Source: an uncultured Planctomycetales bacterium (GTDB lineage: Bacteria > Omnitrophota > Gorgyraeia > Gygaellales > Profunditerraquicolaceae). From it: a stretch of 64,000 nt of DNA. Of this stretch, positions 1-64,000 are shown in pieces (the stretch's first letter is position 1; each line of letters opens with the position of its first letter). The position numbers were made by a program, and so were the translations under genes. The notes beneath the pieces were generated by a model. It was not told the DNA's origin, made no database searches, and saw only the letters and a list, made by a program, of their open reading frames with translations. The stretch is from assembly GCA_964545575.1 (NCBI GenBank), contig CAZJFL010000001.1, positions 221,812 through 285,811 of the forward strand, in the 5' to 3' direction.

Positions 1-3000
1 GGCGGTCTGCCGGAGCATTGGCTGTCTCAAGGAAAAAGGTTTCACCCGTAGCCAGCGCCTGACAGGCAACCGGCAGCATCATATTTACCAACCTATCAAT
101 ATAATATTGCCTTCCCTGGTCTTTTGCCTTAGAATCCTTAAGATAGCCCTTGCTCCTCAAGAACTCCTCAATCATTTTCTTAAAACGCTGGTAGTCCATT
201 TTTTTCTTAATCTCCCTGATCTCATCACGTAGAGAGCTCAATTCCCCTGCCAGTTTATCCATCACTTCCTCCGGGACTTCTTCTCCCTGCTGGCTGCGCT
301 GGGTTGCCTCCTGATATTCATTCTCAGCCTTATCTACGGCAAGATTAAACTCGGCCAGTTGCTGCTTTAGATCTTCGGCTGACTCAGCCACGTCGAACCT
401 GCCCACATCATAATCCGCAAGCAGGCGATAGTGGAAAGGCAGGCGGCTACGCATACTGTCTACGCTCAGAGAGAAGTAGCGATGGCGTATTTCCGGGCGC
501 GCCTGCGGATTAATCTCATCATAGACATCGTAGTGGCGCTGCTCCAGGGCGAGCTTAAGAGCCGGCAGAATCTTGATAATATTTTCTGGCAAATCCTTCT
601 GGCGAGGCTCGTCATTAATCATGACTAATAAATCCTCGGCGATCTTCTCCCTATTCACTTCTTGTGCCTGGTCACGGGGCAGGCGCAAAACTTTAAAACC
701 GCATTTGACCTCATGGCCGTAAAGATGGTTCAAGAGGATAAAGATTGAATTAAAAGTCCTTTCCAGGCGCGGCAGGGTCAAGGACGCGGAATCAAAGCCT
801 AAGATGAACAGGATTATTGCCCCGACTAAGTCATTAGACGGCCAGTCCCCGCAGAAGCCGAGGGAAATCTTTTTCTTGGGGTCTTGGATCTTTTGATTAT
901 GCCGTTTGATCTCATTTGCCAGCGTAGCTAACATACGGATGAGCGAGATAGCCCGGTTATTCAAACTATCAAACCACGGCGCTCCCATCATCATCCTGTC
1001 CACGGCTTTGGTAAATTGTAATTGGTCGTTGCCTCCGACAGAACCAAACCCTATGCCTACTTCAATGAACGGCCGTATTTCAAAGGCCTGCGGCGTTTCA
1101 TTCATTATCCCTATTGTGATTTTATTTCTGTCTAAACCGACCTCATCAATGACCTGCAGAAGATCCACGAATTGTTGCGGGTCATACACTACCGGCGCAA
1201 AAATCCTGATCAGATAGCGATTTTTATCTACCAACGCCTTTATCGCCCGTAACTGCATCTTTAGGATCCGCTTATCATCAAGCATCATCCGGATGCCGCG
1301 GTATCCGGCCATGGGGTCGCGGTCTCTTACCACGCGGGAACCGGGCAGTTTCTCCAGCTCATCGCTCTTCCTGTCATCCAGGCGGCCAAAGAGGTACTTC
1401 TTGATCTGCTCGACAATTAAATATAAACAGAACTTATCTTGCTCTGCGGCGCGTTTATATAGCTGCTCGAATTTTTCCAGGTAATAGTGCGGGCCTTCCG
1501 GAACGGCTTCTGCGCCATAGGCGATGCCGGTCAATTGCGCCAAAAGCGTGCTTTGGTGTTCAAGGGCAGTCTGGCGGTAGGCTTTTTTATACATTTCTGC
1601 CAGCTGCATTGCTTCTTCCTGAAGCCGGGGATCGTTAATCTGCTGGGTCAATTTCATTAAGACCTCGGGCCAGACGCGGAATGTCTCGCTGATGCCTTCC
1701 AGGCCCCGGGAGAGTATCTGAATGTAGCGCTCTTCTGCCGATAACCAGCCCGAGGTAATCTTATCAAAAAACTCTATCAGCTTTCTGTCTTCCGATTTGT
1801 CCGGCTCATAGGGCTGATGCTCGGGATCATCCAGATAAGCCTTGTAGAATTCAAGGCCGGAGGTAATCTGCTCTTGGCTGCCGGCCTGCGCCGCCACAAT
1901 GCGCTTCTCTAATACGCGCAACTTCAGGTGCGCTAATTCGCTGTGCCGGGCAAGAGCCATACCCAGCCAAGCCCGCTCTTGCGCAGTCAGCCCTTCGTTA
2001 TCCATTTTCTTCAACATATTAAGATAGCGGTAATTATCGTAGCAGATAGCGCCTTCAGGGGCACAGCCAATCAGGCCGAGGAGCTGTTCAAAGCGCACCA
2101 GCCCGGAAACATAGGCATCAGGGCGCTTGCCTCCAAAGGGGCGCGCCTTTTGCGCGGTATCCGGTGCGTTGATATTTAAACCCAGCCTAAAACCTTCGGG
2201 CAATAAAGGCAATTCATCTACATTAAAATCATTACCCACGGGCTTGAGCTTATCCGAATGGTCTCCGGCAAAAATAATGCCTTTGCTGGCTACTACCGTG
2301 ACTTTACGGCCGTTATATAATTTGTTCAGGTCCGGAAGGCCGGTAATCACCACCCATCCGAACTCCGTCGCCATAATCGCGGTATGCGACTGCCTGCCGC
2401 CGACTAAAGTGACAATTGCCTTTGCCTGATGCATCGCCACATCCATATCCGGAGTCCCTTCTTCGGTAACCATAATTCTTCCCTTGACCTTATACCAATC
2501 CTGCGGCTTATTCTTAAAAGTCCAGATCACCCGTCCGGCTTCAGCGCCTTCACTGTGGAAGGTAGGGTCTTCATAAAGTACTAAACCTTGCTGACGCAAC
2601 ATCTCAACGTCCTTCTCGCTCATATCCTTGTATCTTAAGAAAATAACCGCGGGGTTCTTCTGGTTCCGGCTTGTCTCAGGCCTGACCTGCGTATAAACGA
2701 AGACATACTGATAGCGCGGATTTCCGGCATGGTCGCGGGCAATGCCGTCCGGTTGATTCGGGTCTTGGACATAGAGCGGCCTTGTCTCCCGGTCGCGCCT
2801 GATCACTAACCCACCTTCATAATCCTGATACATATCAAAGTATTCATACATCGTGCGGGCTACCAGGCCCATCTGGCCCAAAAGCTCCCAGTCAGTAGTT
2901 ACCGGCTTTCCTTTCAGCGCCTGGGGAAACTTTAAGGTAATCAGGCCGGCATCCTTCTCTTCACCATCTTGATTTTCCGTAGCGCCCAAGACATTAGGCA

Positions 3001-6000
3001 CCTGCCACGCCTGCCTGTCTTCGGAAATCTGATACTGCCTTAACTCTCCGTTAAAACGCACAAAGGCATTATCCGTGGTGGCTTTATTAGCCACAATGGC
3101 ATTAGCCGCACCCTCCACTAAACTCAAGTCTAATTCCGGCATACCGGTGTTGCGGTTGACGCCAAAGCCGACACAGCCGATATCAAAAATCCCCATCTGC
3201 TGGAACACCGAGCTCATTTTCACATTATCATCATAGATAGGAAACGGCGGGACTTGCTTCAGGCGGTAATCAATACTGCGGAAGTTAAATAATGAACGCT
3301 GATTCGCCAGCCACTCTTTGACAAATAGGTCTATTTCATCCTCTGTTACCGGCCCGATCACGGCATCCTGAAGCTTTAACTCTTCTACTAATGCCTTTAA
3401 TACCGCGTTCCAGGGTTCAACCGAAACACCCCATTTAGAGGCGTCGAGATAAAGAGAGATCTCCGCCGCTTTCATCGCCTCAACAATTATCTTTAATTTC
3501 CCCCAGGGGTCAGGCTGCTGAGCGAGTTTTGCTTCTGTGTCGGGGATATTAATCTTACGGTTGCCCAGAATCGCCAGCACCTTAAGGATCATCACAAAAA
3601 GCGAAGTATCCTGCCTGCCGGCAAAAGAAGCGGCTTCGCTATCTTCGCCCAGAGCAGAACTACGGATTGCCAGTATCAGGAGCCTCTCTGTAACCCCCAG
3701 GCGCTCCGCCATCTGCTTTAAACTTTCGCGCATCTCCTGAATTAAATCCGGGGCAATCTTGGCCTTACCCCATTCTAAATCTGCTTTGAACTTTTGGGAG
3801 CACTCGGTAAGCAAAATAAAGTACTGCTTGGTGTATTCCGGATCCTGTTTAGCTTCCTGGTCGCTGATTTGCTCTTTTGTTTTATTCTGCTGGTCGGCTA
3901 ATCTTTGTTTAGCCTGATCAATCAGGACGGGTAATTTTCTCTGGAGTTCTGCGGCAAGCGCTTTAAACTTCTCATCGTATCCGGGATTGGCAGCGATGAG
4001 CTTATCCGAAAAAGCCCTGCCGGCAGTAGCCAGGGCAGCCAAGGTTACGGCGCCCGGCGCATCCATCATCATCCCGGTATAGCAGGTCTTTCCGCCGAGT
4101 AAAGCAGCATCGCGGGCATCCACTTCATAGTCCCAGACAATGGTGCGGTCTTTAATTAAATCCTGATCCGCCAGATAATGGCCTTTCATCAGGAAGGTGG
4201 CTGTCCTGTCTTTATACTTATCAGCAGGGTCTTCTCCTTCGGGAGGGGCCTGATATTCATTGACTACGATCAGGCCGGGGTAATCACGGGCAATTGTCCT
4301 GAGCAACTTTTCTGCTGCTTCGGGCGTGAACGGCTCTCCTTCGGGAGTGCAGAGGGCAAAGAAACCGAACTCCCGGACTAATGCGTCTAAGGCTTGCCTG
4401 GCCTTAAATGAGCGGGTACGCTCCATCTGATCAATGAGCCATAATTTTTTCTCTGCGTCGGTGAGGAAGCGTTTTTCGCTGCGGATTTGCTGCCTGAGAT
4501 TAAAAAGTTTGATTGCATCTTCCAGGCGGTTCTGGTTGCCGGTGGCTTTACTTACCTGCGCGATACGGTTGACTACTACCTCTTGCTTCGCTATATCATC
4601 GGTTGAGGTATGCCTATCTCTTAAGTATAAGTCAGTTAAGATCCGAACAAAAAGCCCGGGCTTGACGCGCCTCATCCCTAAGCGCAACAGGTATTCCATA
4701 AAATCTAATTCGATGTAAGCAGTTTTTCTCCTTTTATCTACTGCGTAATGGCGTTCCCCTAATTTTCCGGAACGCACCAGGATGATCCGGGTATCTTTGA
4801 GAAGATCCGCCAAATATTGGAACTCTCCCTTACCTAAATAATGACGCAAGAAGTTGTAGGCTAAGGGTATGATCTTGGTGTAGCGCGGCAGGTCTAATCT
4901 GCCGACAGGAACATCTTCCATATTAGGGAAGCGGGTGGCATTGATAAGCAGGAGATCGCCGTTTCCTAAGACAAAGGCGCCGTTGTATTTAGTCAGCCAC
5001 AGCCTTCTTCTGCCCCTCTGGTATAAACCGACTTCATCGCGGGCAATCAGTTCGTCTAAAGTTGCCTTATCAAAGCGAAGCGTTAATGATTTTTTACGCC
5101 GCGGGTCAAAAGCCTGCACCGCTATTTTCCAGACGTTTTTGGCAGCGGGTTTCTGCTGGAGCGCTTTTGCTTGCCGTCCTTTTGCGGCAGCTAAACCTAG
5201 GGCCATCCCGTATTCCCTATCAAGCTGCACCTCAAAGATGGAGCACGCTCCGATAAAAGGAGTTAATTCATCGGGGTGAGCATAGAAATAATCTTCGCTT
5301 AATTTGCGGGCTGACTGACAGTCTAACTTTCGGAGGAGGGCGCCTTCGATATCATGGCGGATAATATCATCAATCATCCTTTGGTAGGCTTTACCTTCGG
5401 AAGAATTTTTATCCGGCGGAGCGCGGGCAGCCACACTTTCTAAGACCGCAACTTTTCCCAGCACGGTCTCGGTATCGGCAGCCCTTCCGCTGGCTGTCCT
5501 GGTTACCACCTCAACGTATTTAGCCTTGTCGCCAAAGTAACTCTTAAACTGATCCAGTTTATCTCTGGCCATCTCAACCGCTTCGCCGGTATAAGTAGAA
5601 GGATGCGGATGGCGGGCGCTGCCGGGCTTTCCAGCCTTGAACCAGCTACGGGCATACCCGCTTATCTTCTTTATTATTTGCTCAGGCAAAGTAGGGTTGA
5701 AGTTCGTCAGATACGCAGAATATACTATTGTGGCAATACCGATAATTAGGCCAATGATTTTAATCAAAGGATGGGGATGCGCTATTTTAGGCAGAAGTTT
5801 AGCGAAGAATATATTTTCCTCTAAGGCTGTAACTACTACGAAGAAGGCAGTAGCCAGGCCGATTCTTTGTTTGGCTGCGCCGATGGCTGCGCGCATAGCT
5901 AGAGCCGGGTCCGCATATCTGGCTTTAGATTCAGGAAGATAGGCCTTGGTCAGGGCCTTGGTGCCGTAAGGCCCGAGGCTGTAGAAGGCAATCGAGGCCA

Positions 6001-9000
6001 AAACTAGCAGCCCGACAACCCAGAAAGGCTTAATCATCGGGGCAAGAGAAAAATCAAATATAGCATTGCCTTTGGCAAGAAGCTTGCCCGGCAGATATAC
6101 AGTCAAAACTACTAACACCATGTGCCAGAAACACGACCCCACCACCACCATCAGCGGATCCGGCCTTGGTCCGCGTTCTAATTTAGCGGCGGTAGGGCTG
6201 GGATTTCCGCCGCGCTGCATCAGGTGGCCCATAAAGATGATGTAGAGGCCGTAGAATAAATCTACCCCTATCAAACAGGCATAGGCGATGGCAGTGGCTT
6301 TGTTAAGGTGAATTAAAGATGTCAGGTATTGCCACGCCAATTTATGCTGCATAGCAGCGAGGGTAGTGATAATACCGATTAAGGTCATGCTGTTTAAGGC
6401 CCACTGGTTGATATTGGTGGGCATCAGCTTAAGGTACTTGGCGAGCCTGCCGAAAGGCTTAGCCTCATCTAGAGCAAGCTTAGGCTTACCTGCTTCAACT
6501 GCCACCTTTTTACTGCCTCCTCTGATGATTATCTCCGTAATAATCATCGCCGGTATATTGACCGCGGCAATAAAGAGAGAAACTTCGGTGTTAGTAACGC
6601 CGGTAGTCTTTACGGCAAAGAAGGCTAAAGAAAGGGCGATCAGCGGCTGCAATGCCCCTACGATAAGCCATGCCAGCCAGTCGCGCTTCCACTCTGCGTT
6701 AAAAGAGTTATCTAATTTTAAAGCTTTATATATCACGTAAGGTACGAATCCTACCGCCAGCCACGCCCTTCTCGCCCCTTTATACTTAAACAAATCTTGC
6801 CTTAAATCTTTGAGGAAGGTGGGATTTTCTTTAGCTATGGCTTTGATAAGCTTGTAAAATAGGTAGCTGATCCCCGGCACTTCAGTCCAGGCGCTTCTCC
6901 AGAAGCAGATCCGCATAAAGTGATAAATAGTGACTAGCGGAGCGCCCATAGGCAGCTTCTTGGGGAGCAGGAAGACCTGGCATAAGCTGGAAGCGATGGT
7001 GAGGATAAAGAATACGGTCAGGGAATGTTTATCTTCGAAGATATTTTTGAGGAAGGACTTTATTGTTGTAACAATAGGTGGCGCGTTGGTCTGTTTGGAC
7101 CAGAAGAATAAGGCGATGAAAGCAAAAGCAGAAATCCCCAAGGCACGGCCTAAACCAAACGCAGGAACAGTAAAACCTCCCTGCTGCCCGGCAAAGAGCG
7201 GGGCGATGAAGGCGCTGGCGAGGAAGCCGATGATCGCGATACTGAAGAACTTTGGATAAGTATTGGTGCGCCTGGGATAAACTGGCGAAGGTCTAGCTTG
7301 CGGATTCTCTGTGATAACGTCACCTTGACTATGCATATCCTGATTTAATTTTACCCGATGATTCCTGCGGCCTAAGTATTTGCCTAAGGGGCCGGCAAAA
7401 ATTAAGCCTGCTATCGATAAAACGCCGAATACAATACTCAATGTAATAGGTAATGGCGAATTAGCTGACTTGGCAGTGGTTTCTGCACCTAATGGTACTC
7501 CTTGCGCCAGAGCAGGCAGAAGCAGCATGGCGGCGATGGCGATGCAGGCGAGGGTGTGGCGGTTTGTGCTAGTCGGCGCCTGGGCCACAGCAGAAGGCAC
7601 TTCTCTATCAATCGCATCCAATTTCAGTAAAACCCTGGCAATTCCCTCCCTGACCCCCGGCCTAGAACTATTTGTCTGAATATGTGCCAGGACCATACGA
7701 AAAGATGGACGATTAACGCACTGCCTATAAATAGTTACTAATAACTCTTCTGCCGTCGCTGCTACTTGGGGTTGGGAATCAGCTAAAGCACCGCCGGCTA
7801 TAGCCCCGATTGCGATTTTCATGTGTACAGGGGTAAAAGCGGCCATCTGCGGTATCAATGGCTTTAGCCTCTCGGCCGTGCGGAGGCTGCATTTCCCTAA
7901 TACACCCACGACTGCCTTAATTTCCCCGTCATTAACGAACTTGGCGCCTTGTACAATTAATCCTCCAGCTAAATCAGCGGTCTTTGCATCAAAGTCATTT
8001 TGTACATTTTGTAAAGCGTTAAGCAGAAGATTGATGGTATGGTGTGCCTCAGGCGGATTATTGTGCATGCGGCCTCTTAACTCTTTGCTCACTGCCTCCT
8101 GGTACGATAGATTACCCAGATAGCGTACTAACTCCGCCGAATTCATCGCGGATATATCGGATATCTTGGCTGAGCCTGATGGCGAAGAGGAACGGGGTTT
8201 TACTGGAGTAGGATGCAGCCTGGCCGGCGAGAGGCGGCGATAAAATATTCCCCCCACCATCAATCCTGCCAGCGGCAGCGAGCCGGCGGCTAGAGAGTGA
8301 TGGCCTAAGAGCCAGAACGCTGCCAGCGCCGCGGCGCCGAGGAGGGCTAAAATTATATACGGACCCGCGAAGATATCTTTGCGTTTTAAGGCATGGCGGC
8401 GGTAAATTGTTACAGCAAGGAAAACTACTCCGGCGACAACTGCGCCAATACTTATCCAGAATATTATATTGGCAATAGTTAAGGCAGTGCTGAACGGCCC
8501 ACCTAGACTGCCCCAGCCATCTGATGCTCTGTGTACGCCATCGATAATACCATTAGCCCCCTTGACAATATCGACTTTTTGAGTGAGGAATAAAACCGGC
8601 GCACCGGCAAAGAAGGCGGGGATAGCGCCTCTGATGCCATCCGGAAGTCTATCTATAATTAGCCTTAGTTGCTTTACTAGCCTAAAATATTCGGTCTTGT
8701 TTCTGGGTATTCCGTATTTTCCCGCGCCTTCTTCCTGACGGAATCCTAACTTGTATGCCTGCATGCTGCGTAAAATATCGTCTGCCTCTAAGATGCCTTT
8801 AATTGTATTTAGAGATAATACCTTGGCTCTCTTAAGAACAAAACTCCACATGCCCTCCTGGCCAAAATTGTCTGCTCCTAATAAGGTAACCGGCAAGACC
8901 TGCGTGGGTGACGGCGTCGCAGTAATCACCAGCATATCCCCTTCTTTCATTTCGCCTATCATCGTGGCATAGAAGTCAACGTGGGTGCCGTGCGTCCTTT

Positions 9001-12000
9001 CGGGATCCAAATATTTTATCACGTGTATGGCCGGCTGCTGCTTAGCCTCTAGCGGCGTCTTGCCTATGGCGCCGTCTACAAATTTGAAATTAATAACCTT
9101 GTTACCGGCCTTTAATCTGACCCTGATAGTTAAGGTTTTCTTATCCGCGCTTAAAGATTCTTTCAAGACTCTAAAACCCTGCTTTGACAGCTCATTCCTG
9201 AAACAATCGCTGCTGCTCTGAAGCGAGGCGGGGTCAGAAAAATCGTACTTCCTCTCCAGTAAGATAACCGTCTCTACTGACGGGCAGGACTTGACTAAAT
9301 CTGCGATTCCGGCAACATCAAAATATGCTCCCGGATAATAGATTACTTTCTTATCGCTTAAGGCATCCTTGATATATAAAGAACGTAATGCTTTAAAATA
9401 ACCCTGCGTAAACTTATAACCAGGCGTTAACCTGGCCTGCCAGCCATACTTATTGTGATCATCCAATTCTTCTTCTGCCTTCAAGGCGATCATCCAAGGG
9501 GCAAGGCCTAAATATTTCTTAATTAACCTCACTACCCCGCCTGCGCCAAGATCAGATTTCTTTTGTTCCGGCTTGATATTATATTCTGGCAGAATGCACA
9601 GCAGGGCAAAAAGCTCGTTCTCTGCATCTGTGCTTTCAGGATGAGCGATGACTCTGGCTTCATGGATAAGGGTAAGTAATAATTCAGTGCGGTTTGCATG
9701 ATTATTTAGAAGGGCCTCATCGAGATCAAGAATTTTGTTGCGGTAGGTTCCCCATATATAGGTAAACGGCCCGGCGCGGGTGACGATAGTATGGCGCATC
9801 TTTTCTAAGGCTGTGGTTACGCGATGGTCTTTACTGCCTACCTTAACCCTACGTATAGCTTCCTTGATAGCAGCATCAAGATAAGTTCTATCCGTAATCT
9901 TTTTGGCCTTGGCAATATCTTCTTGAATCTGCGCCTCTGTCGGCTGCATCCCGGGCTTTTTGCGGTGCGGGTCGGCTGAGGAAGCGGCGCTGGCAGCCTC
10001 CACCATTTCTTTAGCGAACTCATAATCATACAACGGCCTGCCGTCGCTGGTCCTTAAAGTCGCCCTGAGGATATCATAGAGATGCGGCCGCTGTTCTTCA
10101 AAGGGAGTATTCAGGCCGACGATTTGCTTACGCTTACGCTCCACTGCCTGAAGCCCAAGGTAGAAGGTTTCCAGGTCAAAGTTATCCAACAATATTTGTT
10201 CGGCTCTCTCCTGCGATATTCTAGATTGCACCAGCAATCCCTGCCCGGCCGCTGCGATATCGCGCTCAAACATCTCTTCCTTTGCCTTAAGCGCGGCTAA
10301 TAATTCAGTGTGGGCTTTTTCTGCGCGGTCTGGACGCGAACTCTGCTTCTCCAGTATATGGGCGACCTCAATTAAAGCAGTGTATTTGGCAACATAGTGT
10401 CCTTTTTCTTCTCTGATCCGCTCAAGCACGGTAAGCAGGTCCACCCCTTCGCCTTCTTCTACGCCGCCTAAATAAGAGATGATTGCCCGCTTTATCATAT
10501 GCCTGCCGATATCGCGGTGCGCCTGCCAATAAGGCTTACCCTGGGCGCGGCTTACTAAAAGGCCGAAGGTCAATTCCGTGGAGAGCACTGCCTGCATGCT
10601 TATAGGCTTGACCTGCATGATATGGATAAGGTGCTCCGGGTCAAGGCAGATATCCCGCGTCCCGTCTTCTTTTCTCTTGTTGCGGTCAATGCGGCGCTGC
10701 AGGTGATGCCTTAATACGCGCTTTAACATCCTGCTGGTAATATCGGTAATGCTGCCGATTTCAGGCACGCTTTTACCTTCAAACATCTCTCTGAAGTTCC
10801 AGTCAAATTCATCGACGCAGTTTAATACCCCTTTGCCGCCGTAACGCTTTGCCCGGTTATATAACTCTGTAAGCCCTTTTAAATCCTGCTCGTACTTGGC
10901 GGGGTTATCTTTTTGCTTGGCTACAACTGCCTCCTGGATAGCTGTTAAATCTATGCCCTTTTTAAATTTAAATATCTTTAAGTCGGCTTCGCGGGGGATA
11001 TCGCCCTTCTTTCTCTCCTGGGGAATTTCGTCAAAAAGGCCAAGATAATCGTCGGTTAATTGACATGCATAAACCTGGCCGTCAGTGCGGTATAAGGCCT
11101 CTTCAAAACCGGTGGAAGCGCCCGAGGGAGTGCCGGAGACCTCTTCTAAGAACATGCTGAATTTCTTACTATTCGGCACGCCCAAATAACCCCAAATCCC
11201 TAAAGTAGGATGGCCGGTATTTAAGGGTTCCTCCATCGCCAGGATATGGGTGCAGATTAAACTCTGCATTAATTTTTCGGTATCCGCTTCCTCCTCTTTA
11301 ATCCTGGCCTCTTCTTTAGCCAAGGCATCTGCTGCTAAGCCGGCTTTCCATTTAGCATAGCGCTCAAACATCCAGCGCTTGGCCTGGTCTATCTCTTTTA
11401 CCAGCTCGGTATCTTCGTAAAGCACCCCGCGCTCTGAATTTCCTCCTCCCCCGGTCTTTTGCCCGCGCGCCCTGAAGGCCATGGATAAATGCGGCTCGCG
11501 GCCATGGAAGGGGGCCTTGGAGCGGTGGGAGATGATTACCCCGCCGCCTTTACCGTAGACTACGGTTATGGCCACATCCGTTTCCAGAGTAGTTCCGACC
11601 TGGTTGTATTTAATCAGGGCGTCGTCGATTAAGCCCATTTCAAAGGCCCATTCAATTACTGAATCTTTGGTGGTAATCAGGTCATCACCGATGCGCCTAA
11701 AGGGTATCGGTACCGGCAGGTCTATCTCAATCTTATCTTTGCCCGGGATAATCACTTTTCCGTCGGGAGTCCTTTCAAAGGCAACTACCCTGCTCTGCAA
11801 TTGCCAGCCTGAGGTATCATCCTGGGCTAAGCCGTCCTCAACCGAGAGGATCGGAACGTTCTTCTCGATGATCGCCCTGGCAATAGCCTTTAAGATATCC
11901 ACAGCATCGTATAAATCAGGGTTCTTTGCATCTAGAAAAGCCAGGTATTTCATCGCATCCTCAGCTAATCCTTTCCGCTTACGCGCCTCAAGCACCCATT

Positions 12001-15000
12001 CGCTGCTGGCGATGTCAAAGGCTATTCCTACATCTTCTCCCGGCTCCAAATATTCATCTAAACTTCCTGGCTTGTGCACCGTGCTGATTGCCAAAGTCCC
12101 CAGGCGCCAGTTGCGTTCGTCAGCAAACTTATCCCCCTCTGCCCTCTCGACGATACCGGTAACCCCTCCTTCCGGGCCTTTGCCGCCTAAAGAGCAACCA
12201 TCGGTGCTGGCTAAGAGCCCTTTATATCTATTCTGAATCGCTGTCCTTAAGAGCCGGTCTATTTCCCCGGGATTCTCGTAGAGGCGCGCGCAAAGGATAA
12301 GCATCATCATCTCCTGGGAGCTAAGGTTGGTGCGGAACTTAGGCCAGACGTGCTTAGCACCCATGCCGAAATTTAAAAAATGATGGGCAGCAGCTACTTT
12401 TTCGCCATTCATTAAGACCGTCTCCCAGAGCCGGAAAAACTCCATGTCTAAGTTAAGCCTTAAGATCTTGTATTTAAAATCCCCCTGCGCTACGGGCTTT
12501 GCCTGTTTGGTCTTGCTGTCCCTTTCTCGTTTTGCCTCCAGTTTTCCCGGGTCGGCAAAGATAAAATCCAGGAAGCTCATCTCGCAAAAACTGAAGAACC
12601 ATCTGCCGATATAAGTGAAGAAGATCATCCCTGTTAACTGGCTTAATGCCATAAATAAGGGCCCCCCTATTGCGCCGATAATACTTAACCTGCGGCTGGC
12701 CAGGCGGCCTTCGGCCTCCTGGTCTAACTGCGGCTCTGCCTCGGGTTCAAATTTAACGCCGGTCCTTTTAATCCCCGGGAAGAGCCCGAAGAAGCCTAAA
12801 TAAATCATTTCCAGGTAGAATAAAATCCTTCTTGGCCTAAGCTGTTGTTTTAAGGAAGCAATGAAGGTGAGTTTTTCCTTATTCGTCGCCTCGGCAACAA
12901 TCAGCTCGCGTTCGGCAGTCAAGGTCTTAAAGGAAAACCATTTAAGCTTCATTATCAGGCTAAACTTGAGGTCTTGATAAAAGCGATAAGGCCTCCAGAA
13001 GAAATATTTAAGATTTTTCTTTTTATGCTCCTTGAATTCGTTATCCCGGTAAAAGTTAAAATCTGTCTGCGCCTTCTTTAAATCATTCTCCATCACCTCT
13101 TTGGATTTTAACGCCCCGACCTTAATCGCCTTAAGCACATGGCCTAAGCCTTCGTGCCAGCCCACAGCCGTAGGAAAAGCCACCCCCCAGATCATAGAGC
13201 CATAAAGCGGCTGGATAGAGACGAACATAAATTTTATAATATCCGCCGGATGATTATGCCCCGGGGGCATGCTTAAGGGGGAAAAGATAAAGATTGTCTC
13301 GATACCGGAATCAAAGATATGATTACCTTTGACCCAGTTTGCCTCTAATTTCGCTCTTGCGCCTTCATAAAGCTTCCTTAAGCTCGCCAGCCAGGGCAGT
13401 TGCTGGGCGAGGTCGCTTTCTTGGGCATCCGGGGTCCCTTCTTTCTTCTCCGGACGGCGGCCTACCTCGCCGCGATAGGGCTCAAGCTCATAAATACCCG
13501 AGGCCTCCCTTAAAACCTGGGCCAAGGATTTAGCAAATGGCTGCGCTTGGAGCTTCTGCACTAAAAACATACCAGCCTTAAACAGGTCCTGATAGGCAAC
13601 ATAATTAAAAAGATAAGACCAGAGCTCTAAAGCACAGGTCTTGGCTTTATCTTGCTGATATTTCTCTAAAGCAAGCTGGATACCGGCATTATCCGGCATC
13701 AGCCTAAAGATCTCCTCGCCTACGTATTTAGCAATCGCCTTGGCTAAAACAAGGTTGGCCGTACCCCGGATGCGCTGCCAGAGTTCTTCGCCGTCTAAAT
13801 GCGCAGCCAGCCTGTTTACGGCGCCGGAGGTAACTAAGGAGATCCCTGCGCCAAAACCTAATTTAAGCTGCAGGGCCTGGATCTGCTCAAACTCATCAGA
13901 GCTAGTGCTCAGCTTTCCGCGGCGCATAGATTCGTCCCGGTCTAAGCTAAGCAATTCTTTTTCTATGTCGATCAGGCTGCCGAGTTCCAGTAAGCGCCTG
14001 CCCTGGCCGGTTTCTGCGTCGATAAAGGCAGGCCGGATATAGCGATTAAAATATTCCAGGGCCTTCTGGCAGCCCATTCCGTTAGAGCGCTCAAAACGCA
14101 CGGTAAAAAGCCTCTCCAGCTCAGGGTCCTCCTGGGCCTTAATCAAGGCCAGGGCCTCTTCCCTGTCTTTAAAGAGGCTGGCGTTAAAAGTAAAGTTGCG
14201 GGTAGTCTGGTTAAATCTAAAGAGCGTTCTATATTTAGGGTGCTCTTTGCACCAGAGCTCGTCGAAATACTTCTGCGGCAGATCGTCCATTTCAATGATA
14301 GAATCAGTCAAGACCATGGCGTCCCCGGTTGAATGGATATCCGGGATAGATAAGGCGGCTTCAAATTGCAAGAGATCAAACCATTTCTGGCTGCCGTAGA
14401 TGCCGGCAAGGACATTCAATTTAAAGGTGGGGTCTCCGGAAGCAGTGGGGTATTCGCGCGGGATTAAGGCAGTGATGCGTAAGCGCGAAGCCAAAGTTTG
14501 CGCCAATTGCTCCAGTTCTTCAGGAGGCATCTTTTTAGATTCTTTCTCCAGGCGCTTGACGATCGCCCTTTTAGTCATTTTCACCAATCTTTCGTAGCGG
14601 ATTAAACTAACCATCCCGCTTACCCCGCCTACTGCCAAAACGTTCGGCTCCAGGCCAAGGGTCAGCTGGGTCTCTAAATCGTCGTCTGTACAAAGGGCGC
14701 AGCCGCCAATGGTAACATTCAAGCCTAAGAGCCGGGCAGTTAAAAAGGCATTGATCATCTCAGTCAAGCTCCCGCAACGGCCAGGGACAAGCACCACGGT
14801 ATTGGAATTTCCTTCCTCGCGCTTAAGCCGCGCTGCCAGGTCTTCGATAGAATCATCCCGGCAATAGATAGTGGTATCGTCGGCAATAAAGAGGGTCTGG
14901 CCTAATCCCTTTTCGATTACAGCACCGCTGGCATCCCGTTCTCCATAGTATAATTTATGGCTAGTGGCAGGGTCCTTGCGGTAGCAGGGGTTCTTATACA

Positions 15001-18000
15001 TAATAATCGGCATCCCGTCTTCATTGACCAGCTTCCTTAAGAGGCCCAGGTAATGCGGCGGCGTCAGCGAAGACTCTAAGCTGACCTCATAGGCATAGAA
15101 CATATAGCGGATATCCCCGGCGTTATTGGGCATCGCCTTATAGGCCTCGACCATCTCATCGGCATTGATCTCAACAATAAAGACTGCGTCCTTGCCTGCG
15201 ACTAATTTACGGCCTTTAAACTTGGAGTTATTCACTGCCTGCACCAGGTACCTTAAGATGCGCTGCTCCGGAGCAACCTCGCCTTTACCCTTAGGCACGC
15301 TTAAGACAAATCCGCCGCGCGGGCCCTCGCCATAAACAATACAGTCTTTTTCCGCAGTGCTCTTTACGGCATCCTGGAATTTTTCCGCGATTTCAAACCA
15401 GACCGGGCCCTTATCAGGCTCTTTGGCCAATTCGCCGACGAACTGCACCCAGATATTCCAGGTGACCGTGCTTTCCGGGAAGGAATCCTTGATCTGCCGG
15501 CCGCCTTCTACAAATAACTTTGCCTGGGTAGCATCTAAAACTACCCTCTTGATACCGTCTGCCTGGGGGCTATCAAAGAGGGTCTGGCCGTGGTCCTGAG
15601 CCATAATCTCTCTTTTTACCTCTGGGGCATGCTTTGCCCAGTCGCTTACGGTCATTGCCCCGCCTTTATGCGTTCTCTCTTTGCAGCGTTGTCTTGCGCC
15701 GGGGTCAGCGGTCCACCAGTCTAATCCAGCTGCCCAGAAGTTACCGAAGAAATAGCGGAAAAATCTGGTCAGCCATAACGACTGCGGCACGACAAAAGGC
15801 AGGAAGGATAACTGCAGGTTCTGATAGCTTAAAACCGAAGGCAATAAAATTATCGACATCACCAGCGAGAAGATGGCAAATTTCCCGCTGGCTATTGGCC
15901 CGGCAGCTAAGAACTGGTCAGAGTCTCCTTTGGTGGCCACAAAATATGCCGGCGGCTTTATCTTAGAGAAGAACCCTCTCTCCTTGGGCTTGTAGGCGAC
16001 AATCCCCGGGAAGAGCCCTAAAGGAGCGAAGGTCAAAATCTCAGCATATAACAGCAGGTTGATAAAGAAGAATGTTATCTTATCAAAAGCTAACTTAAAG
16101 AATGACTGTTTCTTCTTATCTGCCTGCATCCTGGCGCGCACTGCCTCCAGGGTCTTTAAGAATAGCTGGTGATGCAGGAACCTCTGGATATCTGCAGCAA
16201 GCAGGCTAAAGAAGGTTTTTAAATCAAACATGAGATTTTTATACCAGGGACGGGTTTTTCTCTGCTGGCCGTAATCCTGTCTTTGCTTGGCAATTTTCTG
16301 GCGCAGGTCTTTCTGGCTATTCTCTAATGTCGCGATCAGGTTCTCTTTGCTGACTAAAGTCCTTTCCATGATCGCGGCTTTCAGGTGGCCGGCGCCTTCG
16401 TGCCAGCCGATAGTATGGAAGTATTGGGCCAGGGTAATCAAGAGCGTTTCCGGTGCGCCTATAAGATAAGCCCAAATAATATAGAAATAGGTAGGATAGA
16501 CTGATTCTGGCGCCATGGTAAAGAGGGCGGCGGTATTGATAAAATAGCCCGGCACCAAGAGATGATTGACTAAGACCATCAGGCGGTCAAGAAAACCGGC
16601 GGCCAAGCCCGGCGCAGCATTCCCGCTTAATTCCCGGGCAGCGCGTTGAGTAGCTCTTTTATCGGAGAACACCTTTACCGCTATGCGTAACGAATAGAAT
16701 ATGGCCAGGTTAAGTAAAAGCGGCCCGAATGCCCGCGGGCCAACCACAGCCAAGAGGGATAAATTTAAGATAGTAACACCTAAGCCTAAGGCAAACTCTG
16801 TCAGATAAGCAGGCTGCAGGAGTTTTTTCAATTCAACGCTCAGGCCCTGGCGCGGGTAGTGTTTTTCTAAGAAGACAAAAGTTTTATTGATCGCGGTATT
16901 AAGTAGCCGCCCGGCTAAAGGTAATCCTTTAACAAAAAGCTGCTTTAGAGCGATAAACCCGAGAATGACCAAGAAGATGGCCTTACCTTTAAAGGCCAGC
17001 GCTATGGCAAGCGGCAAAAGTGTAGGAAGCGGGATGACGTTGTGTATGGCTTTAAGTATAGAGCGAAGGTTTGATTTGATGCGGCCGGATAAGGGGCCTT
17101 GCGGCGGGCCTTGCGAGTAGCCGCGGGATTTAAAGAGGAGTTTATAGAGGCCGTAGAGAATAGCGAAGCCGCAGGCAGCTACGGATAAAATCGGCTGACC
17201 CACAAGATATCCGGCAATGGCCAGGGCTAAAGAAGTGAGTAAAACCGGCGAATTTAAGATGACATTGCCGGCTCCCGATACACCACCCTTTCCTTGCTGT
17301 TGCATTAAACTTTCTAATTCTTTCAGGTATGGCTGCAATACGTCTAGAAATCTATGAACATCAATACCTCTATTAACCTCAATTATATTGTGGTCTAAGA
17401 AAAGATGGATATCCATTCTCGTCATCTTGTATAGTATTTTATTATTCTTTTTATCGAAGAGACAAATAAACACAGAAGGCATGCTTTTATCACAGATAGG
17501 GCATGTGCTTAAGCCTCTATCCTGAATGAGATAGCATTCAGGATCTGCCATGATCACTAACGGGCATATTTCTAGTGATTTATTATTCCTTATAGCCAAA
17601 AGGTAAGCAGCAACTTTACGGACTAATATGTCGGCAGGAGGAGCGGGAGGGGCAGGAAGAGCCAAGCTTTCTCTAATCGCCCTTATCGCCAAAATAGTCT
17701 GTTCTGGCGCTAAGACTGTTTGTAAAAGATGCTTATATAATAAATCGGCTTCATATCCTGTGATAGCATCGGCCAATGAATATAAAGCGGCAGCGAGATC
17801 GCTTGCATCTATAGGAGGAAGACGCTGAATACAGTCTTTATAATTCTCCAGACTAATCTCTAAGTAGTTACCAGCGGGATCACGCCGAGAAGCCAAAATA
17901 TATATAATCTTACCACTTGAGAGGAGCACATTTTGTAATAAATGTTTCCTCTCTGCCAAGAATTCCTCGACTTTTCCCAGATCCCAGCTGGTGTACTCGG

Positions 18001-21000
18001 TAATAGAGGATTTAATCGCTTGGACTATCCCGGGGCGGAATTTTAAATAGGCTAACTCTGCGGCTTTTTTCTCTTCGTAGTAGTCTATATAAGGTAATTC
18101 TGCCTGTAAATTCTCTTCGTGCGTGCCGCCACTTAACTCATGGACCGAGTGTTTAACTTGACGGTATAAAGGTAACTCACTACCATCATTGGCGTTAGTA
18201 GAGACGATGTAATCTACATCGTCATTGGCAGCATAGTAGGTGAGTCCATCCTGCTCATCTAAGATAGGTTCTGGCCCGGCGCGTAGGTGTCCACCTTTAA
18301 TCAACGCTCTTAATTTTGCCTCTTTCTCAGTCTGTCCGGTGGCCCGGTAGTATGCCAAGAGCTCTTGAGCCAGGGGATCATTCTCATCGGTGATTTGTCG
18401 GATGCCGGGGAAGTCGAAGCCTTTTGCCTTCATCCTGGCAAATTTAGCCTTAACTTGCGCCTCGGTCCTTCCTTCTCTGGGCTTGGCTGGGTCTTTTATC
18501 GACGCCTTGCGCGGGCATTCTTTACCATTAGTATTTTTACCAGCCGCTGCGGCTGGGGCTTCCTCCGGATGCAGAATCTTGTCAATCCTGGCAATAATAG
18601 CGGTGATTTCTCTTCTCTCCTGCTCATCACAGAAACCTAATCTGCCGCTATGAGTTGACGCCGCCATACCAAAAAGAATAACCAGCCTGTTGTGTAACTG
18701 CGCCCTTAAATGAGACATTGCCGCAGAATCGCCCTGTTTAAGATGAATGACTGCCGCGATATCATCTCTACCTTCACTAAGAGTAGTAGGGATGGTAGAG
18801 CGCAGTTTACCCATAGCATTACTAACTGCTTTTTTATCATAGCCTGCCTTTTTAGTTTTTTCTTTTTTAACTGCAACTTCCGGCTGCGCCGCAGAAGGCA
18901 GAGGCTTGCGCGCTTGGGCTAAATCCGGAATAAGGAATTCGGGATTTAAAAATGCTTCTTCAAGGCTCACGCTTAAATCCGTTTGCTTATTCTGGCCATC
19001 GACCATTAAAACAGCCAATTCTAACAATTTGCCTTCTAATTTATTCTTCTCCTGGGGGGCATAAGCGCTAATATAGCTTTCATACTCGCTCCCGGAGATT
19101 CTCAGCAATGCCTGACAATCAAGGGTAACCACCGCCAGTATGTTTTTCATAATATTGGCGCGAAGCTCTAATGCCGCATGTAATAGTTTTCTTGCCCTTC
19201 CCTGTTCTAAACGGCTTTCAACATCTTCTCTGCTATTACTGCTATAATGCGCTATGGCGCTTAATACTCTCTCCCGGATATTTTTCCCTGTGGGAATAAA
19301 AACACTTGGCGCCTCGCTGACAGCAGAAACAGCCGCGACTTCCTTGGGGTCATGCTGCACTGTCCCTGCTGGAGCCTCGGCTACCGGTCCAGCCACGGAT
19401 GAATCCGGTTCCCCTTGAGACGCCATTAGTGTTGATTTCGCTCTTCTTCTTGCACGCGCCCTATCAGCCCTGGACTGGCGACGGCGCAGTACGCTTCGTT
19501 TAATTGACGCCACCGCCTCATCCTTTAGCATCGCATAGAAATCTCCTTTTTTACCTAAAGCGGCTACGAGCTCGGCGAGACCGGCGCAGAGATACAACGC
19601 CCCTATAATTTCTACGATAAAAAGTGGCGTAGGCCCGAGTGAAAACGCTGCCCATGGCCTGATTACAAGAATTATAAAGGCATATACAACCACATTCGCC
19701 ATAAAGCCGCCGAATAGCGTCAGCAGACGGCCTGCAGCATGTCCGCCGGACTCCAATTTCACTTCTCCGGTATAGAATACGCCTTTTAGTCTGGCCTGCA
19801 TTTTTTGGCCGGTTATTTTCGCCATAATCATGTGGCCTAATACATGGGTGAGGGTAATTAACGTAAACATAAGGATTACACGTATAAAGGCGTTTAGAAC
19901 CGGATGGCTTTTCTTAAGGAAGCTGGCTAAGTAAAGATGTACCGTTCTATTTTTATCGGCCGCTGCGGCGGGCAATGAAGCCCTAAAGGCCCCCACCAGC
20001 CACGGAGAGGTGACCTTCCGCAGCGACCGAGGTATTTCCACTTGATACAACTTAACAAGCGGTTTACTAAAGCAATTAAACTCTTTGCAGACGATAAGCC
20101 CAATTTCTCTTGCCGCGCAGTATGCCTCGAATGATTCGCACTCACTTTTATGTATCGGGGCATAACAACCGTCGAGGTCATCGCCATGCAAAATATAACC
20201 ATGATTTTTGAGGGCCCTGATAACCGCATCAAACAACTTTTCCTTATCTGTTGTTTCCGTGGATACGCCAAGCATAATAATCGCCTTGGCTGAGTGCGGC
20301 TTGATTATAGCTTCTTCCATAGTAGTTGGGCGGTAAGAGATGCGGCCGGTGATATCTATGCCGGCGCGCTCCTTTACGGCGACTGCCGCCTCATCCACAA
20401 GCTCGCGTAGCGTATGGTTCTGCGTCCTGAATCTATTGGCGGGGTCAGAGCGAGTGTCCGGCTGAACTACGGTCACCTTTGCCCCGCAGGCTGCCGGATA
20501 AACAGCCTCTCCATACTTTGTGCGAGGACCAATGTTGATTACGCTATCGCCCCGCTTCAGGTACATTTCATCAGCTGCTTCCACAACCATGCCGGCTCTT
20601 AAAAGTTCTTTTACCTTTAAGAGTTTGGCGCGGCGCACGCATTTGACGATTAAATATACAACTATGCCTACCATAACCGTTAGGCAGATTACTAAACGCG
20701 CTACCTGCCCAAACTCTGCCTGCAGATGACTGAAGTTGAAGGGACTTGCACTGGCGACACCGACACCAGCCGCCGATAAACCAAGGGCGCATTTACCGAT
20801 CCTGGCTTTCATAAGTGCTCCCTGTACGGTATATATCCCCCCCGCAGTCCTATCCAGCTGCTGCCTGCCGAAAGAATGCCAATCAATCCGCGATTCATCT
20901 ATCGGTGGCTTATTCTTAAGCAACAATAAAATATTTATTAGTAATCTTCCGGTGCGGCCGTTGCCGTCTGAAAACGGATGGATATTAATGAATTCCAGAA

Positions 21001-24000
21001 ATGCTGCCGCCACAAATTCATAAAGCTCATCGTCCTTGGCAAATTTTTTACCTCTGATTACATTTAAGTTGGCGATAAGTGACTCCAGCTCCTCTGAAAG
21101 CTTATAGCGCAACGCAAACGGGTTCCGCGCCATAAAAGGACGGTCTTCGTTGGCCCTGAACCTCCCCATCACCCAAGACGGATTATCATCTTCATGCTTA
21201 GGGACAACCCGATTCATCTGCTGAAGCGCCTGCGCAGTAAATCCATCCTTATCTATACGCGAAAGTATTTCTCGGATTTTACCTTCCTCTACTTGCATGT
21301 TTTCGGCCACTGCCTTTATATGCGCCTGCGCAGACGGCTGCCGCTTACGCCGTGCGTGTGCACTCTCCCGCCTTATGCGTAATCCTAAAACCGTGCCTAC
21401 TGTGGCCAGCGCGCCGAGGCCAAGAATCAATTCCTGCGTCGCGCTTAAATCTATGCCGCAATATAAAACCAGCGTCACCAACCCCAAGCCCAACAGCCCC
21501 CTGCCGCTGCCGGGCAGCCGGCTCCGGATTTCGGCTAGCACATCTTTTGCTTCAGACGCCTCGCCCTCGCCGCGGGAATTGCCGTTGTCGCGGGAGATGG
21601 GATAAGGCTTATTTCCGTTATCGTTAGACACATTATTCTTTATTAGGTCATGTAAATACCAAAATAAATTAAAAGCGGCATCCGCAAAGAAAAGATACGC
21701 CACCAGAGGCATACTTTTAATTAAAGTGGCTACGCCTAAGGCGGCTGGCAATAGAATTGTGGCTAATCTCATTAAAGTTATCGAAAGCGCTTTCTCTTCA
21801 GCGAAAATAAAAATTGGCAATGCTCCGGGCCCTTTGGGTGGCCTTCGATTATTAAGAAGCCATAGGATAATAGTAATAGCTATGCTTAAGCCTGATAGCG
21901 AACTCATAAATAAATAATTTTTATCCGTAATTCCTATAAGATAACGCGCTACAATAGGCGGCAAGGCTATTCCCGACAGAATAATTAATGGAATTATAAA
22001 GGCGTACTTATGCCTGCTTATAAAGTTCTTGAGCCTTGAGGCAAGAGAAGGCGTAAGCGCTGCCTTCTCCTGCTTAGTGAGCGAGATTTGGCTTTGCGAT
22101 GAGAAGATTTCTGGCTTTCTCTCGGATGAACTCGGCTGCCTCGTTGCTGACTTCAACCCAGTTGCCAGCGCTCGTCCTGCCGCAGACTTTGCCGTCGGGC
22201 AGAATGAAGAAGTCATACTCATAGGACCAGTGGTCGTATTTGGCAGACGCCCATAACCCGCCTTTAATAGGAGTGACTCTACAAACCTCAAGATTCTGGA
22301 AGTTACACATCGGACACCTCCTTTTGTTTGTCTTGCGGCTAATAATTCTCTATCACTCTTAAGCAGCGCCTGATGGTCGGCGAAACTGTGGATATAGAAT
22401 ACTGCCGTGGCTATCAGCGGCAGAAAAGCCGACGCTTTATCTATACTGCCCAATATGTAGGCTGCCGCAAGAGATACTATCGACATGATAAAACTCACCA
22501 GCGGCCCGGCGCGTAAAGATTTCCTTGCCAGTAAATGTCCGAATTCATGGATGCCCCAGCCAACCAGTGAAATAATCAAGGAGGCCACAACGGAAAATGC
22601 CAGCCAGACCTGCCAGAGAGCGGCATATTTATTTCCCGGGCCAAGGCAGATAAAGAGCGTGCCGATTACCGCCCCCGCCAGCCACCCGCCCAAGAGGTAT
22701 TTCCAGTTCAGCTGCGGCTTAAGCGCCTCGTCCTCGCCGCGGTAGGCGGTATATTTATCCGCTACAGCAGAAAGGTATTCTGCAACATGCGCACCTACCG
22801 GATACCGCCCGCTTACTTCTATGGGCCATTTTACGGTCAAAAGGAACGCACAATCTTTAGTAGGACTGTAATTGCGTACGGTATAATAATTCCCCTGCCC
22901 CTTAAAGATAATCAAATCTGCCTGCTGCCAAGCGCGGAAAAATTCCGGAGAAATACGCGCTAAATCAGTGCCTAAGGCAATAGTGCCGGTGCCAATAATT
23001 TTTAAGCCAGCAAAATCCCGGCCAAAAATTTTCCGGATGCCTTCATCTGCCAACAGCCCTGCCAAATCTTCTCTTGTCGCATCATTAGAAGCGGGAAGCG
23101 ATTTCCCTGCAAAAGTTACCTTATGGCCAAGATTAAGCAGCTCGTTTATCAACGCTAAATCAAAAACGTCTTCGCCTACGTTATCGACTACGTACACAAT
23201 ATTCATCTGCTCGCGGAGCAATCTTTCTTTTAATTTTTCCGTATCATTCTTTTTCCAAAAATCAGCCGCGGCAAAATCACTTTCTATAATTTTCTCTACT
23301 AAAGAGAAGCCATCGGAAAGGAGCGCTTCGCGTATACGCGGCTCTGATAAATCTAAAATATTTCCGATTACGCACAAACGTAATGCCGCTTCCAAACGAT
23401 CTGGCGCCTTATTAATCAAAGTTAGCGCCTTGCCTAAAAGTGAGAATGCGGCAGTACGGATACCTTGTTTATACTGCCAGTCGGGATCAGCGAATTCCAC
23501 GGCAATGCGTATAATCTCTAAATCTACCTCTAAGACTTCATAGCTGGTCCAATCTTTTATCCGCGGCATTGCTAAGAATGTTTTGATGGCAGAGGCAAAT
23601 TTCTCCCTTACCTTTTCGTCAGGAACCGCCCTTTCCAAAAGCCTAAGATCGGTTTCACGACGCCGGTTGATTAAGTTAGTGGCAGAATCGCTACCTGCGA
23701 GCATATCTCTTATAAATGTACTGCCGTAATGATATTCGCTTGTCGGATGAGCTATCGCATTTAGCACATAGAGCTTGCTGCGGTCAAAGTATCTAATGAC
23801 ATTTTCTACGAACTCTTCAGGGCTAATTTTTCCCGCTAAAAAGCTCCTTCTCAATAATAGCGCGCTATCTTCAAAATCTTCCCGCAACAGGGCATTAACA
23901 TCTACCGGTGTCAGTAATAAAATGGCTTTGGATACCACCCAGCGCAAAGGATCAAGGTTTAACGCTGCTATATCAATACCATATTGGGCGCAAATACTAG

Positions 24001-27000
24001 ACACCCTCCGCGAAAGCTGGGCGTGTTCAGAATTATCTATATTGATAGTCCTGCTAAAATTATCCAGAACTGCCATGCGATTTTCTCCATCCGGCAGGAA
24101 TTGCAAACATTCTCTGGCGATATCATCTTCGTGTTCTTCCAGTAAATAGAAATAAAGGTTGCGGATTCCTTCCTCCGTATCCCTGATCGCCTCGCCATTA
24201 TCATCGCTTAGGCCTTTAACGATGTGGCTGATGAGCTCATGATACAGGATTTCGATTTGTTTGGCTTCGGGAAGGCTAAAGAAATACGGATGGAAATATA
24301 CGGTCTTGGAGGCAATATTGCATACGGCGACGTGGACTTTGTCGCCTACAGTAAAGTAAGGTTCGAAGTTAGTGACAATCAGCTGCCAGTCAGATAACTC
24401 CGGCGGCGCGCGGCCAAAAAACTGCTCCAGCAATTCTAAGGCCTTCCTCATCATATCTTCATCCCGGCTTCCTAATCTGGAGCCTTTAAGCGATGGAACG
24501 CGGAAACCTTCTCCCCGCGCCGCATACCAGAGATTAGGACGGAAGTTACGCTGCCGTTCTAGAAAATCCCGGGGCACTTCTAGCGGATGGGCGTTGGGTT
24601 CATCGGCATCCTTTACTTCTTTATTAATGACTACCCCTGAATCTTTCGTTACTGTACCAACTACGCCCCCGACTTTTCTTGCCAAAACAACCTGACCACC
24701 CTGCGCTGCTAAATCCTCGGCAGCCTCTGTTATATTTCTTCTTGCCACTCTTAAGTCTTTTGCGTTCCTGGTATAGCGCATTACCTGGCCCTCTTCATCG
24801 ATGGACTGGCCTGTTTCATCTACCATATCTTCTAAATCATCAATGGCATTACGCAACGCCTCTTTATCATGTGCCACTGCCAACAGGTATTGCGCCAGGC
24901 TTAAGCCTTTAATCCTGGCGATAGATGCAGAAATCCAGGGAGCGCTCAAGCCCACAGACTGCCTGTCACCCTCTACTAACTCTAATCTGACGTAACCACA
25001 CTGATATTGGCGCAGCCTGGCGAAACTTGCGCTCAAGCTGGCAAGGGAATTTATGAATTCCTGCTTTTCTTTGTCCCCGTAAGTATCAAGATCCAAAGCC
25101 GCTAGACCGCAGGCAGCCAGATGTATTCTCTTTAACACAGCCTTTTCTGCGTCAGAAAGGCGCTCATAAATCCCAAAAAGCTGTCTTCTATATTCCATCT
25201 TGTAGCAGGAAGCATCATTAGCTGCTCCGCCCCGCGCTCTAAATTCACCTTCGCTATAGATAAGACAACGCTGCATATCCATATTTCCGTAATGCTGGGG
25301 TTTATTCTCATCATTATCCTCGAGCAGTTGCGCAGTGGCATTACTGACGCCTAATTTGCTCAGCCGCCTATTTAACTCATCCCTGTAGCGAGAAACCTGC
25401 ACCCTAGAAAGATTCCCCTGATAATACAGGGTGAGCCGGTCGATATCGCAACCTACCATCCATAAGCCCAGATTAAACGAGCAAAGCATCGAGCTTATCT
25501 CGCTGATCCTCGCCCCGGTCTCGCTTTCTAATTTCTGCATAAAATCTTTTAAGGCAGCTATGATCGCCTCTGTGCCTTCGGGAAATCCGTATTCGCTCTG
25601 CGCTACTACATCACCGTTATCTACCGACCCGCCGTTGTCGCGGGAGCCGTTGTTAGAATCACTATCCCGGCGTTCTAACGAAGCGATGTAATCTAGCTTT
25701 CTCTGTATCTTGCCTGCCAAAGATGGCTGGAGCCTTACTACTTCTACCCAGTCCGCCCTGGTCTCGCTAAATTTTCCTAAGATAGCATGGGCATTACCGC
25801 GATTATAAAGTGCCTCAATATCTTCAGGATCTATTTTAAGTGCTGAGCTAAACCAATTGACGGCTTCACTAAACTCGCGCGCTTGCGCATAGATAATCCC
25901 GGTATTCACATGGGCATCGAGATTCTGCTGGTCCAATGCAATCGTCTGGGAATAATCGGAAAGGGCTTCCTTGGTATAGCCATTATCTAAATAGCTTAGC
26001 CCCCGGTTAAAGTATACGTTTGGATTTTGTGGATCAAACCCTAAAGCCCGGTTAAAGCAATTTAAGGCATTCTTAAAATCTCCTGCCTTAGAATATCTGA
26101 CACCCATTTTATCTAACACAGTGCAAATTAGGCCATCTTTATCCATTAACCTGATACGCCGATGCATATCTGTGACTCTGCCTAAATTAGAAAGATACTG
26201 ACTGCCAGACTCAGCCTTAAACTCATCTTCTAAGACAAAAATATGGCTTACTTTATGATATGCTAAATCTACCAACGCCTTCATATTGTTAGCAAGATTA
26301 AGTAATATGGCTACATGCGAAACCCGCTTGCCCCATATGTTTACGGTAATACTGATGGGGATTACCGTTAAGCCGACCGCTTTTGCGATGACAAAGAAAA
26401 GCTGGGTGAACCCTACGCAATCAGCCTTCCTCTGCTCAACTATATCTTCAAGATCAAACGCGCTTGCTTCTTCCATATCGGATTCTATTGCGGGATTAAG
26501 GGTATCGAAAATCTTTGCTGCGACCTTCACTTCCGCGCGAACTTTCCTTTCTTCGTTGCCACTTTGCCTTACATCCTCAAGCAAACCTTTAAGCTCCAAA
26601 ATATCTATCCCTAAGCTATCTAAAAACTCTCCTATGCTCTCGGATACCCTCTGGGGATTATCTATGTAACTTAACTCCTCAAGCTGAGCACGAAGTAATT
26701 TTTGCGCTCTGACCCTTGCTGTATCATCTAAAGAGCCGCCGTTGTCCACCGAGCCGGCGCTATCGCGGGCAGAACATGCCAATAAGGCTGCTCCCACCAA
26801 TGCCGCATCTACCATTTCTTTTACTTTTGGAATCTCATCGGCTAATATCACAACAAAATCATAGCTTTTATCTGTAAGTTCTTTTTGCAGTGCGGGCAAG
26901 GCATACCGGCGCGCCGGCTTACTTAACAGCCACCCTCCCAAAATAAATATGCTTGTTCCTTTCACGTCCTGCCAGAACTGAGCTTCTAAGCGAGGCTCTT

Positions 27001-30000
27001 TGACTACTCCTTTTCTGGGTTCTCCCTGCACGCCTCCTTCATAAGCCATAATCATAGTCCTTGCAATGGCTTCTCCCGCTTTTTGATAATAACCCCGTGC
27101 TATATCTCTTGCTTCCAAGTCTTCGCTTTCCGTCAACTCAGATATAAATTCTCCGGTTAACGCCTCAGCGCCAAATTTATGGAATAAATATTCGTTCTTC
27201 TTTGCTTGATATTCAAATCCTTTACCAGTTGCCAAATCTTCCGGTAGTAAGCATCCCGGGATTACCCTACCGCCTTCGCCTTTTTCTAAGATTATATCGA
27301 AGAACTGTTGCGGGCCCGAGATAGGTATTATTTGGCCATTCCTGATAATAAAAGCTCCTGCGCCAAAGCCGCTACCCGGAATAAATCCGGAAATTTTTGC
27401 GCCTTCCTTAACTACTTTTCCTATTTGTGTAAGGCTCTCTTTATAGACTAAAAGGCAATGCGCCATAGCTAAAACATGCGCCACTCCATCATTATTAACT
27501 ACCGCACGCCATTCAGAATTTGTTATCCTAGATAATTTTTTGGATAACTCCTGCGCTAATGTAAAATTCTCCAAGTCCGGCACATTAGGACTCGTTCCAT
27601 GGTAAGGCACGCCTTCTTCCAGCCAAGCCCCGGGGGCAGATACGCCTATTGTTTTTATCAAAGGGTAATTGTATCTCTCTCTAATCTCTGAAAGGCCGGC
27701 CCGTAAAATCGTCACGATTTCTTCTAAGGTAGCTTCTATATCAGGGACTTCTTTTCCCCCTACAGTTTTTGTGGGGCTCTTTATAATTTTCGGGTCAAAA
27801 AGAAGCTCGGGAACGCCGATAATTCTTCCGTTAATTATTGACGCTTTTACAAATGCTACCCTTGCGTGAGTTCCTCCTATATCAATTACAGGGATTATTT
27901 TTGTTGCGATATCCGCCAATGTTGTAAACTCGATATTTAATCTATGTTCAGTATAATCTAAGATGGCCTCGCTTTCCCGGATATCTTCCCACCCCAATTT
28001 AAATATTCTTCTTTCTCCCAATGCCTCAAAAAACTTCTGGCTTACGATAATATATAATTTTGCTGCATCGCCAATGGGGGCGCCGATCCAATACCTAGCA
28101 ACGCGGCTGCCTTTCTTATAAATAAAACCGAGGATGTGCGAGCCAGCTAAAGTCTTACTGTAACATTCTAGGGTATTAAATTCTTCTCCGGCATCATTGC
28201 TATTTCCTGTGGCTTCATATTCGAGCGATGTTTTATCCCCGTCATCCATAAGGGTAAATGTAAAGTGCGCTTCTATAGCTGGACTAAATTTTTTGTTTCT
28301 GAAGTGGCCAACGTATTCAAAAGACACCGCACCCTCACTCTTTATCGCCACATCTTTACCATCTTCAGAATCCCAATTGCTACCCAAAGGAATAAAACGG
28401 TATCCGTCATATCTGCTATGCCTACGCATAATCTCTTCTTGATGATCTTTGTCTATCGGGTTTCTCTTCCCCTCCGCGCCGAAGGCGGTATCGCAGGAAC
28501 CGCCGTTGTCCACCGAGCCGCCGGTATCGCGGGAGGACCCCGTCCTTAAATAGGCCTTATTTACATCCTGCACCCAGATAATATCGGCTTCCTTATTTAT
28601 AAATCCACGGAGATCCTGAAACTGGAATTGCTCCGAGGTAAATTCATTTATGACTTCGTCCACAGTTTTTCCTCTGGCTAATTCTTTGGCTAATTTGCGC
28701 TCAAGCCTGACCTTAGAATCCTCAAAGGTTATGGCTATCTTCAGGTCCAATAATTCTGTGATTCTCCGGTCTTCGGCTAATTTAAAAGTTCCGGAAATAA
28801 TAAATACATCTAGGTCCATAGCTATACTTCTACCTTCCATCTCAAAAGGACTTCTTTGATTAACTTTTATTAAAAGGTCCCTTATAATAGCTAAAAATGT
28901 TCTGTATTGGGGATCCTGAGGACCTATAAAAGCATCGAAGACTTCGGAACCTATATTTACGGATACCGCCTTGATACCGGCGGCATTCAAAGAAGAATCT
29001 AAATGGTCTGTTAATGTCTTTTTGCCGGAACACGGAAGACCGAATATTCCGATGATTAAAGGCCTCTTTGTGAGCTTCGGTATTAAATCCAATAACATCG
29101 CGATGAAATGCTCATCCTGCTGATCTTCGGACCCACCGTTGTCCACGGCGCCGCCGTTGTCCACCGAGCCGGCGTTGCCGCGGGTCATGAATAATTCTAA
29201 TCTCAAATCATATTTCCAAACCGCCTCTTTCATAACCCCGAAGAATTTAAAGGCAGCCTTAAATATGCCTCTTAAGTCAGTAGGATTCTTCAGGAAAACA
29301 GACAGTTGCGGATTAGCAAATAAAAGATACATTGGCTTACCAGTAGCTATCTTTAATTCAGGAATCTCTGTGGCGGGTTCAGCAAATCTTATCACTGCAG
29401 GATTACCATATCTGGGATTAAACTGTATTGTAATCTTGCCTTTCTCATTCCTTATAATATGGTATGCGTAGCCCCTGCGTGACTCTATTTCGCTTGAATC
29501 AGTCAAGACCTCGGGAGATTCAGTAATGCCTTCTTTGCCTCCGACCTCGCGGCAAATCCAGTTAGCTATCACCAAAGGCGCGTTGCCTCTATTGATTACA
29601 CGATGGGAATAATTAGGATTGATCATTACCTTTTCCCCCTGCTTGGCAAAGGTAATGATGGCTTCAAACCGGCAGGTTTCCGGGTTAATTCCCTGCTGAA
29701 TGTAAATAGCCTCACCATACCAGACCTCACATACCTCAGGATAGATATCTCCCTTTACAGAAATTGGATTTTGGTGCCCTCTAGTCATGATAAACTCAGG
29801 ATCCAGCTCCTTATTGATTACCCCGGGCAGCAGGACGATAAGATCAAATCTTATATTATTCTTCTTAATAGCCCCTCTATCGGATTTCAGGCCTACGTCG
29901 CGGTAGCCATAATAAACCACTCTGTCCCGCTCCTGCTTTGCTACTTGGGGCTCAGCGATGCTGTAGGCAATATCTTTAAGCGTCCGGCTCCATTTACCCT

Positions 30001-33000
30001 CAGAGGCAACCTCTTCGCCAAGTGCGATTTCGCCGGTGGCCAAATCAAGGGTTACCGGCAGGCCGGCAAAACCGGAAAGGTCAACCGCCTTGCTGGCCGA
30101 CCCGCCGTTGTCCACCGAGCCGCCTTGACCAGCTTGCAATTGCGCTCTTATTTTATCTGTTTTAAGCCCGCCCTTTAGCGGCCTTCTGGCTTGGTGACCT
30201 AAATCCGCAAAGGCACACGGCACGATCAGGCTCTCGTCTAAATCAAAGATCCTGGCTATACTAAGGCCGATTTGATATCTGCTGAGCTGTTGCGGCCCGC
30301 TGATATGATAAATGCCGGATGCGTTCTGCGCGATCAACCGCTCTATCGCATCGGCTAAACACCCCACCGCTATAGGATTGGTGTACATATCGTCAGCCAG
30401 CCTGATCTGGCGGCCCTGGCGACAAGCGCCGGAGACTTGTGCCGTAAACTTTGAGCCTAAGCCCAAGATCAGGGTCGGCCTGATAATCAAATAATTAGAG
30501 CGCGTATAGCGGATGGATTTTTCCGCATCTAATTTTATTCTACCGTACTCATTCACAGGAATAGTAACATCACTTTCTGAATAAGGCCCGTTTTCTCCGT
30601 CAAAAACATAATCTGAAGAGATGAATACAAGCTTGGCGCCGATAAATTTACTTATTTCAGAGATATTCTCTGTGCCTAATACTTGTATTTGAAATACTTC
30701 TTGGGGGTGTTCCTCGCAATAATCTATATCTACCATGGAAGCTGCGTGAATAACCACCTTAGGCCGTAATTTGGTTAATAAAGCGCGCACTGCCTTTGCA
30801 TCTCTTACGTCCAAGAAATAACCATTGTCAACTTTATTTCGATAGTATGTCCCGCTGGTCTTATAACCGGCTGCGGATAATTTACGCATCAGTTCCTTGC
30901 CAAGAAACCCTGACGCACCGATCACTAATATATCTACAGCTTTAGCCGTCTCTACCTCCTGCTTCAAGACGCCTTGAGATTCCAGGAATTCAGCAAGCAA
31001 CATAGTGCCGATAGCATAATATGCCAAAGAGTGCCTGCCGGTAGGATCCTGGCTGAGGCGGTTTACAGCATCGGCAATAAAATGCGTGGCTTCGGCAAAA
31101 AGCGCTTTGGCTAACCAGTCCGGCTCATCTTTTAAGAGTTTATTCAGCGTAGAATGATGAGCCAACAGCCCGGGCAAAGCAGCTCTGGCTTTCAGGAAAT
31201 TCGCAACTGCAGACTCGCTATCCCAGTATCCAAGCTCCATACGGAAATCCTCGTCTTCCTGCCAAATTCCTAATTCAAAGCGGTTATTGCGCACCAATTC
31301 CAATAAGATTGAATGCAGTATCTTGCCCAGCTCATAAGTAATATCTATCTGCGTAGGTATGCTGCGAGGTAAATCTACTCCGCGGATGTCTATCAGGCGT
31401 AAGGCTCCTCCTTCTGTCCTTAACACATTCCTTAATAATAAATCTCCGTGGGCGTAACGCGGGATAAAGCCCGGTTTTAATTTCTCTAATAACCCCGGCT
31501 GGGATTTCAAAAGAGCAAGCAGACGGGGTAAATTCGGATATTTTCTGCCATTGATATAAATATTTCTTGCCGCGAATAAATCCTCAAATAAATACGAAAT
31601 ATCCCTGTATCGATTGTTTTGTATCGTAATTGCCCTGTCTTTTATCAGGCGGCTGTAGGTAGCGGTTGTCCTATCGGTAAAGAGGCCCAGGCGGTAATCC
31701 ATCCTCTTTAGATGAATCCTATCTACGTAATCTTGGGGAACTTCTAACCTGCCTTGAGAATAAACAAAATCGCAAAGTAAATCTAGAAGACCGGATATCG
31801 TCTCTAAAAACTCTTCTGCCGCGGTAGGCGGATGATTAAGAAAATAGAAAGGTAAAGGTTCTGCATTCTCGATATATTGAGATGTGTAAAATACATAGCC
31901 CTCGCCTTCAACATAATCATAAACTTCAGGAATCAAAACTTCCGCCTCAGTAGGTAAAGTTTCTTTTAATTCCTTCAATCTCTTGTATTGGGCTTTTAGC
32001 CACGCTACACCATTGGCGCCGATGCCTTCCCAGTCAGAATATTTTAATATTACTATTCTACCCTCGCCATCTCTTACCAGGAAGGTCGTGGCTGAACTTC
32101 CGCCGTTTCTGATAACGTCTAAAATTTCGTAATGCTGCGTAACCTCCGGAGGCAGGCGCTCAGATAAAGCGTTTCTATTTCTAAACCCGTGGTAGACGCT
32201 TCCACCGTTATCCACCGAGCCAGTGTTGTCCACTGAGCCGTCTGAAATAACCGGCTTTTCATTTCTCGCAGGCGCAAATATCGCTCTTAATCTCTCGATG
32301 GCCTCCTGAGGGCTTAATCCCTGATTATTATGCAAAACATACGTTCCGGATATAAAGATACCGGCGCCTTTTTTGATCGCCTCAATGATCGTTTCCCCAT
32401 TAATGCCACCCTGAACCATAACCGGCTTAAAGAACTCCCTTGCCCGTAGCTGGTCAATCTTAGCTAAAGCTTCTAACTCAGTAGTACCGCCTATCTTGGC
32501 AGTAGGTATTGCGGAAACTACTATGCGGTCAACTTCGGATAATATTTCTTCCGGAACCGCGCTTATCTGCTCATCCGGCTCAATCACTACGCCTGCTTTT
32601 ATGCCGAGGGATTTCAGGTAGCGAATTCTCCTTAAAAGCCTTGCCTTATCTCTTCCAAAGGCGTCAAACTGCAAGTTGATGCTTCTGACTATACCTGTTA
32701 CCGCAAATGCCCTCAGGTACTTCTTAGATGGCTGCCAAGATAAGAGATGCACATCAAAAGGAAAATCCACACCTGCCAAGCTCATCTTCTCGATTAACTG
32801 CGGATTAAATTGGGCGGTGTTATCGGGATATTCGGTATTAGCATTTTCTCTGCCGGTGCGCTCAAAATAGGCGTTGGAGCGGACATCAAAATGTATCCCA
32901 TCTGCACCTGCCTCCTGGAGTATAAGGGCGGCACCAATTAAAACCTCATCGCTTACTTTACCCAATACTGATAGTGGCACATAAATTTTATAATTTGACT

Positions 33001-36000
33001 GGCCGTAAGCATCGGTGACAACGGTTAAATCCGGCCGCACTGTTATTGTCTGCAGATAATGTATAAAGGAAGGAGTATTTATCCTCCAGAATACCTCCGC
33101 CACCCTATCAATAGGCGAATGCCGGGCATCGCGCGGCAGGCGGCGCAAAATGCCCACCGAGGGCTTAGCCAACATCAGGATCTTTAAATCAAAATACCGG
33201 CTATATTTTCTGGTCAAAAGGTAATTCCCTTCAATGATGACCACAGTGGAGCGGTCAATGGTAATTTTTTCTTTGTGCGTTAATCCACCTCCCTCATATT
33301 TATCATAAAGCTCAGTTAAATCCAGGGTTAGGCTTTCTTCTCTGCCAGCGTTAAATTGCCTTATTTTTCCCAGTGCTTCTTTTTCAAACTTCTCTGCCCT
33401 TAGCGAAATCTCGTTATCATTAAGGCTAAATCCCGTTGCCCCTATCCTGCTTAATTCCGCGTCTTGCCGGGCATATCTATTTTGGCGACTGTCAATAAAC
33501 CAGTCGCGGCTGATCACCACGGCTTTGCCGCCCGCTCTCCTGATTAATTCTGCAGCCTTTTCTGCGGCGGTGGTTTTAAAAGCCCCGGAGTTGCCGTCAA
33601 TGGCAACCACTAAAGCTCTTCCTTCTGGCTTTCTTGATAAAGCCGCGGTTATCGCGTTCACAATTCTGGCGATGTAATCAACCGGGCTGGTGACCACAGC
33701 ACTCAAACTGCTCACGCGCTGCTCATACTCTGCATCAAACCTATCTTGCTGCGCCTGGTAATTCTGCATGCAGTTTTTCTGATAAAAGCCCAGCGTCACC
33801 CACCCAATCGCCTCTTCAAAGAACTGCTGTAGTTGCGGGCCGGAATTCTCGTTGTCCAGCTCGATGTTTACGCCCCATTGCGCCTGTAAGCTTTGCTTCT
33901 TCAGTTTGGCTAAGAATGCACGGCACTTGGGGTCATCGATATTACCCAAAAATTCCTCTACTCCTTTTGCAGCCTTCAGTAGGACCCAGATATTGGCTAA
34001 TCTCTGCATCATCGTCAGTTCCCCAAAAGTATATTCCTCTCCCGGAACCGGAATATCGCGAATATACTTCCTGACAACTACAAAAGTCTCAAAGGCGCTT
34101 AACAGGCCGTCCTGAATCTGCTGGTGCTTCCAGTGCTGGCCATCCGGCTCCAGGACACAGGCGGTATCTAACCTAAGCAGTCTGCGGATCTCTTTTGCCC
34201 AATAGCGGCTGCAACCCAAGAACTGGGTATCTGAACCATAAACTAAAAGGTCAGCGTAAGTCTTATTGTAATCGGCAGCCAGGATTAAAAGACAGGCATA
34301 AACACAAGCAGCATTCTGCCTGACTTCCTCATAGGTAATACCTTTAAGCTCAGCCATTCTTCTAAGGAGCAAGTCAAATTTTCCCTGATTTAAACCGCCG
34401 CTTCTATAGGCATAACCGTAATCTAAGGTACCGCCCTGAAAACCGGCCCTGTATTCTTCGCCGGAAGAAGCAGCAGTTCTTAAGCTGGCTAATATTTCGC
34501 TCACGCCCTTGCCTTGGGAGCGCTTAGCCTTAAAATAAGGCACGAAGCCGCTGAGCACCGTATCTTTACTTACCCAGACGCCCGGCTCATCGGCAAAATT
34601 GACGCCCATGCGGTTTCCGGCAATGGCAATGCCGACATTAAACATAGCTACCAGCTGGCCGATTTCTTCTTTTGCGGGCAAGACTACTTCTATCACCGAG
34701 AAACCGCTCTGACGCAATCTCTCAATTCTGGCCTGATAGCGATTATCTTGGGGCCCTAGTTTAAAATGCACAAAGAAATTCCGCTGGGGCTTATAGTAAG
34801 CCGGCTCTAAATCTTCTTCCTCGCTTAAAATAACTGGGATAACACCTCTCCTGGTTCCCTGGGAATCTTTTTTACCTAAGGACTCGGCAGTAATCTGGCC
34901 AAAGAAAGTAGATAAAGCCTTTAATTCCTCGGGCAACACATAAGTAATATGGGTTTTGCCGTGCGTTTCCATAAAGGCAATGAGCAAGCCAAAGAATAAT
35001 CCGGGGTTAATGACAGTGTTGTCTTCGCCTAATATCTTGGGATTTTGGCAGATAGACATCATCTTTGCTCCGGATTCTGTTACTGCTTCTAACAGCCAAT
35101 CGCCTGCAAAAGCTGCAGGGACCAGGCCTGGCTCGGCAAAGAATGAAGCATAGCGGCCGCCTGTGGCTTGGTCATGGTCAATGACAGTGCGATAACATCT
35201 TTCCGGCTTTTCTGTGGTGCGCAAGACATCTTTGGCATCGCCGTCTTTCTCTTTAGGATCAGCCACAGCCACGAAGTGGCTGCCGGTTTTTGCTTTGTCG
35301 CCGCCGTAGAGATCCAGTAATTTCTGATAAAAATAATCTTTCAGTTTGGTGATCTCTACAGTCGTCCAGGACTTACTGATCACAAAGAAAACCGTATGCT
35401 CAAGGTCAAGCTTCTCTTCTAATTCCCGAATGACCTGCGGCTCAACCGAACCTAAGATATAAATATTTTGCAGGCCAAAGATGCCTTTTAAAGCCACCAT
35501 CCCATTACCGGAACCGCCAATACCTAAAATTACTCCTGTGGTCAGACCGCCTGCTTTTAATTCAGCGGAGAGCTTTGTTAATTCAGGGATCCTTGCTCCC
35601 TGGATACGGCTTAAGATATCCACCCAGCCTAAACGACTCTTATTGTCTATCCAGTCCTTCGTTACTGTATCCCACCAGGTAAGTTTTCCGGAGAATAACT
35701 TGGGAACCAAGCCTTCTCTTTCTGCCTGCGTTACATAATCTCTTAGGTCAACGCTCTCTTTATCGGATAAACGCAGTTTAACCTCTAAAAGCGTAGAGAC
35801 TACTGCGCTTAATCCGCCGTTATCATGGCTACTGGCTAAAGCTGTCCCTTCAGCTAATCTTTGTAATTGAGCGGCACAAGATGAGCAGAAACCTGCTGCA
35901 GTGCGGTCCAATTCATCTGCGCTATGGCTTAAATGCATTACGCAAGAAGGAACATTGCAATGCAGGCGTAATTCGGTAGGAATAATGAATAAGCCACCGA

Positions 36001-39000
36001 TAAGATGCCCTACTTCGTGAATAGCATTTTTGAGGTTACGGCTAATGAAGGTATCTCTATCGGGATGCTGGAACCTGTATGCAGAATTGATAATGATATT
36101 TTTGGAGGGGTTGGTGCGGCCAAAAAGATAATTATATGCCTTACCGTCTTTACACAGGCCGGTAATATCTGCTTCGGTAATAACAAGAGTGGGGATTTTC
36201 TGTCTGGCGCCTTTAAAGAAATAAGGAAGTACAAATTGCTTGCGCTTTGCATCATAATAACCACCGATATTACTGACGATATCTTCAAATTTTACAGGAG
36301 AATCAATTATGACGTTTATATTGAAGGGGAATGCCTCGGTTATTCCTTTGGCAATCAACTGGGCTAATTCTATAACGGTATCGTGCCCTTGTTCTGTCGC
36401 GAAAGCAGGAATAATCTTTAAGAAAGGCGGAGCGCGGGAGGAATAAGGCAACCTCTCTACAGAAGCCATAATACCGCTTTCATCTCTTGGCGCTACGCCG
36501 CTTGGCTCCAGAGGCACATCCGCAAATAAGCCACCGTTGTCGCAAGAGCCGCCGTTATCAAAGGCACCTTCTAAATTAAACCCGCGCGTAAACCTGCGGA
36601 TAGATTCTTTGATCCTATCGATTACGTATTGCTGGGGATCTTTTACTCCGGATTCCCTGGCCTGAGCGTAAAGCTCCTGGCGCGCGGCTCTCACTCTCTC
36701 ATTATTCTGCACATAACGTCCGCAGCCTAAAACAACCTCCCGAAGCTGCGCTTCTCTTAAGCTGGCGATATCCTCAACCCCGGGGAACCATTTCCTCCAT
36801 CTTTCTGTTCCGCATAAAGCCTCTTCTACGATAGCTAAAAATCCACCTTTACCTGTTAGTTGTTCCAACTCCTCTAAGGCCAAGTATTCTTGGCGGGAAA
36901 ACTCCGGCCCTACATTTGCACAGGCTATCCCTGCCCCGGGCACCAGCGCCAGTTGCTCTTCTTGCATATAGTCAGAATTATGCTGTTTAAGATGTAACCC
37001 GTACCTAGCTGCCAAGTTAAAAAGCCTGACTACGCCCTCGGTATGGAATGTACCGAGCTGGTGGGAATCCAACACCTGGGTACCGGTATCAATAACCAGG
37101 TAAACTATGTTCGCCCAAACATAGTCCAACCCTTTCTCATCCAGTTTCTCCCGCAATAACCTTATATACTCTCCTACTGCATCCGGAGAATCCAGGACAC
37201 TGCCGGAGATGTCAGAACCGACCTCGTAAACAACCGGCGGCATATTCTGCTCTAACCGGTAAGCCTCACAGTCAGAGATTAAATCAACGGCCCTTTCCAC
37301 CATCTCGCCGATACTTACCAACGAGCCTTTCTTCTCGTAATCTAAAGTTACGTCTATATGGAGAATATCAAAGCCGGCATCTAAATCAGCGCGGTAGGTG
37401 CGCTTAGCATTTGCCATAGCTTGGCCTAAAGATAATAATTTATCTTGAGGCCTCTGCCAAGGGCCACCGTGGTCTCGCTCAATGAATACGCGCCCGCTAT
37501 AACCTACCTCAGAGGCGATTCTGCGGATTATAGTTACCAACTCTGCCTGGTTCCACCCCGTATATGAGCCTTCCACGTCAACCTGCCTTGGAGTAGCGAT
37601 AAATATAGGAATACAACCGTCTTCTTTTGCGACTTCAAGATAAGCCCTGATAATATCTTCGGACATCGGACAGACAGCAAGCAGCGTCATTTTCTTGCCC
37701 CTCTTGGCTTCCTGGCTTTTTACCTGTGCCCACATCCTAACAGATGCGCTCAACTGCGCATATTTGTCTAAAAATTCATTGACCAATATTACACTACGGA
37801 TATAAAATGCTTTTGCCCTTCTCTGGTCATGAATCCGCGTTAAAACATACCCGGCGAAATTTAAAGCGCAAATCAATTGCATTCTAAGCTGCCAATAGGG
37901 CTCGGTCTGGGAAAGATATGCTTTTACGCCTGACTTTGCTAAAATATCCTGGAACCTCTCCTCTAGCGCCTCGAACGCTTCCCATAGATAGCTCTCCTTG
38001 GCAAAGGAGAAATCAACGACGGTATTATCGCCTTGACGTATAGCTAAAGTATAAAGGCCTTTCTCCAATAGATAAAATTTACCGAATATGCCTTCTGCCA
38101 GCTTGCTTAAGTCATAGACTAAATCTCCCCGCTCATCCCCTCTGGGGTCAACAAATAAGAACTTGCTTCCTTCGGTCAGAATATTATGTAAACCCAGGTC
38201 GCCGTGATTAATACACAATGATAATGGATTAAGCAAAAGGAATAACTCCGGATTATCCTCCCATTCTCTTAATATGCGGGGAAGATTCCTGTACTTAGTG
38301 CCATTTATAATTAAATATTCGGACTGTAATAGAGATTGAAGATACGGCGCCCGCCTTAAGGCTTCTTCCAACCTGCTTCCCACCTTATCTAAGGTTATCC
38401 CCTTGAGATAACCGGCAGGGGCTTTAGCCTTGCTATCCGATACAATATCTCTCATATATGCGCTTAAGACATCCTGGATAATGCCACATGTTTCTTCCAT
38501 TGCCAGAGAGCCTTGCGCTATTCTATCGGCTAAGCTCTTAGCCTGCGAGTAATAAGGCATCTCATAATAAACATTCCCCTGCTCCAAGGAATAACTTAAC
38601 ACCCGCGGGAAATACCCTTGGAGCCTATCAGGTAGGTCCAAAATCCATCTTATCTCTCTTATCAAATCCTCTTCTGCGAATTCATACGCCTCTTTGCGAA
38701 CTATATATTTACCCTCTCTGTTTATAAGTAAAACTCTAGAGCAGGATTTACGCTCTATCACTCTTGCTATCTCTTTACGGGATACCCGGCGGGATGGGCC
38801 TACATAAGCAGAGCCGAATCTTTGAATTTCGGCTACTTTTTGTTTAAGGTCAGGGGCTTTTGAAAATATGCTTCTGGCGTTGAAAGAATCCGCCCCTGCC
38901 TCTACGACTCTTTTATAAGTATCTTCGGTAATGCCTCCGTCTATTTCTATGCTTACCCGGATATTCCTTTGCTGTATTAATCTTTTTAAGCTGCGTATCT

Positions 39001-42000
39001 TCTCTGTCATCCCGGGAATAAATGTGCGCCCTCCGCCTCCGGGCACAACGCACATAATCATTACCGTCATCATTCTGGCATCGAAATACCGCCAGAGGCT
39101 ATCTAAAGCAGAAATCGGGGTTTCCGGATTAAGAGAAACGCCCAGATATAAATCTCTCTGTTTGATATAATCGATCATTGCTTCCGCCTCGCCCAAAGAA
39201 GAAAAAGCCTCATAAGGCAATATAACTTTGTCTCTTCCGGGCTTTAACCCGGCGTTTATTAATCTATCTATCAAAGCTTTATCCGGATTTACTGCCCAAA
39301 GGTGCACATCCAGCGGCAACCCTATGCTGGATATTATCCTGATATCATCTGCGCAGTCCAAGATATCGCCTTGAGTCAACTTCCCGTCAAAATGGTCTAC
39401 GTGCACAGAATCCATGCCACACTCTTTAACCTGCTCAATTTCCTTTCTTAAACCGCTCTTATCCGCGTAGAGTATAGAATATGCCAGTGACAGGGAGCCG
39501 CCCTTACCGAGAAGCTTGACTGAAGCCCGCTTGATCTTATAGGCCTGGTAAGCTTTAGCAAAGTTATGGACCTTGGCCTGCCAGGGGTCTTTGCGGACGA
39601 TATCCGTAGTATCCAAGAAATCACCGGCAATAAGGAGGCTGAGCACTTCGTCTTTATCTAGTAAGGGGTTGATATCTTTGACAAATCTTTCAAAGGCAGC
39701 CTCGTCCGGCTGCAGTTGGGATATAGAATAAAGGGCGCTATGAAGCCTTATTACTTCTATCAAAACATCCCTGCTTGATAAATCTTTAGCTAATTCTGGG
39801 TTTTCTCTGAGCATTGCCGTTGATGCTCCGGCATGGTTTGGATACAGCTCGAGCATTAGTCCCTCTTCGGCAACTATCTGCGGCTTGATTCTGGACTTTC
39901 CGATATCATGCAGCAGGATGAAGAATTCGAAGAATAACCTGTTCCGCGGGTTAAATAATATGCTACGGTATTCCTGAGGTATGGATTGAAGGGCAGTGGC
40001 GGTATTTAGAGTATCGAGCATAACCCGGAGGTGGTCTATAAGTCTGGGCCCTTCGGTGTGTAATGGCAAAGGTAAATTAGGTATATCAAAACAATTATGG
40101 TATTCTTGAGACAAGCGGGTACAAATAAGAGCTCCTATATCGGTAGAACCACTCCTTACCTCTTCGCTGAAAGCAATGTCAAAGGCACCGCCGTTGTCCA
40201 CCGAGCCACCAATGAGTCCATCCAAATATTTATCCCATTTTGAAAAATCTATTCTTTCATACTGCCGCATCTTCCCGAAGAATAAGGTGGCTATCCTCTT
40301 AAGCGCTTCTTCGCTATAGCCCTCTGCGCGGCAGATTATCTTTGGTTCGGTTCCCGAGGCCCGCGCCAATGCCCAGCCATCGCTAAAAACAATCCTTAGG
40401 CCGTCGGTCTCATCGATATTATAATCTAATCTGCGGAAATACTCTTTGACCTCGCTGATAATGCGCTTCTTTTCTTCATTGGCATTATCGCCGGTCACGG
40501 TAAGACGAAACTCTCTGGTAGAAGGATAATGCGGTATTTCGTAAGCCGCAGCCTGGACGGTTGTGCCCTCTTTCCTTACCTTAGCCACAAAGCGCAATAA
40601 CTTAGCTGCGGTATAAATGCCGTCATCAATATTATGATTATCCGCAAAGAAGAAGTGGCCGGACTGCTCTCCGCCCATAATCGCGTTAACCTCTCCCATC
40701 TTCCTCTTAATATGGGAGAACCCTGTTTTCCATCTGATGGGCTTGCCACCGGCGTCTTTTACCACTTTTACTACCGCTTCCGTGCATTTGGCATCAAAAA
40801 CAACCGCCCTGCCGGGATTCTCTGCTAAGATGTCCCGGCTTAACATTGCTAAAATAATATCTCCGGAAACATCCTGCGCCATATTATCCACCACTACCAA
40901 CCTGTCAGCATCCCCGTCAAAAGCTAGGCCGATATCTTCTCCGCCTTCTCTTACCGCGTTAATCAGGCACTGCATATTTTCGGCTAATGTAGGATCGGGA
41001 GAATTATTTACACAATTCGGGAAATTGCCGTCGGCTACCCCGTTTATCAATCGCACTTGAGCGCCCAAAGCGGAAAATATTTTTGCTAAAGGCAGGGTGG
41101 CGGCGACGCCATTTAAAACATCAATCACGATTTTTAACCCGCTTAAATTCCCTGCTGCCTGAGATAATAAATCCGCATAGGCAGAAACCATATCTTTTTC
41201 TTCTATCTGGCCTGTGCCAGAGATAAAGCATCCGCTTTCTGCGATTTCGCGGATTCTCTTTAATTGCTCCCTACTGGTATTGACTATGCCTATGGTCGGT
41301 TTAAATCCGCCGTAATGGGCGGGATTATGACTTGAAGTAACCATAATGCCGGCATCAGCATTGTATAAAGGGACGGAATAAGAGAGCATCCCTGTAGAAA
41401 CAGTACCTAAATCAATGACTTTGACTCCGCTGGCTACTAATGCCTTAACCGTATCCTGATGTATTCTGGGTGAAGTAAGGCGGACATCATGCCCTACTGT
41501 TATCACTAATTTTCTCTTATTTAAAGCAGCAGCAGTAAAAGTAGCGAATGCTCTGGCTATGCGCGCGACCACATCCGTAGTCAATGTCTCCTCGGCATGG
41601 GCAGCGCGGATATCATTTTCCACAAAGATTCCGGCATCGACAGGCGCATATCCTAAATCTACCCATTGGCCGTCCGAACTCTCTATATTAGCCAATACTT
41701 GCTCTACTATACCTAAATACTCCTCTGCTGCCTTAGGCCCCTTATCCTTGGCGTTGATGAATAATCTGGAAGGTTTCTCCTCAGCAATATCCGGTCCGAC
41801 ATTAACCGTTGAATCCACCGCTAAAGCAGCTTCGCGGTCATTGCCTTGCGTATCAAACGAATCTCCGAAGAAGATAAAAGATTCTCTGCTTAGACCCAAA
41901 ATCTCTTCCGCTTTCCTAACCGCAAAGCCCTTATGTATTCCCGCCGGCAATATGTCAATAGCAGTCATCCCGGCAATTCTAATTTCCACCTCTATGCCTT

Positions 42001-49700: not shown

Positions 49701-52700
49701 ATAACTTCTTCGGTCCGCGATTTATCTAATCCGGCTTTCTCCAGGCCAACCCTTAACCCGTCCTCTTTTTGCAACTCCAACAGCGCCTGTAGTTGTGCAA
49801 AAGAATACCCCTGCCATACTTTATCATTCCAGATATCTTTAGGGTTAAGCTCTGTAGTAGAAACTATTCTGATTTTTTCTTGTGCGCCGTTGGCATTGAT
49901 AATCTTAACATCGCATGCCAACTGACCGGTGGTAATGGCTAACGGCTCTTCGCCTAACTCTTCCACATTCATTATCAGAGCTTTAGACTGAGCATCGATA
50001 TTCTTGATTACGGAATCGATAATAACGGTGCCTTTACGGACCGTGCCTTTATCAATGCGGCTCTTGCCCAGAATAATTACTCCGTCCTCAACCACGACCT
50101 CTTTGCCGAGTTTAACATCCGGGCCAACGATTGTCTTAGGCTTAAAGCCGCTTAAACCGACCAGGCAGCGTAAAATCTCTTCTTTAAAGAGTTGCTGTGT
50201 CGCCTGATAGTATCTTAAATTATCGCCTATCTCAGCCGAATAGGTGCGTCTTCCCGCCTCAAGGTAACCAAAGCTCATTTCGGCTTGCAAGACAGCGAGT
50301 ACTTTCAGCAAATCCTGATTCATATTCTGTTCGGTCTTAGTAATATCCGGACCTTGAGTCCTGCCGGGCTTAAGCAATACAGGTATGCTTCTGGCAGAGA
50401 AGTGATATACGGTAAGGTTATTCAGGGCAACTTCGGTTTTATCCTTGACATATTCTGCCTCTTCGGGAGAACCGCGCCTTAAAAGAGCGGTGATCCCATT
50501 TGTAGCGTCTAACTGCAATACGCCGTAATGCGCCCGGTCAGGAGAATTGACGCTTATGGTGGTCCCGACAATCTGTATATCCTGCCTGTCTACGCCGGTT
50601 AATGGCTCTGATATGGCAATCAGGCGATCAGTGGGCAACACCCATACGCCCGGTTGAGCAGCGCTGTAGAACTGCATACTCTGGCGCAATGCCTGAACGA
50701 GATTAGATTCTCCGTTAATGGAAGCGATCAAACCTTTGTTACCGCGGCCACTGGAGAGAGTGACGGGATAATTACGTTTTCCCTCGCCGCCGGCGAGAAT
50801 CACTAAAAGATTGGAGTGTTCGAAATCAAAACCGGCTTCCCTAAGCAAGTCCAAAGAGCGCAATAAGGCAGAAAGATTTCCGGGTATTGCTTTATTATTT
50901 ATGGGATAGATAAATACGGGAACTACCCCGGCTGCCTTCCTTTGAGATAAAGCTTCCTGCATCAAAGATATGCCTGAAGAATCTTTTGTAATGAGGATAC
51001 GCAGGTTATCCGGCAAGACCCGACCGGCTGCATCTTCGATAATTTGCCGGGTATAAGCAGCGGTTTCCCGGGTAGGTAAGACCAATACCGCATCATAATA
51101 ATGCGCGGAATCAAGCTGGGCTTCTTCGAGGTTGCGACGCTGGGTGCGCATTCCATAAAACGGAGTATCATTATAATAAGTAGTAACCTCTTCTTGACTG
51201 ATGCCCTCTGCGGCTAATATATCTGGGTGCACGTATTTTAAGGCCGCCAGATACATCGCGCCCACTGCCGGCCCAAAGGCAACCGAGAAGTTACCCTTGA
51301 ACTTTTCGCTGATTGCCTGGCCGAACTTTTTGGCGTAATCCGCTTCGGAAGCGATGGCAATCTTTACTTTTGCGGCAACCTGCGGAAATTCTTCTTTCAA
51401 AACTTTCTCTGCGGACTCTTTGACTATTTCTCCGGACCTGCCCATCATCTGGCCGCCAAAGAGTACAAGGTATTCCATGCGTAAATCCTCATAAGCATCA
51501 GCAACGGATATGGCTAAATACCTGCCGATGGTTTCAAACACTTTAATTGCTTTAGCATTACCTGAAGCGGCAAGCTGCTGTGCCCTCCAGGATCTAGCAC
51601 CATAATTATCTTCAGGGATAGCCTCACCTTTATCATCCTTATCCAGGCTTAAGCCTATTTCTTTAGCTAACCTTAAAACTGCGGCCTGCGGGATATATTG
51701 CTGGAGTGCACCTCTGAAACGTAATCCAAAATGCATCTCGGCTTTGGGATGAAAATCGATACTAACCTTGCTCATCTCGCCTAAGAAGTCGGACAAACCA
51801 ACGCTGCCTACATGGCCGCCGGCAAGGCCGGTGCCTACGCCAAAGACCGCGGCATTGCTGACACCAAGAGTAACTGCTGCAGATAAGGCAATCGCATCAC
51901 CGTCATTTAATACGCCTACGGGGATATTACCAAAGGCCTTGGAGATATGCTTGCTTAAAGGAGCGATTCTGGCCCAGAACTCTTCACCGCCGATATTCCG
52001 GAAGAGACGGGCTCCTTCCTGAACGATACGGCCCTCCACTACTGCGGCAGCCATACTTACTCCTACGGCATCTATTTTAACTATATTGATGCCGCAAGCC
52101 TCTACTGCTTTAATGAAGCTATTAATTTCTTTGAGGGTGGCGGTGCGGTTGGCTTCTAAGGTATCCAGCTGAGCACGCAACTGTGCATCGGCATTTGCCT
52201 GGCTGCGTACGGAGATAGCCGCCTGGGCAAACCTGATTAAAGTGACAAATACTTCCAAATGCTTATCTGCGCGATTTAAATTCTGAGGCAAGATTTCCCA
52301 GTTGTGGGCCTTGGTTAGAACAATTTGCCCGTCCTTTACGGCTAAGACCTTGATACTGGTGCCGCCGACATCCAAGGCTACGAAATTACCTTTACTGTAA
52401 TCAATGGTTTCCTGCTCCGCGGCTGCTTCTGTCGAGGTAACTTTAGTCCTGAAGGAAGCGATAGCTTCGGCTGTGGCGCGCAATAAAGCAAATGGCTTCT
52501 CATAAATACCGTTAAAATACATCAGCACGCGTTCATAACGGCCGCCCGGAAGGAGTATCTTGCTTAACTCCTGATAAACTGAATCGCTGGAAAGAATATA
52601 CATCTTGTGGGCGCCACAGCGATATAAGGTATTAATAATACTTAAAGCAATGTAATCGATAATCGCGGCGAATTCTTGCGGATTAATGCCTGCGGGAATC

Positions 52701-55700
52701 TGCCAGCTTAAGATGCGCGGCGCGGATTTACCTCTTTCCAGGGCCACCGTAACCTCTTCGGCCACTCCGGACTTACTGATCATATCTTTTAATCTCCAGC
52801 TCCAGTTGGTGATGGAGTCAAAGTAGTAAGCGCTCTTGGCGGTGGATAAATCTCTGACGGCGGCCAATCCCTGCTGATAATCCGCATCCGCAACGATGCC
52901 GAACTGTTTATTGGCGTAGACGTTAAGGAGAATATCCAGCTGGTTGAGGCGGCTGGCGAAATATTCGTAATTTACCCTGCGGCAGGCAGCTTCATCCGGA
53001 TAGATCGGATGGCTGGTCTCGTGGAGGATTAAATCTAAGAGGGCGATAAAGAAGGCGTAAGAATCCTCATTTGAGAGATTAAACGGAGGCGCGCGGATAG
53101 GCAGACGTTTATCTGAGATAATCTGCGGCGCAATATATTCGCCCATGGACTGGCCTCTTCTATCCTGATAGACAATAAGGTCTAAAGTAGAAACGGGCAA
53201 GCCCAAAACCTTGATGATTTCATTAAGATATAAGCTGAAATTTGCCGTGTCTTTAGTATCAACTTCGGCTTTTTCACCGGGGATGTCAGCAAGGCGAGTG
53301 GGAGACTTATCTTCGTCATCTCTAGTGCCTGTTATCCACCAAGGGTCATTTGGAGTATAATTTATTGCTGGCGGTATTTCTTCTTCTGAGCCTTTATCCT
53401 CTCTAGAAAATCTATAATTTGGACACTGCTCACAACCATCCCGATAAACATCGTTAGCCAAAGTACAAGTCAATGGACTTAATCCATCTCTGCAATGCAC
53501 CCTCTCTTCATTATTTCTACGGACTTCTGTATCATTTTCAACAGTTTGTTTTAAGGTACGTCGCCAAATAGTAATAGACCGGATAGCCAAGAATAAACCA
53601 ACTGCAATACCTACAACAACAAATATCCCTCCTATAATAGGCATAACTCCGATATTCTTAACGACGCCGGAACAGCCAGTTAAAAATAGCGTTGCGGTAA
53701 AAATAGAAATCCAGATCAGAATAGATTTTAACGTTGTCGAAGAATCACTACTCCCCTTTGTTCCAGCTGGCTTCTCACGATTTACTTCGCTATCTGATTT
53801 AGGAATAAATTTCTCGGCTACTTTTGCCATCCCGTCACCCAAAACCTTCTTTATATAACCTTGCCCCAGCTCTGTAGTGCCCTTTTCTACTTGTTTATAG
53901 GTCTTTTCGGCTAGTTCATAAAGCTGTTGCGCATCACTATCTCTCCCATCTAATTTAAATCTCTGCGCCATCTCAAAGAGAATTCTACTAAGAGCGAAAT
54001 CTAAATCCATTTTAAGCCCGGATACAAAATCTTTTATACTCTTAAACTTAAAATTATAAGCTTGGTCGTTCTTAAATCCACCCTTATCAATACTATCCGC
54101 TCTTACTAGTCTCGTAGCATAGTTAGCCAAAACTCGTCTCATATGATAAAACTTATTTATCTCCAGCTCTTCAGCTATTCTGGCGCGATAGGCCTCAGGT
54201 ATCTGTTGAATCTGTTTTTTCACGTAAGCATTCAGATTTAACTTAATGATTGGCTTTAATACTAAGGTCGTTGCCAAGAAATCCCAGAAGATAAAATAAG
54301 GCATGGCTAATAAACCGTGCAATATTGCTTTGCTATATTGTTCACCCTTTAAGCCGGCAATAACTAGCGCGGCGGCAAATATACTGGCAATAATCAAACC
54401 GAACGGCGCAGGGATAGGGATAAGGAAATTGTGGATGATGAATGCCAGGGCGCTTCCGCCAAAGATAATTCCGGGGATCCGCGGACGAGAATGCCCGTTC
54501 TTTAAGAACGGACCGAAGATATAGGCAAAAGGTAATACATAGAATAATAGCTGGGCTACGACAGCATAAGGATGGAAAGGAGCAAAAATGACGATTCCCA
54601 GAAGTATCACTCCCCAGGTGATAGAGGGCCTAAAAATTTCATATAATTCTTTAAAAGATTGAGAAGTAAGGATTGCGCCTTTTGCCCCTTTACTGAACTC
54701 TCCGCTCACCCCCTCCAAGGCATCGCGCATCTTCTTTTCCTGGATGGCGTTCAGAGGTAAGAAGGTGAAGATAAGACTCCAGAATCTTTGTCTATAGGCG
54801 GCGTATCCCTTCCAGAATCCTAGCTTGCTGGTCAAAGTCCTGATGCCGCCGGCGGTAATGGACTGGGAAAGGATAAAATACAGGCCGATAAAGAATAAAG
54901 GAAGCGCCAGATATGAGAACGGTGAGAAGGAAAGGAATAAGGCAAAGATGAATATTAATTCATTGTAACGCGGGATAATCGGCTCATTGAAATAATGGTC
55001 ATTGTTCAAGAAAAGCGTCAGTTTCTGCGTCCAATGCAGATTCTCAGCTCTTAGCATCTGCTGATAGTGGACAGATAATGCATCATCAAGCACTAAACCG
55101 CCAAACCTGTCTACGAAATTAGGCATCCCGAAGTTCTCTTTTTCCCTGGCTCTTCCTAAGATCATCAGCGGACTATATTCGGTATAGTAGCCGGCCTTAG
55201 AAAATTCGTTGCCCATCGCAGAATCCTCAATATTAGACATATAGACGGCATACGACCTCATTACCGACGCCCGGATAATCATCGGGCCATAACAGCTGGT
55301 GGTACCGATTCTTGGCTCAACAGCAAGCATCCTGGTATTCCAGTTATTCTCGGCTACGCTCTGGTCTTTGTTAGTGGCGGTCATGCCTTCATCGGCAACC
55401 TGCAGATTAGTCAAAACCACGCCCAGTTTAGGATTATTAGTAAATTTGTAGGCAATAAAAGGCAGGCAGAAAGCATCCGCGGGGAACAAGGTATGCTCCC
55501 AGTCAGTATTGAAGATAACGCCGTCTAAATCATTGATAAACTTAAAGGCAAAACCCCAGGAGTTGCCCTTAGCCAACCACGCTGCCCCGGCAGGATTGAC
55601 ATCGGTGAAATCAGCGATGGCCATCGGCTTACGCTCGTTCGGGTTGTTCGGATTAAGCGCCCAAGGACCGCCACATTCATCATATAATTTCTGATGCAAC

Positions 55701-58700
55701 ACATCGCCGCCGACCCTGGACTTCTGCCACCAGAAACTGAAAACACCACGGTAATATCTGTCTATATTCGCTTTTACTTTCTCGTCGTCGCCGCCATATA
55801 CATGTCTTAATAATATTCCGTATGCCAAAGTGCCGGCATTTTGCACAAAATTAATGGTTTTATAAATGTTATCTACCCGGTAGACTATCCACTGGGTAAT
55901 AATCATATTGGAAAGCTCTTTTATATGCTGTTCTTGCAGGCCGAGTGCGCCGGCAATTACTTTTTTAGTATTTTCAAAGGAAAGCTGCGAGTCGGTAAGG
56001 GTTATTAAAATGTCCTTTAAGTCGCCTGCGGATAGGCCGGTCAACAACCTGTCGACCTCTTCTGCTGTAAGGTCGGCAAAGAACAGGTTGACCGTTTCCT
56101 CATCTATGCCGCCTTCCCTACCTCCCAATAGATATCTTAAATAGGCCTCCCAATCTCCGGCAAACGCTTCTTTAATCAGCCTGAATGTACTCTTAATCGC
56201 CTTCGGATCATCGAGATTCTTTTCATTTACAAAGGCATCTTGCAGAAAACCAGTGATTTTAGCGACCACCGGTAGGAACTTGGTAGATGGCCCTTCGCCA
56301 TTTAAGTATGCTGCATCGTTGGACAGAATTTGTTCTTTGACCTTTTCAAAAATATGCACTCTGCGGCCACCCTCTTCTACATACCAATTTAGATAAATCC
56401 TTGCCTGATTGAAGAACTCGACGATTTTCTTTCTAGCCCGGGGATTACGTAATTGCGGTAATATATAGGAGTCGCCGTCTATAAAATCCATCATGGCCTT
56501 TGCCTCTGCAGTAGTAATAAGCCGATAGTAAAGCAGGCCTTTTTCTATGACTAGGACTTTAAAGACATCCCTTAGGTAGCCATTTTGTCTGATGCTATCT
56601 ATTACATCTGTCTGGCGATTCAGCTTTTCGTAAGCCTTGGCGCTATCCCATTCTTCATTTAGTTCAATACTTAACCGTTTTGCCTCTACCATCAGGCTCC
56701 ACCAGCTGCGCATTGCCACCCTGATATTTATAAAATAAATCAATATGGCAACAGGCCAGCCTATTGGAGGGAGAACTCCGATTATATAAAAGAGACTGGC
56801 AGCTCCTAAAAGGAAATTAGAACCGATCCACCAATTAAAATATTTCTTAAAGAAATCGGTCTTTTCTTTAATTACCGCAGAATTTGTATCGCCATTAAAT
56901 TTATTCCTATAAAGATAGATTGTATCCAGTGCCTTTGTCCAATACGCAAAATGAAACTTAAGATATGGCAGTATTCTCCATGTCTCTAATATCGTAAGCG
57001 CATATATAAAACCTACAAAGAGTAATCCCGAAAGCGGAATAGTACCTATTAAAGATACAAAAGTTATAGTTAAACCAATAGCAGCCAATGCAGTAATAAC
57101 TTTTCGTATGCCCTTACGCATATACGGATATACCGGCTGCTTTAATCCTTTTTCCTGATATTTCTGCTTAAGATAATCTAGCCATTGTTTAATAATCTCT
57201 TCGATGACTTGCGCCTTCTTTACGGAGGATAAACTAAGCAGGCCTTTACCGATATCCGGTAATAATCTTTCCTGGACGGGGCAGTTGAGCTGATATTTGT
57301 TAAAGAAAGCAAAGCCTGTTATCGGGTCTCTTTTCTCTTCGGCGCAAAACTCTAATAAACGCCTTAATTCCCTATCCGTAAACATAAATGTATCTTTAGT
57401 CATCTTTTTACGCCCCGGGCTATAATAGTCCTGCCAAGTGCCAAAATCCTGGGCCAGCATTGCTAAGAAGAAACATGCTACCGGTTCGATGATTAATTTC
57501 TCCAATTCAGTAAGCTCTATGTCTAATTTATTCTTATAGGCATCTTCTACTTTATCTTTACCTAATCTATCCTGCCGCTCAGAAACCTCTACTTTGAACT
57601 TCTTCTTTAACTCTTCCAGGCCGCCCTGCTGTTCGCCTTCCGCATATAACCTGATAAGATAATAGGTAAAAGGCCCGACGAGGTCAATCTTGGAGACGAT
57701 ACGGGAAATCCTGTAGAATTTATCTTCCAGCCATTCTCTCTTGAAGACTTCAAAGGCTTTAGCCGGCTCTCTTTGCGTATGAATATTTCTTATGAGAGGT
57801 TCTATCTCCTTAATTGCTTCGTTGGGATCAAAATGTTTAGTAACTGGCAACTTATTCATCTTCATATATCTTATTTTTATATAGCCTTTATAAATTAATT
57901 TAAATGGCAGGCTGGAAAGCCACATCAGGAAGTTGATAGGTTTACCTGGCCATGTATAGAACCAATCATACCACTTCTTTTTTGTTTTAAAATTAGTTAA
58001 GGAAAGGCAGCGGGTCACCCATAGCAATAAAGCAGCCAATGAAGTCCCGAGCAGAAACAATCCTAAACCAATAACTGTAACCATAGGCTTAAACGTTCCC
58101 CTCTCTTGTGGCTTAAGGATAAAGTTATAAATCCAATTATTCTTGGAATGCTCCCGGAAGTGGATCTTAAAAAACTCTCTTATACTTCCCTTGTAATCCT
58201 TGCGGAATATCGGCCTGAATCTGCTGGTATGTTCTTTTATTGTAGCGCCTAGGAACATCAGGGTGCCATTACGCAATTGAGGTTGCTCTGCCTTAGCCTC
58301 CGCAAGAATCCGTATCCTCGGCGTATTATCGGTTAACTGATTGCCATCGACGAAGGTATTAATACCCCTATTTATTCCGGAGAGCATATTTCTGCTTACA
58401 TCGCTACTCCAAACCCACATAAACCCTGGCTTATCTTTTAGCAAGATGACGTAATGCTTAAAGTATGGCTCTTCTGACGCTGGACCAAAAATACCTAAAT
58501 ATTCTCTTTTTACTTCGTTACTAATTGTAGGCAACCCGTAGGCATCATAATATGCCCTGATGGTTTTATCTCTCAGGGGTTTACCGCGGTGAAGCTGAGA
58601 ATACAGCCTTCCGTCCAGCCTTAGAACCATTTGTTTTATGGCTTTATTATTCTCCCTGTTATCTTGCACGTCGTAAATTATTCTGTTCTCTGCGTCAAAT

Positions 58701-61700
58701 CTTAAGTTGCCGGTTCTTGCTCTGGCCTTCTTATTTTTGTAATATTTAGTATCGTCATGGCCCGGAACATAGTTGTAGGTAATGCCTGCTCTGGGAATGC
58801 CGACGTTGAACGGCCCGGCTTCAGCGATAGCAAGCATGCTCTTATTTTCCCCATCGGTATAACTAAAAATGGTATAGAAGGAAGGGTTCACGCCAAAACC
58901 ATCTGCGCCAATACCGGTATGCCAATCAAGCTGAGCGATAACATAGCCCAGGTTGTTATTAATTTCTTCCCTTGTCCTTAAGACATGGAGATCTATGGCG
59001 TCATTAGCAACGAGAGAGTCTAATTGCTCATGGGTATAGGTGCCACCGGATAAAACCGGCTGCCCCTGAGCATCGGTAATGATATTACCCTCTGCGTCTC
59101 TGACAAAAACTAATCCTTCTTTAGTGCGATGGTGTACATTCCCAAAGGCATCTACGCCTGTAGTCTGGGTGATATCAAAAGGCGTCTCGCTGCCGCTACT
59201 GTCGGCAAGAACTATAGTGGTGGCAGACATATCTGGAATACCGTATTGCGCATAGTTGCCATTAAAGAACTGGTAGCTCTTAAGTTCTCCCGCAGGCACC
59301 ACATACTCTCCGCTTGAATCTTGGCGCACAGTCCATTTGCTTAGCAGCCTTCCCTGCTCATCCCTTACTTCCTGCTTATCCTGAGTAATCAGCTTATCTT
59401 TGCCGGTAGCGGCATTCTTACCAAAGAACTCGTCGTGCCTGAGGTAAATAATCCTCATCCAGCCTTTACCCATCTCCAGCTTCTCCAACCCAGACTTGCT
59501 GATGGCGCCGCTGCCTGCGTTTAATAATTGCGGTTGTATATCCTTAAACACCTTGCCTGCTAATAACTGCGGTTGGCCTTTGGTATCCAAGACATAGATC
59601 TGATCCAACGAATCGTTCAGATAACGCGTGCCGTCCTTGGCAAAAAGTAAACGCAAGTCATTGTTATACCAGCCATAAGTATAAGTCTCCGCCGGTACCT
59701 CCAAATGGGAAAGCTGGGCTGCGCTATAGCTATTATGATTAAAACGGAAATCTTTATAGGTAAAGACTTCTTCTGTGCCCCTCTTGAACTCTTTACTCAA
59801 CTGCTCAATAACTACAAGGTCCTGCTGTGCTCTTAATCTAGCTAACAGGGCGTGGAGGTTGTCTCTGGTGGCATACTTATCCTTGCCCAGATACTGGCCG
59901 TTATATTCTCCCCTGAACCTGCGCTGTAAAATACCGTACTGGTCTCTCTCTTCGACAAAGAAATTGTTATTAGCTACGTCGAATGCCAGCCACTGGTCGC
60001 GGCCTAAGGAAACAGCAAGGCTTAAGATTTCATTAGCGGGCTTGCCATTTATATACGGATAATCCACACTTCCGACCTTGGTGCCGTTAGCATCATAGAT
60101 AATCGCTCTTATTTTACCGACGGCATCGTTAATGGAAACGAGCTCCCGCCCGGTCTGGTTATCAAATACCGAGCGCCATCTTTTTACTATCGCGCCGCTA
60201 TCATCCAGGGCCTGTATTTGCGCCGTAGTGTAGCAGGTATCATCATTTTCTAAATCGTATAAACTATTATTGAATAAGCTGTCGCCGGTCTGCCTCATCC
60301 ATTCTTTTATACCCTCTACTTCGGGATTCGGATATTGTCTTTCTGTTGGCCCGGACTGAGACTGAAATATTTTCTTGCCTACCCTATAGCCTTGCTCATT
60401 CCATTCGTAGGTCTCGCGCACAATCGGATCGCCCGCAGCATTCACCTTATGGATAACATTGTCTTCAATGATGTAGCGTTGCTTTCCTGCGGCGGTAGAG
60501 AGCTCATCCTGAACCACTTTACCGAGCGTATCCAGGCTCTGGGTGCGGGTTAAGCGCCCTCCAGAAACGAAGGGATCATTTACCTGCCAAGAAACCGCCC
60601 AGCCAATGTTTCCATCAATATTATCCGGAGATAGCCCTGCGCCATCAAGCGTGACAAACGCGCCGTTATCGGCAAAATAGTAACGCCGGGCAAGAACCTC
60701 TCTGCCGGTGTAATTGTGCTGCTGGCGGATATACTCAGGCAGAGCCGCAGCTCTTTCGTCTAAATCAACATTAGCCTCGCCTTCTACGCGATAAGTAATG
60801 TATTGCGGAATAGTTAATATGGTACCATTCTCGATTTTTACGGTATCATCCTCAATTTTTCTGGTGATGTAGCGCGGGCGGCTGTAGAACTGCGCCACCT
60901 CTTCTCCGCTAGAGGTATCCACGCCAAAGGTTCTTTCGAGCGCTCCCGCTACAGAGGTGCGCTGAGATACCACCACAGTCCTCTCGCCGCCATTAGGCAA
61001 CGGCAGAGTCACCTGATGCACGGCATCCACATAGGCAATAGGCGCGTTTTCCTCGAATAAGCCGTTGTCTTCCAGTACATAGATAGTGGAATGCAGAAGG
61101 CTGTTGATTACTTCTATCTCGTGATCCGCTAAATATACCCGCTGAATAACCCGGCCATCGGCATCTAATTTAATAATCTGGGTTAGTCCGGCGGTTAATT
61201 CTTCTTTATTAGGAATTAAATCTCCGGGTTTGATGAAATAGCCGTAGTCTTTATCTTTGAGCACCACGAGGTAATTTTCTGCCTGCAGTCTAGCTAAGTA
61301 GGCGCGGCCGTCGCCGTTTAATTCCATCACCGCATCTTTGCCGTTAAATCCGGGCAGGCCTTTGACCCGCAGCACATTGTATTTACCTTCGCGGGTGGTA
61401 GTCATGTGATAAACCTTGCCGCTATCCTGGCTGCTTAATCCCTGATTAGAATATAATTGCGCAAGGGTGGCGGTGTCAGTGACAGCGGTGCGATAACCTT
61501 GATGCGTATCCGAGCCGTACATCCAGCCGATGACTTTCTTGGCGCTCTCAGGTAAAGCAGTCCTTGCAATATCCTCTCCCTGTACGGTATAGGTATTCCC
61601 TTCTTTAACCCAGTAGAATTGATCCCCTGCCAGATAAAGATTATTCTGCAGGAAAGCTAAATCTGCCTCCAGCATCGGCATGCCGGATCTGACAATCGTA

Positions 61701-64000
61701 GGATATGCCGAGTTGATTCCGAAACGGATGGCCATATAATCTTTGGGGATAAGCAGAGTCTTACCTTCAGGCCCGGAAATCTTACCCCGGTAAACCCTGC
61801 CGTCTATGACAAAATCCGCAAAATATCCGTCCTTATTTTTAATAATACCTTCGGCGGTTAATTGATCGGCATTAAATGCACTTAGCGGAACAACATAAGA
61901 AAGGTCTTCTATTGTAAGCTCTACAGGAAGGATTGAATCTAAGGGATTGGCAGTAGCATAAACGCCTGCCAAGCGAATCGTCCATTGGTTAGCTACCGAG
62001 CCCCAGGAGAGCGCTGCGCTATCAAGAGTAATTGGCCTGTTGATGGAAACGCTCTCAGGCGTGTTGCTGGCCGGAGGAGCAGTAGTCATCCGCGGATACA
62101 TTTCTTCAAACGGCTTCACCGGGTCAGCTGCGGTAATACCTCTTAAATCCACCTGTTTCTGCTGGCCTTTTATCCTTAATAACGGCCCTGTTGTCAAGTC
62201 GGTACTTAAGCGAGGATTACCTTCTTTTGTCCAGCCAAGATTAGCATCGATTCTGGCAGAAGCATCCGGATCAAGCGGTGCCGGAGTTTCTAATCCTAAG
62301 GATAAATTCTTGGTGCCGTATTTGCCGTTCACATCGCCGCTTACCTCTAACTTCATCTCACTGCCGGGAATGGCAACCTCGACGTTGCCCTGGGCAACTA
62401 CGTCCTTGCCGCCAGCATAGAGGGCTTGCGCGCTGGCAGTAACCGGGCCCACGGGCAGCTTTGCTTCTGCTCCGGCATAAGGATAGAAGGTTCTTTCTGC
62501 CCACTTAGAGAGGTCGACTTCCGGCTGGAAGACTAACTTCCACATCCTGCCCTGTTCATCCTGTTTGCCGAAAGATAAACTTCCGCGCAGGAGTTTCTCA
62601 TTGACTACGATATTCACCGGGACGTATCTAGTGCTGTTATCTAAATCGTTATGTACATAAACCGAATCATTAAACTGCAAATTGCTTAACGCCGCTCCTG
62701 CGCCTGCTTCCCAGAAGAATCCGGAGGCGTATTCCTGGCGTAAATGCAGATCATGCACCTGAATCTGGTTGTTTTGGTCTAAGCCCACATCCGCATACCC
62801 GGCATAAGCCAGAGAGGTTTTACCTTTAGAGAAAGCGAAGTTATCGAATAATATAATCCTGTGCTGCTTAAACTCCCGGTATTCAGTTAATGTGTCCGGC
62901 CCGGTTTGCTGATAGGTATACTCGTCAGCTACCAAAAGACCGAAAAGATTCAGCGCATTTTCTCCTAAAGGAGTCCGGATGCCGACGCCTCTCTCGGTAG
63001 TGGCAGAGGTTCCTTGGCTATATTGCCCGGAGTTGCGGTAAAGGTCAACCTGTGAACTGCCGAGCCCGAATAAGCTGGTTACGGCAGCAGAATTACCGAG
63101 TATCCCGTTCTGTAAGAAGGCGCCTAACGAACCTTGGGCGTCCTGAGCATCTACTATCTGCCGCAGTTCTCCGGCGGTATATGCCGGCAGTTCAGGAAAG
63201 ATTTTCTTTAACTCTTGGCTTTGCCGGCTCAGCGCGTCTGCCTGCTCGTAAAGCGCTTCTCTCTCCCGCTGGATGCGCATAGAATAATCTGCGATATCGG
63301 CAGTTAAGTATAAGCTGCGGCTTCTAGTATCAATCAGGCGGAACAATACATCTATCGCGCCTTTGATTGTACTATCATGCCACTTAGTATAAAGGATAGC
63401 CTTGTCCAAAGCCGCTTGCGTTTCCTGCGCATAATCAAGGGCTTTCTGATATTCCCGCTCAAACTTATCCGGGTCACTGGGATCGGCAAATCCTCGTTCG
63501 ATGTAAATATAGTGGGCGTAGCTGGTGGTATCCTGCCAATTAGTTTTTAACCACTGCATAAACTCAAAGTTGCCGCGGGCAAAATCTACCTGAGTCCTGA
63601 AATAATCTAATCCTGCCGGGCTATCGTAGGCCAAGAAATCCCTGAAGGCTGCCAATTTATCCCAGTTATTGCGGCTCTCCTGGAAGTCATTCCAGAGTTT
63701 TTCTCTCTCCGCTCTACCCTTATAAAACATCTGCAGGTTATCTTCGTAATACTGAAGCATTCTCTCCCGTTCGCCTACTTCCTCGCGCCACTCTAAAATG
63801 GTATTGGTATAAGTCCAGAGAAGGTCTAAATGCTGCGGATCATGCCGGAAGTAATATGCTCTCCTTTCCGGAGTCCAGAAAGGATCTTCTTTAGAAGGAT
63901 GCTGTTGGAAAGCGGTTAAGAAAATATCTAAATCCTGAATATCCACATCACCGTCGCGGTCTAAATCGTTTAACATCGGGTCTGCCGGATTAAGCATCGC
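49535..64000 (-). CDS. upstream (N-terminal-side) segment of a giant multidomain ORF; 5' end beyond the window; ends at in-frame TGA at 49535-49537
   Basis: Minus frame with codon low coordinates = 2 mod 3 is open from 63998 downward. Hand translation at 63997 gives AMLNPADPMLNDLDRDGDVD, and motifs at 58050, 53009, 52355 and 50774 sit in the same frame. The track lists no complete minus ORF in this frame, consistent with an edge-partial ORF. Plus-strand ORFs over this span are short and compositionally antisense-like. Confidence 0.8.
50000..51150 (-). other. sugar-1-phosphate nucleotidylyltransferase-like domain plus left-handed beta-helix hexapeptide repeats
   Basis: Verified HSNLLVILAGGEGKRNYPVTLSSGRGN (50774-50797, GGxGxR-type motif). 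Downstream translation IVGPDVKLGKEVVVEDGVIILGKSRIDKGTVRKGTVIIDSVI has hexapeptide-repeat character. Confidence 0.5.
51450..52420 (-). other. ASKHA-fold sugar kinase-like domain (ROK/glucokinase-like)
   Basis: verified DYSKGNFVALDVGGTSIK (phosphate-1 DxGGT motif at 52355-52372). Confidence 0.5.
53009..53023 (-). other. HExxH zinc-metallopeptidase-like motif (HETSH)
   Basis: hand translation AFFIALLDLILHETSHP. Confidence 0.35.
53430..53760 (-). other. membrane anchor followed by a Cys-rich segment
   Basis: Translation ...ILIWISIFTATLFLTGCSGVV... then CRDGLSPLTCTLANDVYRDGCEQCPNYRF. Not re-verified base by base. Confidence 0.3.
54300..55000 (-). other. transmembrane cluster 2
   Basis: Several ~20-residue hydrophobic segments in the translation (for example ...LALPLFFIGLYFILSQ..., ...GVILLGIVIFAPF...). 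This part of the translation was not re-verified base by base. Confidence 0.4.
56750..58100 (-). other. transmembrane cluster 1
   Basis: Verified hydrophobic helix KPMVTVIGLGLFLLGTSLAA at 58020-58090, with further hydrophobic stretches downstream. A large hydrophilic loop domain of unknown function follows (~55050-56700). Confidence 0.5.
59000..62900 (-). other. beta-rich region with YD/RHS-like repeat motifs (tentative)
   Basis: Verified segments IRAIIYDANGTKVGSVDYPYINGKPANE (60030-60115) and LDADGRVIQRVYLADHE (61139-61168) resemble the YxYDxxGRL repeat consensus. No enzymatic motifs were seen. Confidence 0.3.
63926..63967 (-). other. acidic DxDxDG-type (EF-hand/dockerin-like) calcium-binding-like loop
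   Basis: hand translation DLDRDGDVDIQDLD. Confidence 0.35.

Follow-up and report, generated by a model that had tools for sequence, protein, structure and literature searches.

A 64-kb internal slice of a giant gene, most probably from Omnitrophota, encodes a chain of sugar-metabolism enzyme domains with a recurrent junction motif

Results

The 64,000-nucleotide stretch of DNA that we analysed (the window) is filled by one uninterrupted minus-strand reading frame. We consider it likely that this frame is an internal slice of a real giant gene of the Omnitrophota type, whose product would form a membrane-tethered cytoplasmic metabolon, and which would evolve by exchange of cassettes at recurrent junctions.

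A single reading frame fills the window

Translation of the reverse complement from plus position 64000 gave 21,333 sense codons and zero TAA, TAG or TGA, against about 1,196 stops expected from base composition (log10 P of no stops about -535); the remaining five frames contain 712-1,637 stops. We number the product so that codon 1 is plus 63998-64000 and amino acid i is plus 64000-3i+1 .. 64000-3(i-1). The codon-position signal (GC1>GC3>GC2) was uniform across 22/22 three-kb segments, and an RNY excess was confined to frame 0, again in all 22. The frame occupies 1..64000 of the minus strand, on which all features described below also lie, and both of its ends are open, so that 21,333 aa is a lower bound on the length of the product. 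Peptide-pattern scans of GTDB representatives, an exact 43-mer search of IMG/VR and a query of JGI metagenome contigs with the two window ends joined retrieved no contig that extends the gene. No tRNA or Rfam family was found within the 64-kb window, and none of the four plus-strand ORFs that reach 150 aa has a Pfam match.

The initial annotation had proposed a minus-strand frame of at least 21,300 codons that runs off the window at both ends, with one small interruption at 49.4-49.6 kb. The frame and its open ends are confirmed, more strongly than had been stated. The interruption does not exist: no in-frame stop occurs anywhere, and positions 49,436-49,537 are in frame and within a Nudix domain. 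The annotation was also right that the accompanying ORF track was blind to the gene, because list-type ORF callers require two bounding stops. Giant genes tax standard gene callers and annotation pipelines, and here an ORF track overlooked a gene that fills 64 kb.

A related JGI metagenome contig, Ga0598272_0003294 (hereafter L002), shares 86% nucleotide identity with the window. All of its 13.4 kb is coding sequence in the matching orientation, so the giant frame cannot be put down to the assembly of one sequence. The frame of L002 is split by a 43-nt deletion, and such genes can therefore break. This deletion, and the 45% of the product that lacks a detectable homologue, would suit a reading in which there is no functional single gene, the window being an assembly chimera, a run of separate genes minus their stops, or a decaying pseudogene. 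However, a pseudogene or chimera would not remain open over 64 kb, and the absence of stops, the uniform codon-position bias and the intact catalytic motifs leave that reading practically no chance; we regard it as effectively refuted. An alternative genetic code was likewise rejected.

The product carries about 25 mostly single-copy domain families

Pfam scans of overlapping 1,000-aa pieces across the window, together with NCBIfam, identified about 25 distinct families in no more than two copies each. Those present twice are CofD, ribulose-phosphate 3-epimerase (RPE), PRK and APH-like domains. The families belong to sugar-phosphate and nucleotide-sugar metabolism, and include ROK, NDP-sugar transferase-like, Nudix, PGM/PMM, RmlD, Fic and PEP synthase domains. 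Catalytic signatures are intact in the HAD, PGM (four motifs), RmlD (two motifs), Nudix, M54, Fic, PEP synthase and NTP-transferase-like domains. The description of the product as a long chain of distinct metabolic-enzyme domains holds for a large part of it, where domains are mostly single-copy and without tandem repeats, and fails for the approximately 45% of the window without a recognisable domain (aa 1-3940, 14400-17300 and 17550-20040).

The block at aa 3944-4874 (49379..52171) consists of a ROK sugar kinase (aa 3944-4228), an NDP-sugar pyrophosphorylase-like domain with the motif LAGGEGKR (about aa 4396-4685) and the Nudix domain with REIKEE (aa 4793-4874, plus 49,379-49,624). The block at aa 5535-7906 (40283..47398) holds two CofD/YvcK-like domains (aa 5535-5762 and 6710-7076) with a TM hairpin between them (aa 6542-6683), a HAD-IIB phosphatase with DMDET (aa 7160-7391), and PGM/PMM domains I-IV with SSHNP, DGDADR, GEQSGH and RASGTEP (aa 7456-7906). 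A variable cassette at 36647..39490 (aa 8171-9118) encodes the first RPE, an APH-like kinase and a GatZ/KbaZ-like domain. An M54 archaemetzincin (HEVGHLIGG) is the first domain of 28568..36355 (aa 9216-11811), a block that also contains a SIS-type PGI, the first PRK/Udk-like kinase, the second RPE and APH-like domains, an RmlD reductase (GASGFLG, YGRIK), a cupin-type GPI and the second PRK/Udk-like kinase. Four further HExxH sites are present in addition to that of the M54 domain.

TPR repeats (aa 12626-12768), an ARMT1-like damage-control phosphatase (aa 13455-13725) and a Fic domain with HPFSDGNGRTGR intact (aa 14254-14359) are located in the block at aa 12626-14359 (20924..26125). The long block at 5705..20692 (aa 14437-19432) contains one enolase-C-like barrel fragment (aa 17318-17533). 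Towards the end of the window, 761..3862 (aa 20047-21080) encodes a PEP synthase/pyruvate-phosphate-dikinase-like module with PPDK_N, a mobile phospho-His domain (GGRQSH) and PEP-utilizers_C.

Candidate membrane helices are clustered and alternate with soluble blocks

A hydropathy heuristic identified about 45 candidate TM helices in about eight clusters; 32 hydropathy windows had a mean KD of at least 2.0, compared with 8.3 +/- 3.2 in shuffles, and these windows were clustered. TM clusters 1 and 2 (aa 1972-3473, 53582..58087) comprise about 11 candidate helices, and their intervening soluble loops are without a recognisable domain. Cluster 3 (aa 13768-14209), which includes an HEFGH motif, lies in the block with the Fic domain. 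About 24 helices form clusters 4-6 (aa 14437-14816, 15580-16059 and 18505-19432) in the block at 5705..20692, where the soluble blocks between clusters are helix-rich and have no recognisable domain.

The flanks of several helices show a charge bias, with K+R counts (left/right) of 1/4 at the helix at aa 3455-3473, 2/0/3 around the hairpin at 6542/6563 and 3/0/6 around that at 14169/14191; the hairpin at 18512/18548 has a charge pattern opposite to these positive-inside hairpins. At least three TM candidates from the heuristic sit within enzyme folds, so the helix count cannot fix topology by parity.

The first 1,971 residues (58088..64000) form an orphan soluble region that appears beta-rich and for which domain searches were blank. 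This region contains a single cysteine (0.05%, compared with 0.44-1.3% in other blocks) and one dockerin/EF-hand-like loop, DLDRDGDVDIQD, at aa 12. From this composition, it is probably located outside the cytoplasm.

PDB sequence and NCBIfam searches of the regions without recognisable domains returned nothing besides the enolase, Fic and PEP synthase domains. Single-sequence AlphaFold2 models of aa 321-1000 (pLDDT 33, unusable) and aa 18490-19450 (pLDDT 45) allowed no fold to be assigned, and Foldseek comparison of the latter model with the PDB gave generic helical-repeat matches only, none at E<=0.001. Self-BLAST of the product found only four weak paralogous pairs; internal paralogy is weak and old. 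Within the block at 5705..20692, a module of about 1,080 aa was duplicated long ago (15833-16790 ~ 16928-17871). The single tandem array found by TRF in the window, of 42 nt, is a doubled copy of the junction motif described below.

A recurrent junction motif coincides with the breakpoints between relatives

GSVDNGG, in full G-S-V-D-N-G-G(-S), is the only recurrent peptide among the 21,333 aa. About 11 copies span 21569..46066, at aa 5979, 7932, 9146/9152 (degenerate), 10588+10594, 11294, 11611+11617, 11828, 12416, 12785+12791 and 14136 (an SRDNG variant); the motif is missing from aa 1-5978 and 14150-21333. Every copy is in frame and falls between Pfam domains, separating enzyme cassettes. 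Five copies are an identical 20-mer on the coding strand, GGCTCGGTGGACAACGGCGG, at plus 26736-26755, 28500-28519, 29151-29170, 30102-30121 and 40188-40207. The 20-mer uses rare codons (TCG 9%, GAC 30%, AAC 34%), and for each copy of the peptide the probability of this particular codon set is about 4e-4. Identical rare-codon DNA in five copies points to homogenisation or recombination at the DNA level rather than to selection on the peptide alone.

The window and L002 have five blocks in common. All four of the sharp breakpoints that we examined fall exactly on the junction motif, where identity drops from 80-89% to 24-31%, and the whole variable cassette at aa 7941-9149 is missing from L002. 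The position of these breakpoints implies in-frame gain and loss of cassettes. Among the JGI metagenome contigs searched, the motif is so far known from the window and L002 only; the exact 20-mer gave six single matches elsewhere, which we attribute to chance because they lie on unrelated contigs (61-75% GC) without protein similarity.

It is tentatively possible that the 20-nt GGCTCGGTGGACAACGGCGG/GSVDNGG sequence serves this giant-gene lineage as a dedicated boundary between modules, acting as a short-homology recombination site and perhaps also as a linker or processing site. If so, enzyme cassettes of 0.6-6 kb could be inserted, deleted or swapped while a frame of more than 64 kb is kept intact, and the giant gene would resemble an in-frame 'integron' of metabolic domains that diversifies fast between close strains. 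The junction-centred mosaic offers a testable mechanism for quick domain turnover in frame, and could account for giant proteins being 'poorly conserved' between close relatives. The motif is apparently a new detail for giant genes: linkers or recombination inside giant genes are mentioned neither by West-Roberts et al. 2023 (bioRxiv 10.1101/2023.11.21.568195) nor by Nielsen & Lui 2026 (bioRxiv 10.64898/2026.06.07.730766), and the latter describe neither a junction motif nor a junction-centred mosaic.

The only named collinear relative is from Omnitrophota

The best match in an exhaustive HMMER search was MDO8488993.1, 'CofD family protein, partial [Candidatus Omnitrophota bacterium]' (full title '2-phospho-L-lactate transferase CofD family protein, partial'), from contig JAUSIU010000095.1 of the Candidatus Omnitrophota MAG GCA_030647935.1. 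This is the only named collinear relative of the window. It shares the order CofD - HAD-IIB - PGM/PMM with aa 6710-7954 (39% identity across 1,290 aa), and in both proteins modules start with the motif 'SFDTAF..EAR.G'. The two differ in context: the ORF of the relative follows a small GIY-YIG gene and begins shortly before CofD, so that the block is N-terminal there, whereas it lies 6,700 aa deep in the window. The relative also lacks the GSVDNGG insertion at the matching junction and diverges completely past the PGM domain. Protein-homologue searches yielded at most ordinary PGM-type proteins; since they overlooked two proteins that the same collection contains (P0002 and P0003), we give their negative outcome no weight. 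IMG/VR scans with two alignments found ordinary PGMs only. A megablast search against phages and plasmids gave no match, and a phage or plasmid origin was rejected.

From this one 39%-identical relative and the architecture, the bearer of the gene is most probably an uncultivated bacterium of the phylum Omnitrophota. The host might instead belong to another giant-gene lineage (another PVC-group, Elusimicrobiota-like or candidate phylum), the Omnitrophota match reflecting shared cassettes or horizontal transfer. Such a host would fit the modest identity of the sole named relative, the scattered taxonomy of the stand-alone proteins closest to the PGM domain (Halobacteriota, Thermodesulfobacteriota and Gammaproteobacteria), and the occurrence of giant proteins of >30,000 aa in other phyla. 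However, collinearity with the Omnitrophota match covers three domains together with their linkers, the 'SFDTAF..EAR.G' motif is shared, and non-repetitive, TM-studded, sugar-enzyme-rich giants have so far been described essentially from Omnitrophota only. On balance, we regard a host outside Omnitrophota as unlikely.

Discussion

The window bears on the question of whether Omnitrophota giants are extracellular tools for predation or cytoplasmic membrane-tethered metabolons. In the explanation that we favour, the product would be translated as a single chain, a multi-pass membrane megaprotein with its cysteine-poor orphan region (aa 1-1971) probably extracytoplasmic. Downstream of that region, TM-helix bundles and hairpins would alternate with long soluble blocks, the largest of which (aa ~3940-13730) would be a string of enzymes with intact catalytic motifs for hexose-phosphate, pentose-phosphate, nucleotide-sugar and PEP metabolism. 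Since the enzymes in question depend on ATP/NTP, NAD(P)H, PEP and phosphorylated sugars, and since flanking helices follow the positive-inside pattern, we infer that the enzyme blocks are on the side of the cell's own cytoplasm. There they may act as a membrane-tethered metabolon, with sugars that enter at the membrane being channelled towards sugar phosphates and NDP-sugars. The gene itself would evolve as cassettes of one to four domains are gained, lost or replaced in frame at the conserved 20-nt/GSVDNGG junction.

The junction motif could also be read as a cleavage site, kept because a precursor polyprotein is cut at GSVDNGG to release single enzymes or small groups of them. The cutter might be an embedded or upstream protease, such as the M54 archaemetzincin, one of the four other HExxH sites or a C39 double-glycine peptidase like those that other Omnitrophota giants bear at the N-terminus; alternatively, cleavage might occur by spontaneous Asn-Gly chemistry. 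C39 and S8 domains have been proposed as possible cleavers of giant proteins (West-Roberts et al. 2023). Cleavage would suit a motif that terminates in Gly-Gly, is the sole recurrent peptide and always stands between folded domains, in a chain with its own metalloprotease domain and several HExxH motifs. However, the junction lacks the hydrophobic -4/-7 positions that classical double-glycine leaders have, no C39 domain is present within the window, and both flanking parts of the product (aa 1-5978 and 14150-21333), as well as the same junction in the Omnitrophota homologue, are without the motif. Identity extends to the nucleotide level, in rare codons, in five copies. Together, these observations make a polyprotein distinctly improbable.

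The extracytoplasmic appearance of the N-terminal 1,971 aa would also suit a different location for the enzymes, which could be exported to the surface, or to an attached host or prey cell, and there process or divert host sugars. This would parallel the proposal made for Archaeovorins in the predatory Velamenicoccus. Most annotated domains of Archaeovorins, glycolytic ones included, are predicted, with caveats, to be extracellular (West-Roberts et al. 2023). Peptides of the V. archaeovorus giant protein are 3-fold up in attached cells. On the other hand, cysteine content in the enzyme blocks is normal (0.75-1.07%), and the positive-inside flanks indicate cytoplasm. By established biochemistry, nucleotide cofactors, which are not available outside a cell, are required by the kinases, the NTP-transferase, the NAD(P)H-dependent RmlD and the PEP synthase and Fic domains. 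A single missed TM helix could invert the predicted localisation, as West-Roberts et al. 2023 themselves warn, and the sugar-metabolism module has been read as compatible with a cytoplasmic face (Nielsen & Lui 2026). We therefore find a role as an extracellular or prey-directed effector very doubtful, and retain the membrane-tethered cytoplasmic metabolon as the probable explanation.

Comparison with known systems

The boundary between a conserved part and exchangeable modules is also marked in polymorphic toxins by a short conserved peptide/DNA motif on which recombination breakpoints fall (VENN in CdiA or PxxxxDPxGL in Rhs, for example). Those toxins have one motif before one C-terminal toxin tip, whereas in the window about 11 copies stand between enzyme cassettes inside the chain, with neither immunity genes nor orphan cassettes in evidence. 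PKS/NRPS megasynthases share with the window a very long multi-domain ORF, but the window encodes primary sugar-metabolism enzymes on a membrane-spanning chain with no repeated module logic. A megasynthase was rejected, as KS, AT, ACP, C, A and T domains were absent from all Pfam and NCBIfam scans.

The initial annotation had set the content of the window apart from that of published giant genes, and from domain-rich membrane proteins among them. Neither distinction stands. 'Archaeovorin' and 'multi-enzyme metabolic cluster' proteins carry such domains, and with its clusters of candidate TM helices the window product is itself a domain-rich membrane protein. Published Omnitrophota giants combine NUDIX, PGM/PMM, PGI, PPDK, ROK and TPR domains with many TM helices. 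These helices account for about 2% of residues, and almost half of the giants have a TM-only prediction with cytoplasmic domains. This match in architecture means that the gene type, known from ultra-small Omnitrophota, has already been described and is not new.

Velamenicoccus archaeovorus LiM provides the type Archaeovorin, of 39,678 aa (Kizina et al. 2022, as cited in PMC10066038), and the set of West-Roberts et al. 2023 covers ORFs of >90,000 bp/30,000 aa; the window length is only bounded below, at 21,333 aa. Archaeovorins hold glycosyltransferases, methyltransferases, glycoside hydrolases, peptidases and NUDIX domains, with PGM/PMM, PGI and aldolase also reported and glycolytic enzymes and pyruvate-phosphate dikinase as a less common subset; most carry a divergent SecA_DEAD/SecA preprotein-binding domain, and a C39 or S8 peptidase lies near the signal peptide in the N-terminal region (West-Roberts et al. 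2023). Like them, the window has an ORF of tens of kilobases, many TM helices (by the hydropathy heuristic), long unannotated stretches, and NUDIX, peptidase (here M54), TPR, PGM/PMM, PGI and PPDK-type domains that are highly divergent from stand-alone enzymes. Compared with the type by description only, it has in addition RmlD, ARMT1, Fic, two CofD, two RPE, cupin GPI and GatZ domains. Within the window, the Pfam scans found no SecA_DEAD-like domain at E<=0.01, no C39/S8 peptidase, no glycosyltransferase and no HEAT repeat, which may lie outside it; the N-terminus of the protein is upstream of the window. Glycoside hydrolase and methyltransferase domains were likewise absent from the window.

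The multi-enzyme metabolic cluster class carries PGM, ROK, NUDIX and further domains and reaches 147,155 aa in KR0015B_u4168876_114 (Nielsen & Lui 2026); the same study counts 5,761 proteins with a length of 10,000 aa or more. In this class, as in the window, many distinct Pfams tile the chain with none dominant, a PGM/PMM and ROK sugar module occurs with NUDIX, HAD and kinase domains (PRK and APH-like, two of each, in the window), TM helices occur, and there are hardly any nucleotide tandem repeats. Unlike the class, the window has no response-regulator, radical-SAM or starch-synthase domain, and its TM density is about 4% of residues by the hydropathy heuristic, compared with about 2% reported. 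To these known giants the window adds a well-resolved, non-repetitive example, in which about two dozen primary-metabolism enzymes with intact active-site motifs are fused to membrane anchors.

The window is an internal slice of one gene

On translation of the reverse complement, the minus-strand frame read from plus position 64000 contained no stop in 21,333 codons, with 712 to 1,637 stops in each of the other five frames. Base composition predicted approximately 1,196 stops for the giant frame (log10 P of none approximately -535). The order GC1>GC3>GC2 held in 22 of 22 consecutive 3-kb segments of the window, and an RNY excess was confined to frame 0 in all 22. Scanning the window identified neither tRNAs nor Rfam families, and thus no detectable introns or ribozymes, and Pfam matched none of the four longest ORFs on the plus strand (184-222 aa). 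The window is thus an inner segment of a single gene, both ends of which are missing. The initial annotation had proposed one giant minus-strand frame across the whole window, and translation bore this out. However, the 'island' at 49,436-49,537 that it described as an interruption is in frame and stop-free, and lies within a Nudix domain.

A chain of divergent enzyme domains

We searched the protein against Pfam and NCBIfam in segments of 1,000 aa, with a second set shifted by 500 aa (codon 1 being plus 63998-64000). No recognisable domain was found at aa 1-1971, which is followed by TM clusters (aa 1972-3473). The chain then continues with a ROK kinase (aa 3944-4228), an NDP-sugar-pyrophosphorylase-like domain (about aa 4396-4685), Nudix (aa 4793-4874), a first CofD/YvcK-like domain (aa 5535-5762), a TM hairpin (aa 6542-6683), a second CofD (aa 6710-7076), a HAD-IIB phosphatase (aa 7160-7391) and PGM/PMM I-IV (aa 7456-7906). 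These are followed by a ribulose-phosphate 3-epimerase (RPE; aa 8171-8392), an APH-like kinase (aa 8422-8754), a GatZ/KbaZ-like domain (aa 8763-9118), an archaemetzincin M54 (aa 9216-9383), a SIS-type PGI (aa 9406-9814), a PRK/Udk-like kinase (aa 10116-10329), a second RPE (aa 10361-10570), a second APH-like domain (aa 10805-11016), an RmlD reductase (aa 11023-11288), a cupin-type GPI (aa 11356-11487) and a second PRK-like kinase (aa 11634-11811). Further along are TPR (aa 12626-12768), an ARMT1-like damage-control phosphatase (aa 13455-13725), a TM cluster (aa 13768-14209) and Fic (aa 14254-14359). Three further TM clusters, with helix-rich blocks without recognisable domains between them, occupy aa 14437-19432, an enolase-C-like fragment (aa 17318-17533) lying inside one such block, and a PEP-synthase/PPDK module is found at aa 20047-21080. 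Searches of Pfam, NCBIfam and PDB detected no homologue for approximately 45% of the window; single-sequence AlphaFold models of two regions had pLDDT of 33 and 45, too low to be usable, and fold searching returned only generic helical repeats.

Every domain scored far below the NCBIfam equivalog cut-offs, and the domains are therefore divergent. Despite this divergence, inspection showed intact diagnostic catalytic motifs for HAD (DMDET), PGM (SSHNP, DGDADR, GEQSGH, RASGTEP), RmlD (GASGFLG, YGRIK), Nudix (REIKEE), M54 (HEVGHLIGG), Fic (HPFSDGNGRTGR), PEP synthase (GGRQSH) and nucleotidyl-transferase (LAGGEGKR). HExxH motifs were present at aa 3660, 5158, 6655, 9328 and 13818, only that at aa 9328 being inside a recognised metalloprotease domain (M54). 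The HEFGH at aa 13818, within a TM cluster, may be an intramembrane (M50-like) protease site.

The giant protein is not repetitive: TRF detected one array of 42 nt in the window, and self-BLAST gave only four weak paralogous pairs (23-28% identity). A module of approximately 1,080 aa has undergone an old internal duplication, with aa 15833-16790 corresponding to aa 16928-17871 (plus 10388-16504) through the segments 15833-16000 with 16928-17077 and 16501-16790 with 17575-17871 (23-27% identity). The enolase-C-like score is retained by the second duplicate only.

Relatives of the giant protein

With aa 7151-8350 as query, exhaustive HMMER searching gave three informative matches above a background of ordinary PGMs (~37% identity). 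The first, MDO8488993.1 (P0002), comes from a Candidatus Omnitrophota MAG; it is a partial protein that fills the whole of its 5.9-kb contig, and over CofD-HAD-PGM it aligns collinearly with aa 6710-7954 (39%). On that contig (L003, JAUSIU010000095.1) the ORF starts just before CofD, directly after a small GIY-YIG gene. P0003 is encoded on JGI metagenome contig Ga0598272_0003294 (L002), whose DNA is 86% identical to the window over 6.5 kb and which is coding along all 13.4 kb. P0004, a 501-aa PGM fragment on a 1.5-kb JGI contig, is 57% identical to the window PGM domain over ~317 aa. A word-indexed protein search missed P0002 and P0003, both of them representatives in the same collection, so its negatives for giant-protein fragments are untrustworthy. 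No near match was found among phages or plasmids, and searches of GTDB representatives, IMG/VR and the JGI contigs did not recover the source contig. Given the one collinear Omnitrophota relative and the architecture, placement in Omnitrophota is probable, though not proven.

Near nt 3340, L002 has a 43-nt deletion relative to plus ~34160-34205 of the window. The resulting frameshift breaks the giant ORF of L002 into two that overlap, of 1,138 aa and >3,801 aa. This reflects either a genuine split or gene decay, or an assembly error.

A junction motif marks the borders of variable cassettes

The sole recurrent peptide, and sole multi-copy repeat, in the window is G-S-V-D-N-G-G(-S), with approximately 11 copies spread from aa 5979 to aa 14136, each between Pfam domains. 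Five copies are an identical in-frame 20-mer, GGCTCGGTGGACAACGGCGG, encoding GSVDNGG (plus 26736-26755, 28500-28519, 29151-29170, 30102-30121 and 40188-40207), and three more depart from it at ≤3 positions, against a chance expectation of none. Variants lie at plus 21581-21596, 25608-25651, 29133-29152, 32202-32242, 36528-36565 and 46047-46066. The motif uses minority codons, with a probability of this codon set given the peptide of ~4e-4 per copy; identical rare codons thus indicate conservation at the nucleotide level.

The same element is present in L002. Comparison of window aa 7604-13985 (plus 22042-41190) with this contig showed shared blocks, unequally diverged at 71-86% nucleotide identity, alternating with unrelated cassettes. 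Each of the four breakpoints examined fell exactly on the motif, with identity dropping from 80-89% to 24-31%. The window cassette at aa 7941-9149 (3.6 kb; RPE, APH-like, GatZ) lies between two direct motif copies, and L002 has a single copy in its place. Different cassettes also follow aa 11301 and precede aa 12789 in the two sequences, and those particular to L002 include HATPase_c, HAD and PPDK_N. A mosaic of this kind, with its breaks at a short conserved repeat, carries the signature of recombination through which cassettes are gained, lost and replaced in frame. The motif may instead, or in addition, serve as a linker or as a site of proteolysis.

GC within the single ORF is uneven, from 0.40 to 0.51 (plus 1-7000 and 10000-16000 versus 44000-50000 and 56000-58000), and GC3 is 0.55-0.60 at aa 16001-18000 and 19001-21333 and 0.42-0.50 in the remainder. 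This uneven composition is consistent with cassettes having a mosaic origin.

At the equivalent junction, P0002 has no GSVDNGG motif but does share the short motif that comes next. This second motif, SFDTAF..E.R.G, follows module boundaries in both the window (aa 7940, 11836) and P0002 (aa 57, 1332). Searching the JGI collection with the 20-mer found no related contig, only six chance matches in high-GC contigs, and the element is therefore known from two sequences only, the window and L002.

A proposed membrane-tethered metabolon

From their domain assignments, the enzymes belong together metabolically: their reactions would centre on phosphates of hexoses, pentoses and nucleotide sugars, and on PEP. 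ROK would convert glucose to G6P, the two kinds of PGI G6P to F6P, and PGM/PMM G6P or M6P to the 1-phosphates, which the nucleotidyl-transferase-like domain may activate to NDP-sugar. RmlD would carry out a reduction of the dTDP-rhamnose type and Nudix hydrolyse NDP-sugar or nucleotide. The two RPEs would convert Ru5P to Xu5P, GatZ would contribute tagatose- or fructose-bisphosphate chemistry, ARMT1 would repair damaged sugar phosphates, and the enolase-like domain and PEP synthase would form the lower-glycolysis end. CofD/YvcK, Fic and TPR are putative regulatory-type domains.

Hydropathy analysis gave ~45 credible TM helix candidates, clustered along the chain, with 32 windows of KD ≥2.0 compared with 8.3 +/- 3.2 in shuffled sequences. 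The region aa 1-1971 (plus 58088-64000) has one Cys in 1,971 residues, compared with 0.44-1.3% in other soluble blocks, and 21.9% Asn+Gln+Ser+Thr, compared with 14-19% in most other blocks. Its one dockerin/EF-hand-like loop is DLDRDGDVDIQD, at aa 12. The region had no homologue in any search and is probably an extracytoplasmic part of the protein.

All of these enzymes depend on phosphorylated substrates and on ATP/NTP, NAD(P)H or PEP, as is well established. Lys+Arg content is higher on the enzyme side of helices flanking the main enzyme block, and the Cys content of the enzyme blocks is ordinary. These cofactor needs, charge flanks and Cys contrast together suggest, as our best model, a chain anchored in the membrane, with the N-terminal part of the window outside the cytoplasm and the enzyme blocks tethered to the membrane on its cytoplasmic side as a metabolon. 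However, the hairpin at 18512/18548 has the opposite charge pattern, and TM helix parity is not a trustworthy guide to topology. Published work on Archaeovorins, giant proteins of Omnitrophota, includes a prediction that such domains lie outside (West-Roberts et al., bioRxiv 10.1101/2023.11.21.568195).

Comparison with known giant proteins

Giant ORFs >20 kb are common in Omnitrophota, and the LiM protein of V. archaeovorus is described as having 39,678 aa and 42 predicted TM helices (PMC10066038). Archaeovorins are described with NUDIX, peptidase and TPR domains, less commonly PGI, PGM/PMM, aldolase, TIM and FBPase, frequent pyruvate-phosphate-dikinase domains and sizes up to 85,804 aa (bioRxiv 10.1101/2023.11.21.568195). 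Full-length Archaeovorins typically have SecA_DEAD-like, C39/S8, glycosyltransferase and HEAT domains, whereas none of these was found within the window's 64 kb. The multi-enzyme metabolic cluster is described as having a sugar-metabolism module with PGM, ROK and others, TM helices in ~2% of residues, almost no tandem DNA repeats and sizes up to 147,155 aa (Nielsen & Lui, bioRxiv 10.64898/2026.06.07.730766), and the window matches this class point by point. The initial annotation had regarded the chain of enzyme-like domains as setting this ORF apart from published giants; it is indeed a giant multi-enzyme ORF, but it matches this class and is not a new kind of thing. The one feature for which we found no description in the two giant-gene papers checked for it is the junction-motif mosaic. 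The window adds a new but partial member to the multi-enzyme giant proteins of the Omnitrophota type.

Follow-up and report, generated by a model that had tools for sequence, protein, structure and literature searches.

Reading frame and setting of the locus

This locus raises the question of which enzyme lies towards the C-terminal side of a giant reading frame, and which metabolic step it would serve there. The window, i.e., the whole stretch of 64,000 nucleotides analysed here, is a single minus-strand frame without stops (64000 to 2; 21,333 codons), open at both ends, in which 41 hydrophobic segments and about 20 distinct enzyme families (recognised by profile) were found. With its very long ORF, transmembrane clusters and many metabolic Pfam domains, it has the build of the giant multi-enzyme proteins known from Omnitrophota; the sugar-metabolism domains common to both include PGM/PMM, ROK, NUDIX and GPI. 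Two features precede the module under study in the same polypeptide:

5711..8467, minus strand: transmembrane-like cluster of 13-14 hydrophobic segments (aa 18512-19430), immediately upstream of the conserved unit described below
11417..12034, minus strand: enolase-like module (Enolase_C; aa 17323-17528), the nearest recognisable enzyme upstream, about 2,400 aa from the module

PGI, PGM/PMM, RPE, ROK and RmlD domains lie further upstream of the enolase, and the ORF also carries PRK/uridine-kinase modules besides ROK, as well as NUDIX modules that produce AMP or NMP.

According to West-Roberts et al. 2023 (bioRxiv 10.1101/2023.11.21.568195), PPDK-type, FBPase, PGM and glycogen-synthase-type domains occur in Omnitrophota giant proteins ('Archaeovorins'), and a second preprint (bioRxiv 10.64898/2026.06.07.730766) terms such proteins 'multi-enzyme metabolic clusters'. 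Because PPDK-type domains in these proteins were already reported in the former, a PEP synthase module in an Omnitrophota-type giant protein is a real but incremental finding. In the accessible portions of published accounts, such modules are mentioned at the Pfam level only, and we found there neither an analysis of single residues nor a definition of the clade, a map of its insertions or a description of free-standing homologues.

We are reasonably confident that window 728-4165 encodes a catalytically competent but highly divergent PEP synthase of the PpsA type, which is built as a module into a giant, membrane-associated protein with many enzyme domains, of the kind known from Omnitrophota.

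Domain organization

The module aligns end to end with E. coli PpsA and is embedded in a longer conserved unit, as follows:

728..4165, minus strand: core PpsA-homologous module (aa 19946-21091), aligned with E. coli PpsA residues 1-792
2648..4165, minus strand: N-terminal nucleotide-binding domain (ATP-grasp, PPDK_N-type; aa 19946-20451), from Pfam and the residue map
2279..2485, minus strand: swivelling phosphohistidine domain (aa 20506-20574), from Pfam PEP-utilizers and the residue map
728..2203, minus strand: PEP/pyruvate-binding TIM-barrel domain (aa 20600-21091), from Pfam, the residue map and the AF2 model
1403..2032, minus strand: family-specific barrel insertion, mostly helical, about 170-210 aa (aa 20657-20866)
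4166..5206, minus strand: accessory domain at the N-terminal end of the conserved unit (aa 19599-19945), shared by every close homologue
2..727, minus strand: C-terminal tail of the unit (aa 21092-21333), conserved in homologues and truncated where the window ends

A Pfam scan of aa 18001-21333 identified PPDK_N (aa 20079-20353, window 2942-3766, E 1.9e-17), PEP-utilizers (aa 20506-20574, E 2e-14) and PEP-utilizers_C (aa 20868-21080, window 761-1399, E 2.7e-24). All three exceed their gathering scores and follow one another in canonical order on one chain, which is far beyond chance. The initial annotation had placed a three-domain module of PEP synthase/PPDK type at window 600-3850, inside this megaprotein; its architecture and location are borne out, and its extent has to be redrawn, to 728-4165 for the PpsA homology and to 5206 at one end and position 2 or beyond at the other for the conserved unit. 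This unit, common to free-standing homologues, runs from aa 19599 to past the window edge; the homologues extend 57 to about 500 residues beyond the point where the tail is cut.

Unlike ordinary PpsA, to which it has 26% identity over 767 columns, the core module contains ten insertions of at least 8 aa, about 340 aa in total. Three of these are located in the ATP-grasp domain (aa 20141-20198, 20204-20226 and 20397-20420), and the barrel insertion separates the first Arg motif (GLVRFE) from the second (GRLDDRKSDE). The unit further differs from ordinary PpsA in its C-terminal extension and in the additional domain, about 350 aa long, at its N-terminus. For this accessory domain (aa 19599-19945), the Pfam search gave no match; its predicted fold is weakly like that of small zincin-type metallopeptidases, and the HExxH motif is absent from it.

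Family assignment

The best NCBIfam matches are both PEP synthase models, NF005057 with 183.2 bits (equivalog cut-off, 598) and TIGR01418 with 169 bits (cut-off, 739.75). By NCBI's criterion, the module is not a PEP synthase equivalog, and because the scores fall so far below the cut-offs, the match alone is insufficient to equate its substrate specificity with that of PpsA. The best PDB sequence matches are likewise PEP synthases, namely 8a8e (1.4e-39), 9dae and 2ols, of which the first two are structures of multimeric PpsA C-terminal domains. The module resembles PpsA (EC 2.7.9.2; 2ols from Neisseria meningitidis) in its three domains and their order, the catalytic His and Cys, the barrel ligands and the ATP-grasp motifs.

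PPDK (EC 2.7.9.1; 1kbl, 1dik, 1vbg) shares the fold and the swivelling-His mechanism, and 1kbl was the top full-length Foldseek match of the AF2 model (9e-18, against 3e-17 for PpsA 2ols). In this model the TIM barrel is the best-predicted part and the ATP-grasp core sheet is weak, with pLDDT below 50 over model residues 317-511. However, the sequence profiles clearly favour PpsA: TIGR01828 (PPDK) scored 54.1 bits against a cut-off of 843.45, and the PPDK entries among the PDB sequence matches cover the His domain only. West-Roberts et al. 2023 give domains of this sort in Omnitrophota giant proteins the PPDK name.

Two further families also score far under their cut-offs. PTS Enzyme I also has a phospho-His swivel domain and a PEP-binding barrel, but it carries an HPr-binding domain and no ATP-grasp domain, whereas PPDK_N is present here and Pfam did not find the HPr-binding domain PF05524 in aa 18001-21333; TIGR01417 (Enzyme I) gave 81 bits against 341.7 and covered the barrel only. 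Rifampicin phosphotransferase (RPH) shares the phospho-His swivel and ATP-grasp domains. The PEP-binding TIM barrel that the module possesses is missing from RPH-type enzymes; the RPH model NF041857 scored 42.1 bits against a cut-off of 999, and RPH structures appeared in Foldseek at 4e-5, far lower than PPDK and PpsA (1e-17). The RPH-like action on a small molecule that was suggested for this region therefore finds no backing, as the barrel holds all ligands for PEP, pyruvate and Mg together with the catalytic Cys.

Catalytic and regulatory residues

The His motif GGRQSHTAIMATEFG occupies aa 20534-20548, exactly at the window positions first given for it (2357-2401), and the barrel motif SVGGNDQLQFTKAVDR occupies aa 20987-21002, which corresponds to window 995-1042 rather than to the slightly displaced 1010-1065 of the initial annotation. 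Within GGRQSHTAIMATEFG, the catalytic His20539 (codon at window 2384-2386) aligns with E. coli PpsA His421, the phospho-histidine of the G-G-x-x-[SC]-H motif, and is kept in all 13 clade members analysed. The C-terminal Cys21050 (codon at window 851-853; E. coli C751) and the Arg residues expected of the family are likewise present. The barrel ligands Arg20636, Arg20873, Lys20878 and Arg20901 are equivalent to E. coli R511, R578, K583 and R608, while Glu20968, Asn20991, Asp20992 and Arg21002 are equivalent to E680, N703, D704 and R714; Glu20638 is also kept in the barrel. In the ATP-grasp domain, the GGK Lys19971, Asp20393, Glu20395, Gln20438 and Arg20440 are retained, as is the motif IRSSALGEDxxxxSFAGRQ with Arg20113, Glu20119, Asp20120 and Gln20130.

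Among the 26 positions tabulated, 23 carry one and the same residue in E. coli PpsA, the module and all 13 clade members. Departures concern T419 and R427 (clade-wide), K27, which is aligned in the five closer relatives only, and a conservative change of N602 to Asp. The overall identity of these members is 33-60%, and that the catalytic and ligand residues are retained even in those near 33% speaks for selection on catalysis. A pseudoenzyme, i.e., a remnant or scaffold without activity that is kept merely as structural filler of the giant protein, is scarcely credible: bit scores well under the curated cut-offs, unmatched strict PROSITE signatures and the large share of these giant proteins without recognisable function would fit it, but the residues kept in the 13 members speak against it, as does the occurrence of the unit as a separate gene that has a ribosome-binding site of its own.

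Both PEP-utilising signatures were originally described as present, which holds at the profile level but not for the strict PROSITE patterns. In a search with regular expressions for PS00370 and PS00742, E. coli PpsA was matched correctly (residues 416 and 696) and nothing in the 21,333 aa, because the His motif has Gln for Thr and Thr for Arg and the second motif is altered at several places. The conserved Arg that follows the catalytic His in E. coli PpsA (R427) corresponds to Thr20545 here and is replaced clade-wide. The regulatory Thr two residues before the catalytic His (E. coli Thr419) is Gln20537, with Gln or Asn throughout the clade. According to a previous study, this Thr is where the DUF299 regulatory protein (PSRP) acts on PpsA (PMC8100219). 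Because it is Gln here, the module should be outside the control of that regulatory kinase.

Relatives and fusion partners

The clade is rare, with 15 clusters at E<=1e-30 among 1.84 billion. Its closest named relatives are proteins of Candidatus Omnitrophica/Omnitrophota MAGs, and one MAG is labelled Planctomycetia. Complete members are large proteins (1,800-6,750 aa), nearly all with signal-peptide-like N-termini, and the module studied here lies in an ORF that is at least 21,333 aa long, a setting that ordinary PpsA does not have. The fusion partners of some members are GAPDH, TPI, PGK, class II aldolase and enolase in P0021; GlpX FBPase, a GlcN6P-isomerase/6PGL-type domain and GluDH in P0019; TPI in P0023; and PGK, UDP-glucose pyrophosphorylase and HEAT repeats in P0162 and P0163, which are fragments sharing a 90%-identity cluster with the 6752-aa P0024. 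The clade members scanned showed neither a PFK nor a pyruvate kinase domain. The co-occurrence of these glycolytic and gluconeogenic enzymes with UDP-glucose pyrophosphorylase, and the lack of PFK and pyruvate kinase in these members, suggest that the module takes the pyruvate/PEP step in a chain of fused glycolytic or gluconeogenic enzymes.

Predicted function and direction

From these features we infer the activity of the module, its flux direction and its coupling to neighbouring modules, with the mechanism taken from PpsA/PPDK biochemistry. The N-terminal ATP-grasp domain would bind ATP or AMP, and His20539 on the swivelling central domain would act as phosphoryl carrier. The TIM barrel is predicted to bind pyruvate or PEP with Mg via Arg20636, Arg20873, Arg20901, Glu20968, Asp20992 and Arg21002, with Cys21050 as the putative proton donor. 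In the megaprotein, the module probably catalyses the pyruvate-PEP interconversion of a fused sugar-phosphate pathway, in which the upstream enolase-like module would make or use the PEP that it handles, and a PEP-forming (gluconeogenic) flux would feed sugar-phosphate and nucleotide-sugar synthesis. The PEP-forming direction is probably the likelier one, the co-occurring domains and thermodynamics being the two grounds for it; PEP formation by PpsA is favoured by about -13 kJ/mol (PMC8100219).

The same enzyme might instead run in reverse (PEP + AMP + Pi to pyruvate + ATP), using PEP from the upstream enolase to supply local ATP to the ROK and PRK-family kinases of the polypeptide, which we regard as unlikely but with some chance of being right. 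In essence, this is the supply of phosphoryl donors to upstream kinase modules that the initial annotation proposed. The enolase-like module about 2,400 aa upstream, the kinase and AMP/NMP-producing NUDIX modules in the same ORF, and the missing pyruvate kinase domain in every member scanned are consistent with it, and a glycolytic role of PpsA is on record for Thermococcales, e.g., Thermococcus kodakarensis (PMC8100219). It is opposed by the thermodynamics cited above (PMC8100219), by the GlpX FBPase, which is specific to gluconeogenesis, and the UDP-glucose pyrophosphorylase of a clade in which PFK was not seen, and by the lack of any sign here of ADP-dependent kinases as a source of AMP.

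It is highly improbable that the phospho-His, charged by PEP or ATP, passes its phosphoryl group to another protein domain or small molecule, as in Enzyme I, RPH or glucan-water dikinase. The great divergence of the clade, its insertions of about 340 aa (170-210 aa of them in the barrel), the extra N-terminal domain, the replaced Arg beside the catalytic His and the weak matches to the Enzyme I C-domain and RPH could suggest a different acceptor. However, the full PpsA set of nucleotide and PEP/pyruvate residues is kept, together with the Cys that protonates the pyruvate enolate; Pfam found neither PF05524 nor a rifampicin-binding-type domain in aa 18001-21333, and the RPH scores in profile and structure searches are those given above. 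Glucan-water dikinases have the reversed domain order and no barrel.

Membrane side

The PpsA-type module may also be considered with respect to the membrane. Signal-peptide-like N-termini occur in nearly all complete clade members, including free-standing genes, and the transmembrane cluster of the megaprotein stands where the free-standing homologues have their N-terminal signal peptide. A topology survey (bioRxiv 10.64898/2026.06.07.730766) predicts such metabolic content to be periplasmic or extracellular. All three observations hint at a placement of the dikinase and its fused sugar-phosphate enzymes outside the cytoplasm, in the periplasm, at the cell surface, or inside or at the interface of prey cells, which we nevertheless consider quite unlikely. 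In one clade member, a receiver domain at the N-terminus precedes two transmembrane segments, so its module would be cytoplasmic, and the nucleotide site is fully conserved. An ATP-dependent dikinase would be hard to run outside the cytoplasm, which would count against the PEP synthase reading if the module were exported. If true, such a placement would represent an exported ATP- and PEP-handling metabolic assembly line of a predatory or episymbiotic bacterium.

Reading frame and domain content of the megaprotein

The minus strand of the window holds a frame without stop codons from 64000 to 2 (21,333 codons, both ends open; aa positions refer to this frame), and no other frame of the 64-kb window has an open stretch of at least 250 codons. 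A plus-strand ORF of 222 aa (11568-12236) falls within this frame; plus-strand ORFs of 100-124 aa in the region of the PpsA-like module, which overlap it as well, were taken as chance. The frame contains about 41 hydrophobic segments and the following domains, from N- to C-terminus:

Minus strand: ROK, NUDIX, CofD-like, HAD/PMM, PGM, two RPE modules, GatZ/KbaZ-like, Peptidase_M54, PGI, PRK-family, RmlD, cupin-type GPI, TPR, ARMT1-like, Fic, enolase-like module, then the PpsA-like module

Judged by these matches, the frame encodes a predicted chain of sugar-phosphate and nucleotide-sugar enzymes. Pfam matches are absent over long stretches of it, such as aa 1-3900 and aa 14360-17320. Two of the domains listed lie as follows:

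Window 35858-36142, minus strand (aa 9287-9381): Peptidase_M54 (archaemetzincin-type) module
Window 20924-21241, minus strand (aa 14254-14359): Fic/DOC domain, same ORF as the PpsA-like module

The Peptidase_M54 module may bear on the self-processing that has been suggested for giant proteins. In the enolase-like module (window 11081-12034, minus strand, aa 17323-17640), the catalytic motifs of the barrel are retained (SVEDGL, GDDL, KYNQVGT, SHRS and KTG). PSGASTG, a loop motif of the enolase N-domain, is found C-terminal to the barrel (aa 17623-17640), which suggests that this module is circularly permuted or has a rearranged domain order.

Identity of the PpsA-like module

The initial annotation had recognized a PEP synthase/PPDK-like module with the PEP-utilising signatures in canonical order, and this proved correct by Pfam domains, PpsA alignment and catalytic residues. 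The Pfam scan of aa 18001-21333 returned exactly three families, in that order and far beyond chance:

aa 20079-20353, minus strand: PPDK_N (E 1.9e-17)
aa 20506-20574, minus strand: PEP-utilizers (E 2e-14)
aa 20868-21080, minus strand: PEP-utilizers_C (E 2.7e-24)

The swivel motif GGRQSHTAIMATEFG (minus-strand frame, aa 20534-20548) lies exactly where it had been placed, at window 2357-2401; the barrel signature SVGGNDQLQFTKAVDR (aa 20987-21002) is also present, at window 995-1042, slightly off the 1010-1065 first assigned. The strict PROSITE patterns for both signatures, which match E. coli PpsA where they should, have no match anywhere in the megaprotein frame; the signatures hold by profile and not by pattern.

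Residues 1-792 of E. coli PpsA (reference sequence from MG1655) align end to end with aa 19946-21091 at 26% identity over 767 columns, which places the core module at window 728-4165 (~1,150 aa); on the N-terminal side, it is somewhat wider than the region annotated at first (600-3850). Relative to E. coli PpsA, the module carries ten insertions of at least 8 aa (~340 aa together), the largest being:

aa 20141-20198 and 20204-20226: after the SFAGRQ motif
aa 20397-20420: before QVRPET
aa 20657-20735 and 20776-20866: between the first two barrel Arg motifs, as a barrel insertion of 170-210 aa

PEP synthase ranked first among NCBIfam families (NF005057, 183 bits; TIGR01418, 169 bits), followed by Enzyme I (81 bits), PPDK (54 bits) and rifampicin phosphotransferase (42 bits), all scores being far under the curated equivalog cut-offs. 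The closest solved structures by sequence are also PEP synthases (8a8e, 1.4e-39, then 9dae and 2ols), while Enzyme I was matched through the barrel only and PPDK through the His domain only.

Catalytic residues and structure model

The catalytic His (H20539), the C-terminal Cys (C21050) and the barrel Arg residues are all present in the module.

Corresponding residues of E. coli PpsA and the module
ATP-grasp: K27 to K19971; R127 to R20113; E133/D134 to E20119/D20120; Q144 to Q20130; D318/E320 to D20393/E20395; Q334/R336 to Q20438/R20440
Swivel domain: H421 to H20539
TIM barrel: R511/E513 to R20636/E20638; R578 to R20873; K583 to K20878; R608 to R20901; E680 to E20968; N703/D704 to N20991/D20992; R714 to R21002; C751 to C21050

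The position of E. coli Thr419, on which the DUF299 regulatory protein acts (PMC8100219), is occupied by Gln or Asn across the whole clade of close relatives, and that of Arg427 by Thr, Met, Gln or Ser. The remaining positions compared are unchanged in 13 relatives (identity down to 33-37%) with two exceptions, namely Asn602, which is Asp in the module and in the clade member P0014, and Lys27, which is alignable in five closer relatives only, owing to sequence trimming. Since the dikinase architecture and residues are found, whereas the NCBIfam cut-offs, the PROSITE patterns and the regulatory Thr fail, we call the module a divergent PpsA-type variant, and not a PpsA orthologue, on the strength of these comparisons.

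The AlphaFold2 model of aa 19951-21117 (input alignment of 12 sequences) was moderate (pLDDT 64.6, pTM 0.49), with a good barrel and N-terminal helical subdomain and an ATP-grasp sheet/core of pLDDT <50, and was used solely for fold-level confirmation. Foldseek against the PDB gave full-length matches to PPDK (1kbl, 9e-18) and PpsA (2ols, 3e-17) and a weaker one to Enzyme I (~1e-12); this ranking confirms the modelled PPDK/PpsA fold.

Clade, free-standing homologues and fusion partners

When 1.84 billion cluster representatives were searched exhaustively with HMMER, 3,205 matched at E<=1e-3 and only 15 at E<=1e-30, with a sharp gap between the clade (at least 195 bits) and ordinary PpsA or Enzyme I (at most 121 bits), which places the module in a rare, distinct clade. 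Its named members are proteins of Candidatus Omnitrophica/Omnitrophota MAGs, and one member is annotated as PEP synthase/PPDK in IMG. The genome contig scan found a copy at 59% identity in a MAG that carries the label Planctomycetia and represents its species (locus L002).

The nearest homologues are free-standing genes of 1,784-2,769 aa. The homologue P0001 (1,784 aa), with its own stop codon and a GGAG ribosome-binding site, shares 57% identity with aa 19599-21332 over 1,739 residues. P0012 (2,769 aa) is surrounded by pyrimidine-biosynthesis genes. The homologue in GCA_040960315.1 adjoins pyrimidine-biosynthesis genes. L002 encodes a 2,216-aa version, which has housekeeping genes as neighbours; the gene immediately upstream of it (L002:2065-9819) codes for a protein of 2,585 aa that contains PGM domains I and II, and there is an 8-nt overlap between the two ORFs.

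Beyond the PpsA core, the conserved unit comprises a ~350-aa, weakly zincin-like N-terminal domain (window 4166-5206) and a tail that leaves the window and extends 57 to ~500 aa further in homologues. Compared across these loci, the unit occurs both as a separate gene and as part of the megaprotein; no convincing ribosome-binding site was found at Met19599, a candidate internal translation start. Fusion partners in clade members are as follows:

P0021: GAPDH, TPI, PGK, class II aldolase, enolase
P0019: GlpX FBPase, glucosamine-6-P-isomerase/6PGL-type domain, GluDH
P0023: TPI
P0024 cluster: PGK, UDP-glucose pyrophosphorylase, HEAT repeats
P0017: receiver domain

Neither PFK nor pyruvate kinase was found in any clade-member domain scan.

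Proposed function and direction of flux

A complete PpsA-type catalytic apparatus sits in a fused chain of sugar-phosphate enzymes, and the module would work as a PpsA, in which, according to PpsA/PPDK biochemistry, the nucleotide and pyruvate/PEP sites would exchange a phosphoryl group carried by His20539. Given a PpsA, PEP formation is somewhat the likelier direction of flux. It is favoured by the reaction itself (~13 kJ/mol towards PEP; PMC8100219), by clade partners including UDP-glucose pyrophosphorylase and GlpX FBPase, the latter specific to gluconeogenesis, with PFK and pyruvate kinase absent from the scans, and by glycogen-synthase-type glycosyltransferases and PGM, described as abundant in Omnitrophota giant proteins in literature including West-Roberts et al. 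2023. The serious rival is the opposite direction, in which the module would regenerate ATP, as PpsA does in Thermococcus (PMC8100219), and which would fit the supply of phosphoryl donors first proposed for this module. A pseudoenzyme is strongly argued against by the unchanged catalytic positions in 13 relatives, the pattern expected of purifying selection on catalysis. Rifampicin-phosphotransferase-type activity on a small molecule, also suggested initially, is ruled out by the Foldseek ranking (only 4e-5) and the intact barrel, alongside 42 bits in NCBIfam.

West-Roberts et al. 2023 (bioRxiv 10.1101/2023.11.21.568195) had already mentioned PPDK-type domains in giant proteins of Omnitrophota, so the advance is one of resolution. 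Added here are the PpsA-type assignment, intact catalytic residues as evidence for activity, the definition and rarity of the clade, the insertion map, the loss of the regulatory Thr, the free-standing homologues and the fusion partners. If active, the module pins one assayable enzymatic step in proteins of almost wholly unknown function; with ~1,150 aa, and free-standing homologues of 1,800-2,800 aa, it is a tractable entry point to the question of whether giant proteins of Omnitrophota have genuine enzymes in their metabolic domains, to pathway direction and to membrane side, the last explicitly left open in both preprints on these proteins.

Membrane side

Nearly all complete clade members begin with a signal-peptide-like sequence, such as MRKIISLLLVFVFSFQSIAFS followed by LP. 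In the megaprotein, the position of this N-terminus is taken by a hydrophobic cluster:

Window 5711-8467, minus strand (aa 18512-19430): 13-14 hydrophobic segments, immediately before the unit

For these segments, hydropathy and positive-inside analysis gave contradictory loop charges, not decisive for the membrane side. A periplasmic or extracellular face for such metabolic content is predicted in the 2026 preprint (bioRxiv 10.64898/2026.06.07.730766); this prediction is also mentioned, and doubted, in the 2023 preprint. P0017 has a cytoplasmic-type receiver domain and then two hydrophobic segments, which would bring its module back into the cytoplasm and counts against extracytoplasmic placement. 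We give the latter a small chance; if true, a dikinase that needs ATP yet works outside the cytoplasm would be remarkable.

C-terminal edge of the window and repeats

At the window edge the frame reads FFLETANAPADR (window 2-70, aa about 21310-21333), and full-length homologues (L002:15000-16504) go on into FFLESANE..NPxMGNRG..AVDVP, collinear with PEP-binding barrel strands 2-4. This stretch may represent a second PEP-utilizers_C-like domain in degenerate form; its hhalign match was not significant (E 0.03, probability 1.7%), and the homologue P0015 has two PEP-utilizers_C stretches by Pfam.

Searches for RNA families, DNA repeats and internal protein duplication of the conserved unit returned nothing relevant. 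A 20-nt direct repeat (90% identical, window 977-996 and 4055-4074), which on the minus strand encodes an MMM-x-AP peptide in both copies (RMMMGAP, GMMMDAP), is probably chance.

Follow-up and report, generated by a model that had tools for sequence, protein, structure and literature searches.

A giant multi-enzyme membrane protein of the Omnitrophota that probably carries two ancient head-to-tail copies of a peptidase M50-like domain joined to a permuted enolase

Introduction

Why does a very long bacterial open reading frame carry the unusual membrane motif GWHEGxGH twice, and does the repetition mark an internal duplication? The question arises from 64 kb of Omnitrophota DNA (the whole stretch analysed, here called the window), in which the original prediction had proposed a tandem duplication of a polytopic membrane module of about 500 residues, with a separate Rossmann-type soluble domain between the copies.

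Results

The giant reading frame. A six-frame stop scan showed that one stop-free minus-strand ORF (2..64000) spans the whole window, a feature that the original prediction had overlooked; it is a fragment of a giant gene, open at both window ends, of at least 21,333 codons. All features below lie on the minus strand, with nucleotide (nt) coordinates of the window and amino acid (aa) coordinates of the ORF. Sugar-phosphate enzyme domains are tiled among membrane-helix clusters: the Pfam matches comprise ROK, NUDIX, CofD, HAD/PMM, PGM/PMM I-IV, two Ribul_P_3_epim, GatZ, M54, PGI, PRK, RmlD, cupin-GPI, TPR, ARMT1, Fic, Enolase_C and PPDK, and a hydropathy scan found 71 hydrophobic 19-mers. The pyruvate phosphate dikinase (PPDK) domains (aa 20079-21080, nt 761..3766; Pfam PPDK_N, PEP-utilizers and PEP-utilizers_C) lie in the same ORF, downstream of the second repeat unit.

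Giant Omnitrophota "multi-enzyme metabolic cluster" proteins have been described as anchored in the inner membrane with their domains in the cytoplasm (10.64898/2026.06.07.730766; 10.1101/2023.11.21.568195). The window ORF has the attributes of a giant multi-enzyme protein, namely more than 10,000 aa, many transmembrane (TM) helices and tiled metabolic Pfam domains, and with over 21,000 codons it resembles both the "Archaeovorins" (West-Roberts et al. 2023) and the class 1 "multi-enzyme metabolic clusters" (Nielsen & Lui 2026), with which it shares PGM/PMM, ROK, GPI, NUDIX, HAD and pyruvate phosphate dikinase. It differs from them in that SecA_DEAD, C39, S8, TSP3 and dockerin domains are all absent within the 64-kb window, and giant proteins with enolase or M50-like domains are mentioned in neither 10.1101/2023.11.21.568195 nor 10.64898/2026.06.07.730766.

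Two collinear repeat units. The motif pairs, IGWHEGAGHL/VGWHEGLGHV and GLFPGI, were located in both copies about 3.2 kb apart, as predicted. GWHEGAGH stands at aa 15866-15872 and GWHEGLGH at aa 16948-16954, GLFPGI at aa 15995-16000 and 17072-17077, and neither motif occurs elsewhere in the 21,333 residues. The predicted identical 18-mer, GGGCTCTTCCCGGGGATT, also exists, although the positions given for it were off by 5-11 nt: it corresponds to the GLFPGI codons at minus-strand 16001-16018 and 12770-12787, and two matches to it arose in 0/100 shuffles.

The similarity extends far past these short motifs, so the objection that there might be none beyond them does not hold. Residues 15833-16790 align with residues 16928-17871 at 22% identity over 1,034-1,041 columns (E 3e-15 against the whole protein, E 5e-17 pairwise), and the membrane and soluble parts are each significant alone (E 1.3e-8 and 5e-8, respectively). 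Unit 1 (u1; aa 15796-16880, nt 13361..16615) and unit 2 (u2; aa 16881-17975, nt 10076..13360; delimited by blastp and the family HMM) are collinear, directly adjacent and head to tail, each of about 1,090 residues: a membrane module of about 290-320 residues followed by a permuted enolase of about 770-810 residues, which is degenerate in u1 and apparently intact in u2. The repeat is not the polytopic module of about 500 residues first proposed: it combines a membrane and a soluble part. Its extent had been given as 12450-17400; copy 2 in fact reaches about nt 10076, and the six further hydrophobic helices, located upstream of u1 (aa 15580-15775, nt 16676..17263; hydropathy scan), lie outside the repeat, have no counterpart before u2 and precede the start of the blast alignment at aa 15833. 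No third copy was found within the 64-kb window.

The membrane module. In u1 the module (aa 15796-16117, nt 15650..16615) consists, in order, of TM0 with VNHLLVP, a TM helix ending in GWHEGAGH, a helical insertion, GLFPGI, AAGPIAS (15887-15907) and LDWWTADPG (15698-15724). In alignment with the relatives, HEGAGH (16385..16402) is an HExxxH variant of the family's zinc-type HExGH, and GLFPGI (16001..16018) corresponds to the family's IPYGxFxGV and to IPLGGY of RseP. The HExxxH helix is separated from the GLFPGI loop by a charged helical hairpin of about 71 residues (16076..16288), around which the family HMM match splits; the alignment places it there too, and AF2 models it as helices 90-121 and 124-164 (pLDDT about 80-89). 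The u2 module (aa 16881-17168, nt 12497..13360; family-only HMM E 1.8e-35) has GNHIFDS, GWHEGLGH (HEGLGH at 13139-13156), the helical insertion (12848-13066), GLFPGI (12770-12787), AEGRLAS (12695-12715) and LDFIFADPG (12545-12571), and the hydrophobicity of its membrane helices is below the average of the family.

Canonical HExGH is present in 127/127 relatives that have the region, and hhalign and MAFFT place a one-residue (Gly) insertion, giving HEGxGH, in u1 and u2 only; judged from these alignments, GWHEGxGH is a lineage-specific variant of the canonical motif. A GWHERGH subtype was found in the Omnitrophota chromosome L043, the unclassified MAG L040 and the Eisenbacteria MAG L055. The His, Glu, His and two Asp positions never vary across 84 sequences drawn from many phyla, and both units keep H, E, G, H, D and D. 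Candidates for the third metal ligand, which in M50 peptidases is an Asp in a later membrane helix (LDG-type motif), are the invariant D299 and D304 of the last hydrophobic helix. They stand within LD(F/W)xxADPG, a motif that differs from NxxPxxxLDG and was left unaligned by hhalign.

Relationship to site-2 proteases. By its sequence motifs the four-helix module is a divergent site-2-protease (S2P; peptidase M50)-like domain. PF02163 matched 44 of 64 family modules at E <= 0.1 (best E 1.5e-7) and appears in the precomputed annotation of some relatives. Its gathering score of 27.2 bits was not reached: the u1 module had no match at E <= 0.1, four relatives searched as whole proteins gave 18-19 bits or none, and the window modules had no Pfam M50 match. 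An hhalign comparison of the family with E. coli RseP (sequence verified as identical to 7w6x_A) gave E 0.0068 at a probability of only about 6%, pairing HExGH with HEFGH, IPWGKFPG with IPLGGY and AAGPRAS with AAGPVAN. Fold similarity to solved S2P cores was scored as present; Foldseek against the PDB found nothing.

As in E. coli RseP, M. jannaschii S2P and B. subtilis SpoIVFB (PF02163), a membrane helix that ends in His-Glu-x-x-His is followed by a Pro/Gly loop (PxGG-like), an AGPxx(N/S) helix and a later helix with a conserved Asp; hhalign shows them to be collinear with RseP, and, as in other S2Ps, a soluble domain is appended to the core. Unlike S2Ps, the window copies have HExxxH with an adjoining helical hairpin of about 72 residues, Pfam scores are below threshold, LDxxxADPG takes the place of NxxPxxxLDG as the last motif, and the appended domain is enolase rather than PDZ or CBS. 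M50 peptidases carry HExxH inside a TM helix, whereas both window copies read HEGxGH; since HExxxH departs from the M50 i/i+4 geometry, they may bind zinc non-canonically or be inactive. The same spacing occurs in HExxGH of dipeptidyl-peptidase III (DPP III; MEROPS M49), in which the expanded motif can still bind the catalytic zinc. The M49 enzymes are, however, soluble and of a different fold, the likeness is limited to the motif, and no M49 family appeared among the Pfam matches of the module searches.

A circularly permuted enolase. The soluble domain thought to separate the copies, and recognized by PGRCGSLTE, belongs to copy 1 and is not Rossmann-type: VPGRCGSLTE (14759-14785) aligns with the enolase motif KxNQIGTxxE, which it replaces. 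This u1 region (aa 16118-16880, nt 13361..15649), delimited by multiple alignment with u2 and the family, has no Pfam match and is linked to enolase only through u2 and the family; its sole and best PDB match is an enolase, at the same motifs (E 0.74). WNIW stands for QEFM, GPRGG for GxEGG, MYKNP for SxEDx, GGCALCT for SHRSxxx and AVGG for KxGG; of the catalytic set only the Asp-Asp pair equivalent to D320 is kept, D246 being replaced by Glu. With most catalytic motifs lost, u1 is a predicted pseudoenzyme.

The TIM barrel of u2 (aa ~17169-17575, nt 11276..12496) is defined by Pfam Enolase_C (63.2 bits, E 3e-17; cutoff 21.5), PDB enolases (E 6e-13) and the alignment, and keeps SQEMMM, GPEGG, AFDIASSE, SVEDG, IGDDLITT, IKYNQVGTTLE, SHRSKAP and QKTGGG. 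It is followed by the N-terminal-type (capping) domain (aa ~17576-17975, nt 10076..11275), with TPSGASTG (11108-11131) and RYGGKGV (10826-10846), which was assigned from the phmmer order, enolase residues 243-419 coming first and then 39-57 and 59-87, and from a weak Enolase_N match (aa 17622-17643). In the relatives scanned, Enolase_C likewise precedes Enolase_N (Pfam), with significant Enolase_N matches; the standard order, capping domain before barrel, was seen neither in u2 nor in any relative scanned. In the enolase part the TIM barrel thus comes first and the N-domain last, a circular permutation.

In the yeast enolase numbering of the established literature, u2 keeps all equivalents of E168, E211, D246, E295, D320, K345, H373/R374/S375, K396 and the S39 loop; alignment to 1iyx_A backs the equivalences for QEFM and DEGG. 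It thus retains every enolase catalytic and metal-binding motif and is apparently active. Barrel and capping-domain motifs are kept in u2 and the relatives as in enolase (PF00113 and PF03952, TIGR01060). The differences are that (i) the domain order is permuted, a membrane domain is fused on and the capping domain carries insertions; (ii) SHRSGETED becomes SHRSKSPN(D/E); and (iii) u1 lacks the catalytic residues. Four relatives, scanned in place of the window units, scored 190-241 bits against the TIGR01060 equivalog cutoff of 300 bits, so that the substrate may be other than 2-phosphoglycerate.

A widespread family. Judged from these shared features, both units are members of a widespread, undescribed family of proteins of about 850 residues that spans many phyla and whose only label is "enolase". 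Membership was recognized by the module HMM with a collinear enolase and the invariant residues H, E, G, H ... G, A, S, R, D, D, G. There were 100 relatives among GTDB species genomes, from many phyla, and at least 539 family clusters in a set of 5.8 billion proteins; blastp of u2 against family members gave E 1e-34 to 5e-115. HExGH was present in 78 of the 80 loci kept, followed, where the contig reaches, by NQ[IV]G, SHRS and G[TAS]S[AT]G at fixed spacing, and complete ORFs were mostly of about 820-950 aa. A PPDK-like gene was a conserved neighbour, present at 28/80 loci of standalone relatives.

Discussion

The reading that we favour, and consider probable, is that the giant multi-enzyme membrane protein contains two ancient paralogous copies, head to tail, of an M50-like membrane domain with a permuted enolase. 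The proposed tandem duplication thus stands as two homologous tandem copies, but it is not recent, since for each copy a separate orthologue exists elsewhere: a neighbour-joining tree groups u1 with P0001 (185/200) and u2 with P0008 (199/200), the latter having the same domain order as the window with PPDK downstream, while u1 and u2 are joined in only 1/200. This topology, with the weak clade of all four (29/200), could also be taken to mean that two different family paralogues were fused independently into the giant gene and that no duplication took place. We regard this as very improbable: u1, u2 and P0001 have the helical insertion (~70-72 residues) at the same site with the recognizable sequence KKQS[FL]F..LAFD, and no typical member has this insertion; u1 and u2 are collinear and immediate neighbours; and the tree, in which the u1 and u2 branches are very long, is limited by long-branch effects.

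What the membrane modules do may be explained in other ways. By analogy with S2Ps carrying CBS or PDZ domains, both could be active intramembrane metalloproteases built in for processing, cutting TM helices of the giant polyprotein or of partners, whereby enzyme domains would be released or activated and the enolase would be cargo or a metabolite sensor. The M50 ancestry of the module, the dozens of hydrophobic helices available as substrates, the retention of HEGxGH in both copies despite low overall identity and the cross-phylum invariance of five residues, beyond the need of a passive anchor, agree with such a role, and West-Roberts et al. proposed that embedded proteases cleave giant Omnitrophota proteins post-translationally (10.1101/2023.11.21.568195). 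We nevertheless consider it unlikely, as the same fusion exists as a standalone protein of about 850 residues, for which there is no polyprotein to process, the motif of the window copies is HExxxH instead of HExxH, and the fully kept catalytic set of u2 speaks for catalysis rather than sensing alone. Conversely, the modules might be catalytically dead tethers whose motif residues serve helix packing, a view that draws on the HExxH spacing broken in both copies and only there, the reduced helix hydrophobicity of u1 and u2, their long branches and the decayed u1 enolase, which suggests relaxed constraint in the lineage. This too is doubtful, and decidedly so, because all six residues survive in both copies although these have diverged deeply, the two longest stretches of nucleotide identity between u1 and u2 fall at the motif regions, and M49 enzymes bind their zinc with the same spacing.

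Under the favoured reading of two ancient paralogous copies, the module would descend from the M50 fold with four helices, bearing in turn His-Glu-x-x-His, the PxGxFPG loop, AAGPxxS and LDxxxADPG, and would serve at least as a membrane anchor. The original suggestion of a metal or active site in a membrane context holds in that the motif lies in a membrane helix and very probably represents a metal or active site in derived form; the invariance of His, Glu, His and two Asp across phyla makes it probable that the domain still binds metal, and its role may even be proteolytic, for example in cutting TM helices of the giant protein itself. From a single feature, the Lys/Arg-rich linker after the last helix, we infer that the enolase part would be cytoplasmic. 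Unit 1 would then be a structural or regulatory partner, and u2 a membrane-tethered enolase interconverting 2-phosphoglycerate and PEP, whose product would feed PPDK, the likely PEP consumer or producer further along the same polypeptide.

Two tandem units within a giant open reading frame

The minus-strand frame beginning at nt 64000 is open throughout (21,333 codons and no stop in a stop-codon scan of nt 2-64000), and, since this single frame runs off both ends, the window lies wholly within a giant gene. The ORF listing is nearly empty because open-ended ORFs are omitted from it; an alternative genetic code was rejected, the scarcity of listed ORFs (almost none longer than 150 aa) being explained by the open-ended single ORF. 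A few plus-strand ORFs of 184-222 aa (e.g., 11568-12236) lie antisense to the giant ORF and are presumably not genes. According to Pfam, the giant ORF is a string of sugar-phosphate and related enzyme domains, including ROK kinase, NUDIX, CofD, HAD/PMM, four PGM/PMM domains, two ribulose-phosphate epimerases, GatZ, peptidase M54, PGI, PRK, RmlD, cupin-type GPI, TPR, ARMT1, Fic, enolase, and, last in line, pyruvate phosphate dikinase (PPDK). The enzyme domains are spaced by clusters of hydrophobic helices, with 71 hydrophobic 19-mers in a hydropathy scan. Giant multi-enzyme proteins anchored in the inner membrane have been published for Omnitrophota (10.1101/2023.11.21.568195; 10.64898/2026.06.07.730766), with which the window ORF agrees in its tiled enzymes and helix clusters. 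Comparison of the window protein with genome contigs found no related locus, and megablast of the window against phages gave no match.

Within this ORF, GWHEGAGH, GWHEGLGH, and both GLFPGI motifs, from which the original prediction had deduced a tandem membrane module of ~500 residues, are present and are the sole such motifs among the 21,333 residues. Similarity extends beyond these short motifs: aa 15833-16790 aligns with aa 16928-17871 at 22% identity over ~1,035 columns (blastp, E 3e-15 against the whole protein and 5e-17 pairwise), and the membrane and soluble parts also align separately (E 1.3e-8 and 5e-8, respectively). The real units are of ~1,090 residues, each comprising a membrane module and a permuted enolase, namely, u1 (nt 13361-16615, minus strand; aa 15796-16880) and u2 (nt 10076-13360, minus strand; aa 16881 to ~17975), and u2 extends to nt 10076, past the left border of the interval first reported (12450-17400). 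A module HMM run over the whole ORF found no third copy in the window, and a hydropathy scan found no repeat of the six helices upstream of u1. A further membrane helix with a His-Glu-x-x-His motif (GWGIHEFGHLLARKS; window 22442-22627, aa 13792-13853) matches the module HMM weakly (E ~0.02) and may be either a more diverged M50-like (site-2-protease-like) element or a chance match; with that E value, its HEFGH at aa 13818 was rejected as a third copy.

At the DNA level, the units share 41% identity overall, and their longest identical runs are exactly the two conserved motifs: an 18-mer encoding GLFPGI (minus strand, 16001-16018 and 12770-12787) and a 15-mer encoding GWHEG (minus strand, 16391-16405 and 13145-13159). 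The 18-mer, which had been noticed at positions a few bases off, holds a CCCGGG palindrome and is not expected in both units by chance (shuffling test). The same codon is used for 95 of the 232 residues identical between u1 and u2. Codon preference may account for the identical runs at the motifs, as may gene conversion over a short tract.

Other features of the giant protein were recorded in passing. A second ancient internal repeat (aa 8223-8754 and 10408-11016; window 37739-39334 and 30953-32779) has 23% identity over 633 columns (E 9e-19) and covers a ribulose-phosphate 3-epimerase domain together with the sequence after it, and a short repeat relates aa 5658-5750 to aa 6979-7070. The archaemetzincin-like peptidase M54 domain, located between GatZ and PGI (aa 9287-9381, window 36017 region), carries HEVGHLIGG and could be one more protease built into the giant protein.

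A circularly permuted enolase in each unit

Enolase is among the most conserved enzymes known. The soluble part of u2 matches Pfam Enolase_C (E 3e-17) and PDB enolases (E 6e-13), and its order in the phmmer alignment is permuted, with enolase residues 243-419 first and residues 39-87 (PSGASTG, RYxGKGV) following. The only PDB match of u1 is an enolase as well (E 0.74), in which VVLVPGRCGSLTEMINAF is aligned with ILIKLNQIGTLTETIKAI, and the equivalence of u1 VVLVPGRCGSLTEMINAF with the enolase motif recurs in the u1/u2 alignment. The PGRCGSLTE segment, previously taken for a Rossmann domain between the copies, thus aligns with enolase KxNQIGTxxE, on which ground the LOG/SLOG "PGGxGTxxE" reading of it was also rejected.

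The catalytic positions were audited in a multiple alignment of u1, u2, and relatives; a further alignment, to canonical enolase, fixes the first half of the barrel, and positions follow the yeast enolase numbering of the established literature. In u2, we found SQEMMM at the E168 position, GPEGG at E211, AFDIASSE at D246, SVEDG at E295, IGDDL at D320, IKYNQVGT at K345, SHRS at H373-S375, QKTGGG at K396, and TPSGASTG in the S39 loop; the u1 counterparts, in the same order, are WNIW, GPRGG, VEINADE, MYKNP, ADD (kept), VPGRCGS, GGCAL, AVGG, and SIPDIHSTG (partly degenerate). By appearance, u2 looks like a competent enolase, while the soluble part of u1, judged from its residues, is a predicted pseudoenzyme and contains no Rossmann domain. 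Full-text literature searches turned up neither a circularly permuted nor a membrane-anchored enolase.

A widespread family of module-enolase fusions

When a profile built from both window modules was run against 1.84 billion representative proteins, it returned only eight matches, in all of which a permuted enolase comes immediately after the module. Querying the GTDB species genomes with these eight yielded 100 relatives, from which 80 loci were kept, distributed among WOR-3, Terriglobia/Acidobacteriota, Cloacimonadota, Planctomycetota, Verrucomicrobiota, Omnitrophota, Elusimicrobia, Stahlbacteria, WOR-1, and others. An ORF with ...IAIHEMGHYL... or, in a few cases, ...GWHERGHY... is present in 78 of the 80 loci; complete ORFs are mostly ~820-950 aa long, and, where the contig extends far enough, NQ[IV]G, SHRS, and G[TAS]S[AT]G come after HExGH at constant spacing. 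Pfam places Enolase_C ahead of Enolase_N in the relatives, and their scores for NCBIfam "eno" are under the equivalog cutoff. A 64-sequence alignment used as the query against a set of 5.8 billion proteins recovered at least 539 clusters, named merely "enolase" in the source and in some cases carrying a precomputed PF02163 match. As queries for homologous proteins, the u1 membrane region and a nine-sequence module alignment (A2) gave no matches. The combination of module and permuted enolase is an undescribed, widespread fusion family. In several relatives (P0003, P0004, P0006, and P0007; loci L043, L007, L070, and L074), the unit is embedded in proteins of 1.1-2.5 kaa, which add kinase-like, HD, and other domains, suggesting that sizes grade from the standalone 850-aa form up to giant genes.

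Likeness of the membrane module to site-2 proteases

The suggestion of a new metal motif was borne out in that a His-Glu...His site is present in a membrane domain, but the domain itself is of a known, M50-like fold. Across 84 sequences, the H, E, G, and H of the motif, the G, A, and S of AAGPxxS, and the R, D, D, and G of LDxxxADxG are invariant, and the G..F of PxGxFPG and an N and an H of a preceding helix are nearly so. Pfam Peptidase_M50 matches 44 of 64 modules at E <= 0.1 (best E 1.5e-7); the window copies fall below its threshold. In hhalign, the family aligned with E. coli RseP (E 0.0068; sequence identical to PDB 7w6x_A), with HExGH placed on HEFGH, IPWGKFPG on IPLGGY, and AAGPRAS on AAGPVAN. 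An AF2 model of u1 from the 84-sequence alignment reached a pLDDT of 76.5 and a pTM of 0.70, with which Foldseek found nothing in the PDB at E < 1; the single-sequence model of the module (pLDDT 52.9) was too poor for use. The A2 profile had no match among PDB sequences, and that of a later, larger alignment (A4) matched enolases alone because a full-length row, P0001, had brought in barrel columns, making it uninformative on M50. Homology to M49 DPP III was rejected, the likeness lying in motif spacing alone. On balance, there is good evidence for common descent of the module and M50; our confidence is high in the structural identification and moderate to low in function.

All 127 relatives covering the motif region have the canonical HExGH, whereas HE-G-xGH (HExxxH spacing) occurs in u1 and u2 only. 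An insertion of ~72 residues, a charged helical hairpin, separates the motif helix from the GLFPGI loop in u1, u2, and also P0001.

Age and origin of the duplication

In a neighbor-joining tree of 23 units (200 bootstraps), u1 grouped with P0001 in 185 replicates and u2 with P0008 in 199, while u1 and u2 grouped together in 1. P0001 is a metagenomic fragment in which the enolase motifs are degenerate too, and P0008 is a contig of 11 kb taken up by a single ORF, which runs on to PPDK like that of the window. This makes the two copies ancient paralogues, both of which are kept in other organisms, and the shared hairpin insertion argues for duplication inside the giant-gene lineage rather than independent capture. 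The P0001 motif is HERGH, so that, if the tree is correct, the HEG insertion must have had two origins or been transferred from one copy to the other. Two scans of metagenome contigs, anchored on the conserved aa 18141-18463, revealed no second example of the u1-u2 tandem arrangement.

P0001, a u1-type orthologue, ends at a single in-frame stop (L081 ~1782-1787, contig Ga0117906_1042868), past which the same frame resumes with sequence of the enolase capping domain (ITNITAHEKATNSGKP...); the stop could stem from a sequencing error, mark a pseudogene, or be read through. The block at aa 18141-18463 (window 8612-9580) is 79% identical to P0008 residues 1301-1623 (L082), outside which the window protein and P0008 share ~25-32% identity; it contains KKVIYYPGAYFDVAGI, present in P0006 as well, and has no Pfam match despite its unusual conservation.

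Probable link to phosphoenolpyruvate metabolism and proposed working

A Lys/Arg-rich linker (ADPGKYKxFxxRE...) directly follows the last membrane helix, and the four helices together with this linker would place the enolase on the cytoplasmic face, making u2 a putative membrane-tethered enolase of the cytoplasmic side. PPDK lies ~2,100 residues downstream of u2 in the same polypeptide, in an order that matches P0008. Among the 80 loci of standalone relatives, 28 (Terriglobia, Elusimicrobia, a deltaproteobacterial MAG, and WOR-1) have within the 10-kb flank a gene whose product, of ~890 aa, weakly matches PPDK_N and the PEP-utilizer swivel domain (e.g., L042 12403-15072, minus strand), mostly immediately downstream and convergent, echoing the enolase...PPDK order of the window. 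This arrangement points to a local couple of enolase and PEP dikinase. In the membrane domain, His, Glu, His, Asp, and Asp are strictly conserved, suggesting that a metal site has been kept, in modified form in the window copies; this site may serve in proteolysis, self-processing of the polyprotein, or regulation.

Read jointly, these results would describe an undescribed multi-phylum family in which an intramembrane metalloprotease domain of site-2-protease type is covalently joined to a permuted enolase with complete catalytic residues and genomically linked to a PEP-utilising, PPDK-like enzyme, a proposal that we consider rather unlikely. Were it to hold, 2-PG and PEP, as intermediates of glycolysis, could gate a regulated intramembrane proteolysis; alternatively, the proteases built into the giant genes could cleave the polyprotein at transmembrane helices of its own. 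On the same proposal, the HEGxGH of the window would represent a novel, working version of the zinc site of M50.

To conclude, the observed tandem repeat is confirmed and has more to it than simple repetition; M50-like domains, enolase, and giant Omnitrophota-type proteins are each of known kinds, and for annotation the supposed Rossmann domain and the supposed new metal motif both come down to known folds. The family unites permutation and membrane anchoring of enolase with a site-2-protease-like domain, in hundreds of metagenomic clusters labelled "enolase." It provides a testable handle on the organization of giant multi-enzyme membrane proteins, as enzyme-plus-anchor units able to duplicate and decay, bears on the self-processing of giant proteins, and raises the question of whether these bacteria carry out lower glycolysis, from enolase to PPDK, at the membrane.

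Follow-up and report, generated by a model that had tools for sequence, protein, structure and literature searches.

Giant bacterial proteins are very poorly understood, down to the questions of whether they act as single chains and how their dozens of enzyme modules are controlled. A catalytically intact protein-modifying domain that has no autoinhibitory helix and is anchored in the membrane amid metabolic modules would offer a concrete experimental handle on the problem. We analyzed the window (the whole 64,000-nucleotide stretch of DNA) with respect to the domain itself, its regulation, its membrane setting, and its relatives.

The giant reading frame and its Fic domain

The window is occupied by one uninterrupted reading frame on the minus strand, with 21,333 stop-free codons running from nt 64000 to nt 2 and open at both window ends (residue n starts at nt 64000-3(n-1); Table 1). 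In the six-frame scan, the next longest stop-free run among all other frames spans 226 codons, and there are no neighboring genes in the window, since the whole of it is one ORF. We mapped Pfam domains on nine overlapping chunks spanning the entire ORF, with a reporting limit of E<=1e-3. The map contains ROK, PGM/PMM, PGI, aldolase, NUDIX, TPR, and pyruvate phosphate dikinase (PPDK) domains, as well as a Peptidase_M54 module, and places sugar-phosphate and glycolytic enzyme modules around the Fic domain. At least 6,981 residues, with enolase and PPDK modules among them, lie C-terminal of the Fic domain within the window. Using a crude predictor, we counted 71 hydropathy windows of at least 1.6 along the ORF.

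With more than 10 kaa, many transmembrane segments, and sugar-metabolism domains, the ORF has the features of the giant multi-enzyme or Archaeovorin-type proteins of Omnitrophota. Specifically, a single ORF of >20 kaa with many hydrophobic segments is shared with both the "Archaeovorins" (West-Roberts et al. 2023, 10.1101/2023.11.21.568195) and the "multi-enzyme metabolic cluster" class (Nielsen & Lui 2026, 10.64898/2026.06.07.730766), and the seven domain types from ROK to PPDK listed above are common to this ORF and the described giant proteins. This architecture is already in the literature (same two sources), and the Fic module is an interesting detail of a known giant-protein type, not a new kind of system. 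A Fic domain is not mentioned in the main text of West-Roberts et al. 2023, Nielsen & Lui 2026, or Seymour et al. 2023. A search for an ortholog of this particular giant protein returned none.

Table 1. Features of the giant reading frame and its Fic module (nucleotide positions in the window; residues in the giant frame).
Feature	Residues	Position (nt)	Strand	Basis or remark
Single uninterrupted reading frame (host giant protein)		2..64000	-	six-frame scan, Pfam map
Hydrophobic helical hairpin, loop TQE	14169-14187 and 14191-14209	21374..21496	-	Kyte-Doolittle mean 1.91 per helix
Polybasic juxtamembrane linker RRESAHARRKRQP	14210-14222	21335..21373	-	7/13 residues K/R
Fic/FIDO domain	14223-14400	20801..21334	-	three N-terminal helices, flap, alpha3, alpha4, active-site loop, C-terminal helices
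Pfam Fic (PF02661) match	14254-14359	20924..21241	-	E 5.2e-14, 53.3 bits
Flap, opening with G-R-F-R	14279-14297	21110..21166	-	pattern conserved in relatives
Catalytic signature HPFSDGNGRTGR	14341-14352	20945..20980	-	direct translation
C-terminal tether	14402-14420 and 14437-14455	20636..20797	-	Kyte-Doolittle means 0.95 and 2.69

The initial annotation had reported an exact Fic motif, HPFx[DE]GNGRxxR, in the main frame, and direct translation confirms it: HPFSDGNGRTGR is encoded by nt 20980..20945, in frame with the 21,333 codons. That annotation left the strand unstated; the motif lies on the minus strand. HPFSDGNGRTGR conforms to the Fic family signature HxFx(D/E)GN(G/K)RxxR and contains the catalytic His, the Mg-binding Asp, the GNG anion nest, and both Arg1 and Arg2. 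No other match to HPFx[DE]GN[GK]RxxR exists in any of the six frames, and a chance origin is excluded because the expected number of matches, computed from the amino acid composition of the ORF, is only 1.1e-7.

A profile search for the Fic/Doc family, as had been proposed, recovers PF02661 far above its gathering score of 24, over profile positions 2-93 of 93, and the match is reproduced in larger chunks. The fold around the motif, on which the earlier proposal would have failed had it not been Fido-like, is predicted to be all-helical, with the active-site loop between alpha4 and alpha5 and the flap before alpha3, and the predicted domain superposes on solved Fic structures. The active site is modeled confidently by AlphaFold (pLDDT 92-98), and the structural neighbors include AnkX, Doc, and a CDP-bound Fic. 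The flap, which in Fic enzymes sets the register of the target peptide (PMC3667792), has an invariant Gly, and its GxYR/GxFR pattern is common to class II relatives and to the Omnitrophota subfamily described below. The base composition of the Fic region (GC 0.48, GC3 0.51) is close to the ORF mean (0.466±0.036 and 0.49±0.07, respectively), which suggests that the module was not recently inserted.

Inhibitory helix and membrane setting

Autoinhibited Fic proteins carry an inhibitory helix N-terminal (class II) or C-terminal (class III) of the core, and class I toxins (VbhT/VbhA, FicT/FicA) obtain theirs from a separate antitoxin encoded by a small adjacent gene. A search for this helix in cis had been suggested for the locus. 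It turned out to be absent, both within ±400 residues of the Fic domain, where no (S/T)xxxE(G/N) motif occurs, and in the alignments. Across the whole ORF, [ST]xxxE[GN] is found 16 times, as compared to 16.2 expected by chance, with no occurrence near the domain. In class II relatives, SNxIEG precedes the motif His by about 129 residues; the aligned slot here reads A..VG or SAHARR, falls within a transmembrane helix or the polybasic linker, and holds no Glu. Likewise, in alignment A2, the near-invariant S, E, and G of the class II relatives stand opposite S, R, and R. Three helices precede the flap here, and class II relatives have equally many between their inhibitory helix and flap. At the class III position, the C-terminal helix ends in KARIGK, without a Glu. 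Membership in the autoinhibited classes II and III is therefore not supported, given that no inhibitory motif is present N- or C-terminal of the core within these ±400 residues. A near miss, MQVEEG (residues 14235-14240), occurs in the loop that connects core helices one and two, and the subfamily does not conserve it. All three Fic classes become active in vitro when the inhibitory Glu is lost (PMC3667792). A trans-acting partner, or a remote region of the protein beyond the window, could provide an inhibitory element.

The initial annotation also placed the motif between transmembrane segments and other modules, and this arrangement holds, with hydrophobic segments at both sides of the domain and enzyme modules around it. 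On the N-terminal side, the module is adjoined by a hairpin, which AlphaFold predicts as two helices at low confidence, and by the linker RRESAHARRKRQP (pLDDT <50). On the C-terminal side, a Gly/Ala/Ser-rich, weakly hydrophobic first segment is followed by a short loop and then by a strongly hydrophobic helix; the latter leads into the basic stretch RRAKLLKVK, with 6 K+R among the 15 residues following the helix. The membrane-proximal 15 residues at either side of the Fic-bearing loop hold 8 K+R, of which 7 lie in the 13-residue linker after the N-terminal hairpin, and the loops within hairpins are only 2-3 residues long. An ATP-dependent enzyme requires the cytoplasm. Judged by hydropathy and the positive-inside rule alone, the Fic domain most likely faces this compartment. 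Should the first segment after the domain not cross the membrane, the module that follows would be on the opposite side from the Fic domain.

Relatives in Omnitrophota and other Fic systems

The closest full-domain relatives are Fic modules internal to large proteins of 1,104-4,288 aa, plus one frame of at least 6,745 aa; five such relatives found with the subfamily profile are labeled Candidatus Omnitrophota or Omnitrophica, which lends indirect support to an Omnitrophota origin of the window. They share the signature AEA[FY][IL]RFIxIHPFxDGNGRTGRxLINLLL...D..LI.W...L[IL]RxAQxGK, and none of the subfamily relatives carries an (S/T)xxxE(G/N) motif. They align with this copy over the whole domain, examples being MFH0753033.1 (1,817 aa), MBU3759218.1 (1,577 aa), and the frame on JBAYGD010000001.1 (at least 6,745 aa). 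The flap G-x-[YF]-R, the D..LI.W element, and the C-terminal helix L[IL]RxAQxGK are common to this copy and its Omnitrophota relatives, and the relatives P0220 and L004 lie, like this copy, near clusters of hydrophobic segments. By its sequence, the domain is thus a member of a small inhibitor-less Fic subfamily within large Omnitrophota proteins.

This copy nevertheless differs from its relatives in several respects. Identity amounts to 23-33% only. In the relatives, on inspection of their sequences, a conserved extension of about 100 residues (DFLNWxR...EYxEFxKIL) comes after the domain, whereas membrane segments directly follow it here. Moreover, the relatives' host proteins carry regulatory Pfam domains beside Fic (HATPase_c, HPr, HTH) or no Pfam domains, whereas the host here is a chain of metabolic enzymes. 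The homology between this protein and the other large proteins with a Fic domain extends over the Fic module alone and ends at the domain borders. Two subfamily relatives have degenerate motifs (HPFANANDR and HPFSNGSGR), the signature being lost in P0220 and P0098, and HPFxDANGR is found in two. Because some relatives have degenerate motifs, catalysis is under non-uniform constraint in the lineage.

Other known Fic systems also depart from this arrangement. Stand-alone class II proteins (~230-300 aa; BT_2513, PDB 3CUC; small Firmicutes "Fic family proteins") are small and soluble, and have the N-terminal SNxIEG helix where this copy has a transmembrane helix or polybasic linker. FICD/HYPE, the metazoan membrane-anchored AMPylase/deAMPylase of BiP, carries a single N-terminal anchor, is oriented toward the ER lumen, dimerizes, and needs E234 for both autoinhibition and deAMPylation; the module here, in contrast, lacks an inhibitory Glu, has a tether on either side, and sits within a protein of >21,000 residues. 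In IbpA-type proteins (Histophilus somni IbpA; P0162, 4,564 aa), the Fic domain, often duplicated, lies in the C-terminal part of a secreted passenger resembling filamentous hemagglutinin, and the Pfam map of the giant ORF contains no IbpA-like passenger repeats or secretion features. We rejected the Doc and AnkX variants (HxFx(D/N)(A/G)NKR and HPFRDANGR) given the canonical DGNGR motif; the corresponding NCBIfam models score 26.4 bits against a cut-off of 38.65 (DOC_P1) and 10.3 against 1400 (T4SS_AnkX).

Putative role and alternative explanations

By fold and active site, this is a genuine FIDO-fold nucleotidyl-transferase module of ~180 residues, internal to a giant membrane-threaded protein, and we consider the chances about even that it serves as a cytoplasm-facing, non-autoinhibited regulatory AMP transferase. 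ATP would be bound in the catalytically competent mode, since there is no inhibitory Glu to contend with its gamma-phosphate for the second Arg, and AMP would be transferred to a Ser, Thr, or Tyr hydroxyl of a nearby protein. The candidate target is either an adjacent module within the same chain or a soluble partner, such that the module may act as a local regulatory switch and not as a toxin. A narrower version, in which the inhibitor-less AMPylase acts on neighboring modules of its own megaprotein or of adjacent copies and is controlled by geometry or membrane state in lieu of the inhibitory helix, whose position the transmembrane anchor occupies, strikes us as quite unlikely. If it were true, self-AMPylation would turn an entire membrane-bound sugar-phosphate/glycolytic "assembly line" on or off, an instance of intramolecular post-translational control within one giant multi-enzyme protein, and an Omnitrophota-specific Fic subfamily would be defined. 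The Fic field gains a small, previously unremarked subfamily without the inhibitory helix in a non-effector context. Were this merely another shuffled domain, it would be of little importance, as Fic domains are widespread, and there is precedent for each of its oddities (the missing inhibitory helix, the membrane anchoring, and the very large host protein).

The initial annotation pointed instead to a YD/RHS-like region in the megaprotein and to a likeness to polymorphic toxins, neither of which we could substantiate. The nine chunks covering the whole ORF contain no RHS/YD Pfam family at E<=1e-3, and among the 21,333 residues there are just 3 instances of YDxxG. Because RHS/YD repeats are lacking and the Fic domain is internal, the analogy is unsupported; the domain is also doubly tethered, and its relatives stand beside regulatory modules. 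A polymorphic toxin with a C-terminal toxin domain was rejected in view of the thousands of residues that follow the Fic domain. The nearest version of the toxin idea is an effector directed at prey or host, in which the Fic module is surface-exposed or proteolytically released and AMPylates proteins of an attached cell, as VopS, IbpA, and the Bep effectors do. Secreted Fic effectors (VopS, IbpA, AnkX) typically have no inhibitory helix, and its absence here favors this explanation for that reason. A predation role has been proposed in the literature for Omnitrophota giant proteins, with fragmentation by their protease domains, and this ORF has its Peptidase_M54 module; the weakly hydrophobic segment after the domain would also allow an outside location. 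However, hydrophobic segments hold both ends of the domain, the juxtamembrane flanks are strongly basic, the surrounding sugar-phosphate and glycolytic modules need cytoplasmic substrates, none of the Pfam domains in the ORF is of an RHS/YD, pre-toxin, or secretion-related type, and the relatives are accompanied by HATPase_c, HPr, and HTH and not by delivery modules. We therefore regard an effector as rather unlikely.

The remaining explanations concern the chemistry and origin of the module. Transfer of GMP, UMP, CMP, or phosphocholine, or a mainly deAMPylating activity, would be compatible with a FIDO fold that supports several transfers and has AnkX, Doc, and a CDP-bound Fic as structural neighbors here; the HPFxDANGR of two relatives shows a Gly-to-Ala change also seen in AnkX. 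Such chemistry is unlikely for this copy, given that its HPFxDGNGRxxR is the canonical AMPylation-associated form and not the Doc/AnkX variant, and that FICD-type deAMPylation depends on the inhibitory Glu, which is absent. A catalytically silent remnant, kept as a structural or binding module, would fit the poorly conserved, mosaic nature of giant Omnitrophota proteins, the degenerate motifs of two relatives, and the restriction of homology to the Fic module. We consider it very unlikely, as all catalytic residues and the flap are intact (with a motif chance expectation of 1e-7), the active-site model is confident, and an unconstrained relic would be expected to lose the signature, as P0220 and P0098 have. 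Finally, capture of a toxin-antitoxin-like or anti-phage Fic of the SoFic or PDC-S04 type in the giant ORF appears highly improbable. The PADLOC SoFic and candidate PDC-S04 models do match the region (E 8e-13 to 8e-14), but these matches extend over no more than the common Fic core (residues 79-213 of the 296-residue query), the one-ORF window holds no antitoxin, inhibitory helix, or separate gene, and the NCBIfam equivalog model for SoFic reaches 28.6 bits, far below its cut-off of 550.

The Fic module and its reading frame

The sequence HPFSDGNGRTGR is encoded on the minus strand, by the reverse complement of nt 20945-20980, and direct translation places it at residues 14341-14352 of a frame that a six-frame scan finds free of stops between nt 64000 and nt 2 (21,333 codons; residues are counted from nt 64000). 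Since this frame is open past both window ends, the full protein must be larger than 21,333 residues. The longest open stretch in any other frame is 226 codons. The initial annotation had located the Fic motif in the main frame at 20945-20980, giving no strand; the motif is indeed in frame with the minus-strand ORF. The pattern HPFx[DE]GN[GK]RxxR has a single match in the six frames of the window, with 1.1e-7 expected from ORF composition, and the motif is real rather than a chance match. An ORF tool also reports four plus-strand ORFs of 184-222 aa, antisense to the giant frame, which are probably spurious.

Residues 14254-14359 match the Pfam Fic family PF02661 at 53.3 bits (gathering score 24; E 5e-14), in an alignment that covers positions 2-93 of the 93-position profile. 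Specific NCBIfam Fic equivalogs, including SoFic, NmFic, Doc, XopAC, VopS, and AnkX, are matched below threshold only, and therefore the domain belongs to no named equivalog; the top PDB sequence matches are FICD/HYPE (E 4e-8). In an AlphaFold model of residues 14165-14460, the core is predicted with confidence (pLDDT 90-97) and the helices flanking it are floppy; the best 50 Foldseek matches of this model against the PDB are all Fic proteins. The trimmed model (residues 14219-14402) has a mean pLDDT of 88.1 and a pTM of 0.85. Profile and predicted structure thus agree on a Fido-like fold around the motif, and the caveat initially attached to it, that the surrounding fold might not be Fido-like, can be dropped. 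On all criteria testable from sequence and models, the domain is a member of the Fic/FIDO family.

Inhibitory helix and membrane anchoring

In autoinhibited Fic proteins, the glutamate of the inhibitory helix fills the site where the ATP gamma-phosphate would meet the second arginine of the motif, and mutation or deletion of this glutamate leads to activation in members of all three Fic classes (PMC3667792). An inhibitory (S/T)xxxE(G/N) helix had been suggested as something to look for, in cis or in neighbouring genes; the ORF translation contains no match to it in the 400 residues on either side of the active site. Over the whole ORF, the motif is observed 16 times vs 16.2 expected by chance, the nearest copies being at residues 13066 and 15072.

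We then compared the domain with its relatives among 5.8 billion protein clusters, using the soluble domain alone as query. The closest stand-alone relatives are class II Fic proteins of small size (about 230-300 aa), and SNxIEG occurs ~129 residues before the histidine in nearly all of them. A 700-residue query that included the flanking membrane segments returned no relatives in the same cluster search (its 8,000 word-sharing candidates were uninformative). One alignment puts the SNxIEG slot on the second helix of a hydrophobic hairpin, with A..VG opposite S...EG, and another puts it on the polybasic linker RRESAHARRKRQ, with S, R, and R opposite S, E, and G; both candidate slots are low-confidence parts of the AlphaFold model. 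In the trimmed model, three helices precede the flap (residues 14224-34, 14239-52, and 14256-65), as between inhibitory helix and flap in the class II relatives, and consequently the inhibitory helix would fall on the membrane anchor. MQVEEG (residues 14235-14240) was rejected as a cryptic inhibitory motif: its position, in the loop that joins core helices 1 and 2, is one helix too late when set against the class II relatives, and it is also unconserved in the closest relatives and the subfamily. As far as sequence and predicted structure indicate, we conclude that the Fic domain has no canonical inhibitory helix in cis and fits neither autoinhibited class, II or III.

Hydropathy bears out the earlier placement of the domain next to membrane segments, with hydrophobic segments both before and after it. 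The upstream segments are paired as hairpins with inner loops of 2-3 residues (KS, TQE), and the loops connecting these hairpins are basic. The last hairpin (residues 14169-14209) leads into RRESAHARRKRQP, in which 7 of 13 residues are K/R, and the Fic domain comes next; on the far side RRAKLLKVK follows the strongly hydrophobic helix (6 K+R in 15 residues). The positive-inside rule, applied to this hydropathy profile, suggests that the Fic-bearing loop has its two ends in the cytoplasm and that the next module also begins there, provided that the weakly hydrophobic segment crosses or dips into the membrane; the topology is ambiguous if this segment is not membrane-spanning. A cytoplasmic side would also be expected because the domain is a predicted ATP-using enzyme among sugar-phosphate enzymes.

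Modules and membrane segments of the window-spanning ORF, from N to C terminus
Feature	Window nt	Residues	Strand	Evidence or remark
ROK	51320-52171		minus	Pfam
NUDIX	49379-49573		minus	Pfam
CofD	42773-43873		minus	Pfam
PGM/PMM I-IV	40286-41629		minus	Pfam
First ribulose-phosphate 3-epimerase	38873-39487		minus	Pfam
GatZ/KbaZ	36650-37714		minus	Pfam
Peptidase_M54 (archaemetzincin-type)	35858-36142	9287-9381	minus	50.7 bits, profile positions 108-194/194
PGI	34865-35542		minus	Pfam
Second ribulose-phosphate 3-epimerase with PRK	32336-33610		minus	Pfam
Cupin GPI with RmlD	29540-30934		minus	Pfam
TPR repeat run	25763-26095		minus	~1,600 residues upstream of Fic motif
ARMT1-like damage-control phosphatase	22826-23638		minus	133 bits; ~600 residues upstream of Fic motif
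Fic/FIDO domain	20801-21334		minus	Profile match and models
Weakly hydrophobic Gly/Ala/Ser segment		14402-14420		Directly after Fic domain; KD about 1.0
16-residue loop				C-terminal of Fic domain, between weak segment and strong helix
Strongly hydrophobic helix		14437-14455		KD 2.69
Enolase C-terminal domain	11417-11692		minus	Pfam
PPDK (three domains)	761-3766		minus	Pfam

The giant host protein and the Fic relatives

Pfam scans of nine overlapping chunks over the ORF (E<=1e-3) give the N-to-C order ROK, NUDIX, CofD, PMM/HAD, PGM_PMM I-IV, ribulose-phosphate 3-epimerase, GatZ/KbaZ aldolase-like, Peptidase_M54, PGI, PRK/uridine kinase, second epimerase, RmlD/epimerase, cupin-type GPI, MeaB-like P-loop, TPR repeats, ARMT1-like phosphatase, and Fic, followed by ~3,000 residues without a Pfam match, the enolase C-terminal domain, and the three domains of pyruvate phosphate dikinase. 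Hydropathy identifies 71 strongly hydrophobic windows clustered between the soluble modules. Residues 1-~3900 (window 52000-64000) and 14456-~17400 (11700-20635) have no Pfam match at E<=1e-3; in both stretches, the frame is open and hydrophobic segments are clustered. A lenient scan of residues 13854-13999, 14456-14703, 14813-15579, and 15776-17400 gave noise only (e.g., Methyltransf_11, E 0.13, just after Fic) and no clue to a target. The YD/RHS-like region and the likeness to polymorphic toxins proposed in the initial annotation are not upheld, as the Pfam scans (E<=1e-3) show no RHS/YD repeats in the ORF and the Fic domain is internal. On composition, we also rejected the idea that the Fic module was inserted recently by horizontal transfer: its GC and GC3 differ from the ORF mean by less than one standard deviation.

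This combination of sugar-phosphate and central-carbon domains in one polypeptide fits what has been described for the “Archaeovorins”, Omnitrophota giant proteins with PGI, PGM/PMM, aldolase, PPDK, and many transmembrane regions (10.1101/2023.11.21.568195), and the “multi-enzyme metabolic cluster” class, which has ROK, PGM/PMM, and NUDIX and is described as inner-membrane-anchored (Nielsen & Lui 2026, 10.64898/2026.06.07.730766). The latter study catalogues Omnitrophota proteins of >=10 kaa, with 916 and 5,761 entries. Together with the Fic relatives, the architecture suggests that the window protein comes from Omnitrophota. Fic is not mentioned in the main text of either study or of Seymour et al. 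2023 (PMC10066038), and our literature search found no paper pairing “Omnitrophota” with “Fic domain”. C39 or S8 peptidase domains have been proposed as self-processing proteases of giant proteins, and the metzincin (Peptidase_M54) module could be a further candidate.

We searched 1.84 billion representative proteins exhaustively with HMMER and obtained 568 matches at E<=1e-3, the top one scoring just 61 bits. Each match that spans the full domain is an internal module of a large protein, the proteins being P0093 (3,828 aa), P0109 (2,703 aa), P0111 (1,817 aa; NCBI MFH0753033.1, Candidatus Omnitrophota), P0119 and P0239 (1,577 and 2,294 aa; MBU3759218.1, Candidatus Omnitrophica), P0098 (1,104 aa), and P0220 (4,115 aa). 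In the alignment, they share with the window domain a flap start G-x-[YF]-R, the core AEA[FY][IL]RFIxIHPFxDGNGRTGRxLINLLL, and D..LI.W; the signature continues with a C-terminal helix L[IL]RxAQxGK, for which the window copy reads ALMKARIGK. The inhibitory motif is found in the aligned region of none of these relatives.

Scanning one genome per GTDB species with the subfamily alignment yielded four loci (L001-L004), three of them titled Candidatus Omnitrophota. At L004 (= L005; JBAYGD010000001.1 / Ga0172379_10000053, locus 2-20236), which has the motif variant HPFFDANGRTGR, the frame is open over the entire 20.2 kb and past both ends (at least 6,745 aa), with 33 hydrophobic windows and Fic as the sole Pfam match; there is therefore at least one further Omnitrophota giant ORF with a Fic module of the same subfamily. 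BLASTP similarity between the window protein and the other Fic-bearing large proteins is limited to the Fic domain. Orthology was therefore rejected; the domain is a shuffled module and does not point to orthology of the giant proteins. Single-protein scans found no close orthologs in the genome or metagenome contig collections, and a metagenome rescan with the subfamily profile returned only a contig already in the genome collection and a 1.9-kb fragment. A profile search of the 5.8 billion clusters with the subfamily alignment was dominated by small generic Fic proteins and did not return the subfamily's own members, so that it gives no gauge of Fic frequency in giant proteins. The subfamily is small and apparently undescribed.

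The Pfam domains sharing the relatives' proteins (HATPase_c, HPr, HTH, and DUF7790) suggest a regulatory setting. HATPase_c, a GHKL ATPase domain, occurs in the same protein as Fic in P0093, ~250 residues downstream, and in P0220. Bacterial Fic toxins are known to target the GHKL ATPase domains of GyrB and ParE, and the co-occurrence hints that such domains could be a class of target in cis. A conserved extension ~20-120 residues past the motif (…RYG…DFLNW[IM]R…T.LS..EY.EF.KIL…), which matches no Pfam family, is seen in P0093, P0111, P0119, P0098, P0220, and L001-L004, whereas the window copy lacks it.

Proposed action and rival explanations

In the Fic family, the flap uses beta-strand pairing to bring a target segment into register, the histidine activates the target hydroxyl, the alpha- and beta-phosphates are bound by an anion nest at the N-terminal end of the post-motif helix, and the second arginine binds the gamma-phosphate if no inhibitory glutamate is in the way; AMP is then transferred (PMC3667792). 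The window module has a predicted intact fold, the motif, the flap, tethers at both ends, and membership of the Omnitrophota large-protein subfamily. It may modify a nearby protein, possibly modules of its own polypeptide, and such modification would act as a regulatory switch. We give about an even chance to this composite reading of a putative regulatory-switch module acting on a nearby protein; its narrower form, a putative intramolecular control of the megaprotein's own enzyme modules by AMPylation, seems to us distinctly improbable.

Every unusual feature of the domain has precedent: inhibitor-less Fic domains in effectors, membrane anchoring in FICD, and a Fic domain within a multi-thousand-residue protein in IbpA; the giant host architecture itself is already published. 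We regard a prey- or host-directed effector role for the window module as unlikely. A transfer chemistry other than AMP transfer is a slightly less likely reading still. The Gly-to-Ala change in the L004 motif also occurs in AnkX, and the motif of L003 (a 4,288-aa ORF) is HPFNDANGR; the window copy keeps the canonical glycine. Motif integrity among the relatives is uneven (several canonical, two DANGR, and two degenerate, HPFANANDR and HPFSNGSGR); that the module in the window, with its motif intact, is a silent relic appears very unlikely. PADLOC does return matches, but they cover the Fic core alone, and a defence-system reading based on them was rejected; a defence or TA-type toxin role is the least credible of these explanations, with hardly any chance of being right.

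FICD, too, has TPR repeats and a membrane anchor besides its Fic domain; in the window protein these elements lie much farther apart, and the likeness may be coincidental.

Follow-up and report, generated by a model that had tools for sequence, protein, structure and literature searches.

The question raised by this locus is whether a giant protein that carries several HExxH zinc-peptidase-type motifs among metabolic enzyme domains is cut into separate enzymes by its own modules, as a preliminary description of the sequence had proposed. The window, that is the whole stretch of 64,000 nucleotides analysed here, comes from the interior of a giant ORF with many enzyme domains and many transmembrane segments. 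On the minus strand, frame 0 of the reverse complement has no stop in 21,333 codons and continues past the window at both ends, and every other frame contains 712-1,637 stops.

2..64000, minus strand: uninterrupted reading frame with no stop, Pfam domains along its whole length and dozens of hydrophobic segments

Domain content and type of gene

The translated frame is a single chain in which sugar-phosphate and nucleotide-sugar enzymes are arranged in series, with many membrane segments. The Pfam domains identified include ROK, NUDIX, CofD, HAD/PMM, PGM_PMM I-IV, two RPE, GatZ and M54, further PGI, PRK, RmlD, cupin GPI and TPR, and finally ARMT1, Fic, enolase_C and PPDK/PEP-utilisers. The closest parallels are the giant Omnitrophota proteins (Archaeovorins and "multi-enzyme metabolic clusters"), with which the window shares an ORF much longer than 20 kb, abundant transmembrane segments, the NUDIX, PGM/PMM, PGI, PPDK, ROK and TPR content, and an architecture that is conserved while the sequence is near-unique. 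The combination that characterizes the Archaeovorin type (an ORF >20 kb, transmembrane regions and the sugar-metabolism/NUDIX/PPDK/TPR set) is present in the window ORF, which is most likely part of a gene of the "multi-enzyme metabolic / Archaeovorin-like" type from Candidatus Omnitrophota. Searches of genome and metagenome collections returned no copy of the window itself. Self-cleavage has been proposed for those proteins as well; the published idea, however, rests on C39 and S8 peptidase domains, neither of which is found in this window. No SecA DEAD-like or C39 peptidase domain is detected at E <0.01 among the 21,333 aa that the window encodes, beyond which the ORF extends on both sides. 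The preprint descriptions of these Omnitrophota proteins make no mention of M54, of zinc or metallopeptidase modules, or of a junction motif.

Five HExxH motifs

The open minus-strand frame contains exactly five HExxH motifs, the number given in the preliminary description, whose positions are the low ends of the motifs and are correct to within 4 bases.

53009..53023, minus strand: HETSH, aa 3660, 187 aa past a transmembrane pair and ~220 aa ahead of a ROK-like domain
48515..48529, minus strand: HEFGH, aa 5158, ~160 aa ahead of a CofD-like region
44024..44038, minus strand: HEIFH, aa 6655, 70 aa past a transmembrane segment and 55 aa ahead of a CofD domain
36005-36019, minus strand: HEVGH, aa 9328, located by motif scan
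22535-22549, minus strand: HEFGH, aa 13818-13822, at the end of helix 2 of a membrane module

From the composition of the protein, 0.39 motifs would be expected (Poisson P about 5e-5), and none of 3,000 residue shuffles reaches five, the maximum being four. Glutamate occupies the second position in 5 of the 13 HxxxH occurrences in the protein, and the control motifs HxxEH, HDxxH, HKxxH and EHxxH occur 0-1 times each. The five sites are heterogeneous and do not form one class; two of them, at aa 9328 and aa 13818, are conserved zinc-protease-type sites.

The archaemetzincin domain

The aa 9328 motif lies, as the predicted active site, in an archaemetzincin (M54) domain that is complete, and its archaemetzincin-like character, noticed previously, is borne out by a profile match and by the presence of the third-ligand His, the Met-turn and the Cys4 site.

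35858..36358, minus strand: archaemetzincin (M54) domain, aa 9215-9381, recognized by PF07998, NF033823 and PDB matches

Pfam PF07998 matches with 54.8 bits against a cut-off of 24.4 and covers only profile positions 107-194. NCBIfam NF033823 is matched over model positions 9-170 of 170 with an E value of 2.2e-22, the 79.8 bits being below its cut-off of 145, and the NCBIfam "non-proteolytic archaemetzincin-like" model gives a weaker match. The PDB archaemetzincins 3zvs, 4axq, 2x7m and 3lmc are matched at E 5e-10 to 2e-8 with all motif residues aligned. The zinc signature reads HEVGHLIG-(9-aa insertion)-HC-NVPS-C-V-M-x16-CSSC (aa 9328-9375, window 35876-36019), and its portion from HC onwards aligns without gaps to AfAmzA (3zvs), following the family pattern HC-x4-C-x-M-x17-C-x-x-C. 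The H, E, H, G, HC, CxM and CxxC positions are all aligned and all ten signature residues are kept. No close homologue of this domain was found in the protein collections searched.

Archaemetzincins are defined by the motif HExxHxxGxxH, in which the third zinc ligand is a His three residues past the conserved Gly (PMC3427221). In the window domain the Gly+3 position is Phe, and the HC dipeptide retains the homologous His in a position shifted by nine inserted residues; because this insertion separates the third-ligand His from the conserved Gly, the defining spacing is broken. Compared with the known family (MEROPS M54; AmzA, AMZ-tk, human AMZ1/2), the domain shares the profile match over the full length, HExxHxxG, the HC dipeptide, the CxM Met-turn and the second CxxC pair of the Cys4 zinc finger. 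It differs in the insertion, in the NCBIfam score under the family cut-off and in being embedded in a chain of >21,000 aa, whereas the known members are free proteins of 160-200 aa.

A four-helix membrane module

The fifth site had been described as membrane-embedded, and indeed the HEFGH at aa 13818 is flanked by hydrophobic segments on both sides (13795-13813 and 13829-13853) and terminates the second of four predicted helices.

22346..22726, minus strand: four-helix membrane module, aa 13759-13885, delimited by hydrophobic segments, homologues, an 8-copy alignment and AlphaFold2
22376-22390, minus strand: H-S-F-A-D, aa 13871-13875, at the end of helix 4

The AlphaFold2 model of the module, which is of low confidence (pLDDT 59.5), consists of four helices with HEFGH at the end of helix 2, and R-A-G-P-L-V-S is located at the start of helix 3. 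The loop that follows HExGH carries basic residues (RK..R), which fits a cytoplasmic location. Relatives of the module were identified in P0003 (two copies), in P0029 and in five additional loci. Every one of the loci (5 of 5) and of the named proteins (3 of 3) belongs to a MAG of Candidatus Omnitrophota, and the five loci all lie in long truncated ORFs. The G, HExGH, GPxxS and HxFAD elements are invariant in 8 copies with 29-37% identity to the window copy. The neighbours of the module are ARMT1 and Fic in the window and PALP in locus L003, and both copies in P0003 lie between enzyme regions. The module had not been annotated before and was found only in long ORFs of Candidatus Omnitrophota. 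In the homologues its HExGH site is under strong purifying selection together with HxFAD, which could supply further ligands. HExGH and HxFAD would both be placed at the cytoplasmic face of the membrane, where a His/His/(His or Asp) metal site might be built from the two, with a function like that of an intramembrane or HtpX-type zinc protease.

The family label "site-2-protease-like", in contrast, is not confirmed, and no profile test supports M50. The Pfam M50 family (PF02163) yields E values of 0.065-1.1, hhalign with RseP extends over 12 columns only, and the second M50 motif, NxxPxxxLDG, is absent from the module, the conserved downstream motifs being GPxxS and HxFAD. With the site-2 proteases (MEROPS M50; RseP, SpoIVFB, MjS2P) the module does share an HExGH that sits at a transmembrane helix and has basic residues after it (HEFGHLLARK in the window, HEFGHFWVARR in RseP), and a second conserved acidic or His motif on a later helix as candidate third ligand. 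It is distinguished from them by HxFAD in place of NxxPxxxLDG, by the lack of a Pfam or PDB profile match and by its build of four helices in ~125 aa, always between soluble modules of giant ORFs.

The M48 membrane zinc proteases (HtpX, Ste24) have the order HExxH, two transmembrane helices and then the ligand motif [E]-x-x-A-D. The module shows the same order of elements with H-x-F-A-D, a resemblance that is no more than a lead, and the presumed third ligand is His in the module as opposed to Glu in M48. Pfam M48 has no match to the module, and hhalign of the module profile with an approximate HtpX sequence gives a probability of 2.8% with the second motif unaligned. Searches of the PDB return no structure match, and fold searches with the low-confidence model retrieve generic helix bundles.

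The M54 ligands are intact, and the fifth site together with HxFAD is under strong purifying selection; these two sites, at aa 9328 and aa 13818, are therefore not decayed relics.

A recurrent linker at domain junctions

Flexible linkers between modules had also been reported, and the peptide G-S-V-D-N-G-G-S recurs, with variations, at 10 domain junctions, two of which bracket the M54 module (~240 aa) with a DNGG copy on each side.

36530..36568, minus strand: double linker unit G-A-F-D-N-G-G-S-C-D-N-G-G, aa 9145-9157, directly ahead of the M54 module, 28 aa past the end of GatZ
35813..35833, minus strand: linker unit S-S-H-D-N-G-G, aa 9390-9396, 9 aa past the end of the M54 domain
25610..46066, minus strand: span of the other eight junction sites, from the recurrence of the linker and of a 20-mer

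The other eight sites are at aa 5979, 7932, 10588/10594, 11294, 11611/11617, 11822/11828, 12410/12416 and 12785/12791. Copies of the linker lie 6-33 aa past the ends of the PGM, GatZ, M54, RPE and RmlD domains. At the DNA level, the 20-mer GGCTCGGTGGACAACGGCGG, with a chance expectation of 0, is found exactly at 26736-26755, 28500-28519, 29151-29170, 30102-30121 and 40188-40207, with near copies at 29133-29152, 32202-32221 and 46047-46066. Five linker copies thus have an identical 20-nt core of rare codons (P about 4e-4 per copy given the peptide), and the sequences that flank the copies are unrelated. A cleavage site would explain the identical core, but recent spread within the gene or a scar of recombination would do so equally well. 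The two copies flanking M54 encode the DNGG core with different codons, an argument for selection on the peptide. The linker was not found in the five related Omnitrophota loci or among the long proteins retrieved. GSVDNGGS, whose recurrence at junctions favours the polyprotein idea, is a candidate cleavage motif of a self-processing polyprotein.

Possible self-processing of the megaprotein

The anatomy of the window, that is the motifs, their enrichment, the M54 homology, the conserved membrane module and the linker positions, is established with high probability. As the best explanation of this anatomy, we suggest that two modules, M54 and the HExGH/HxFAD membrane module, may be active zinc peptidases that would cut the nascent megaprotein at the junctions between modules. 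Where the enzymes are soluble (aa about 5,980-12,800), the cut would fall at the G-S-V-D-N-G-G-S linker, and individual enzymes would be released or loosened. Anatomy and processing taken together make a tentative proposal, and cutting of the megaprotein by its own modules is, as a separate step, possible but rather doubtful. The catalytic residues of both modules are intact (H, E, H, H and the Met-turn in M54, the invariant HExGH in the membrane module).

Self-processing multi-module proteins are well known, for example viral polyproteins and the MARTX toxins with their internal cysteine protease domain. The window resembles these in having an embedded protease module flanked by a short motif that recurs at junctions, and departs from them in that the putative proteases would depend on zinc, the cargo consists of enzymes of central metabolism and not of replication proteins or toxins, and cleavage is putative. 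Post-translational cleavage has been independently proposed for giant Omnitrophota proteins, in a study that describes the points of cleavage as unknown (bioRxiv 10.1101/2023.11.21.568195). With this precedent, self-cleavage of the megaprotein is plausible, and the window supplies candidate parts for it. The archaemetzincin AMZ-tk degrades casein and cleaves itself in a Zn-dependent manner (PMC4681839).

It is also conceivable, although somewhat unlikely, that the modules are active on other substrates, such as proteins of prey or of the envelope, or membrane segments of this or another giant protein that have misfolded (quality control of the HtpX/FtsH type), and that the megaprotein is an intact membrane-tethered multi-enzyme scaffold with linkers that are flexible tethers only. 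Unprocessed multi-enzyme chains are common (AROM, FAS, PKS/NRPS), and the G/S/D/N-rich composition of the linker suits a passive tether. Peptidase domains of giant Omnitrophota proteins may likewise cut other proteins (bioRxiv 10.1101/2023.11.21.568195), and for a 39,678-aa ORF peptides were detected, up 3-fold in attached cells, with no fragments reported (PMC10066038). A passive tether, however, needs no conserved D-N-G-G core kept with different codons, nor does it account for two linker copies that precisely bracket the M54 module, and the membrane module, invariant at HExGH/HxFAD and always between soluble modules, is placed where a cis-acting cutter would have to be.

Non-proteolytic roles of the sites are unlikely: the window would then contain a captured, largely archaeal-type M54 gene, a membrane module serving as a structural or regulatory metal site or as an anchor, and DNGG scars of recombination at the junctions. 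Archaeal archaemetzincins are often inactive in vitro, AmzA having all motifs and no activity on any substrate tested, and CarG is a non-proteolytic archaemetzincin-like relative with Gln in place of the catalytic Glu (PMC3427221). The weaker match to the non-proteolytic NCBIfam model, the disrupted third-ligand spacing, a membrane module with no profile or fold link to any peptidase, and five DNA-identical linker cores of rare codons in unrelated flanks, as a junction scar would give, all point in the same direction. Yet the M54 domain, unlike CarG, retains the catalytic Glu along with the rest of its signature, and the Glu of HExGH is invariant in 8 of 8 copies, whereas a structural His/His/Asp site needs no Glu.

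The most far-reaching version of the processing proposal is a true cellular polyprotein with an ORF of >64 kb that encodes a whole suite of sugar-phosphate enzymes. Its junctions would be standardised, as the 7-8-aa G-S-V-D-N-G-G-S and its 20-nt core among the soluble enzymes and as HExGH/HxFAD four-helix membrane modules elsewhere, and would be cut by embedded zinc proteases, namely an archaemetzincin with its own sites on either side and a new intramembrane-type metalloprotease family. Omnitrophota would then produce part of their central metabolism much as RNA viruses produce their proteins, a reading that we regard as improbable.

The three orphan sites

The motifs at aa 3660, 5158 and 6655 gave no family, structure or homologue in profile, PDB and homologue searches, and no third zinc ligand is identifiable. 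They resemble neither one another nor the two assigned sites, and the single-sequence AlphaFold2 model of the aa 5158 site is unusable (pLDDT 37.7). Their local context is compatible with a zincin helix, the family being unassignable. The absence of matches and of mutual similarity, as well as the lack of a coherent alignment even after addition of two similar-looking sites from other Omnitrophota ORFs, and the near-equal spacing of the orphans (1,498 and 1,497 aa), which reflects no hidden repeat, would agree with chance motifs in histidine-containing helices that have no metal-binding role. We consider this origin somewhat unlikely. Three motifs are left after the two assigned sites, against 0.39 expected, and only 23 of 3,000 shuffles reach three. 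A hydrophobic helix directly follows HEIFH at aa 6655, and in all three orphans aliphatic residues precede the first His and strand-like segments lie upstream, as in zincin helices, a resemblance that is weak and qualitative.

The giant reading frame and its domains

Frame 0 of the reverse complement is free of stop codons over window positions 2-64000 (21,333 codons), and each of the five other frames contains 712-1,637 stops. A listing of ORFs in the window includes no long ORF because the frame exceeds both window ends. Pfam profile search identifies domains that tile this single open frame (residues, aa, are numbered along it):

aa 3944-4227, minus strand, ROK
aa 4810-4874, minus strand, NUDIX
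aa 6710-7076, minus strand, CofD
aa 7160-7391, minus strand, HAD/PMM
aa 7458-7905, minus strand, PGM_PMM I-IV
aa 8172-8376 and 10362-10555, minus strand, two copies of ribulose-phosphate epimerase (RPE)
aa 8763-9117, minus strand, GatZ/KbaZ
aa 9286-9381, minus strand, Peptidase_M54
aa 9487-9712, minus strand, PGI
aa 10131-10325, minus strand, PRK/uridine kinase
aa 11023-11288, minus strand, RmlD
aa 11356-11487, minus strand, cupin-type GPI
aa 12635-12746, minus strand, TPR
aa 13455-13725, minus strand, ARMT1/DUF89
aa 14254-14359, minus strand, Fic
aa 17323-17528, minus strand, enolase C-terminal domain
aa 20079-21080, minus strand, PPDK/PEP-utilising domains

Dozens of transmembrane-like hydrophobic segments are spread over aa 1970-3473, 6542-6683 and 13769-19430, and an Rfam search of the window detects no RNA family. 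This architecture is the one published for giant Omnitrophota proteins, namely ORFs of more than 20 kb that encode numerous transmembrane helices together with NUDIX, PGM/PMM, PGI, PPDK and TPR domains, which have been named 'Archaeovorins' or 'multi-enzyme metabolic clusters', are mostly sequence-unique and, according to recent reports, reach about 147,000 aa. Multi-enzyme giants of Omnitrophota that contain peptidase domains are already known, and the window ORF most likely belongs among them. An exact 50-mer search of genome_contigs and metagenome_contigs does not recover the window.

Several enzyme modules are duplicated within the ORF, including aa 8554-8754 and 10805-11016 (28% identity in a BLAST pair), the two RPE domains, and a CofD-like region (aa ~5320-5460) alongside CofD (aa 6710-7076); these duplications are ancient. 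Archaemetzincin, cupin-type PGI, ARMT1/DUF89 and CofD are enzyme types best known from archaea. The best PDB match of the ARMT1/DUF89 domain is 2g8l, presumably a Pyrococcus protein, deposited only as a hypothetical protein. The presence of archaeal-type enzymes is consistent with a lineage that has been reported to prey on archaea, and they may have been acquired by transfer.

Enrichment of HExxH motifs

The open frame contains exactly five HExxH motifs, at aa 3660 (HETSH), 5158 (HEFGH), 6655 (HEIFH), 9328 (HEVGH) and 13818 (HEFGH), in agreement within 4 bases with the five in-frame sites of the preliminary description. Its estimate that one or fewer would arise by chance holds as well: the composition predicts 0.39, and none of 3,000 residue shuffles reaches five. 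Since, in addition, control motifs occur 0-1 times each in the ORF, the enrichment is real. Glu occupies the second place in 5 of the 13 HxxxH pairs. Pairwise Smith-Waterman comparison with shuffles detects no mutual similarity among the five contexts, so each site was examined separately.

A predicted archaemetzincin module

The site at aa 9328 is confidently predicted to be an archaemetzincin because Pfam, NCBIfam and solved structures agree: PF07998 matches the domain with 54.8 bits (cut-off 24.4), the NCBIfam model 'archmetzin' aligns over positions 9-170 of 170 (E 2.2e-22, with a score under the curated cut-off), and all four solved archaemetzincins match (E 5e-10 to 2e-8). No homologue of the module was returned from a word-indexed protein collection. 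Archaemetzincins share the signature HExxHxxGxxHC-x4-CxM-x17-CxxC, in which the third zinc ligand is at Gly+3 (PMC3427221). All signature residues are found and aligned in the window sequence, HEVGHLIG-GLFIIPTELRL-HC-NVPS-C-V-M-x16-CSSC, in which 9 additional residues separate the Gly from the HC dipeptide. Thus, the archaemetzincin-like context proposed from inspection of the sequence is upheld, third ligand included, with the geometry around the 9-residue insertion as the caveat. Published results on archaemetzincin activity disagree: archaeal AmzA proteins that carry all motifs have no activity on any tested substrate and CarG is non-proteolytic (PMC3427221), whereas AMZ-tk degrades casein and undergoes Zn-dependent self-cleavage (PMC4681839).

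A previously undescribed membrane module

The fifth site (aa 13818) marks a conserved new module without detectable membership in the M50 protease family. It had been described as membrane-embedded and site-2-protease (S2P)-like; the membrane setting stands, and the M50 assignment fails against Pfam, PDB and hhalign. The best Pfam M50 match near the site has E 0.065 and excludes the HExxH, the module profile retrieves neither M50 nor any other peptidase from solved structures, and module members match no Pfam family. With hhalign, 12 columns around HExGH and no more align with E. coli RseP (query confirmed as 7w6x_A with 1,006 bits), and an HtpX sequence yields 2.8% probability.

In an exhaustive search of 1.84 billion representatives, two long proteins match the module region, one with two copies (P0003) and the other with one (P0029), all remaining matches being to the adjoining Fic domain. 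Scanning 185,579 species genomes with a pattern identifies five module loci. Each belongs to a Candidatus Omnitrophota MAG and sits within a long ORF that a contig end truncates (at least 1,159 to at least 4,368 aa). The named module proteins are NCBI Omnitrophota MAG entries with annotation taken from their enzyme domains. The word-indexed collection yields solely an ARMT1 protein for the region of the fifth site and no match for an alignment of four module copies. Eight aligned copies, with 29-37% identity to the window copy, share the following invariant elements:

L..Y...G...G, before helix 1
G..HExGH, end of helix 2
GP..S, start of helix 3
HxFAD, end of helix 4

An AlphaFold2 model from four sequences contains four helices with this motif layout, at a pLDDT of only 59.5. 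The module is always flanked by soluble enzyme domains on both sides. HExGH is followed by a basic loop, which would place the two conserved motifs in the cytoplasm, on the same side as these enzymes. The invariant Glu of HExGH and the H-x-x-x-D pair one helix-turn apart would satisfy the requirements of a catalytic zinc site and exceed those of a structural one; because of these residues, we consider the module a probable membrane-embedded zinc hydrolase. The proposed protease-like action is of the S2P/HtpX type, with the difference that neither M50 membership nor a family link to HtpX is demonstrable. This HExGH/HxFAD module is previously undescribed and, together with a candidate junction motif, is the most useful product of the analysis.

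A recurrent motif at domain junctions

The conserved flexible linkers noticed between modules turn out to be a specific motif, G-S-V-D-N-G-G-S, composed of 1-3 hexapeptide-like x-x-D-[N/T]-G-G units and located at ten junctions from aa 5979 to 12797. The copies lie 6-33 aa past the ends of PGM, GatZ, M54, RPE and RmlD domains, and two of them (aa 9145-9157 and 9390-9396) bracket the M54 module. Several share a DNA core of 20 nucleotides, GGCTCGGTGGACAACGGCGG, encoding GSVDNGG:

26736-26755, 28500-28519, 29151-29170, 30102-30121 and 40188-40207, minus strand, exact 20-mer
29133-29152, 32202-32221 and 46047-46066, minus strand, near copies with 2-3 bases different

Zero copies are expected, compared with the five exact and three near ones observed. 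The 20-mer uses codons that are rare in the gene (TCG, 9% of Ser; GAC, 30%; AAC, 34%), a choice with P ~4e-4 per copy given the peptide, and has ~70% GC in a gene of 46% GC; the sequences flanking its copies are mutually unrelated. In the copies flanking M54, D-N-G-G is kept with different codons. The peptide is apparently under selection, and its retention with differing codons, combined with identical 20-mers, points to peptide selection plus either recent spread at the DNA level or a role of the nucleotides themselves. Beside any role of the peptide, the 20-mer may have spread recently within the gene, be a scar left by recombination or at junctions as modules accreted, or act as a signal in the RNA.

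The motif is absent from a small set of other Omnitrophota ORFs and the 20-mer from viral_contigs; a literature search for the peptide returned unrelated MS2 coat sequences only. A double-glycine (C39-type) leader site remains speculation because position -4 is Asp, not hydrophobic, and no C39 domain is present within the window. The DNGG at aa 5355 is part of a CofD-type D-x-G-G-S/R-x-G motif and was rejected as a linker.

Is the giant protein self-processing?

We consider the anatomy described here very likely to be correct, and actual self-processing of the chain a possibility that we hold only tentatively. The parts of a self-processing polyprotein are predicted to be present: an apparently intact protease module (M54) flanked by the recurring motif, a conserved metalloprotease-like membrane module between enzyme modules, and junction motifs at domain boundaries, where cleavage would release products. 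The observation in the preliminary description is confirmed and its interpretation partly supported.

The main rival explanations are that the proteases act on other substrates, with the chain remaining intact, that the metal sites are non-proteolytic, and, for the three remaining HExxH sites, chance. Several points weigh against self-processing: activity is unreliable within the M54 family, the window copy has an insertion before the third ligand, the membrane module lacks a demonstrable peptidase-family link, and the DNA-identical linker cores are equally consistent with a recombination scar.

Self-processing is not a new idea for giant Omnitrophota proteins, as C39 and S8 domains led West-Roberts et al. 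(bioRxiv 10.1101/2023.11.21.568195) to propose cleavage, at points that they stated to be unknown. In contrast, the window ORF presents M54, HExGH/HxFAD and the linker; M54, junction motifs and zinc sites inside these Omnitrophota proteins go unmentioned both in the text of that study and in a survey of 2026. Whether such proteins function as single chains or cut pieces is explicitly an open question in the field, and the unknown cleavage points hinder even structure prediction of their parts. The window offers three testable candidates. One is the complete archaemetzincin module, which has the recurring junction motif on either side; another is the conserved membrane module, specific to Omnitrophota and marked by invariant HExGH and HxFAD; the third is the defined linker of 7-8 residues between domains. 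Should any of these serve in processing, it would become feasible to divide giant ORFs into mature products, and processing, if true, would add a new intramembrane-type metalloprotease family; inert candidates would support intact membrane-tethered enzyme scaffolds.

Orphan HExxH and HExxxH motifs

The other three HExxH sites (aa 3660, 5158 and 6655) yield noise only against Pfam, NCBIfam, PHROGs and PADLOC (E up to 10) and PDB sequences, and no relative was found; a metagenome search with aa 5060-5760, seeking a relative that spans all three, found none. A single-sequence AlphaFold2 model of aa 5040-5320 (pLDDT 37.7) is unusable and was kept out of the fold search. Chance is a main rival explanation for these sites, and no third zinc ligand can be named at any of them. 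Nevertheless, three residual motifs against 0.39 expected are still statistically unusual (23 of 3,000 shuffles reach three), and their local context, with aliphatic residues ahead of the first His and upstream segments that look like strands, resembles that of zincin active-site helices. The spacing of 1,498 and 1,497 aa (window 53023, 48529 and 44038) does not reflect a hidden super-repeat, given no excess diagonal similarity, BLAST self-hit or shared domain order.

HExxxH motifs are also in excess (3 observed, 0.39 expected):

16385-16402 (aa 15867) and 13139-13156 (aa 16949), minus strand, two GWHEGxGH modules
24224-24241 (aa 13254), minus strand, Y-HELISH-IVKG

The first two are membrane-associated paralogues (Smith-Waterman z = 11) with invariant G-W-H-E-G-x-G-H, followed ~120 aa later by Y-x-E...G-L-F-P-G-I; despite a marginal pairwise score, hhalign (1.5% probability) rejects them as members of the fifth-site family. 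The third matches no family; preceded by strand-like segments and 'TVYFHPYFFSLPEAKQIEILY', it resembles the active-site helix of a zincin lengthened by one residue.

Other Omnitrophota proteins contain orphan HExxH motifs as well, at aa 900 of a MAG ORF (L005) and aa 2244 of a long protein (P0007), with the sequences …SRSIFDNRLALLHEISH… and …LLLSDRFKHEFFH…, respectively, and an upstream strand-plus-helix context like that of the window sites; no family alignment could be built, a joint alignment with the three window sites being incoherent. Finally, a Cys/His-rich stretch, H-C-x8-C-x11-C-x2-C, located between a transmembrane pair and HETSH (aa 3500-3530, window ~53410-53500, minus strand), could be a small zinc-ribbon-like element.

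Follow-up and report, generated by a model that had tools for sequence, protein, structure and literature searches.

On balance, we consider it probable that the interval 26800-52420 is the soluble, enzyme-rich part of a giant membrane-anchored multi-enzyme protein, that its enzyme pairs stem mostly from repeated recruitment or shuffling of cassettes, and that a linker unit was copied between module junctions. The window, as we call the whole 64-kb stretch of DNA analysed here, is a single minus-strand frame without stops (nt 64000 to 2), in which the interval corresponds to aa ~3861-12400. The plus strand of the window contains short shadow ORFs only. The giant ORF includes sugar-phosphate and nucleotide-sugar enzymes, TPR, PPDK and many transmembrane clusters, and a Kyte-Doolittle hydropathy scan indicated that such clusters border the enzyme region. 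About twenty sugar-phosphate/nucleotide-sugar enzyme modules are strung along the one reading frame in the interval. Catalytic motifs were intact in the PGM, HAD, RmlD, RPE1, both APH and M54 modules, with all four present in the phosphohexomutase (TSSHNP, DGDADR, GEQSG, RASGTEP). SecA-like, HEAT and glycosyltransferase domains were not seen in the 64-kb window. The gene and its modules are as follows.

2..64000, minus: giant gene, single ORF uninterrupted by stops over at least 21,333 codons (six-frame scan; open at both window ends)
51317..52375, minus: ROK-family ASKHA kinase module 1, aa 3876-4228 (PF00480 36.9 bits, cut-off 22.9; LDVGGT, NDGDA)
49931..50710, minus: weak nucleotidyltransferase-like plus hexapeptide-repeat segment, aa ~4431-4690 (PF00483 20.3 bits, just under cut-off; weak glgC/GlmU matches)
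49373..49573, minus: NUDIX module, aa 4810-4876 (PF00293 33.6 bits, cut-off 21.1)
46715..47398, minus: CofD/YvcK-like module 1, aa 5535-5762 (PF01933 53 bits; TIGR01826 44.6 bits; PDB UPF0052/YvcK-like matches)
44258..44377, minus: predicted transmembrane hairpin within the enzyme region, aa 6542-6581 (Kyte-Doolittle, hydropathy only)
42773..43873, minus: CofD/YvcK-like module 2, aa 6710-7076 (PF01933 75 bits; TIGR01826 67 bits; PDB 2ppv and others)
41795..42523, minus: HAD-type phosphomannomutase-like module, aa 7160-7402 (PF03332, PF08282; DMDET)
40286..41629, minus: alpha-D-phosphohexomutase, PGM/PMM domains I-IV, aa 7458-7905 (PF02878/79/80, PF00408)
38873..39487, minus: ribulose-phosphate 3-epimerase (RPE) module 1, aa 8172-8376 (PF00834 122 bits; NF004076 137 bits; HxD, DVHL, PGGGG, DGG kept)
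37721..38737, minus: APH-like (protein-kinase-fold) sugar-kinase-like module 1, aa 8422-8760 (Pfam APH 22.9 bits; HGDLGLHN, VDPRG)
36587..37714, minus: GatZ/KbaZ-like (aldolase) module, end of cassette S3, aa 8763-9138 (PF08013 77.8 bits; the 49% match with P0001 stops at aa 9138)
35858..36142, minus: archaemetzincin-like peptidase M54 module, aa 9287-9381 (PF07998 53 bits; HEVGH, HCx4CxM, CxxC)
34556..35542, minus: phosphoglucose isomerase (SIS) module, aa 9487-9815 (PF00342 34.6 bits; NF007080 match)
33026..33610, minus: PRK/uridine-kinase-like P-loop module 1, aa 10131-10325 (PF00485 31 bits; atypical Walker A GNSGAFKTT)
32336..32917, minus: RPE-like module 2, aa 10362-10555 (PF00834 51 bits; DGG Asp replaced, VQGGIN)
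30935..32143, minus: APH-like module 2, aa 10620-11022 (E = 4e-13 with module 1 by BLASTP; Smith-Waterman z = 29.7; Pfam APH 15.4 bits; HGDLLLRN, IDIRG)
30137..30934, minus: RmlD-like reductase module, aa 11023-11288 (PF04321 186 bits; GxxGxxG, YxxxK)
29540..29935, minus: cupin-type glucose-6-phosphate isomerase module, aa 11356-11487 (PF06560 76.6 bits)
28568..29101, minus: PRK/uridine-kinase-like P-loop module 2, aa 11634-11811 (PF00485 34.5 bits; TIGR00235 39 bits; PDB UCK1; GLPCSGKKT)
26768..27913, minus: ROK-like ASKHA kinase module 2, aa 12030-12411 (58% to free-standing 388-392-aa genes; AlphaFold; Foldseek; IDIGGT, NDGVA, GSGFGAG, LGGW)

Judged from architecture alone, the product appears to match the giant proteins known from Omnitrophota as 'Archaeovorin' or 'multi-enzyme metabolic cluster' proteins. 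Among the Archaeovorin domains listed by West-Roberts et al. (2023, bioRxiv 10.1101/2023.11.21.568195), PGI, PGM/PMM, PPDK, TPR and NUDIX are common to this giant ORF. Multi-enzyme metabolic clusters are defined in the preprint 10.64898/2026.06.07.730766, according to which 65% of the long Omnitrophota proteins with Pfam matches have a Pfam at least twice, with nucleotide similarity dissolved.

A previous sequence-only reading had claimed that the catalytic modules occur as diverged pairs, and the five pairs (CofD/YvcK, RPE, APH-like, ROK/ASKHA and PRK/Udk P-loop) are indeed real at the family or fold level, paired modules belonging to shared rather than unrelated families or folds. The motifs quoted in that reading were found in both APH modules (HGDLGLHNIL, aa 8599, nt 38206; HGDLLLRNVL, aa 10851, nt 31450) and both RPE modules (VHVDHFDG, aa 8199, nt 39406; IHFDVRSN, aa 10369, nt 32896). 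Both copies pass the Pfam cut-off for CofD (53 and 75 bits; PF01933, cut-off 30), RPE (122 and 51 bits; PF00834, cut-off 21.1) and the P-loop kinases (31 and 34.5 bits; PF00485, cut-off 22). The APH-like copies reach only 22.9 and 15.4 bits, under the Pfam APH cut-off of 23.2, and the family common to both includes members that pass it. ASKHA2 produced no Pfam, NCBIfam or PDB sequence match; the top Foldseek matches of its AlphaFold model (pLDDT 87.8) were ROK kinases (E = 1.8e-13, probability 1.0), so that its predicted fold is that of a ROK-like kinase.

Identity within pairs is 21-33% (29% over 265 residues for CofD), and pair members are scattered along the ORF, without tandem arrangement. 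Compared with shuffled sequences, z-scores were 29.7 for APH, 10.5 for RPE, 8.3 for CofD, 3.7 for P-loop and 2.5 for ASKHA, with three mismatched module pairs as controls remaining below 1; the likeness of the last two pairs is therefore superfamily-level only. Identical residues in paired domains use the same codon in 33-42% of cases, as compared with an expected 34-37%, indicating that synonymous sites are saturated. The pair members are old, deeply diverged paralogues.

The linkers behave differently. An 18-nt unit, GGCTCGGTGGACAACGGC, encoding the peptide GSVDNG, is exact at five junctions and near-exact, with 2-4 mismatches, at six others; the 11 copies are in frame, between aa 5979 and 12797, and none was found in other frames or on the opposite strand. 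The linkers are located as follows.

46031..46066, minus: linker GSVDNG GSYDTG, aa 5979-5990 (core with 2 mismatches to the 18-mer)
40172..40207, minus: linker GSVDNG GAFDIA, aa 7932-7943 (exact 18-mer)
36533..36568, minus: linker GAFDNG GSCDNG, aa 9145-9156
32186..32239, minus: triple linker GSVDNT GSVDNG GSVYHG, aa 10588-10605, between RPE2 and APH2
30098..30121, minus: linker GSVDNG GS, aa 11294-11301 (exact 18-mer)
29129..29170, minus: double linker GSVDNG GAVDNG GS, aa 11611-11624 (exact 18-mer in first unit)
28484..28534, minus: linker SRDTG GSVDNG GSCDTA, aa 11823-11839 (exact 18-mer)
26720..26770, minus: linker ARDSA GSVDNG GSLDDT, aa 12411-12427 (exact 18-mer)
25610..25648, minus: last linker GSRDNG GSVDNG D, aa 12785-12797, just beyond the interval

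Same-codon identity among seven GSVDNG units is 81%, as compared with 37% expected, and 200,000 Monte Carlo draws gave no case in which at least five of the seven shared one codon string. The linker core uses non-preferred, GC-ending codons: the central TCG, GTG, GAC and AAC are all minor in the giant gene (9%, 22%, 30% and 34% usage), also after allowing for dipeptide context, with the first unit frozen and the next one ordinary in its codon usage. The contrast between saturated domains (33-42% same codon) and frozen linkers (81%) is thus real and highly significant, bearing out the previous remark that pairs diverge substantially while linker DNA stays near-identical. This near-identity is confined to a core of 18-26 nt, with flanks at chance level.

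A lineage-specific hexapeptide linker, (G-S-V-D-N-G)n, marks the limits of the cassettes, and copying of the unit between junctions is the most likely cause of its nucleotide identity, either through recent spread together with cassette joining or through homogenisation by short-patch recombination. The linker peptide was absent from all 150 relatives listed, and a linker 20-mer gave only eight single matches in 185,579 species representatives, as expected by chance. Similarity to outside relatives breaks off at the linkers. At 49% identity, the RPE1-APH1-GatZ cassette (aa 8169-9138) recurs in a protein of 3,170 aa from another organism (P0001/L009), the one cassette-sharing relative found with usable flanks; these flanks are unrelated, the protein has no such linker, and the homology ends within ~6 residues of ours. 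Of the two earlier suggestions, that linkers were homogenised or were acquired later, the second gains some support from this cassette.

The main alternative to copying is selection on codons or mRNA, by which the nucleotide identity of the linkers would be kept for the sequence itself; we consider it unlikely. The non-preferred run TCG GTG GAC AAC might slow ribosomes at module boundaries, favouring co-translational folding, or the conserved peptide might be where an embedded protease, for instance the M54 module, processes the protein. The minor status of all four central codons, the freezing of the first unit only, and the placement of linkers exactly at cassette boundaries would agree with selection, as would the M54 module, which follows directly on a linker and has its HExxH/Cys signature intact. 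Post-translational cleavage of giant proteins, at unknown points, was also proposed by West-Roberts et al. (bioRxiv 10.1101/2023.11.21.568195). However, rarity alone does not explain the use of GTG over the equally rare GTC, or of TCG over TCA; many junctions (RPE1/APH1, APH1/GatZ, APH2/RmlD, PRK1/RPE2) have no linker, and neither does the 49%-identical cassette.

We compared partners with outside relatives for the ASKHA, RPE and APH pairs and, where tested in this way, pair members are not each other's closest relatives. Free-standing genes of 388-392 aa, located in ordinary neighbourhoods of unrelated contexts, match ASKHA2 at 57-58% identity across 97% of its length, and ASKHA2 nests inside the diversity of this kinase family, whereas its similarity to ROK1 was not significant by profile comparison; at least one module was captured from a free-standing gene. 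Likewise, RPE1 and APH1 have relatives at 41-62% in other large proteins (45-62% for the RPE1-APH1 unit in P0001, P0002 and P0003), as compared with ~22-29% to RPE2 and APH2; the relatives listed for APH1 span 30-62%, and some of them pass the Pfam APH cut-off. The RPE2-APH2 unit scored 58 bits against RPE1-APH1, under every one of the 150 matches listed (91-591 bits), and RPE2 matched a free-standing RPE of 225 aa at 59 bits, as against only ~12 bits for RPE1. An exclusive clade of paired copies appeared in only 9-15% of neighbour-joining bootstrap replicates, and RPE1 and RPE2 both fell within the clade that unites the RPE domains of large proteins, in trees that are unstable at this divergence. 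The CofD copies scored 37.7 bits with each other and 35-42 bits with Firmicute YvcK structures, being no closer to one another than to the latter, and a database search with PRK2 found no relatives. Other proteins combine these modules differently, with RPE followed by GatZ without APH in P0003 and HAD-PMM followed by RPE without PGM in P0014. Because closer relatives lie outside, the pairs reflect mostly repeated cassette capture or shuffling, or at most very ancient duplication, and not recent duplication within the gene.

Growth largely by internal duplication and divergence of modules, with gene conversion (concerted evolution) keeping the linkers alike, is in our view less probable still than selection on the linkers. 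Each of the five pairs is genuine at the family or fold level. The two RPE-APH units are collinear, with 29% identity over 552 residues, as would suit an ancient duplication of the two domains together, and it is possible that such a unit was duplicated very long ago. Additionally, a ~1,000-aa unit is clearly duplicated in tandem at aa 15,833-17,866 (z = 42), indicating that in-gene duplication does occur there. Nevertheless, no recently duplicated cassette was found in the 64 kb, pairs are scattered, sister relationships lack bootstrap support, and the ASKHA, RPE and APH copies were already indicated to group with sequences from other proteins. Gene conversion would agree with the high codon identity of the linkers and with the 44 nt at 86% identity between those flanking the ASKHA2 cassette (28484-28534 and 26720-26770), but the 18-nt identity is sharp-edged, between flanks without homology, and short for ordinary gene conversion. 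The sequence-only reading had invoked growth by duplication as well as fusion: the pairs do not show the former, while the ASKHA2 relatives and the RPE1-APH1-GatZ cassette argue for the latter, leaving its observation confirmed and its interpretation partly supported.

Although the contig has no counterpart in either public collection scanned, and thus no independent assembly for comparison, assembly errors, in the form of chimeric joins where a k-mer repeats, are a highly improbable source of either the ORF's length or the 18-mer copies, because 64 kb free of stops in one frame cannot be chance, linker copies share one frame and strand, 18 to 26 nt is far under assembler k-mer or overlap sizes, and codon usage and Pfam-positive domains run continuously across junctions.

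Within its known class the giant gene is ordinary, apart from one new detail. Its modules would form a tethered, cytoplasm-facing metabolic chain, inside which the paired copies may have different specificities.

A six-frame scan revealed that the minus strand of the window, from nt 64000 to 2, is one stop-free frame of 21,333 codons with both ends open. With residues converted to nucleotides as residue i = nt 64000-3(i-1), the interval 26800-52420 corresponds to residues ~3861-12400 of a single giant protein. The only conventional ORFs of at least 150 aa listed for the window, at 11568-12236, 22968-23543, 29603-30178 and 41559-42113, lie on the plus strand, antisense to the giant ORF; 184-222 aa long, they are almost certainly shadow ORFs of the giant gene. 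Giant proteins have been delimited at 30,000 aa or more by West-Roberts et al. (bioRxiv 10.1101/2023.11.21.568195) and at 10,000 aa or more in a 2026 preprint (bioRxiv 10.64898/2026.06.07.730766); the window gene, with at least 21,333 codons, exceeds the second limit. On hydropathy only, 56 hydrophobic 19-residue peaks were predicted, clustered around aa ~1974-3470, 6542-6581, 13769-16050 and 18512-19430. The domain order was obtained by scanning 1,000-aa tiles and single modules against Pfam and NCBIfam.

Domains of the giant protein (residues, strand, window positions where listed, and identity)
aa 3876-4228, minus strand: ROK kinase (ROK1), PF00480
aa ~4431-4690, minus strand: weak nucleotidyltransferase and hexapeptide segment
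aa 4810-4876, minus strand: NUDIX
aa 5535-5762, minus strand: CofD/YvcK-like module 1 (CofD1), PF01933
aa 6542-6581, minus strand: transmembrane hairpin, predicted from hydropathy
aa 6710-7076, minus strand: CofD/YvcK-like module 2 (CofD2), PF01933
aa 7160-7402, minus strand: HAD-type PMM, DMDET intact
aa 7458-7905, minus strand: phosphohexomutase, with TSSHNP, DGDADR, GEQSG and RASGTEP intact
aa 8172-8376, minus strand: RPE1, PF00834, catalytic motifs intact
aa 8422-8760, minus strand: APH-like module 1 (APH1), catalytic motifs intact
aa 8763-9138, minus strand: GatZ/KbaZ-like module
aa 9287-9381 (window 35858-36142), minus strand: archaemetzincin-like peptidase M54, with HEVGH, HCx4CxM and CxxC kept
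aa 9487-9815, minus strand: PGI
aa 10131-10325 (window 33026-33610), minus strand: PRK/Udk-like module 1 (PRK1), PF00485
aa 10362-10555 (window 32336-32917), minus strand: RPE2, PF00834
aa 10620-11022, minus strand: APH-like module 2 (APH2), catalytic motifs intact
aa 11023-11288, minus strand: RmlD-like module, catalytic signature intact
aa 11356-11487, minus strand: cupin PGI
aa 11634-11811 (window 28568-29101), minus strand: PRK/Udk-like module 2 (PRK2), PF00485
aa 12030-12411, minus strand: ROK-like kinase 2 (ASKHA2), by predicted fold
aa ~12636-12757, minus strand: TPR
window 22826-23638, minus strand, outside the interval: ARMT1-like damage-control phosphatase, 135.6 bits
window 20924-21241, minus strand, outside the interval: Fic domain, 51.9 bits
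window 11417-11692, minus strand, outside the interval: enolase C-terminal-like segment, 58.2 bits
aa 20,079-20,999 (window 1004-3766), minus strand, outside the interval: pyruvate phosphate dikinase (PPDK_N, PEP-utilizers and PEP-utilizers_C)

Between its transmembrane clusters, one polypeptide carries ~20 enzyme modules of nucleotide-sugar metabolism and of hexose-phosphate interconversion, and in many of them the catalytic motifs are intact. By its predicted architecture, the gene fits the class of multi-enzyme giant proteins of Omnitrophota; the window itself contains no marker genes. These include the 'Archaeovorins', which contain many transmembrane regions, TPR, NUDIX, PPDK (a frequent domain type), PGI, PGM/PMM and embedded proteases (10.1101/2023.11.21.568195), and 'multi-enzyme metabolic clusters' were defined in the 2026 preprint (10.64898/2026.06.07.730766). 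Like them, the window gene is one ORF, tens of thousands of codons long, with many transmembrane clusters, tiled mostly with different enzyme domains (including PGM/PMM, PGI, PPDK, NUDIX, ROK, HAD and TPR) and with embedded protease domains. Unlike them, it showed no SecA-like DEAD, HEAT or glycosyltransferase domain within the 64 kb (21,333 aa scanned), although the gene extends past both window ends. The presence of enzyme families in two copies is ordinary for the class: 65% of Pfam-positive long proteins contain at least two copies of a Pfam, and these repeats were judged to be old since their nucleotide similarity has dissolved (10.64898/2026.06.07.730766), as it has between the copies in the window gene.

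The sequence-only reading had proposed five pairs of diverged paralogous modules, and all five are real at the level of family or fold, with the P-loop and ASKHA pairs showing only superfamily-level resemblance. The four motifs it quoted, HGDLGLHNIL, HGDLLLRNVL, VHVDHFDG and IHFDVRSN, were located at aa 8599, 10851, 8199 and 10369, respectively. Smith-Waterman comparisons against shuffled sequences yielded z values of 29.7 (APH), 10.5 (RPE), 8.3 (CofD), 3.7 (P-loop) and 2.5 (ASKHA), versus less than 1 for three mismatched control pairs. The CofD copies scored 53.4 and 75.1 bits on PF01933 (Pfam gathering cut-off 30) and matched UPF0052/YvcK structures (PDB 2o2z, 2hzb and 2ppv); both fell far under the TIGR01826 cut-off of 196, indicating that they are divergent CofD/YvcK members. 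Both RPE copies were above the Pfam cut-off for PF00834 (122 bits for RPE1 and 51 for RPE2). RPE1 retains all catalytic and metal motifs (HxD, DVHL and the Asp of DGG); RPE2 keeps HxD and DVHL, but its PGxGGQ loop is degenerate and Gln takes the place of the DGG Asp (VQGGIN), so that by sequence it is a family member, though possibly not an epimerase. The PRK modules scored 31.2 and 34.5 bits on PF00485 (cut-off 22), and both have a non-canonical Walker A (GNSGAFKTT, with Phe for Gly, and GLPCSGKKT, with Lys for Ser/Thr, versus the canonical GxxxxGK[ST]). RPE2 and both PRK/Udk-like modules may be pseudo-enzymes or re-purposed modules.

Family assignment was less direct for the remaining pairs. 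APH1 and APH2 scored below the PF01636 cut-off of 23.2 (22.9 and 15.4 bits), and a PDB sequence search with APH1 gave no useful match. Nevertheless, the two copies match each other in BLAST (E = 4e-13), both contain the HGDxxxxN catalytic loop and the downstream metal-binding Asp, and, among their homologues with E no higher than 1e-40, P0012 (35.6 bits), P0015 (35.4) and P0004 (33) exceed the APH cut-off. By transitivity, both copies are putatively assigned to APH, a large family with members passing the cut-off. ROK1 scored 36.9 bits on PF00480. For ASKHA2, there was no sequence-profile match in Pfam, NCBIfam or PDB, using single-sequence and profile searches. An AlphaFold model built with 18 homologues had a pLDDT of 87.8, its best PDB fold matches were ROK kinases (N-acetylmannosamine kinase, E = 1.8e-13), and its target-normalised TM-score with the ROK hexokinase 3vov was 0.74-0.75. 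ROK1 and ASKHA2 both contain the DxGGT phosphate-1, NDG and glycine-rich phosphate-2 motifs; both are members of the ROK/ASKHA sugar kinases, ASKHA2 by predicted fold.

Growth by duplication and divergence, the origin first proposed for the pairs, was not supported wherever it could be evaluated, because ASKHA2, RPE1, RPE2, APH1 and APH2 all have closer relatives outside the protein. The pairs do not behave as recent intragenic duplicates, that is, as copies that are mutual closest relatives with leftover synonymous similarity, and self-BLAST of the interval detected no recent duplicate and merely weak similarity within pairs. Growth by fusion, the other half of the same proposal, gained support from ASKHA2 and from an RPE1-APH1-GatZ cassette shared with another large protein. 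Free-standing genes of 388-392 aa, annotated as 'predicted NBD/HSP70 family sugar kinase' (JGI) or 'ROK family protein' of Ca. Aminicenantes (NCBI), match ASKHA2 at 57-58% identity across 97% of its length, and ASKHA2 nests within the diversity of that family. Conversely, the ASKHA2-family profile did not match ROK1 significantly (hhalign E = 0.11). ASKHA2 is like the free-standing ~390-aa ROK-like kinases in spanning the whole protein length and in its predicted ROK-kinase fold; unlike them, it is internal, with an unrelated ~190-aa segment before it and a linker after it. Judged from these comparisons, ASKHA2 evidently came by capture from a free-standing gene, or has recent ancestry in common with one, and is no copy of ROK1. 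We also considered an operon fusion, in which the neighbours of the free-standing homologues would correspond to the neighbouring modules of the giant protein, and rejected it: the gene neighbourhoods are ordinary and none of the neighbours resembles the giant protein.

For the RPE and APH pairs, a word-indexed search with RPE1+APH1 had no match, reflecting a limit of sensitivity, since 7,765 matches, including a 62% relative, were retrieved when 1.84 billion representatives were scanned in full with HMMER. RPE2+APH2 scored 58 bits against RPE1+APH1, under all of the 150 matches listed (91-591 bits) and, reciprocally, RPE1+APH1 ranked just 32nd when these same matches were compared with RPE2+APH2. 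Relatives of RPE1 include the database proteins P0003 (55%) and P0001 (49%), together with many other large proteins (35-41%), while RPE2 scored 59 bits on a free-standing 225-aa RPE versus ~12 bits on RPE1. In poorly resolved neighbour-joining trees, the two copies formed an exclusive clade in only 15% (APH) and 9% (RPE) of bootstraps, and both RPE copies grouped with RPE domains of large proteins in one clade, where RPE2 was basal. We dropped an initial impression from raw distance ranks that APH1 and APH2 were clearly unrelated, as the neighbour-joining trees left this unresolved; there is no support for sister status of the APH pair, and we do not claim an independent origin. APH1 and APH2 belong to the same family as ~590-aa nucleotidyltransferase+APH and ~645-aa RmlD+APH proteins (27-35% identity, E down to 1e-45). 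Like P0012, P0011, P0015 and P0024, APH2 is fused to an RmlD-like module, although the order is reversed, APH-RmlD in the window gene versus RmlD-APH in these bifunctional relatives. The kinase follows an RPE-like module in the window gene, an arrangement otherwise found only in the related cassette of P0001. RPE1-APH1 and RPE2-linker-APH2 are collinear, with 29% identity over 552 residues, and this counts in favour of duplication. For the other pairs, CofD1 matched CofD2 with 37.7 bits, about the score of each against Firmicute YvcK-like structures (35-42 bits), and a word-indexed homologue search with PRK2 had no match. Our reading of these comparisons is that the pairs are ancient paralogues, with at least one independent capture, perhaps one ancient two-domain duplication, and none recent.

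Outside the interval, aa 15,833-16,785 and 16,928-17,866 (window 10403-16504, minus strand) constitute tandem copies of a unit of ~1,000 aa, with 22-25% identity (Smith-Waterman z = 42) and including transmembrane helices and the enolase-like segment. This is the sole clear in-gene duplication in the window and, like the collinearity of the RPE-APH units, it speaks for duplication.

P0001, a 3,170-aa ORF from metagenome contig Ga0172377_10000225 (locus L009), shares residues 8169-9138 (RPE1-APH1-GatZ) at 49% identity, and the homology ends ~6 residues ahead of the linker at 9145. P0001 contains no GSVDNG, the hexapeptide unit of the linkers, and its flanks and the neighbouring 2,938-aa ORF are unrelated to the giant protein. 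A protein-pattern scan of JGI metagenomes recovered only this locus (49%). There, the 2,938-aa ORF and the 3,170-aa ORF (250-9066 and 9395-18907) are followed by an open frame of more than 940 aa; L009 is an array of large genes and not one giant gene. In P0003 (585 aa), RPE is directly followed by a GatZ-like domain, without APH, and in P0014 (3,446 aa) HAD-PMM is followed by RPE, without phosphohexomutase or linker; as read from these alignments, the differences are in-frame gains or losses of whole modules between lineages. The C-terminal end of the free-standing ASKHA proteins coincides with the start of the linker at 12411. These whole-module differences, and the fact that homology stops at linkers, indicate that the modules act as exchangeable cassettes and that the linkers mark cassette ends here.

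The linkers occupy nine junctions between aa 5979 and 12797, each with a GSVDNG unit that is usually preceded or followed by a degenerate one, and GSVDN, with 9 copies, is by far the commonest pentapeptide of the protein. The 18-nt core, GGCTCGGTGGACAACGGC, is exact at aa 7932, 11294, 11611, 11828 and 12416 and has 2-4 mismatches at six further sites. Every copy lies in frame on the coding strand, and the window has no others. Identity in the flanks drops to chance within 1-2 codons, save where the peptide is also alike, and between the linkers at either side of the ASKHA2 cassette a stretch of 44 nt is 86% identical. The RPE1/APH1 junction contains GSAYVG (GGC TCT GCT TAT GTA GGC; aa 8396-8401, window 38800-38815, minus strand), which aligns with GSVYHG, the third unit of the triple linker that separates RPE2 from APH2; this could be the remnant of a linker unit or a chance resemblance.

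An asymmetry between strongly diverged domains and nearly identical linkers had been pointed out earlier and attributed to homogenisation or later acquisition of the linkers. Comparison of synonymous divergence confirmed the asymmetry, with saturated domains and frozen linkers. Identical residues of paired domains used the same codon in 33-42% of cases, versus 34-37% predicted from codon usage, indicating saturation of synonymous sites. Across seven GSVDNG units, the fraction was 81%, versus 37% expected. The linker codons TCG, GTG, GAC and AAC have gene-wide usages of 9%, 22%, 30% and 34%, respectively. The excess remained after conditioning on the following residue, and under either codon model none of 200,000 simulations produced one codon string in at least five of the seven units. 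These statistics indicate that the asymmetry is real and that peptide conservation alone is insufficient to account for it. Additionally, GC3 is 100% in the linker core versus 46% gene-wide. It is lowest in three small cassettes with identical linkers (S7-S9; window 25631-29137, minus strand), at 0.415, 0.386 and 0.427 versus 0.44-0.54 elsewhere, a weak hint of their later arrival.

The linker peptide was absent from the 150 listed relatives of RPE1+APH1, the 18-mer had no match in IMG/VR, and the 20-mer had eight single matches among 185,579 species representatives, in GC-rich genomes and as predicted by chance. Repeated 5-mers in the large relatives P0009 and P0015, evaluated as analogous linkers, turned out to be HEAT-like repeats.

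The best explanation of the frozen codons would be that the unit was copied from one junction to another, either spreading together with the joining of cassettes or through short-patch homogenisation. The main alternative is that selection for a run of slow codons, or for an mRNA feature, keeps these codons. A third possibility is that the embedded archaemetzincin-like protease, a candidate for processing the polyprotein, uses the linker as its site of action. The M54 module lies directly after one linker, and a degenerate linker-like SSHDNGG is found behind it at aa 9388-9394 (window 35819-35839). Copying, codon or mRNA selection, and a processing role are not mutually exclusive. It seems rather improbable that the GC-ending 18-nt unit is a dedicated in-frame adapter or recombination joint, that its peptide might be a cleavage or hinge site and that its 100% GC3 is a footprint of biased gene conversion. 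If it were, free-standing genes and cassettes of other large genes would be captured, deleted and reshuffled within giant ORFs with the frame intact, the unit would be a recombination hot spot where biased gene conversion raises GC3 to 100% versus 46%, and the peptide might make the giant product a metabolon that is processed or flexibly tethered. By inspection, we discarded RTX, EF-hand and dockerin-like calcium motifs (misfit in spacing). A two-quartet G-quadruplex and an internal GTG start were likewise set aside: neither would account for the GAC/AAC choice, and there is no convincing Shine-Dalgarno.

The soluble stretch would face the cytoplasm, judging from its ATP-dependent kinases and from a two-helix hairpin being the sole membrane element inside it. 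We infer that the giant protein could work as a membrane-tethered metabolic chain, with the linker peptide probably a flexible hinge. Paired modules would differ in specificity, and RPE2 and the atypical P-loops would be non-catalytic or altered. Modular megasynthases (PKS/NRPS) have conserved linkers between their modules, and polyproteins of viruses or bacteria have conserved cleavage junctions. By analogy, the window gene resembles both in its many catalytic modules per polypeptide, its short conserved junctions and its putative evolution by module exchange; unlike PKS/NRPS, it has no carrier-protein, condensation or ketosynthase domains, and its modules are ordinary enzymes of primary metabolism.

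Giant bacterial genes came to light only recently, and their construction, translation and possible processing are still unexplained. The window provides a concrete case of a module derived from an ordinary free-standing gene (58% identity, end to end) and of a cassette in common with an unrelated large protein, and in both cases homology ends at a short, sequence-defined linker. The new and testable detail in this known class is the frozen GSVDNG junction, as no conserved linker is mentioned, and the word 'linker' never used, in either report on giant proteins (10.1101/2023.11.21.568195; 10.64898/2026.06.07.730766). According to West-Roberts et al. (10.1101/2023.11.21.568195), the cleavage points of giant proteins are unknown, and analysis of these proteins suffers from having no established cleavage or boundary points. 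A recognisable junction motif supplies testable boundary or cleavage candidates for this lineage, and a handle on whether giant genes grow by recombination of cassettes. Should the linker be a dedicated adapter, it would explain how giant genes grow.
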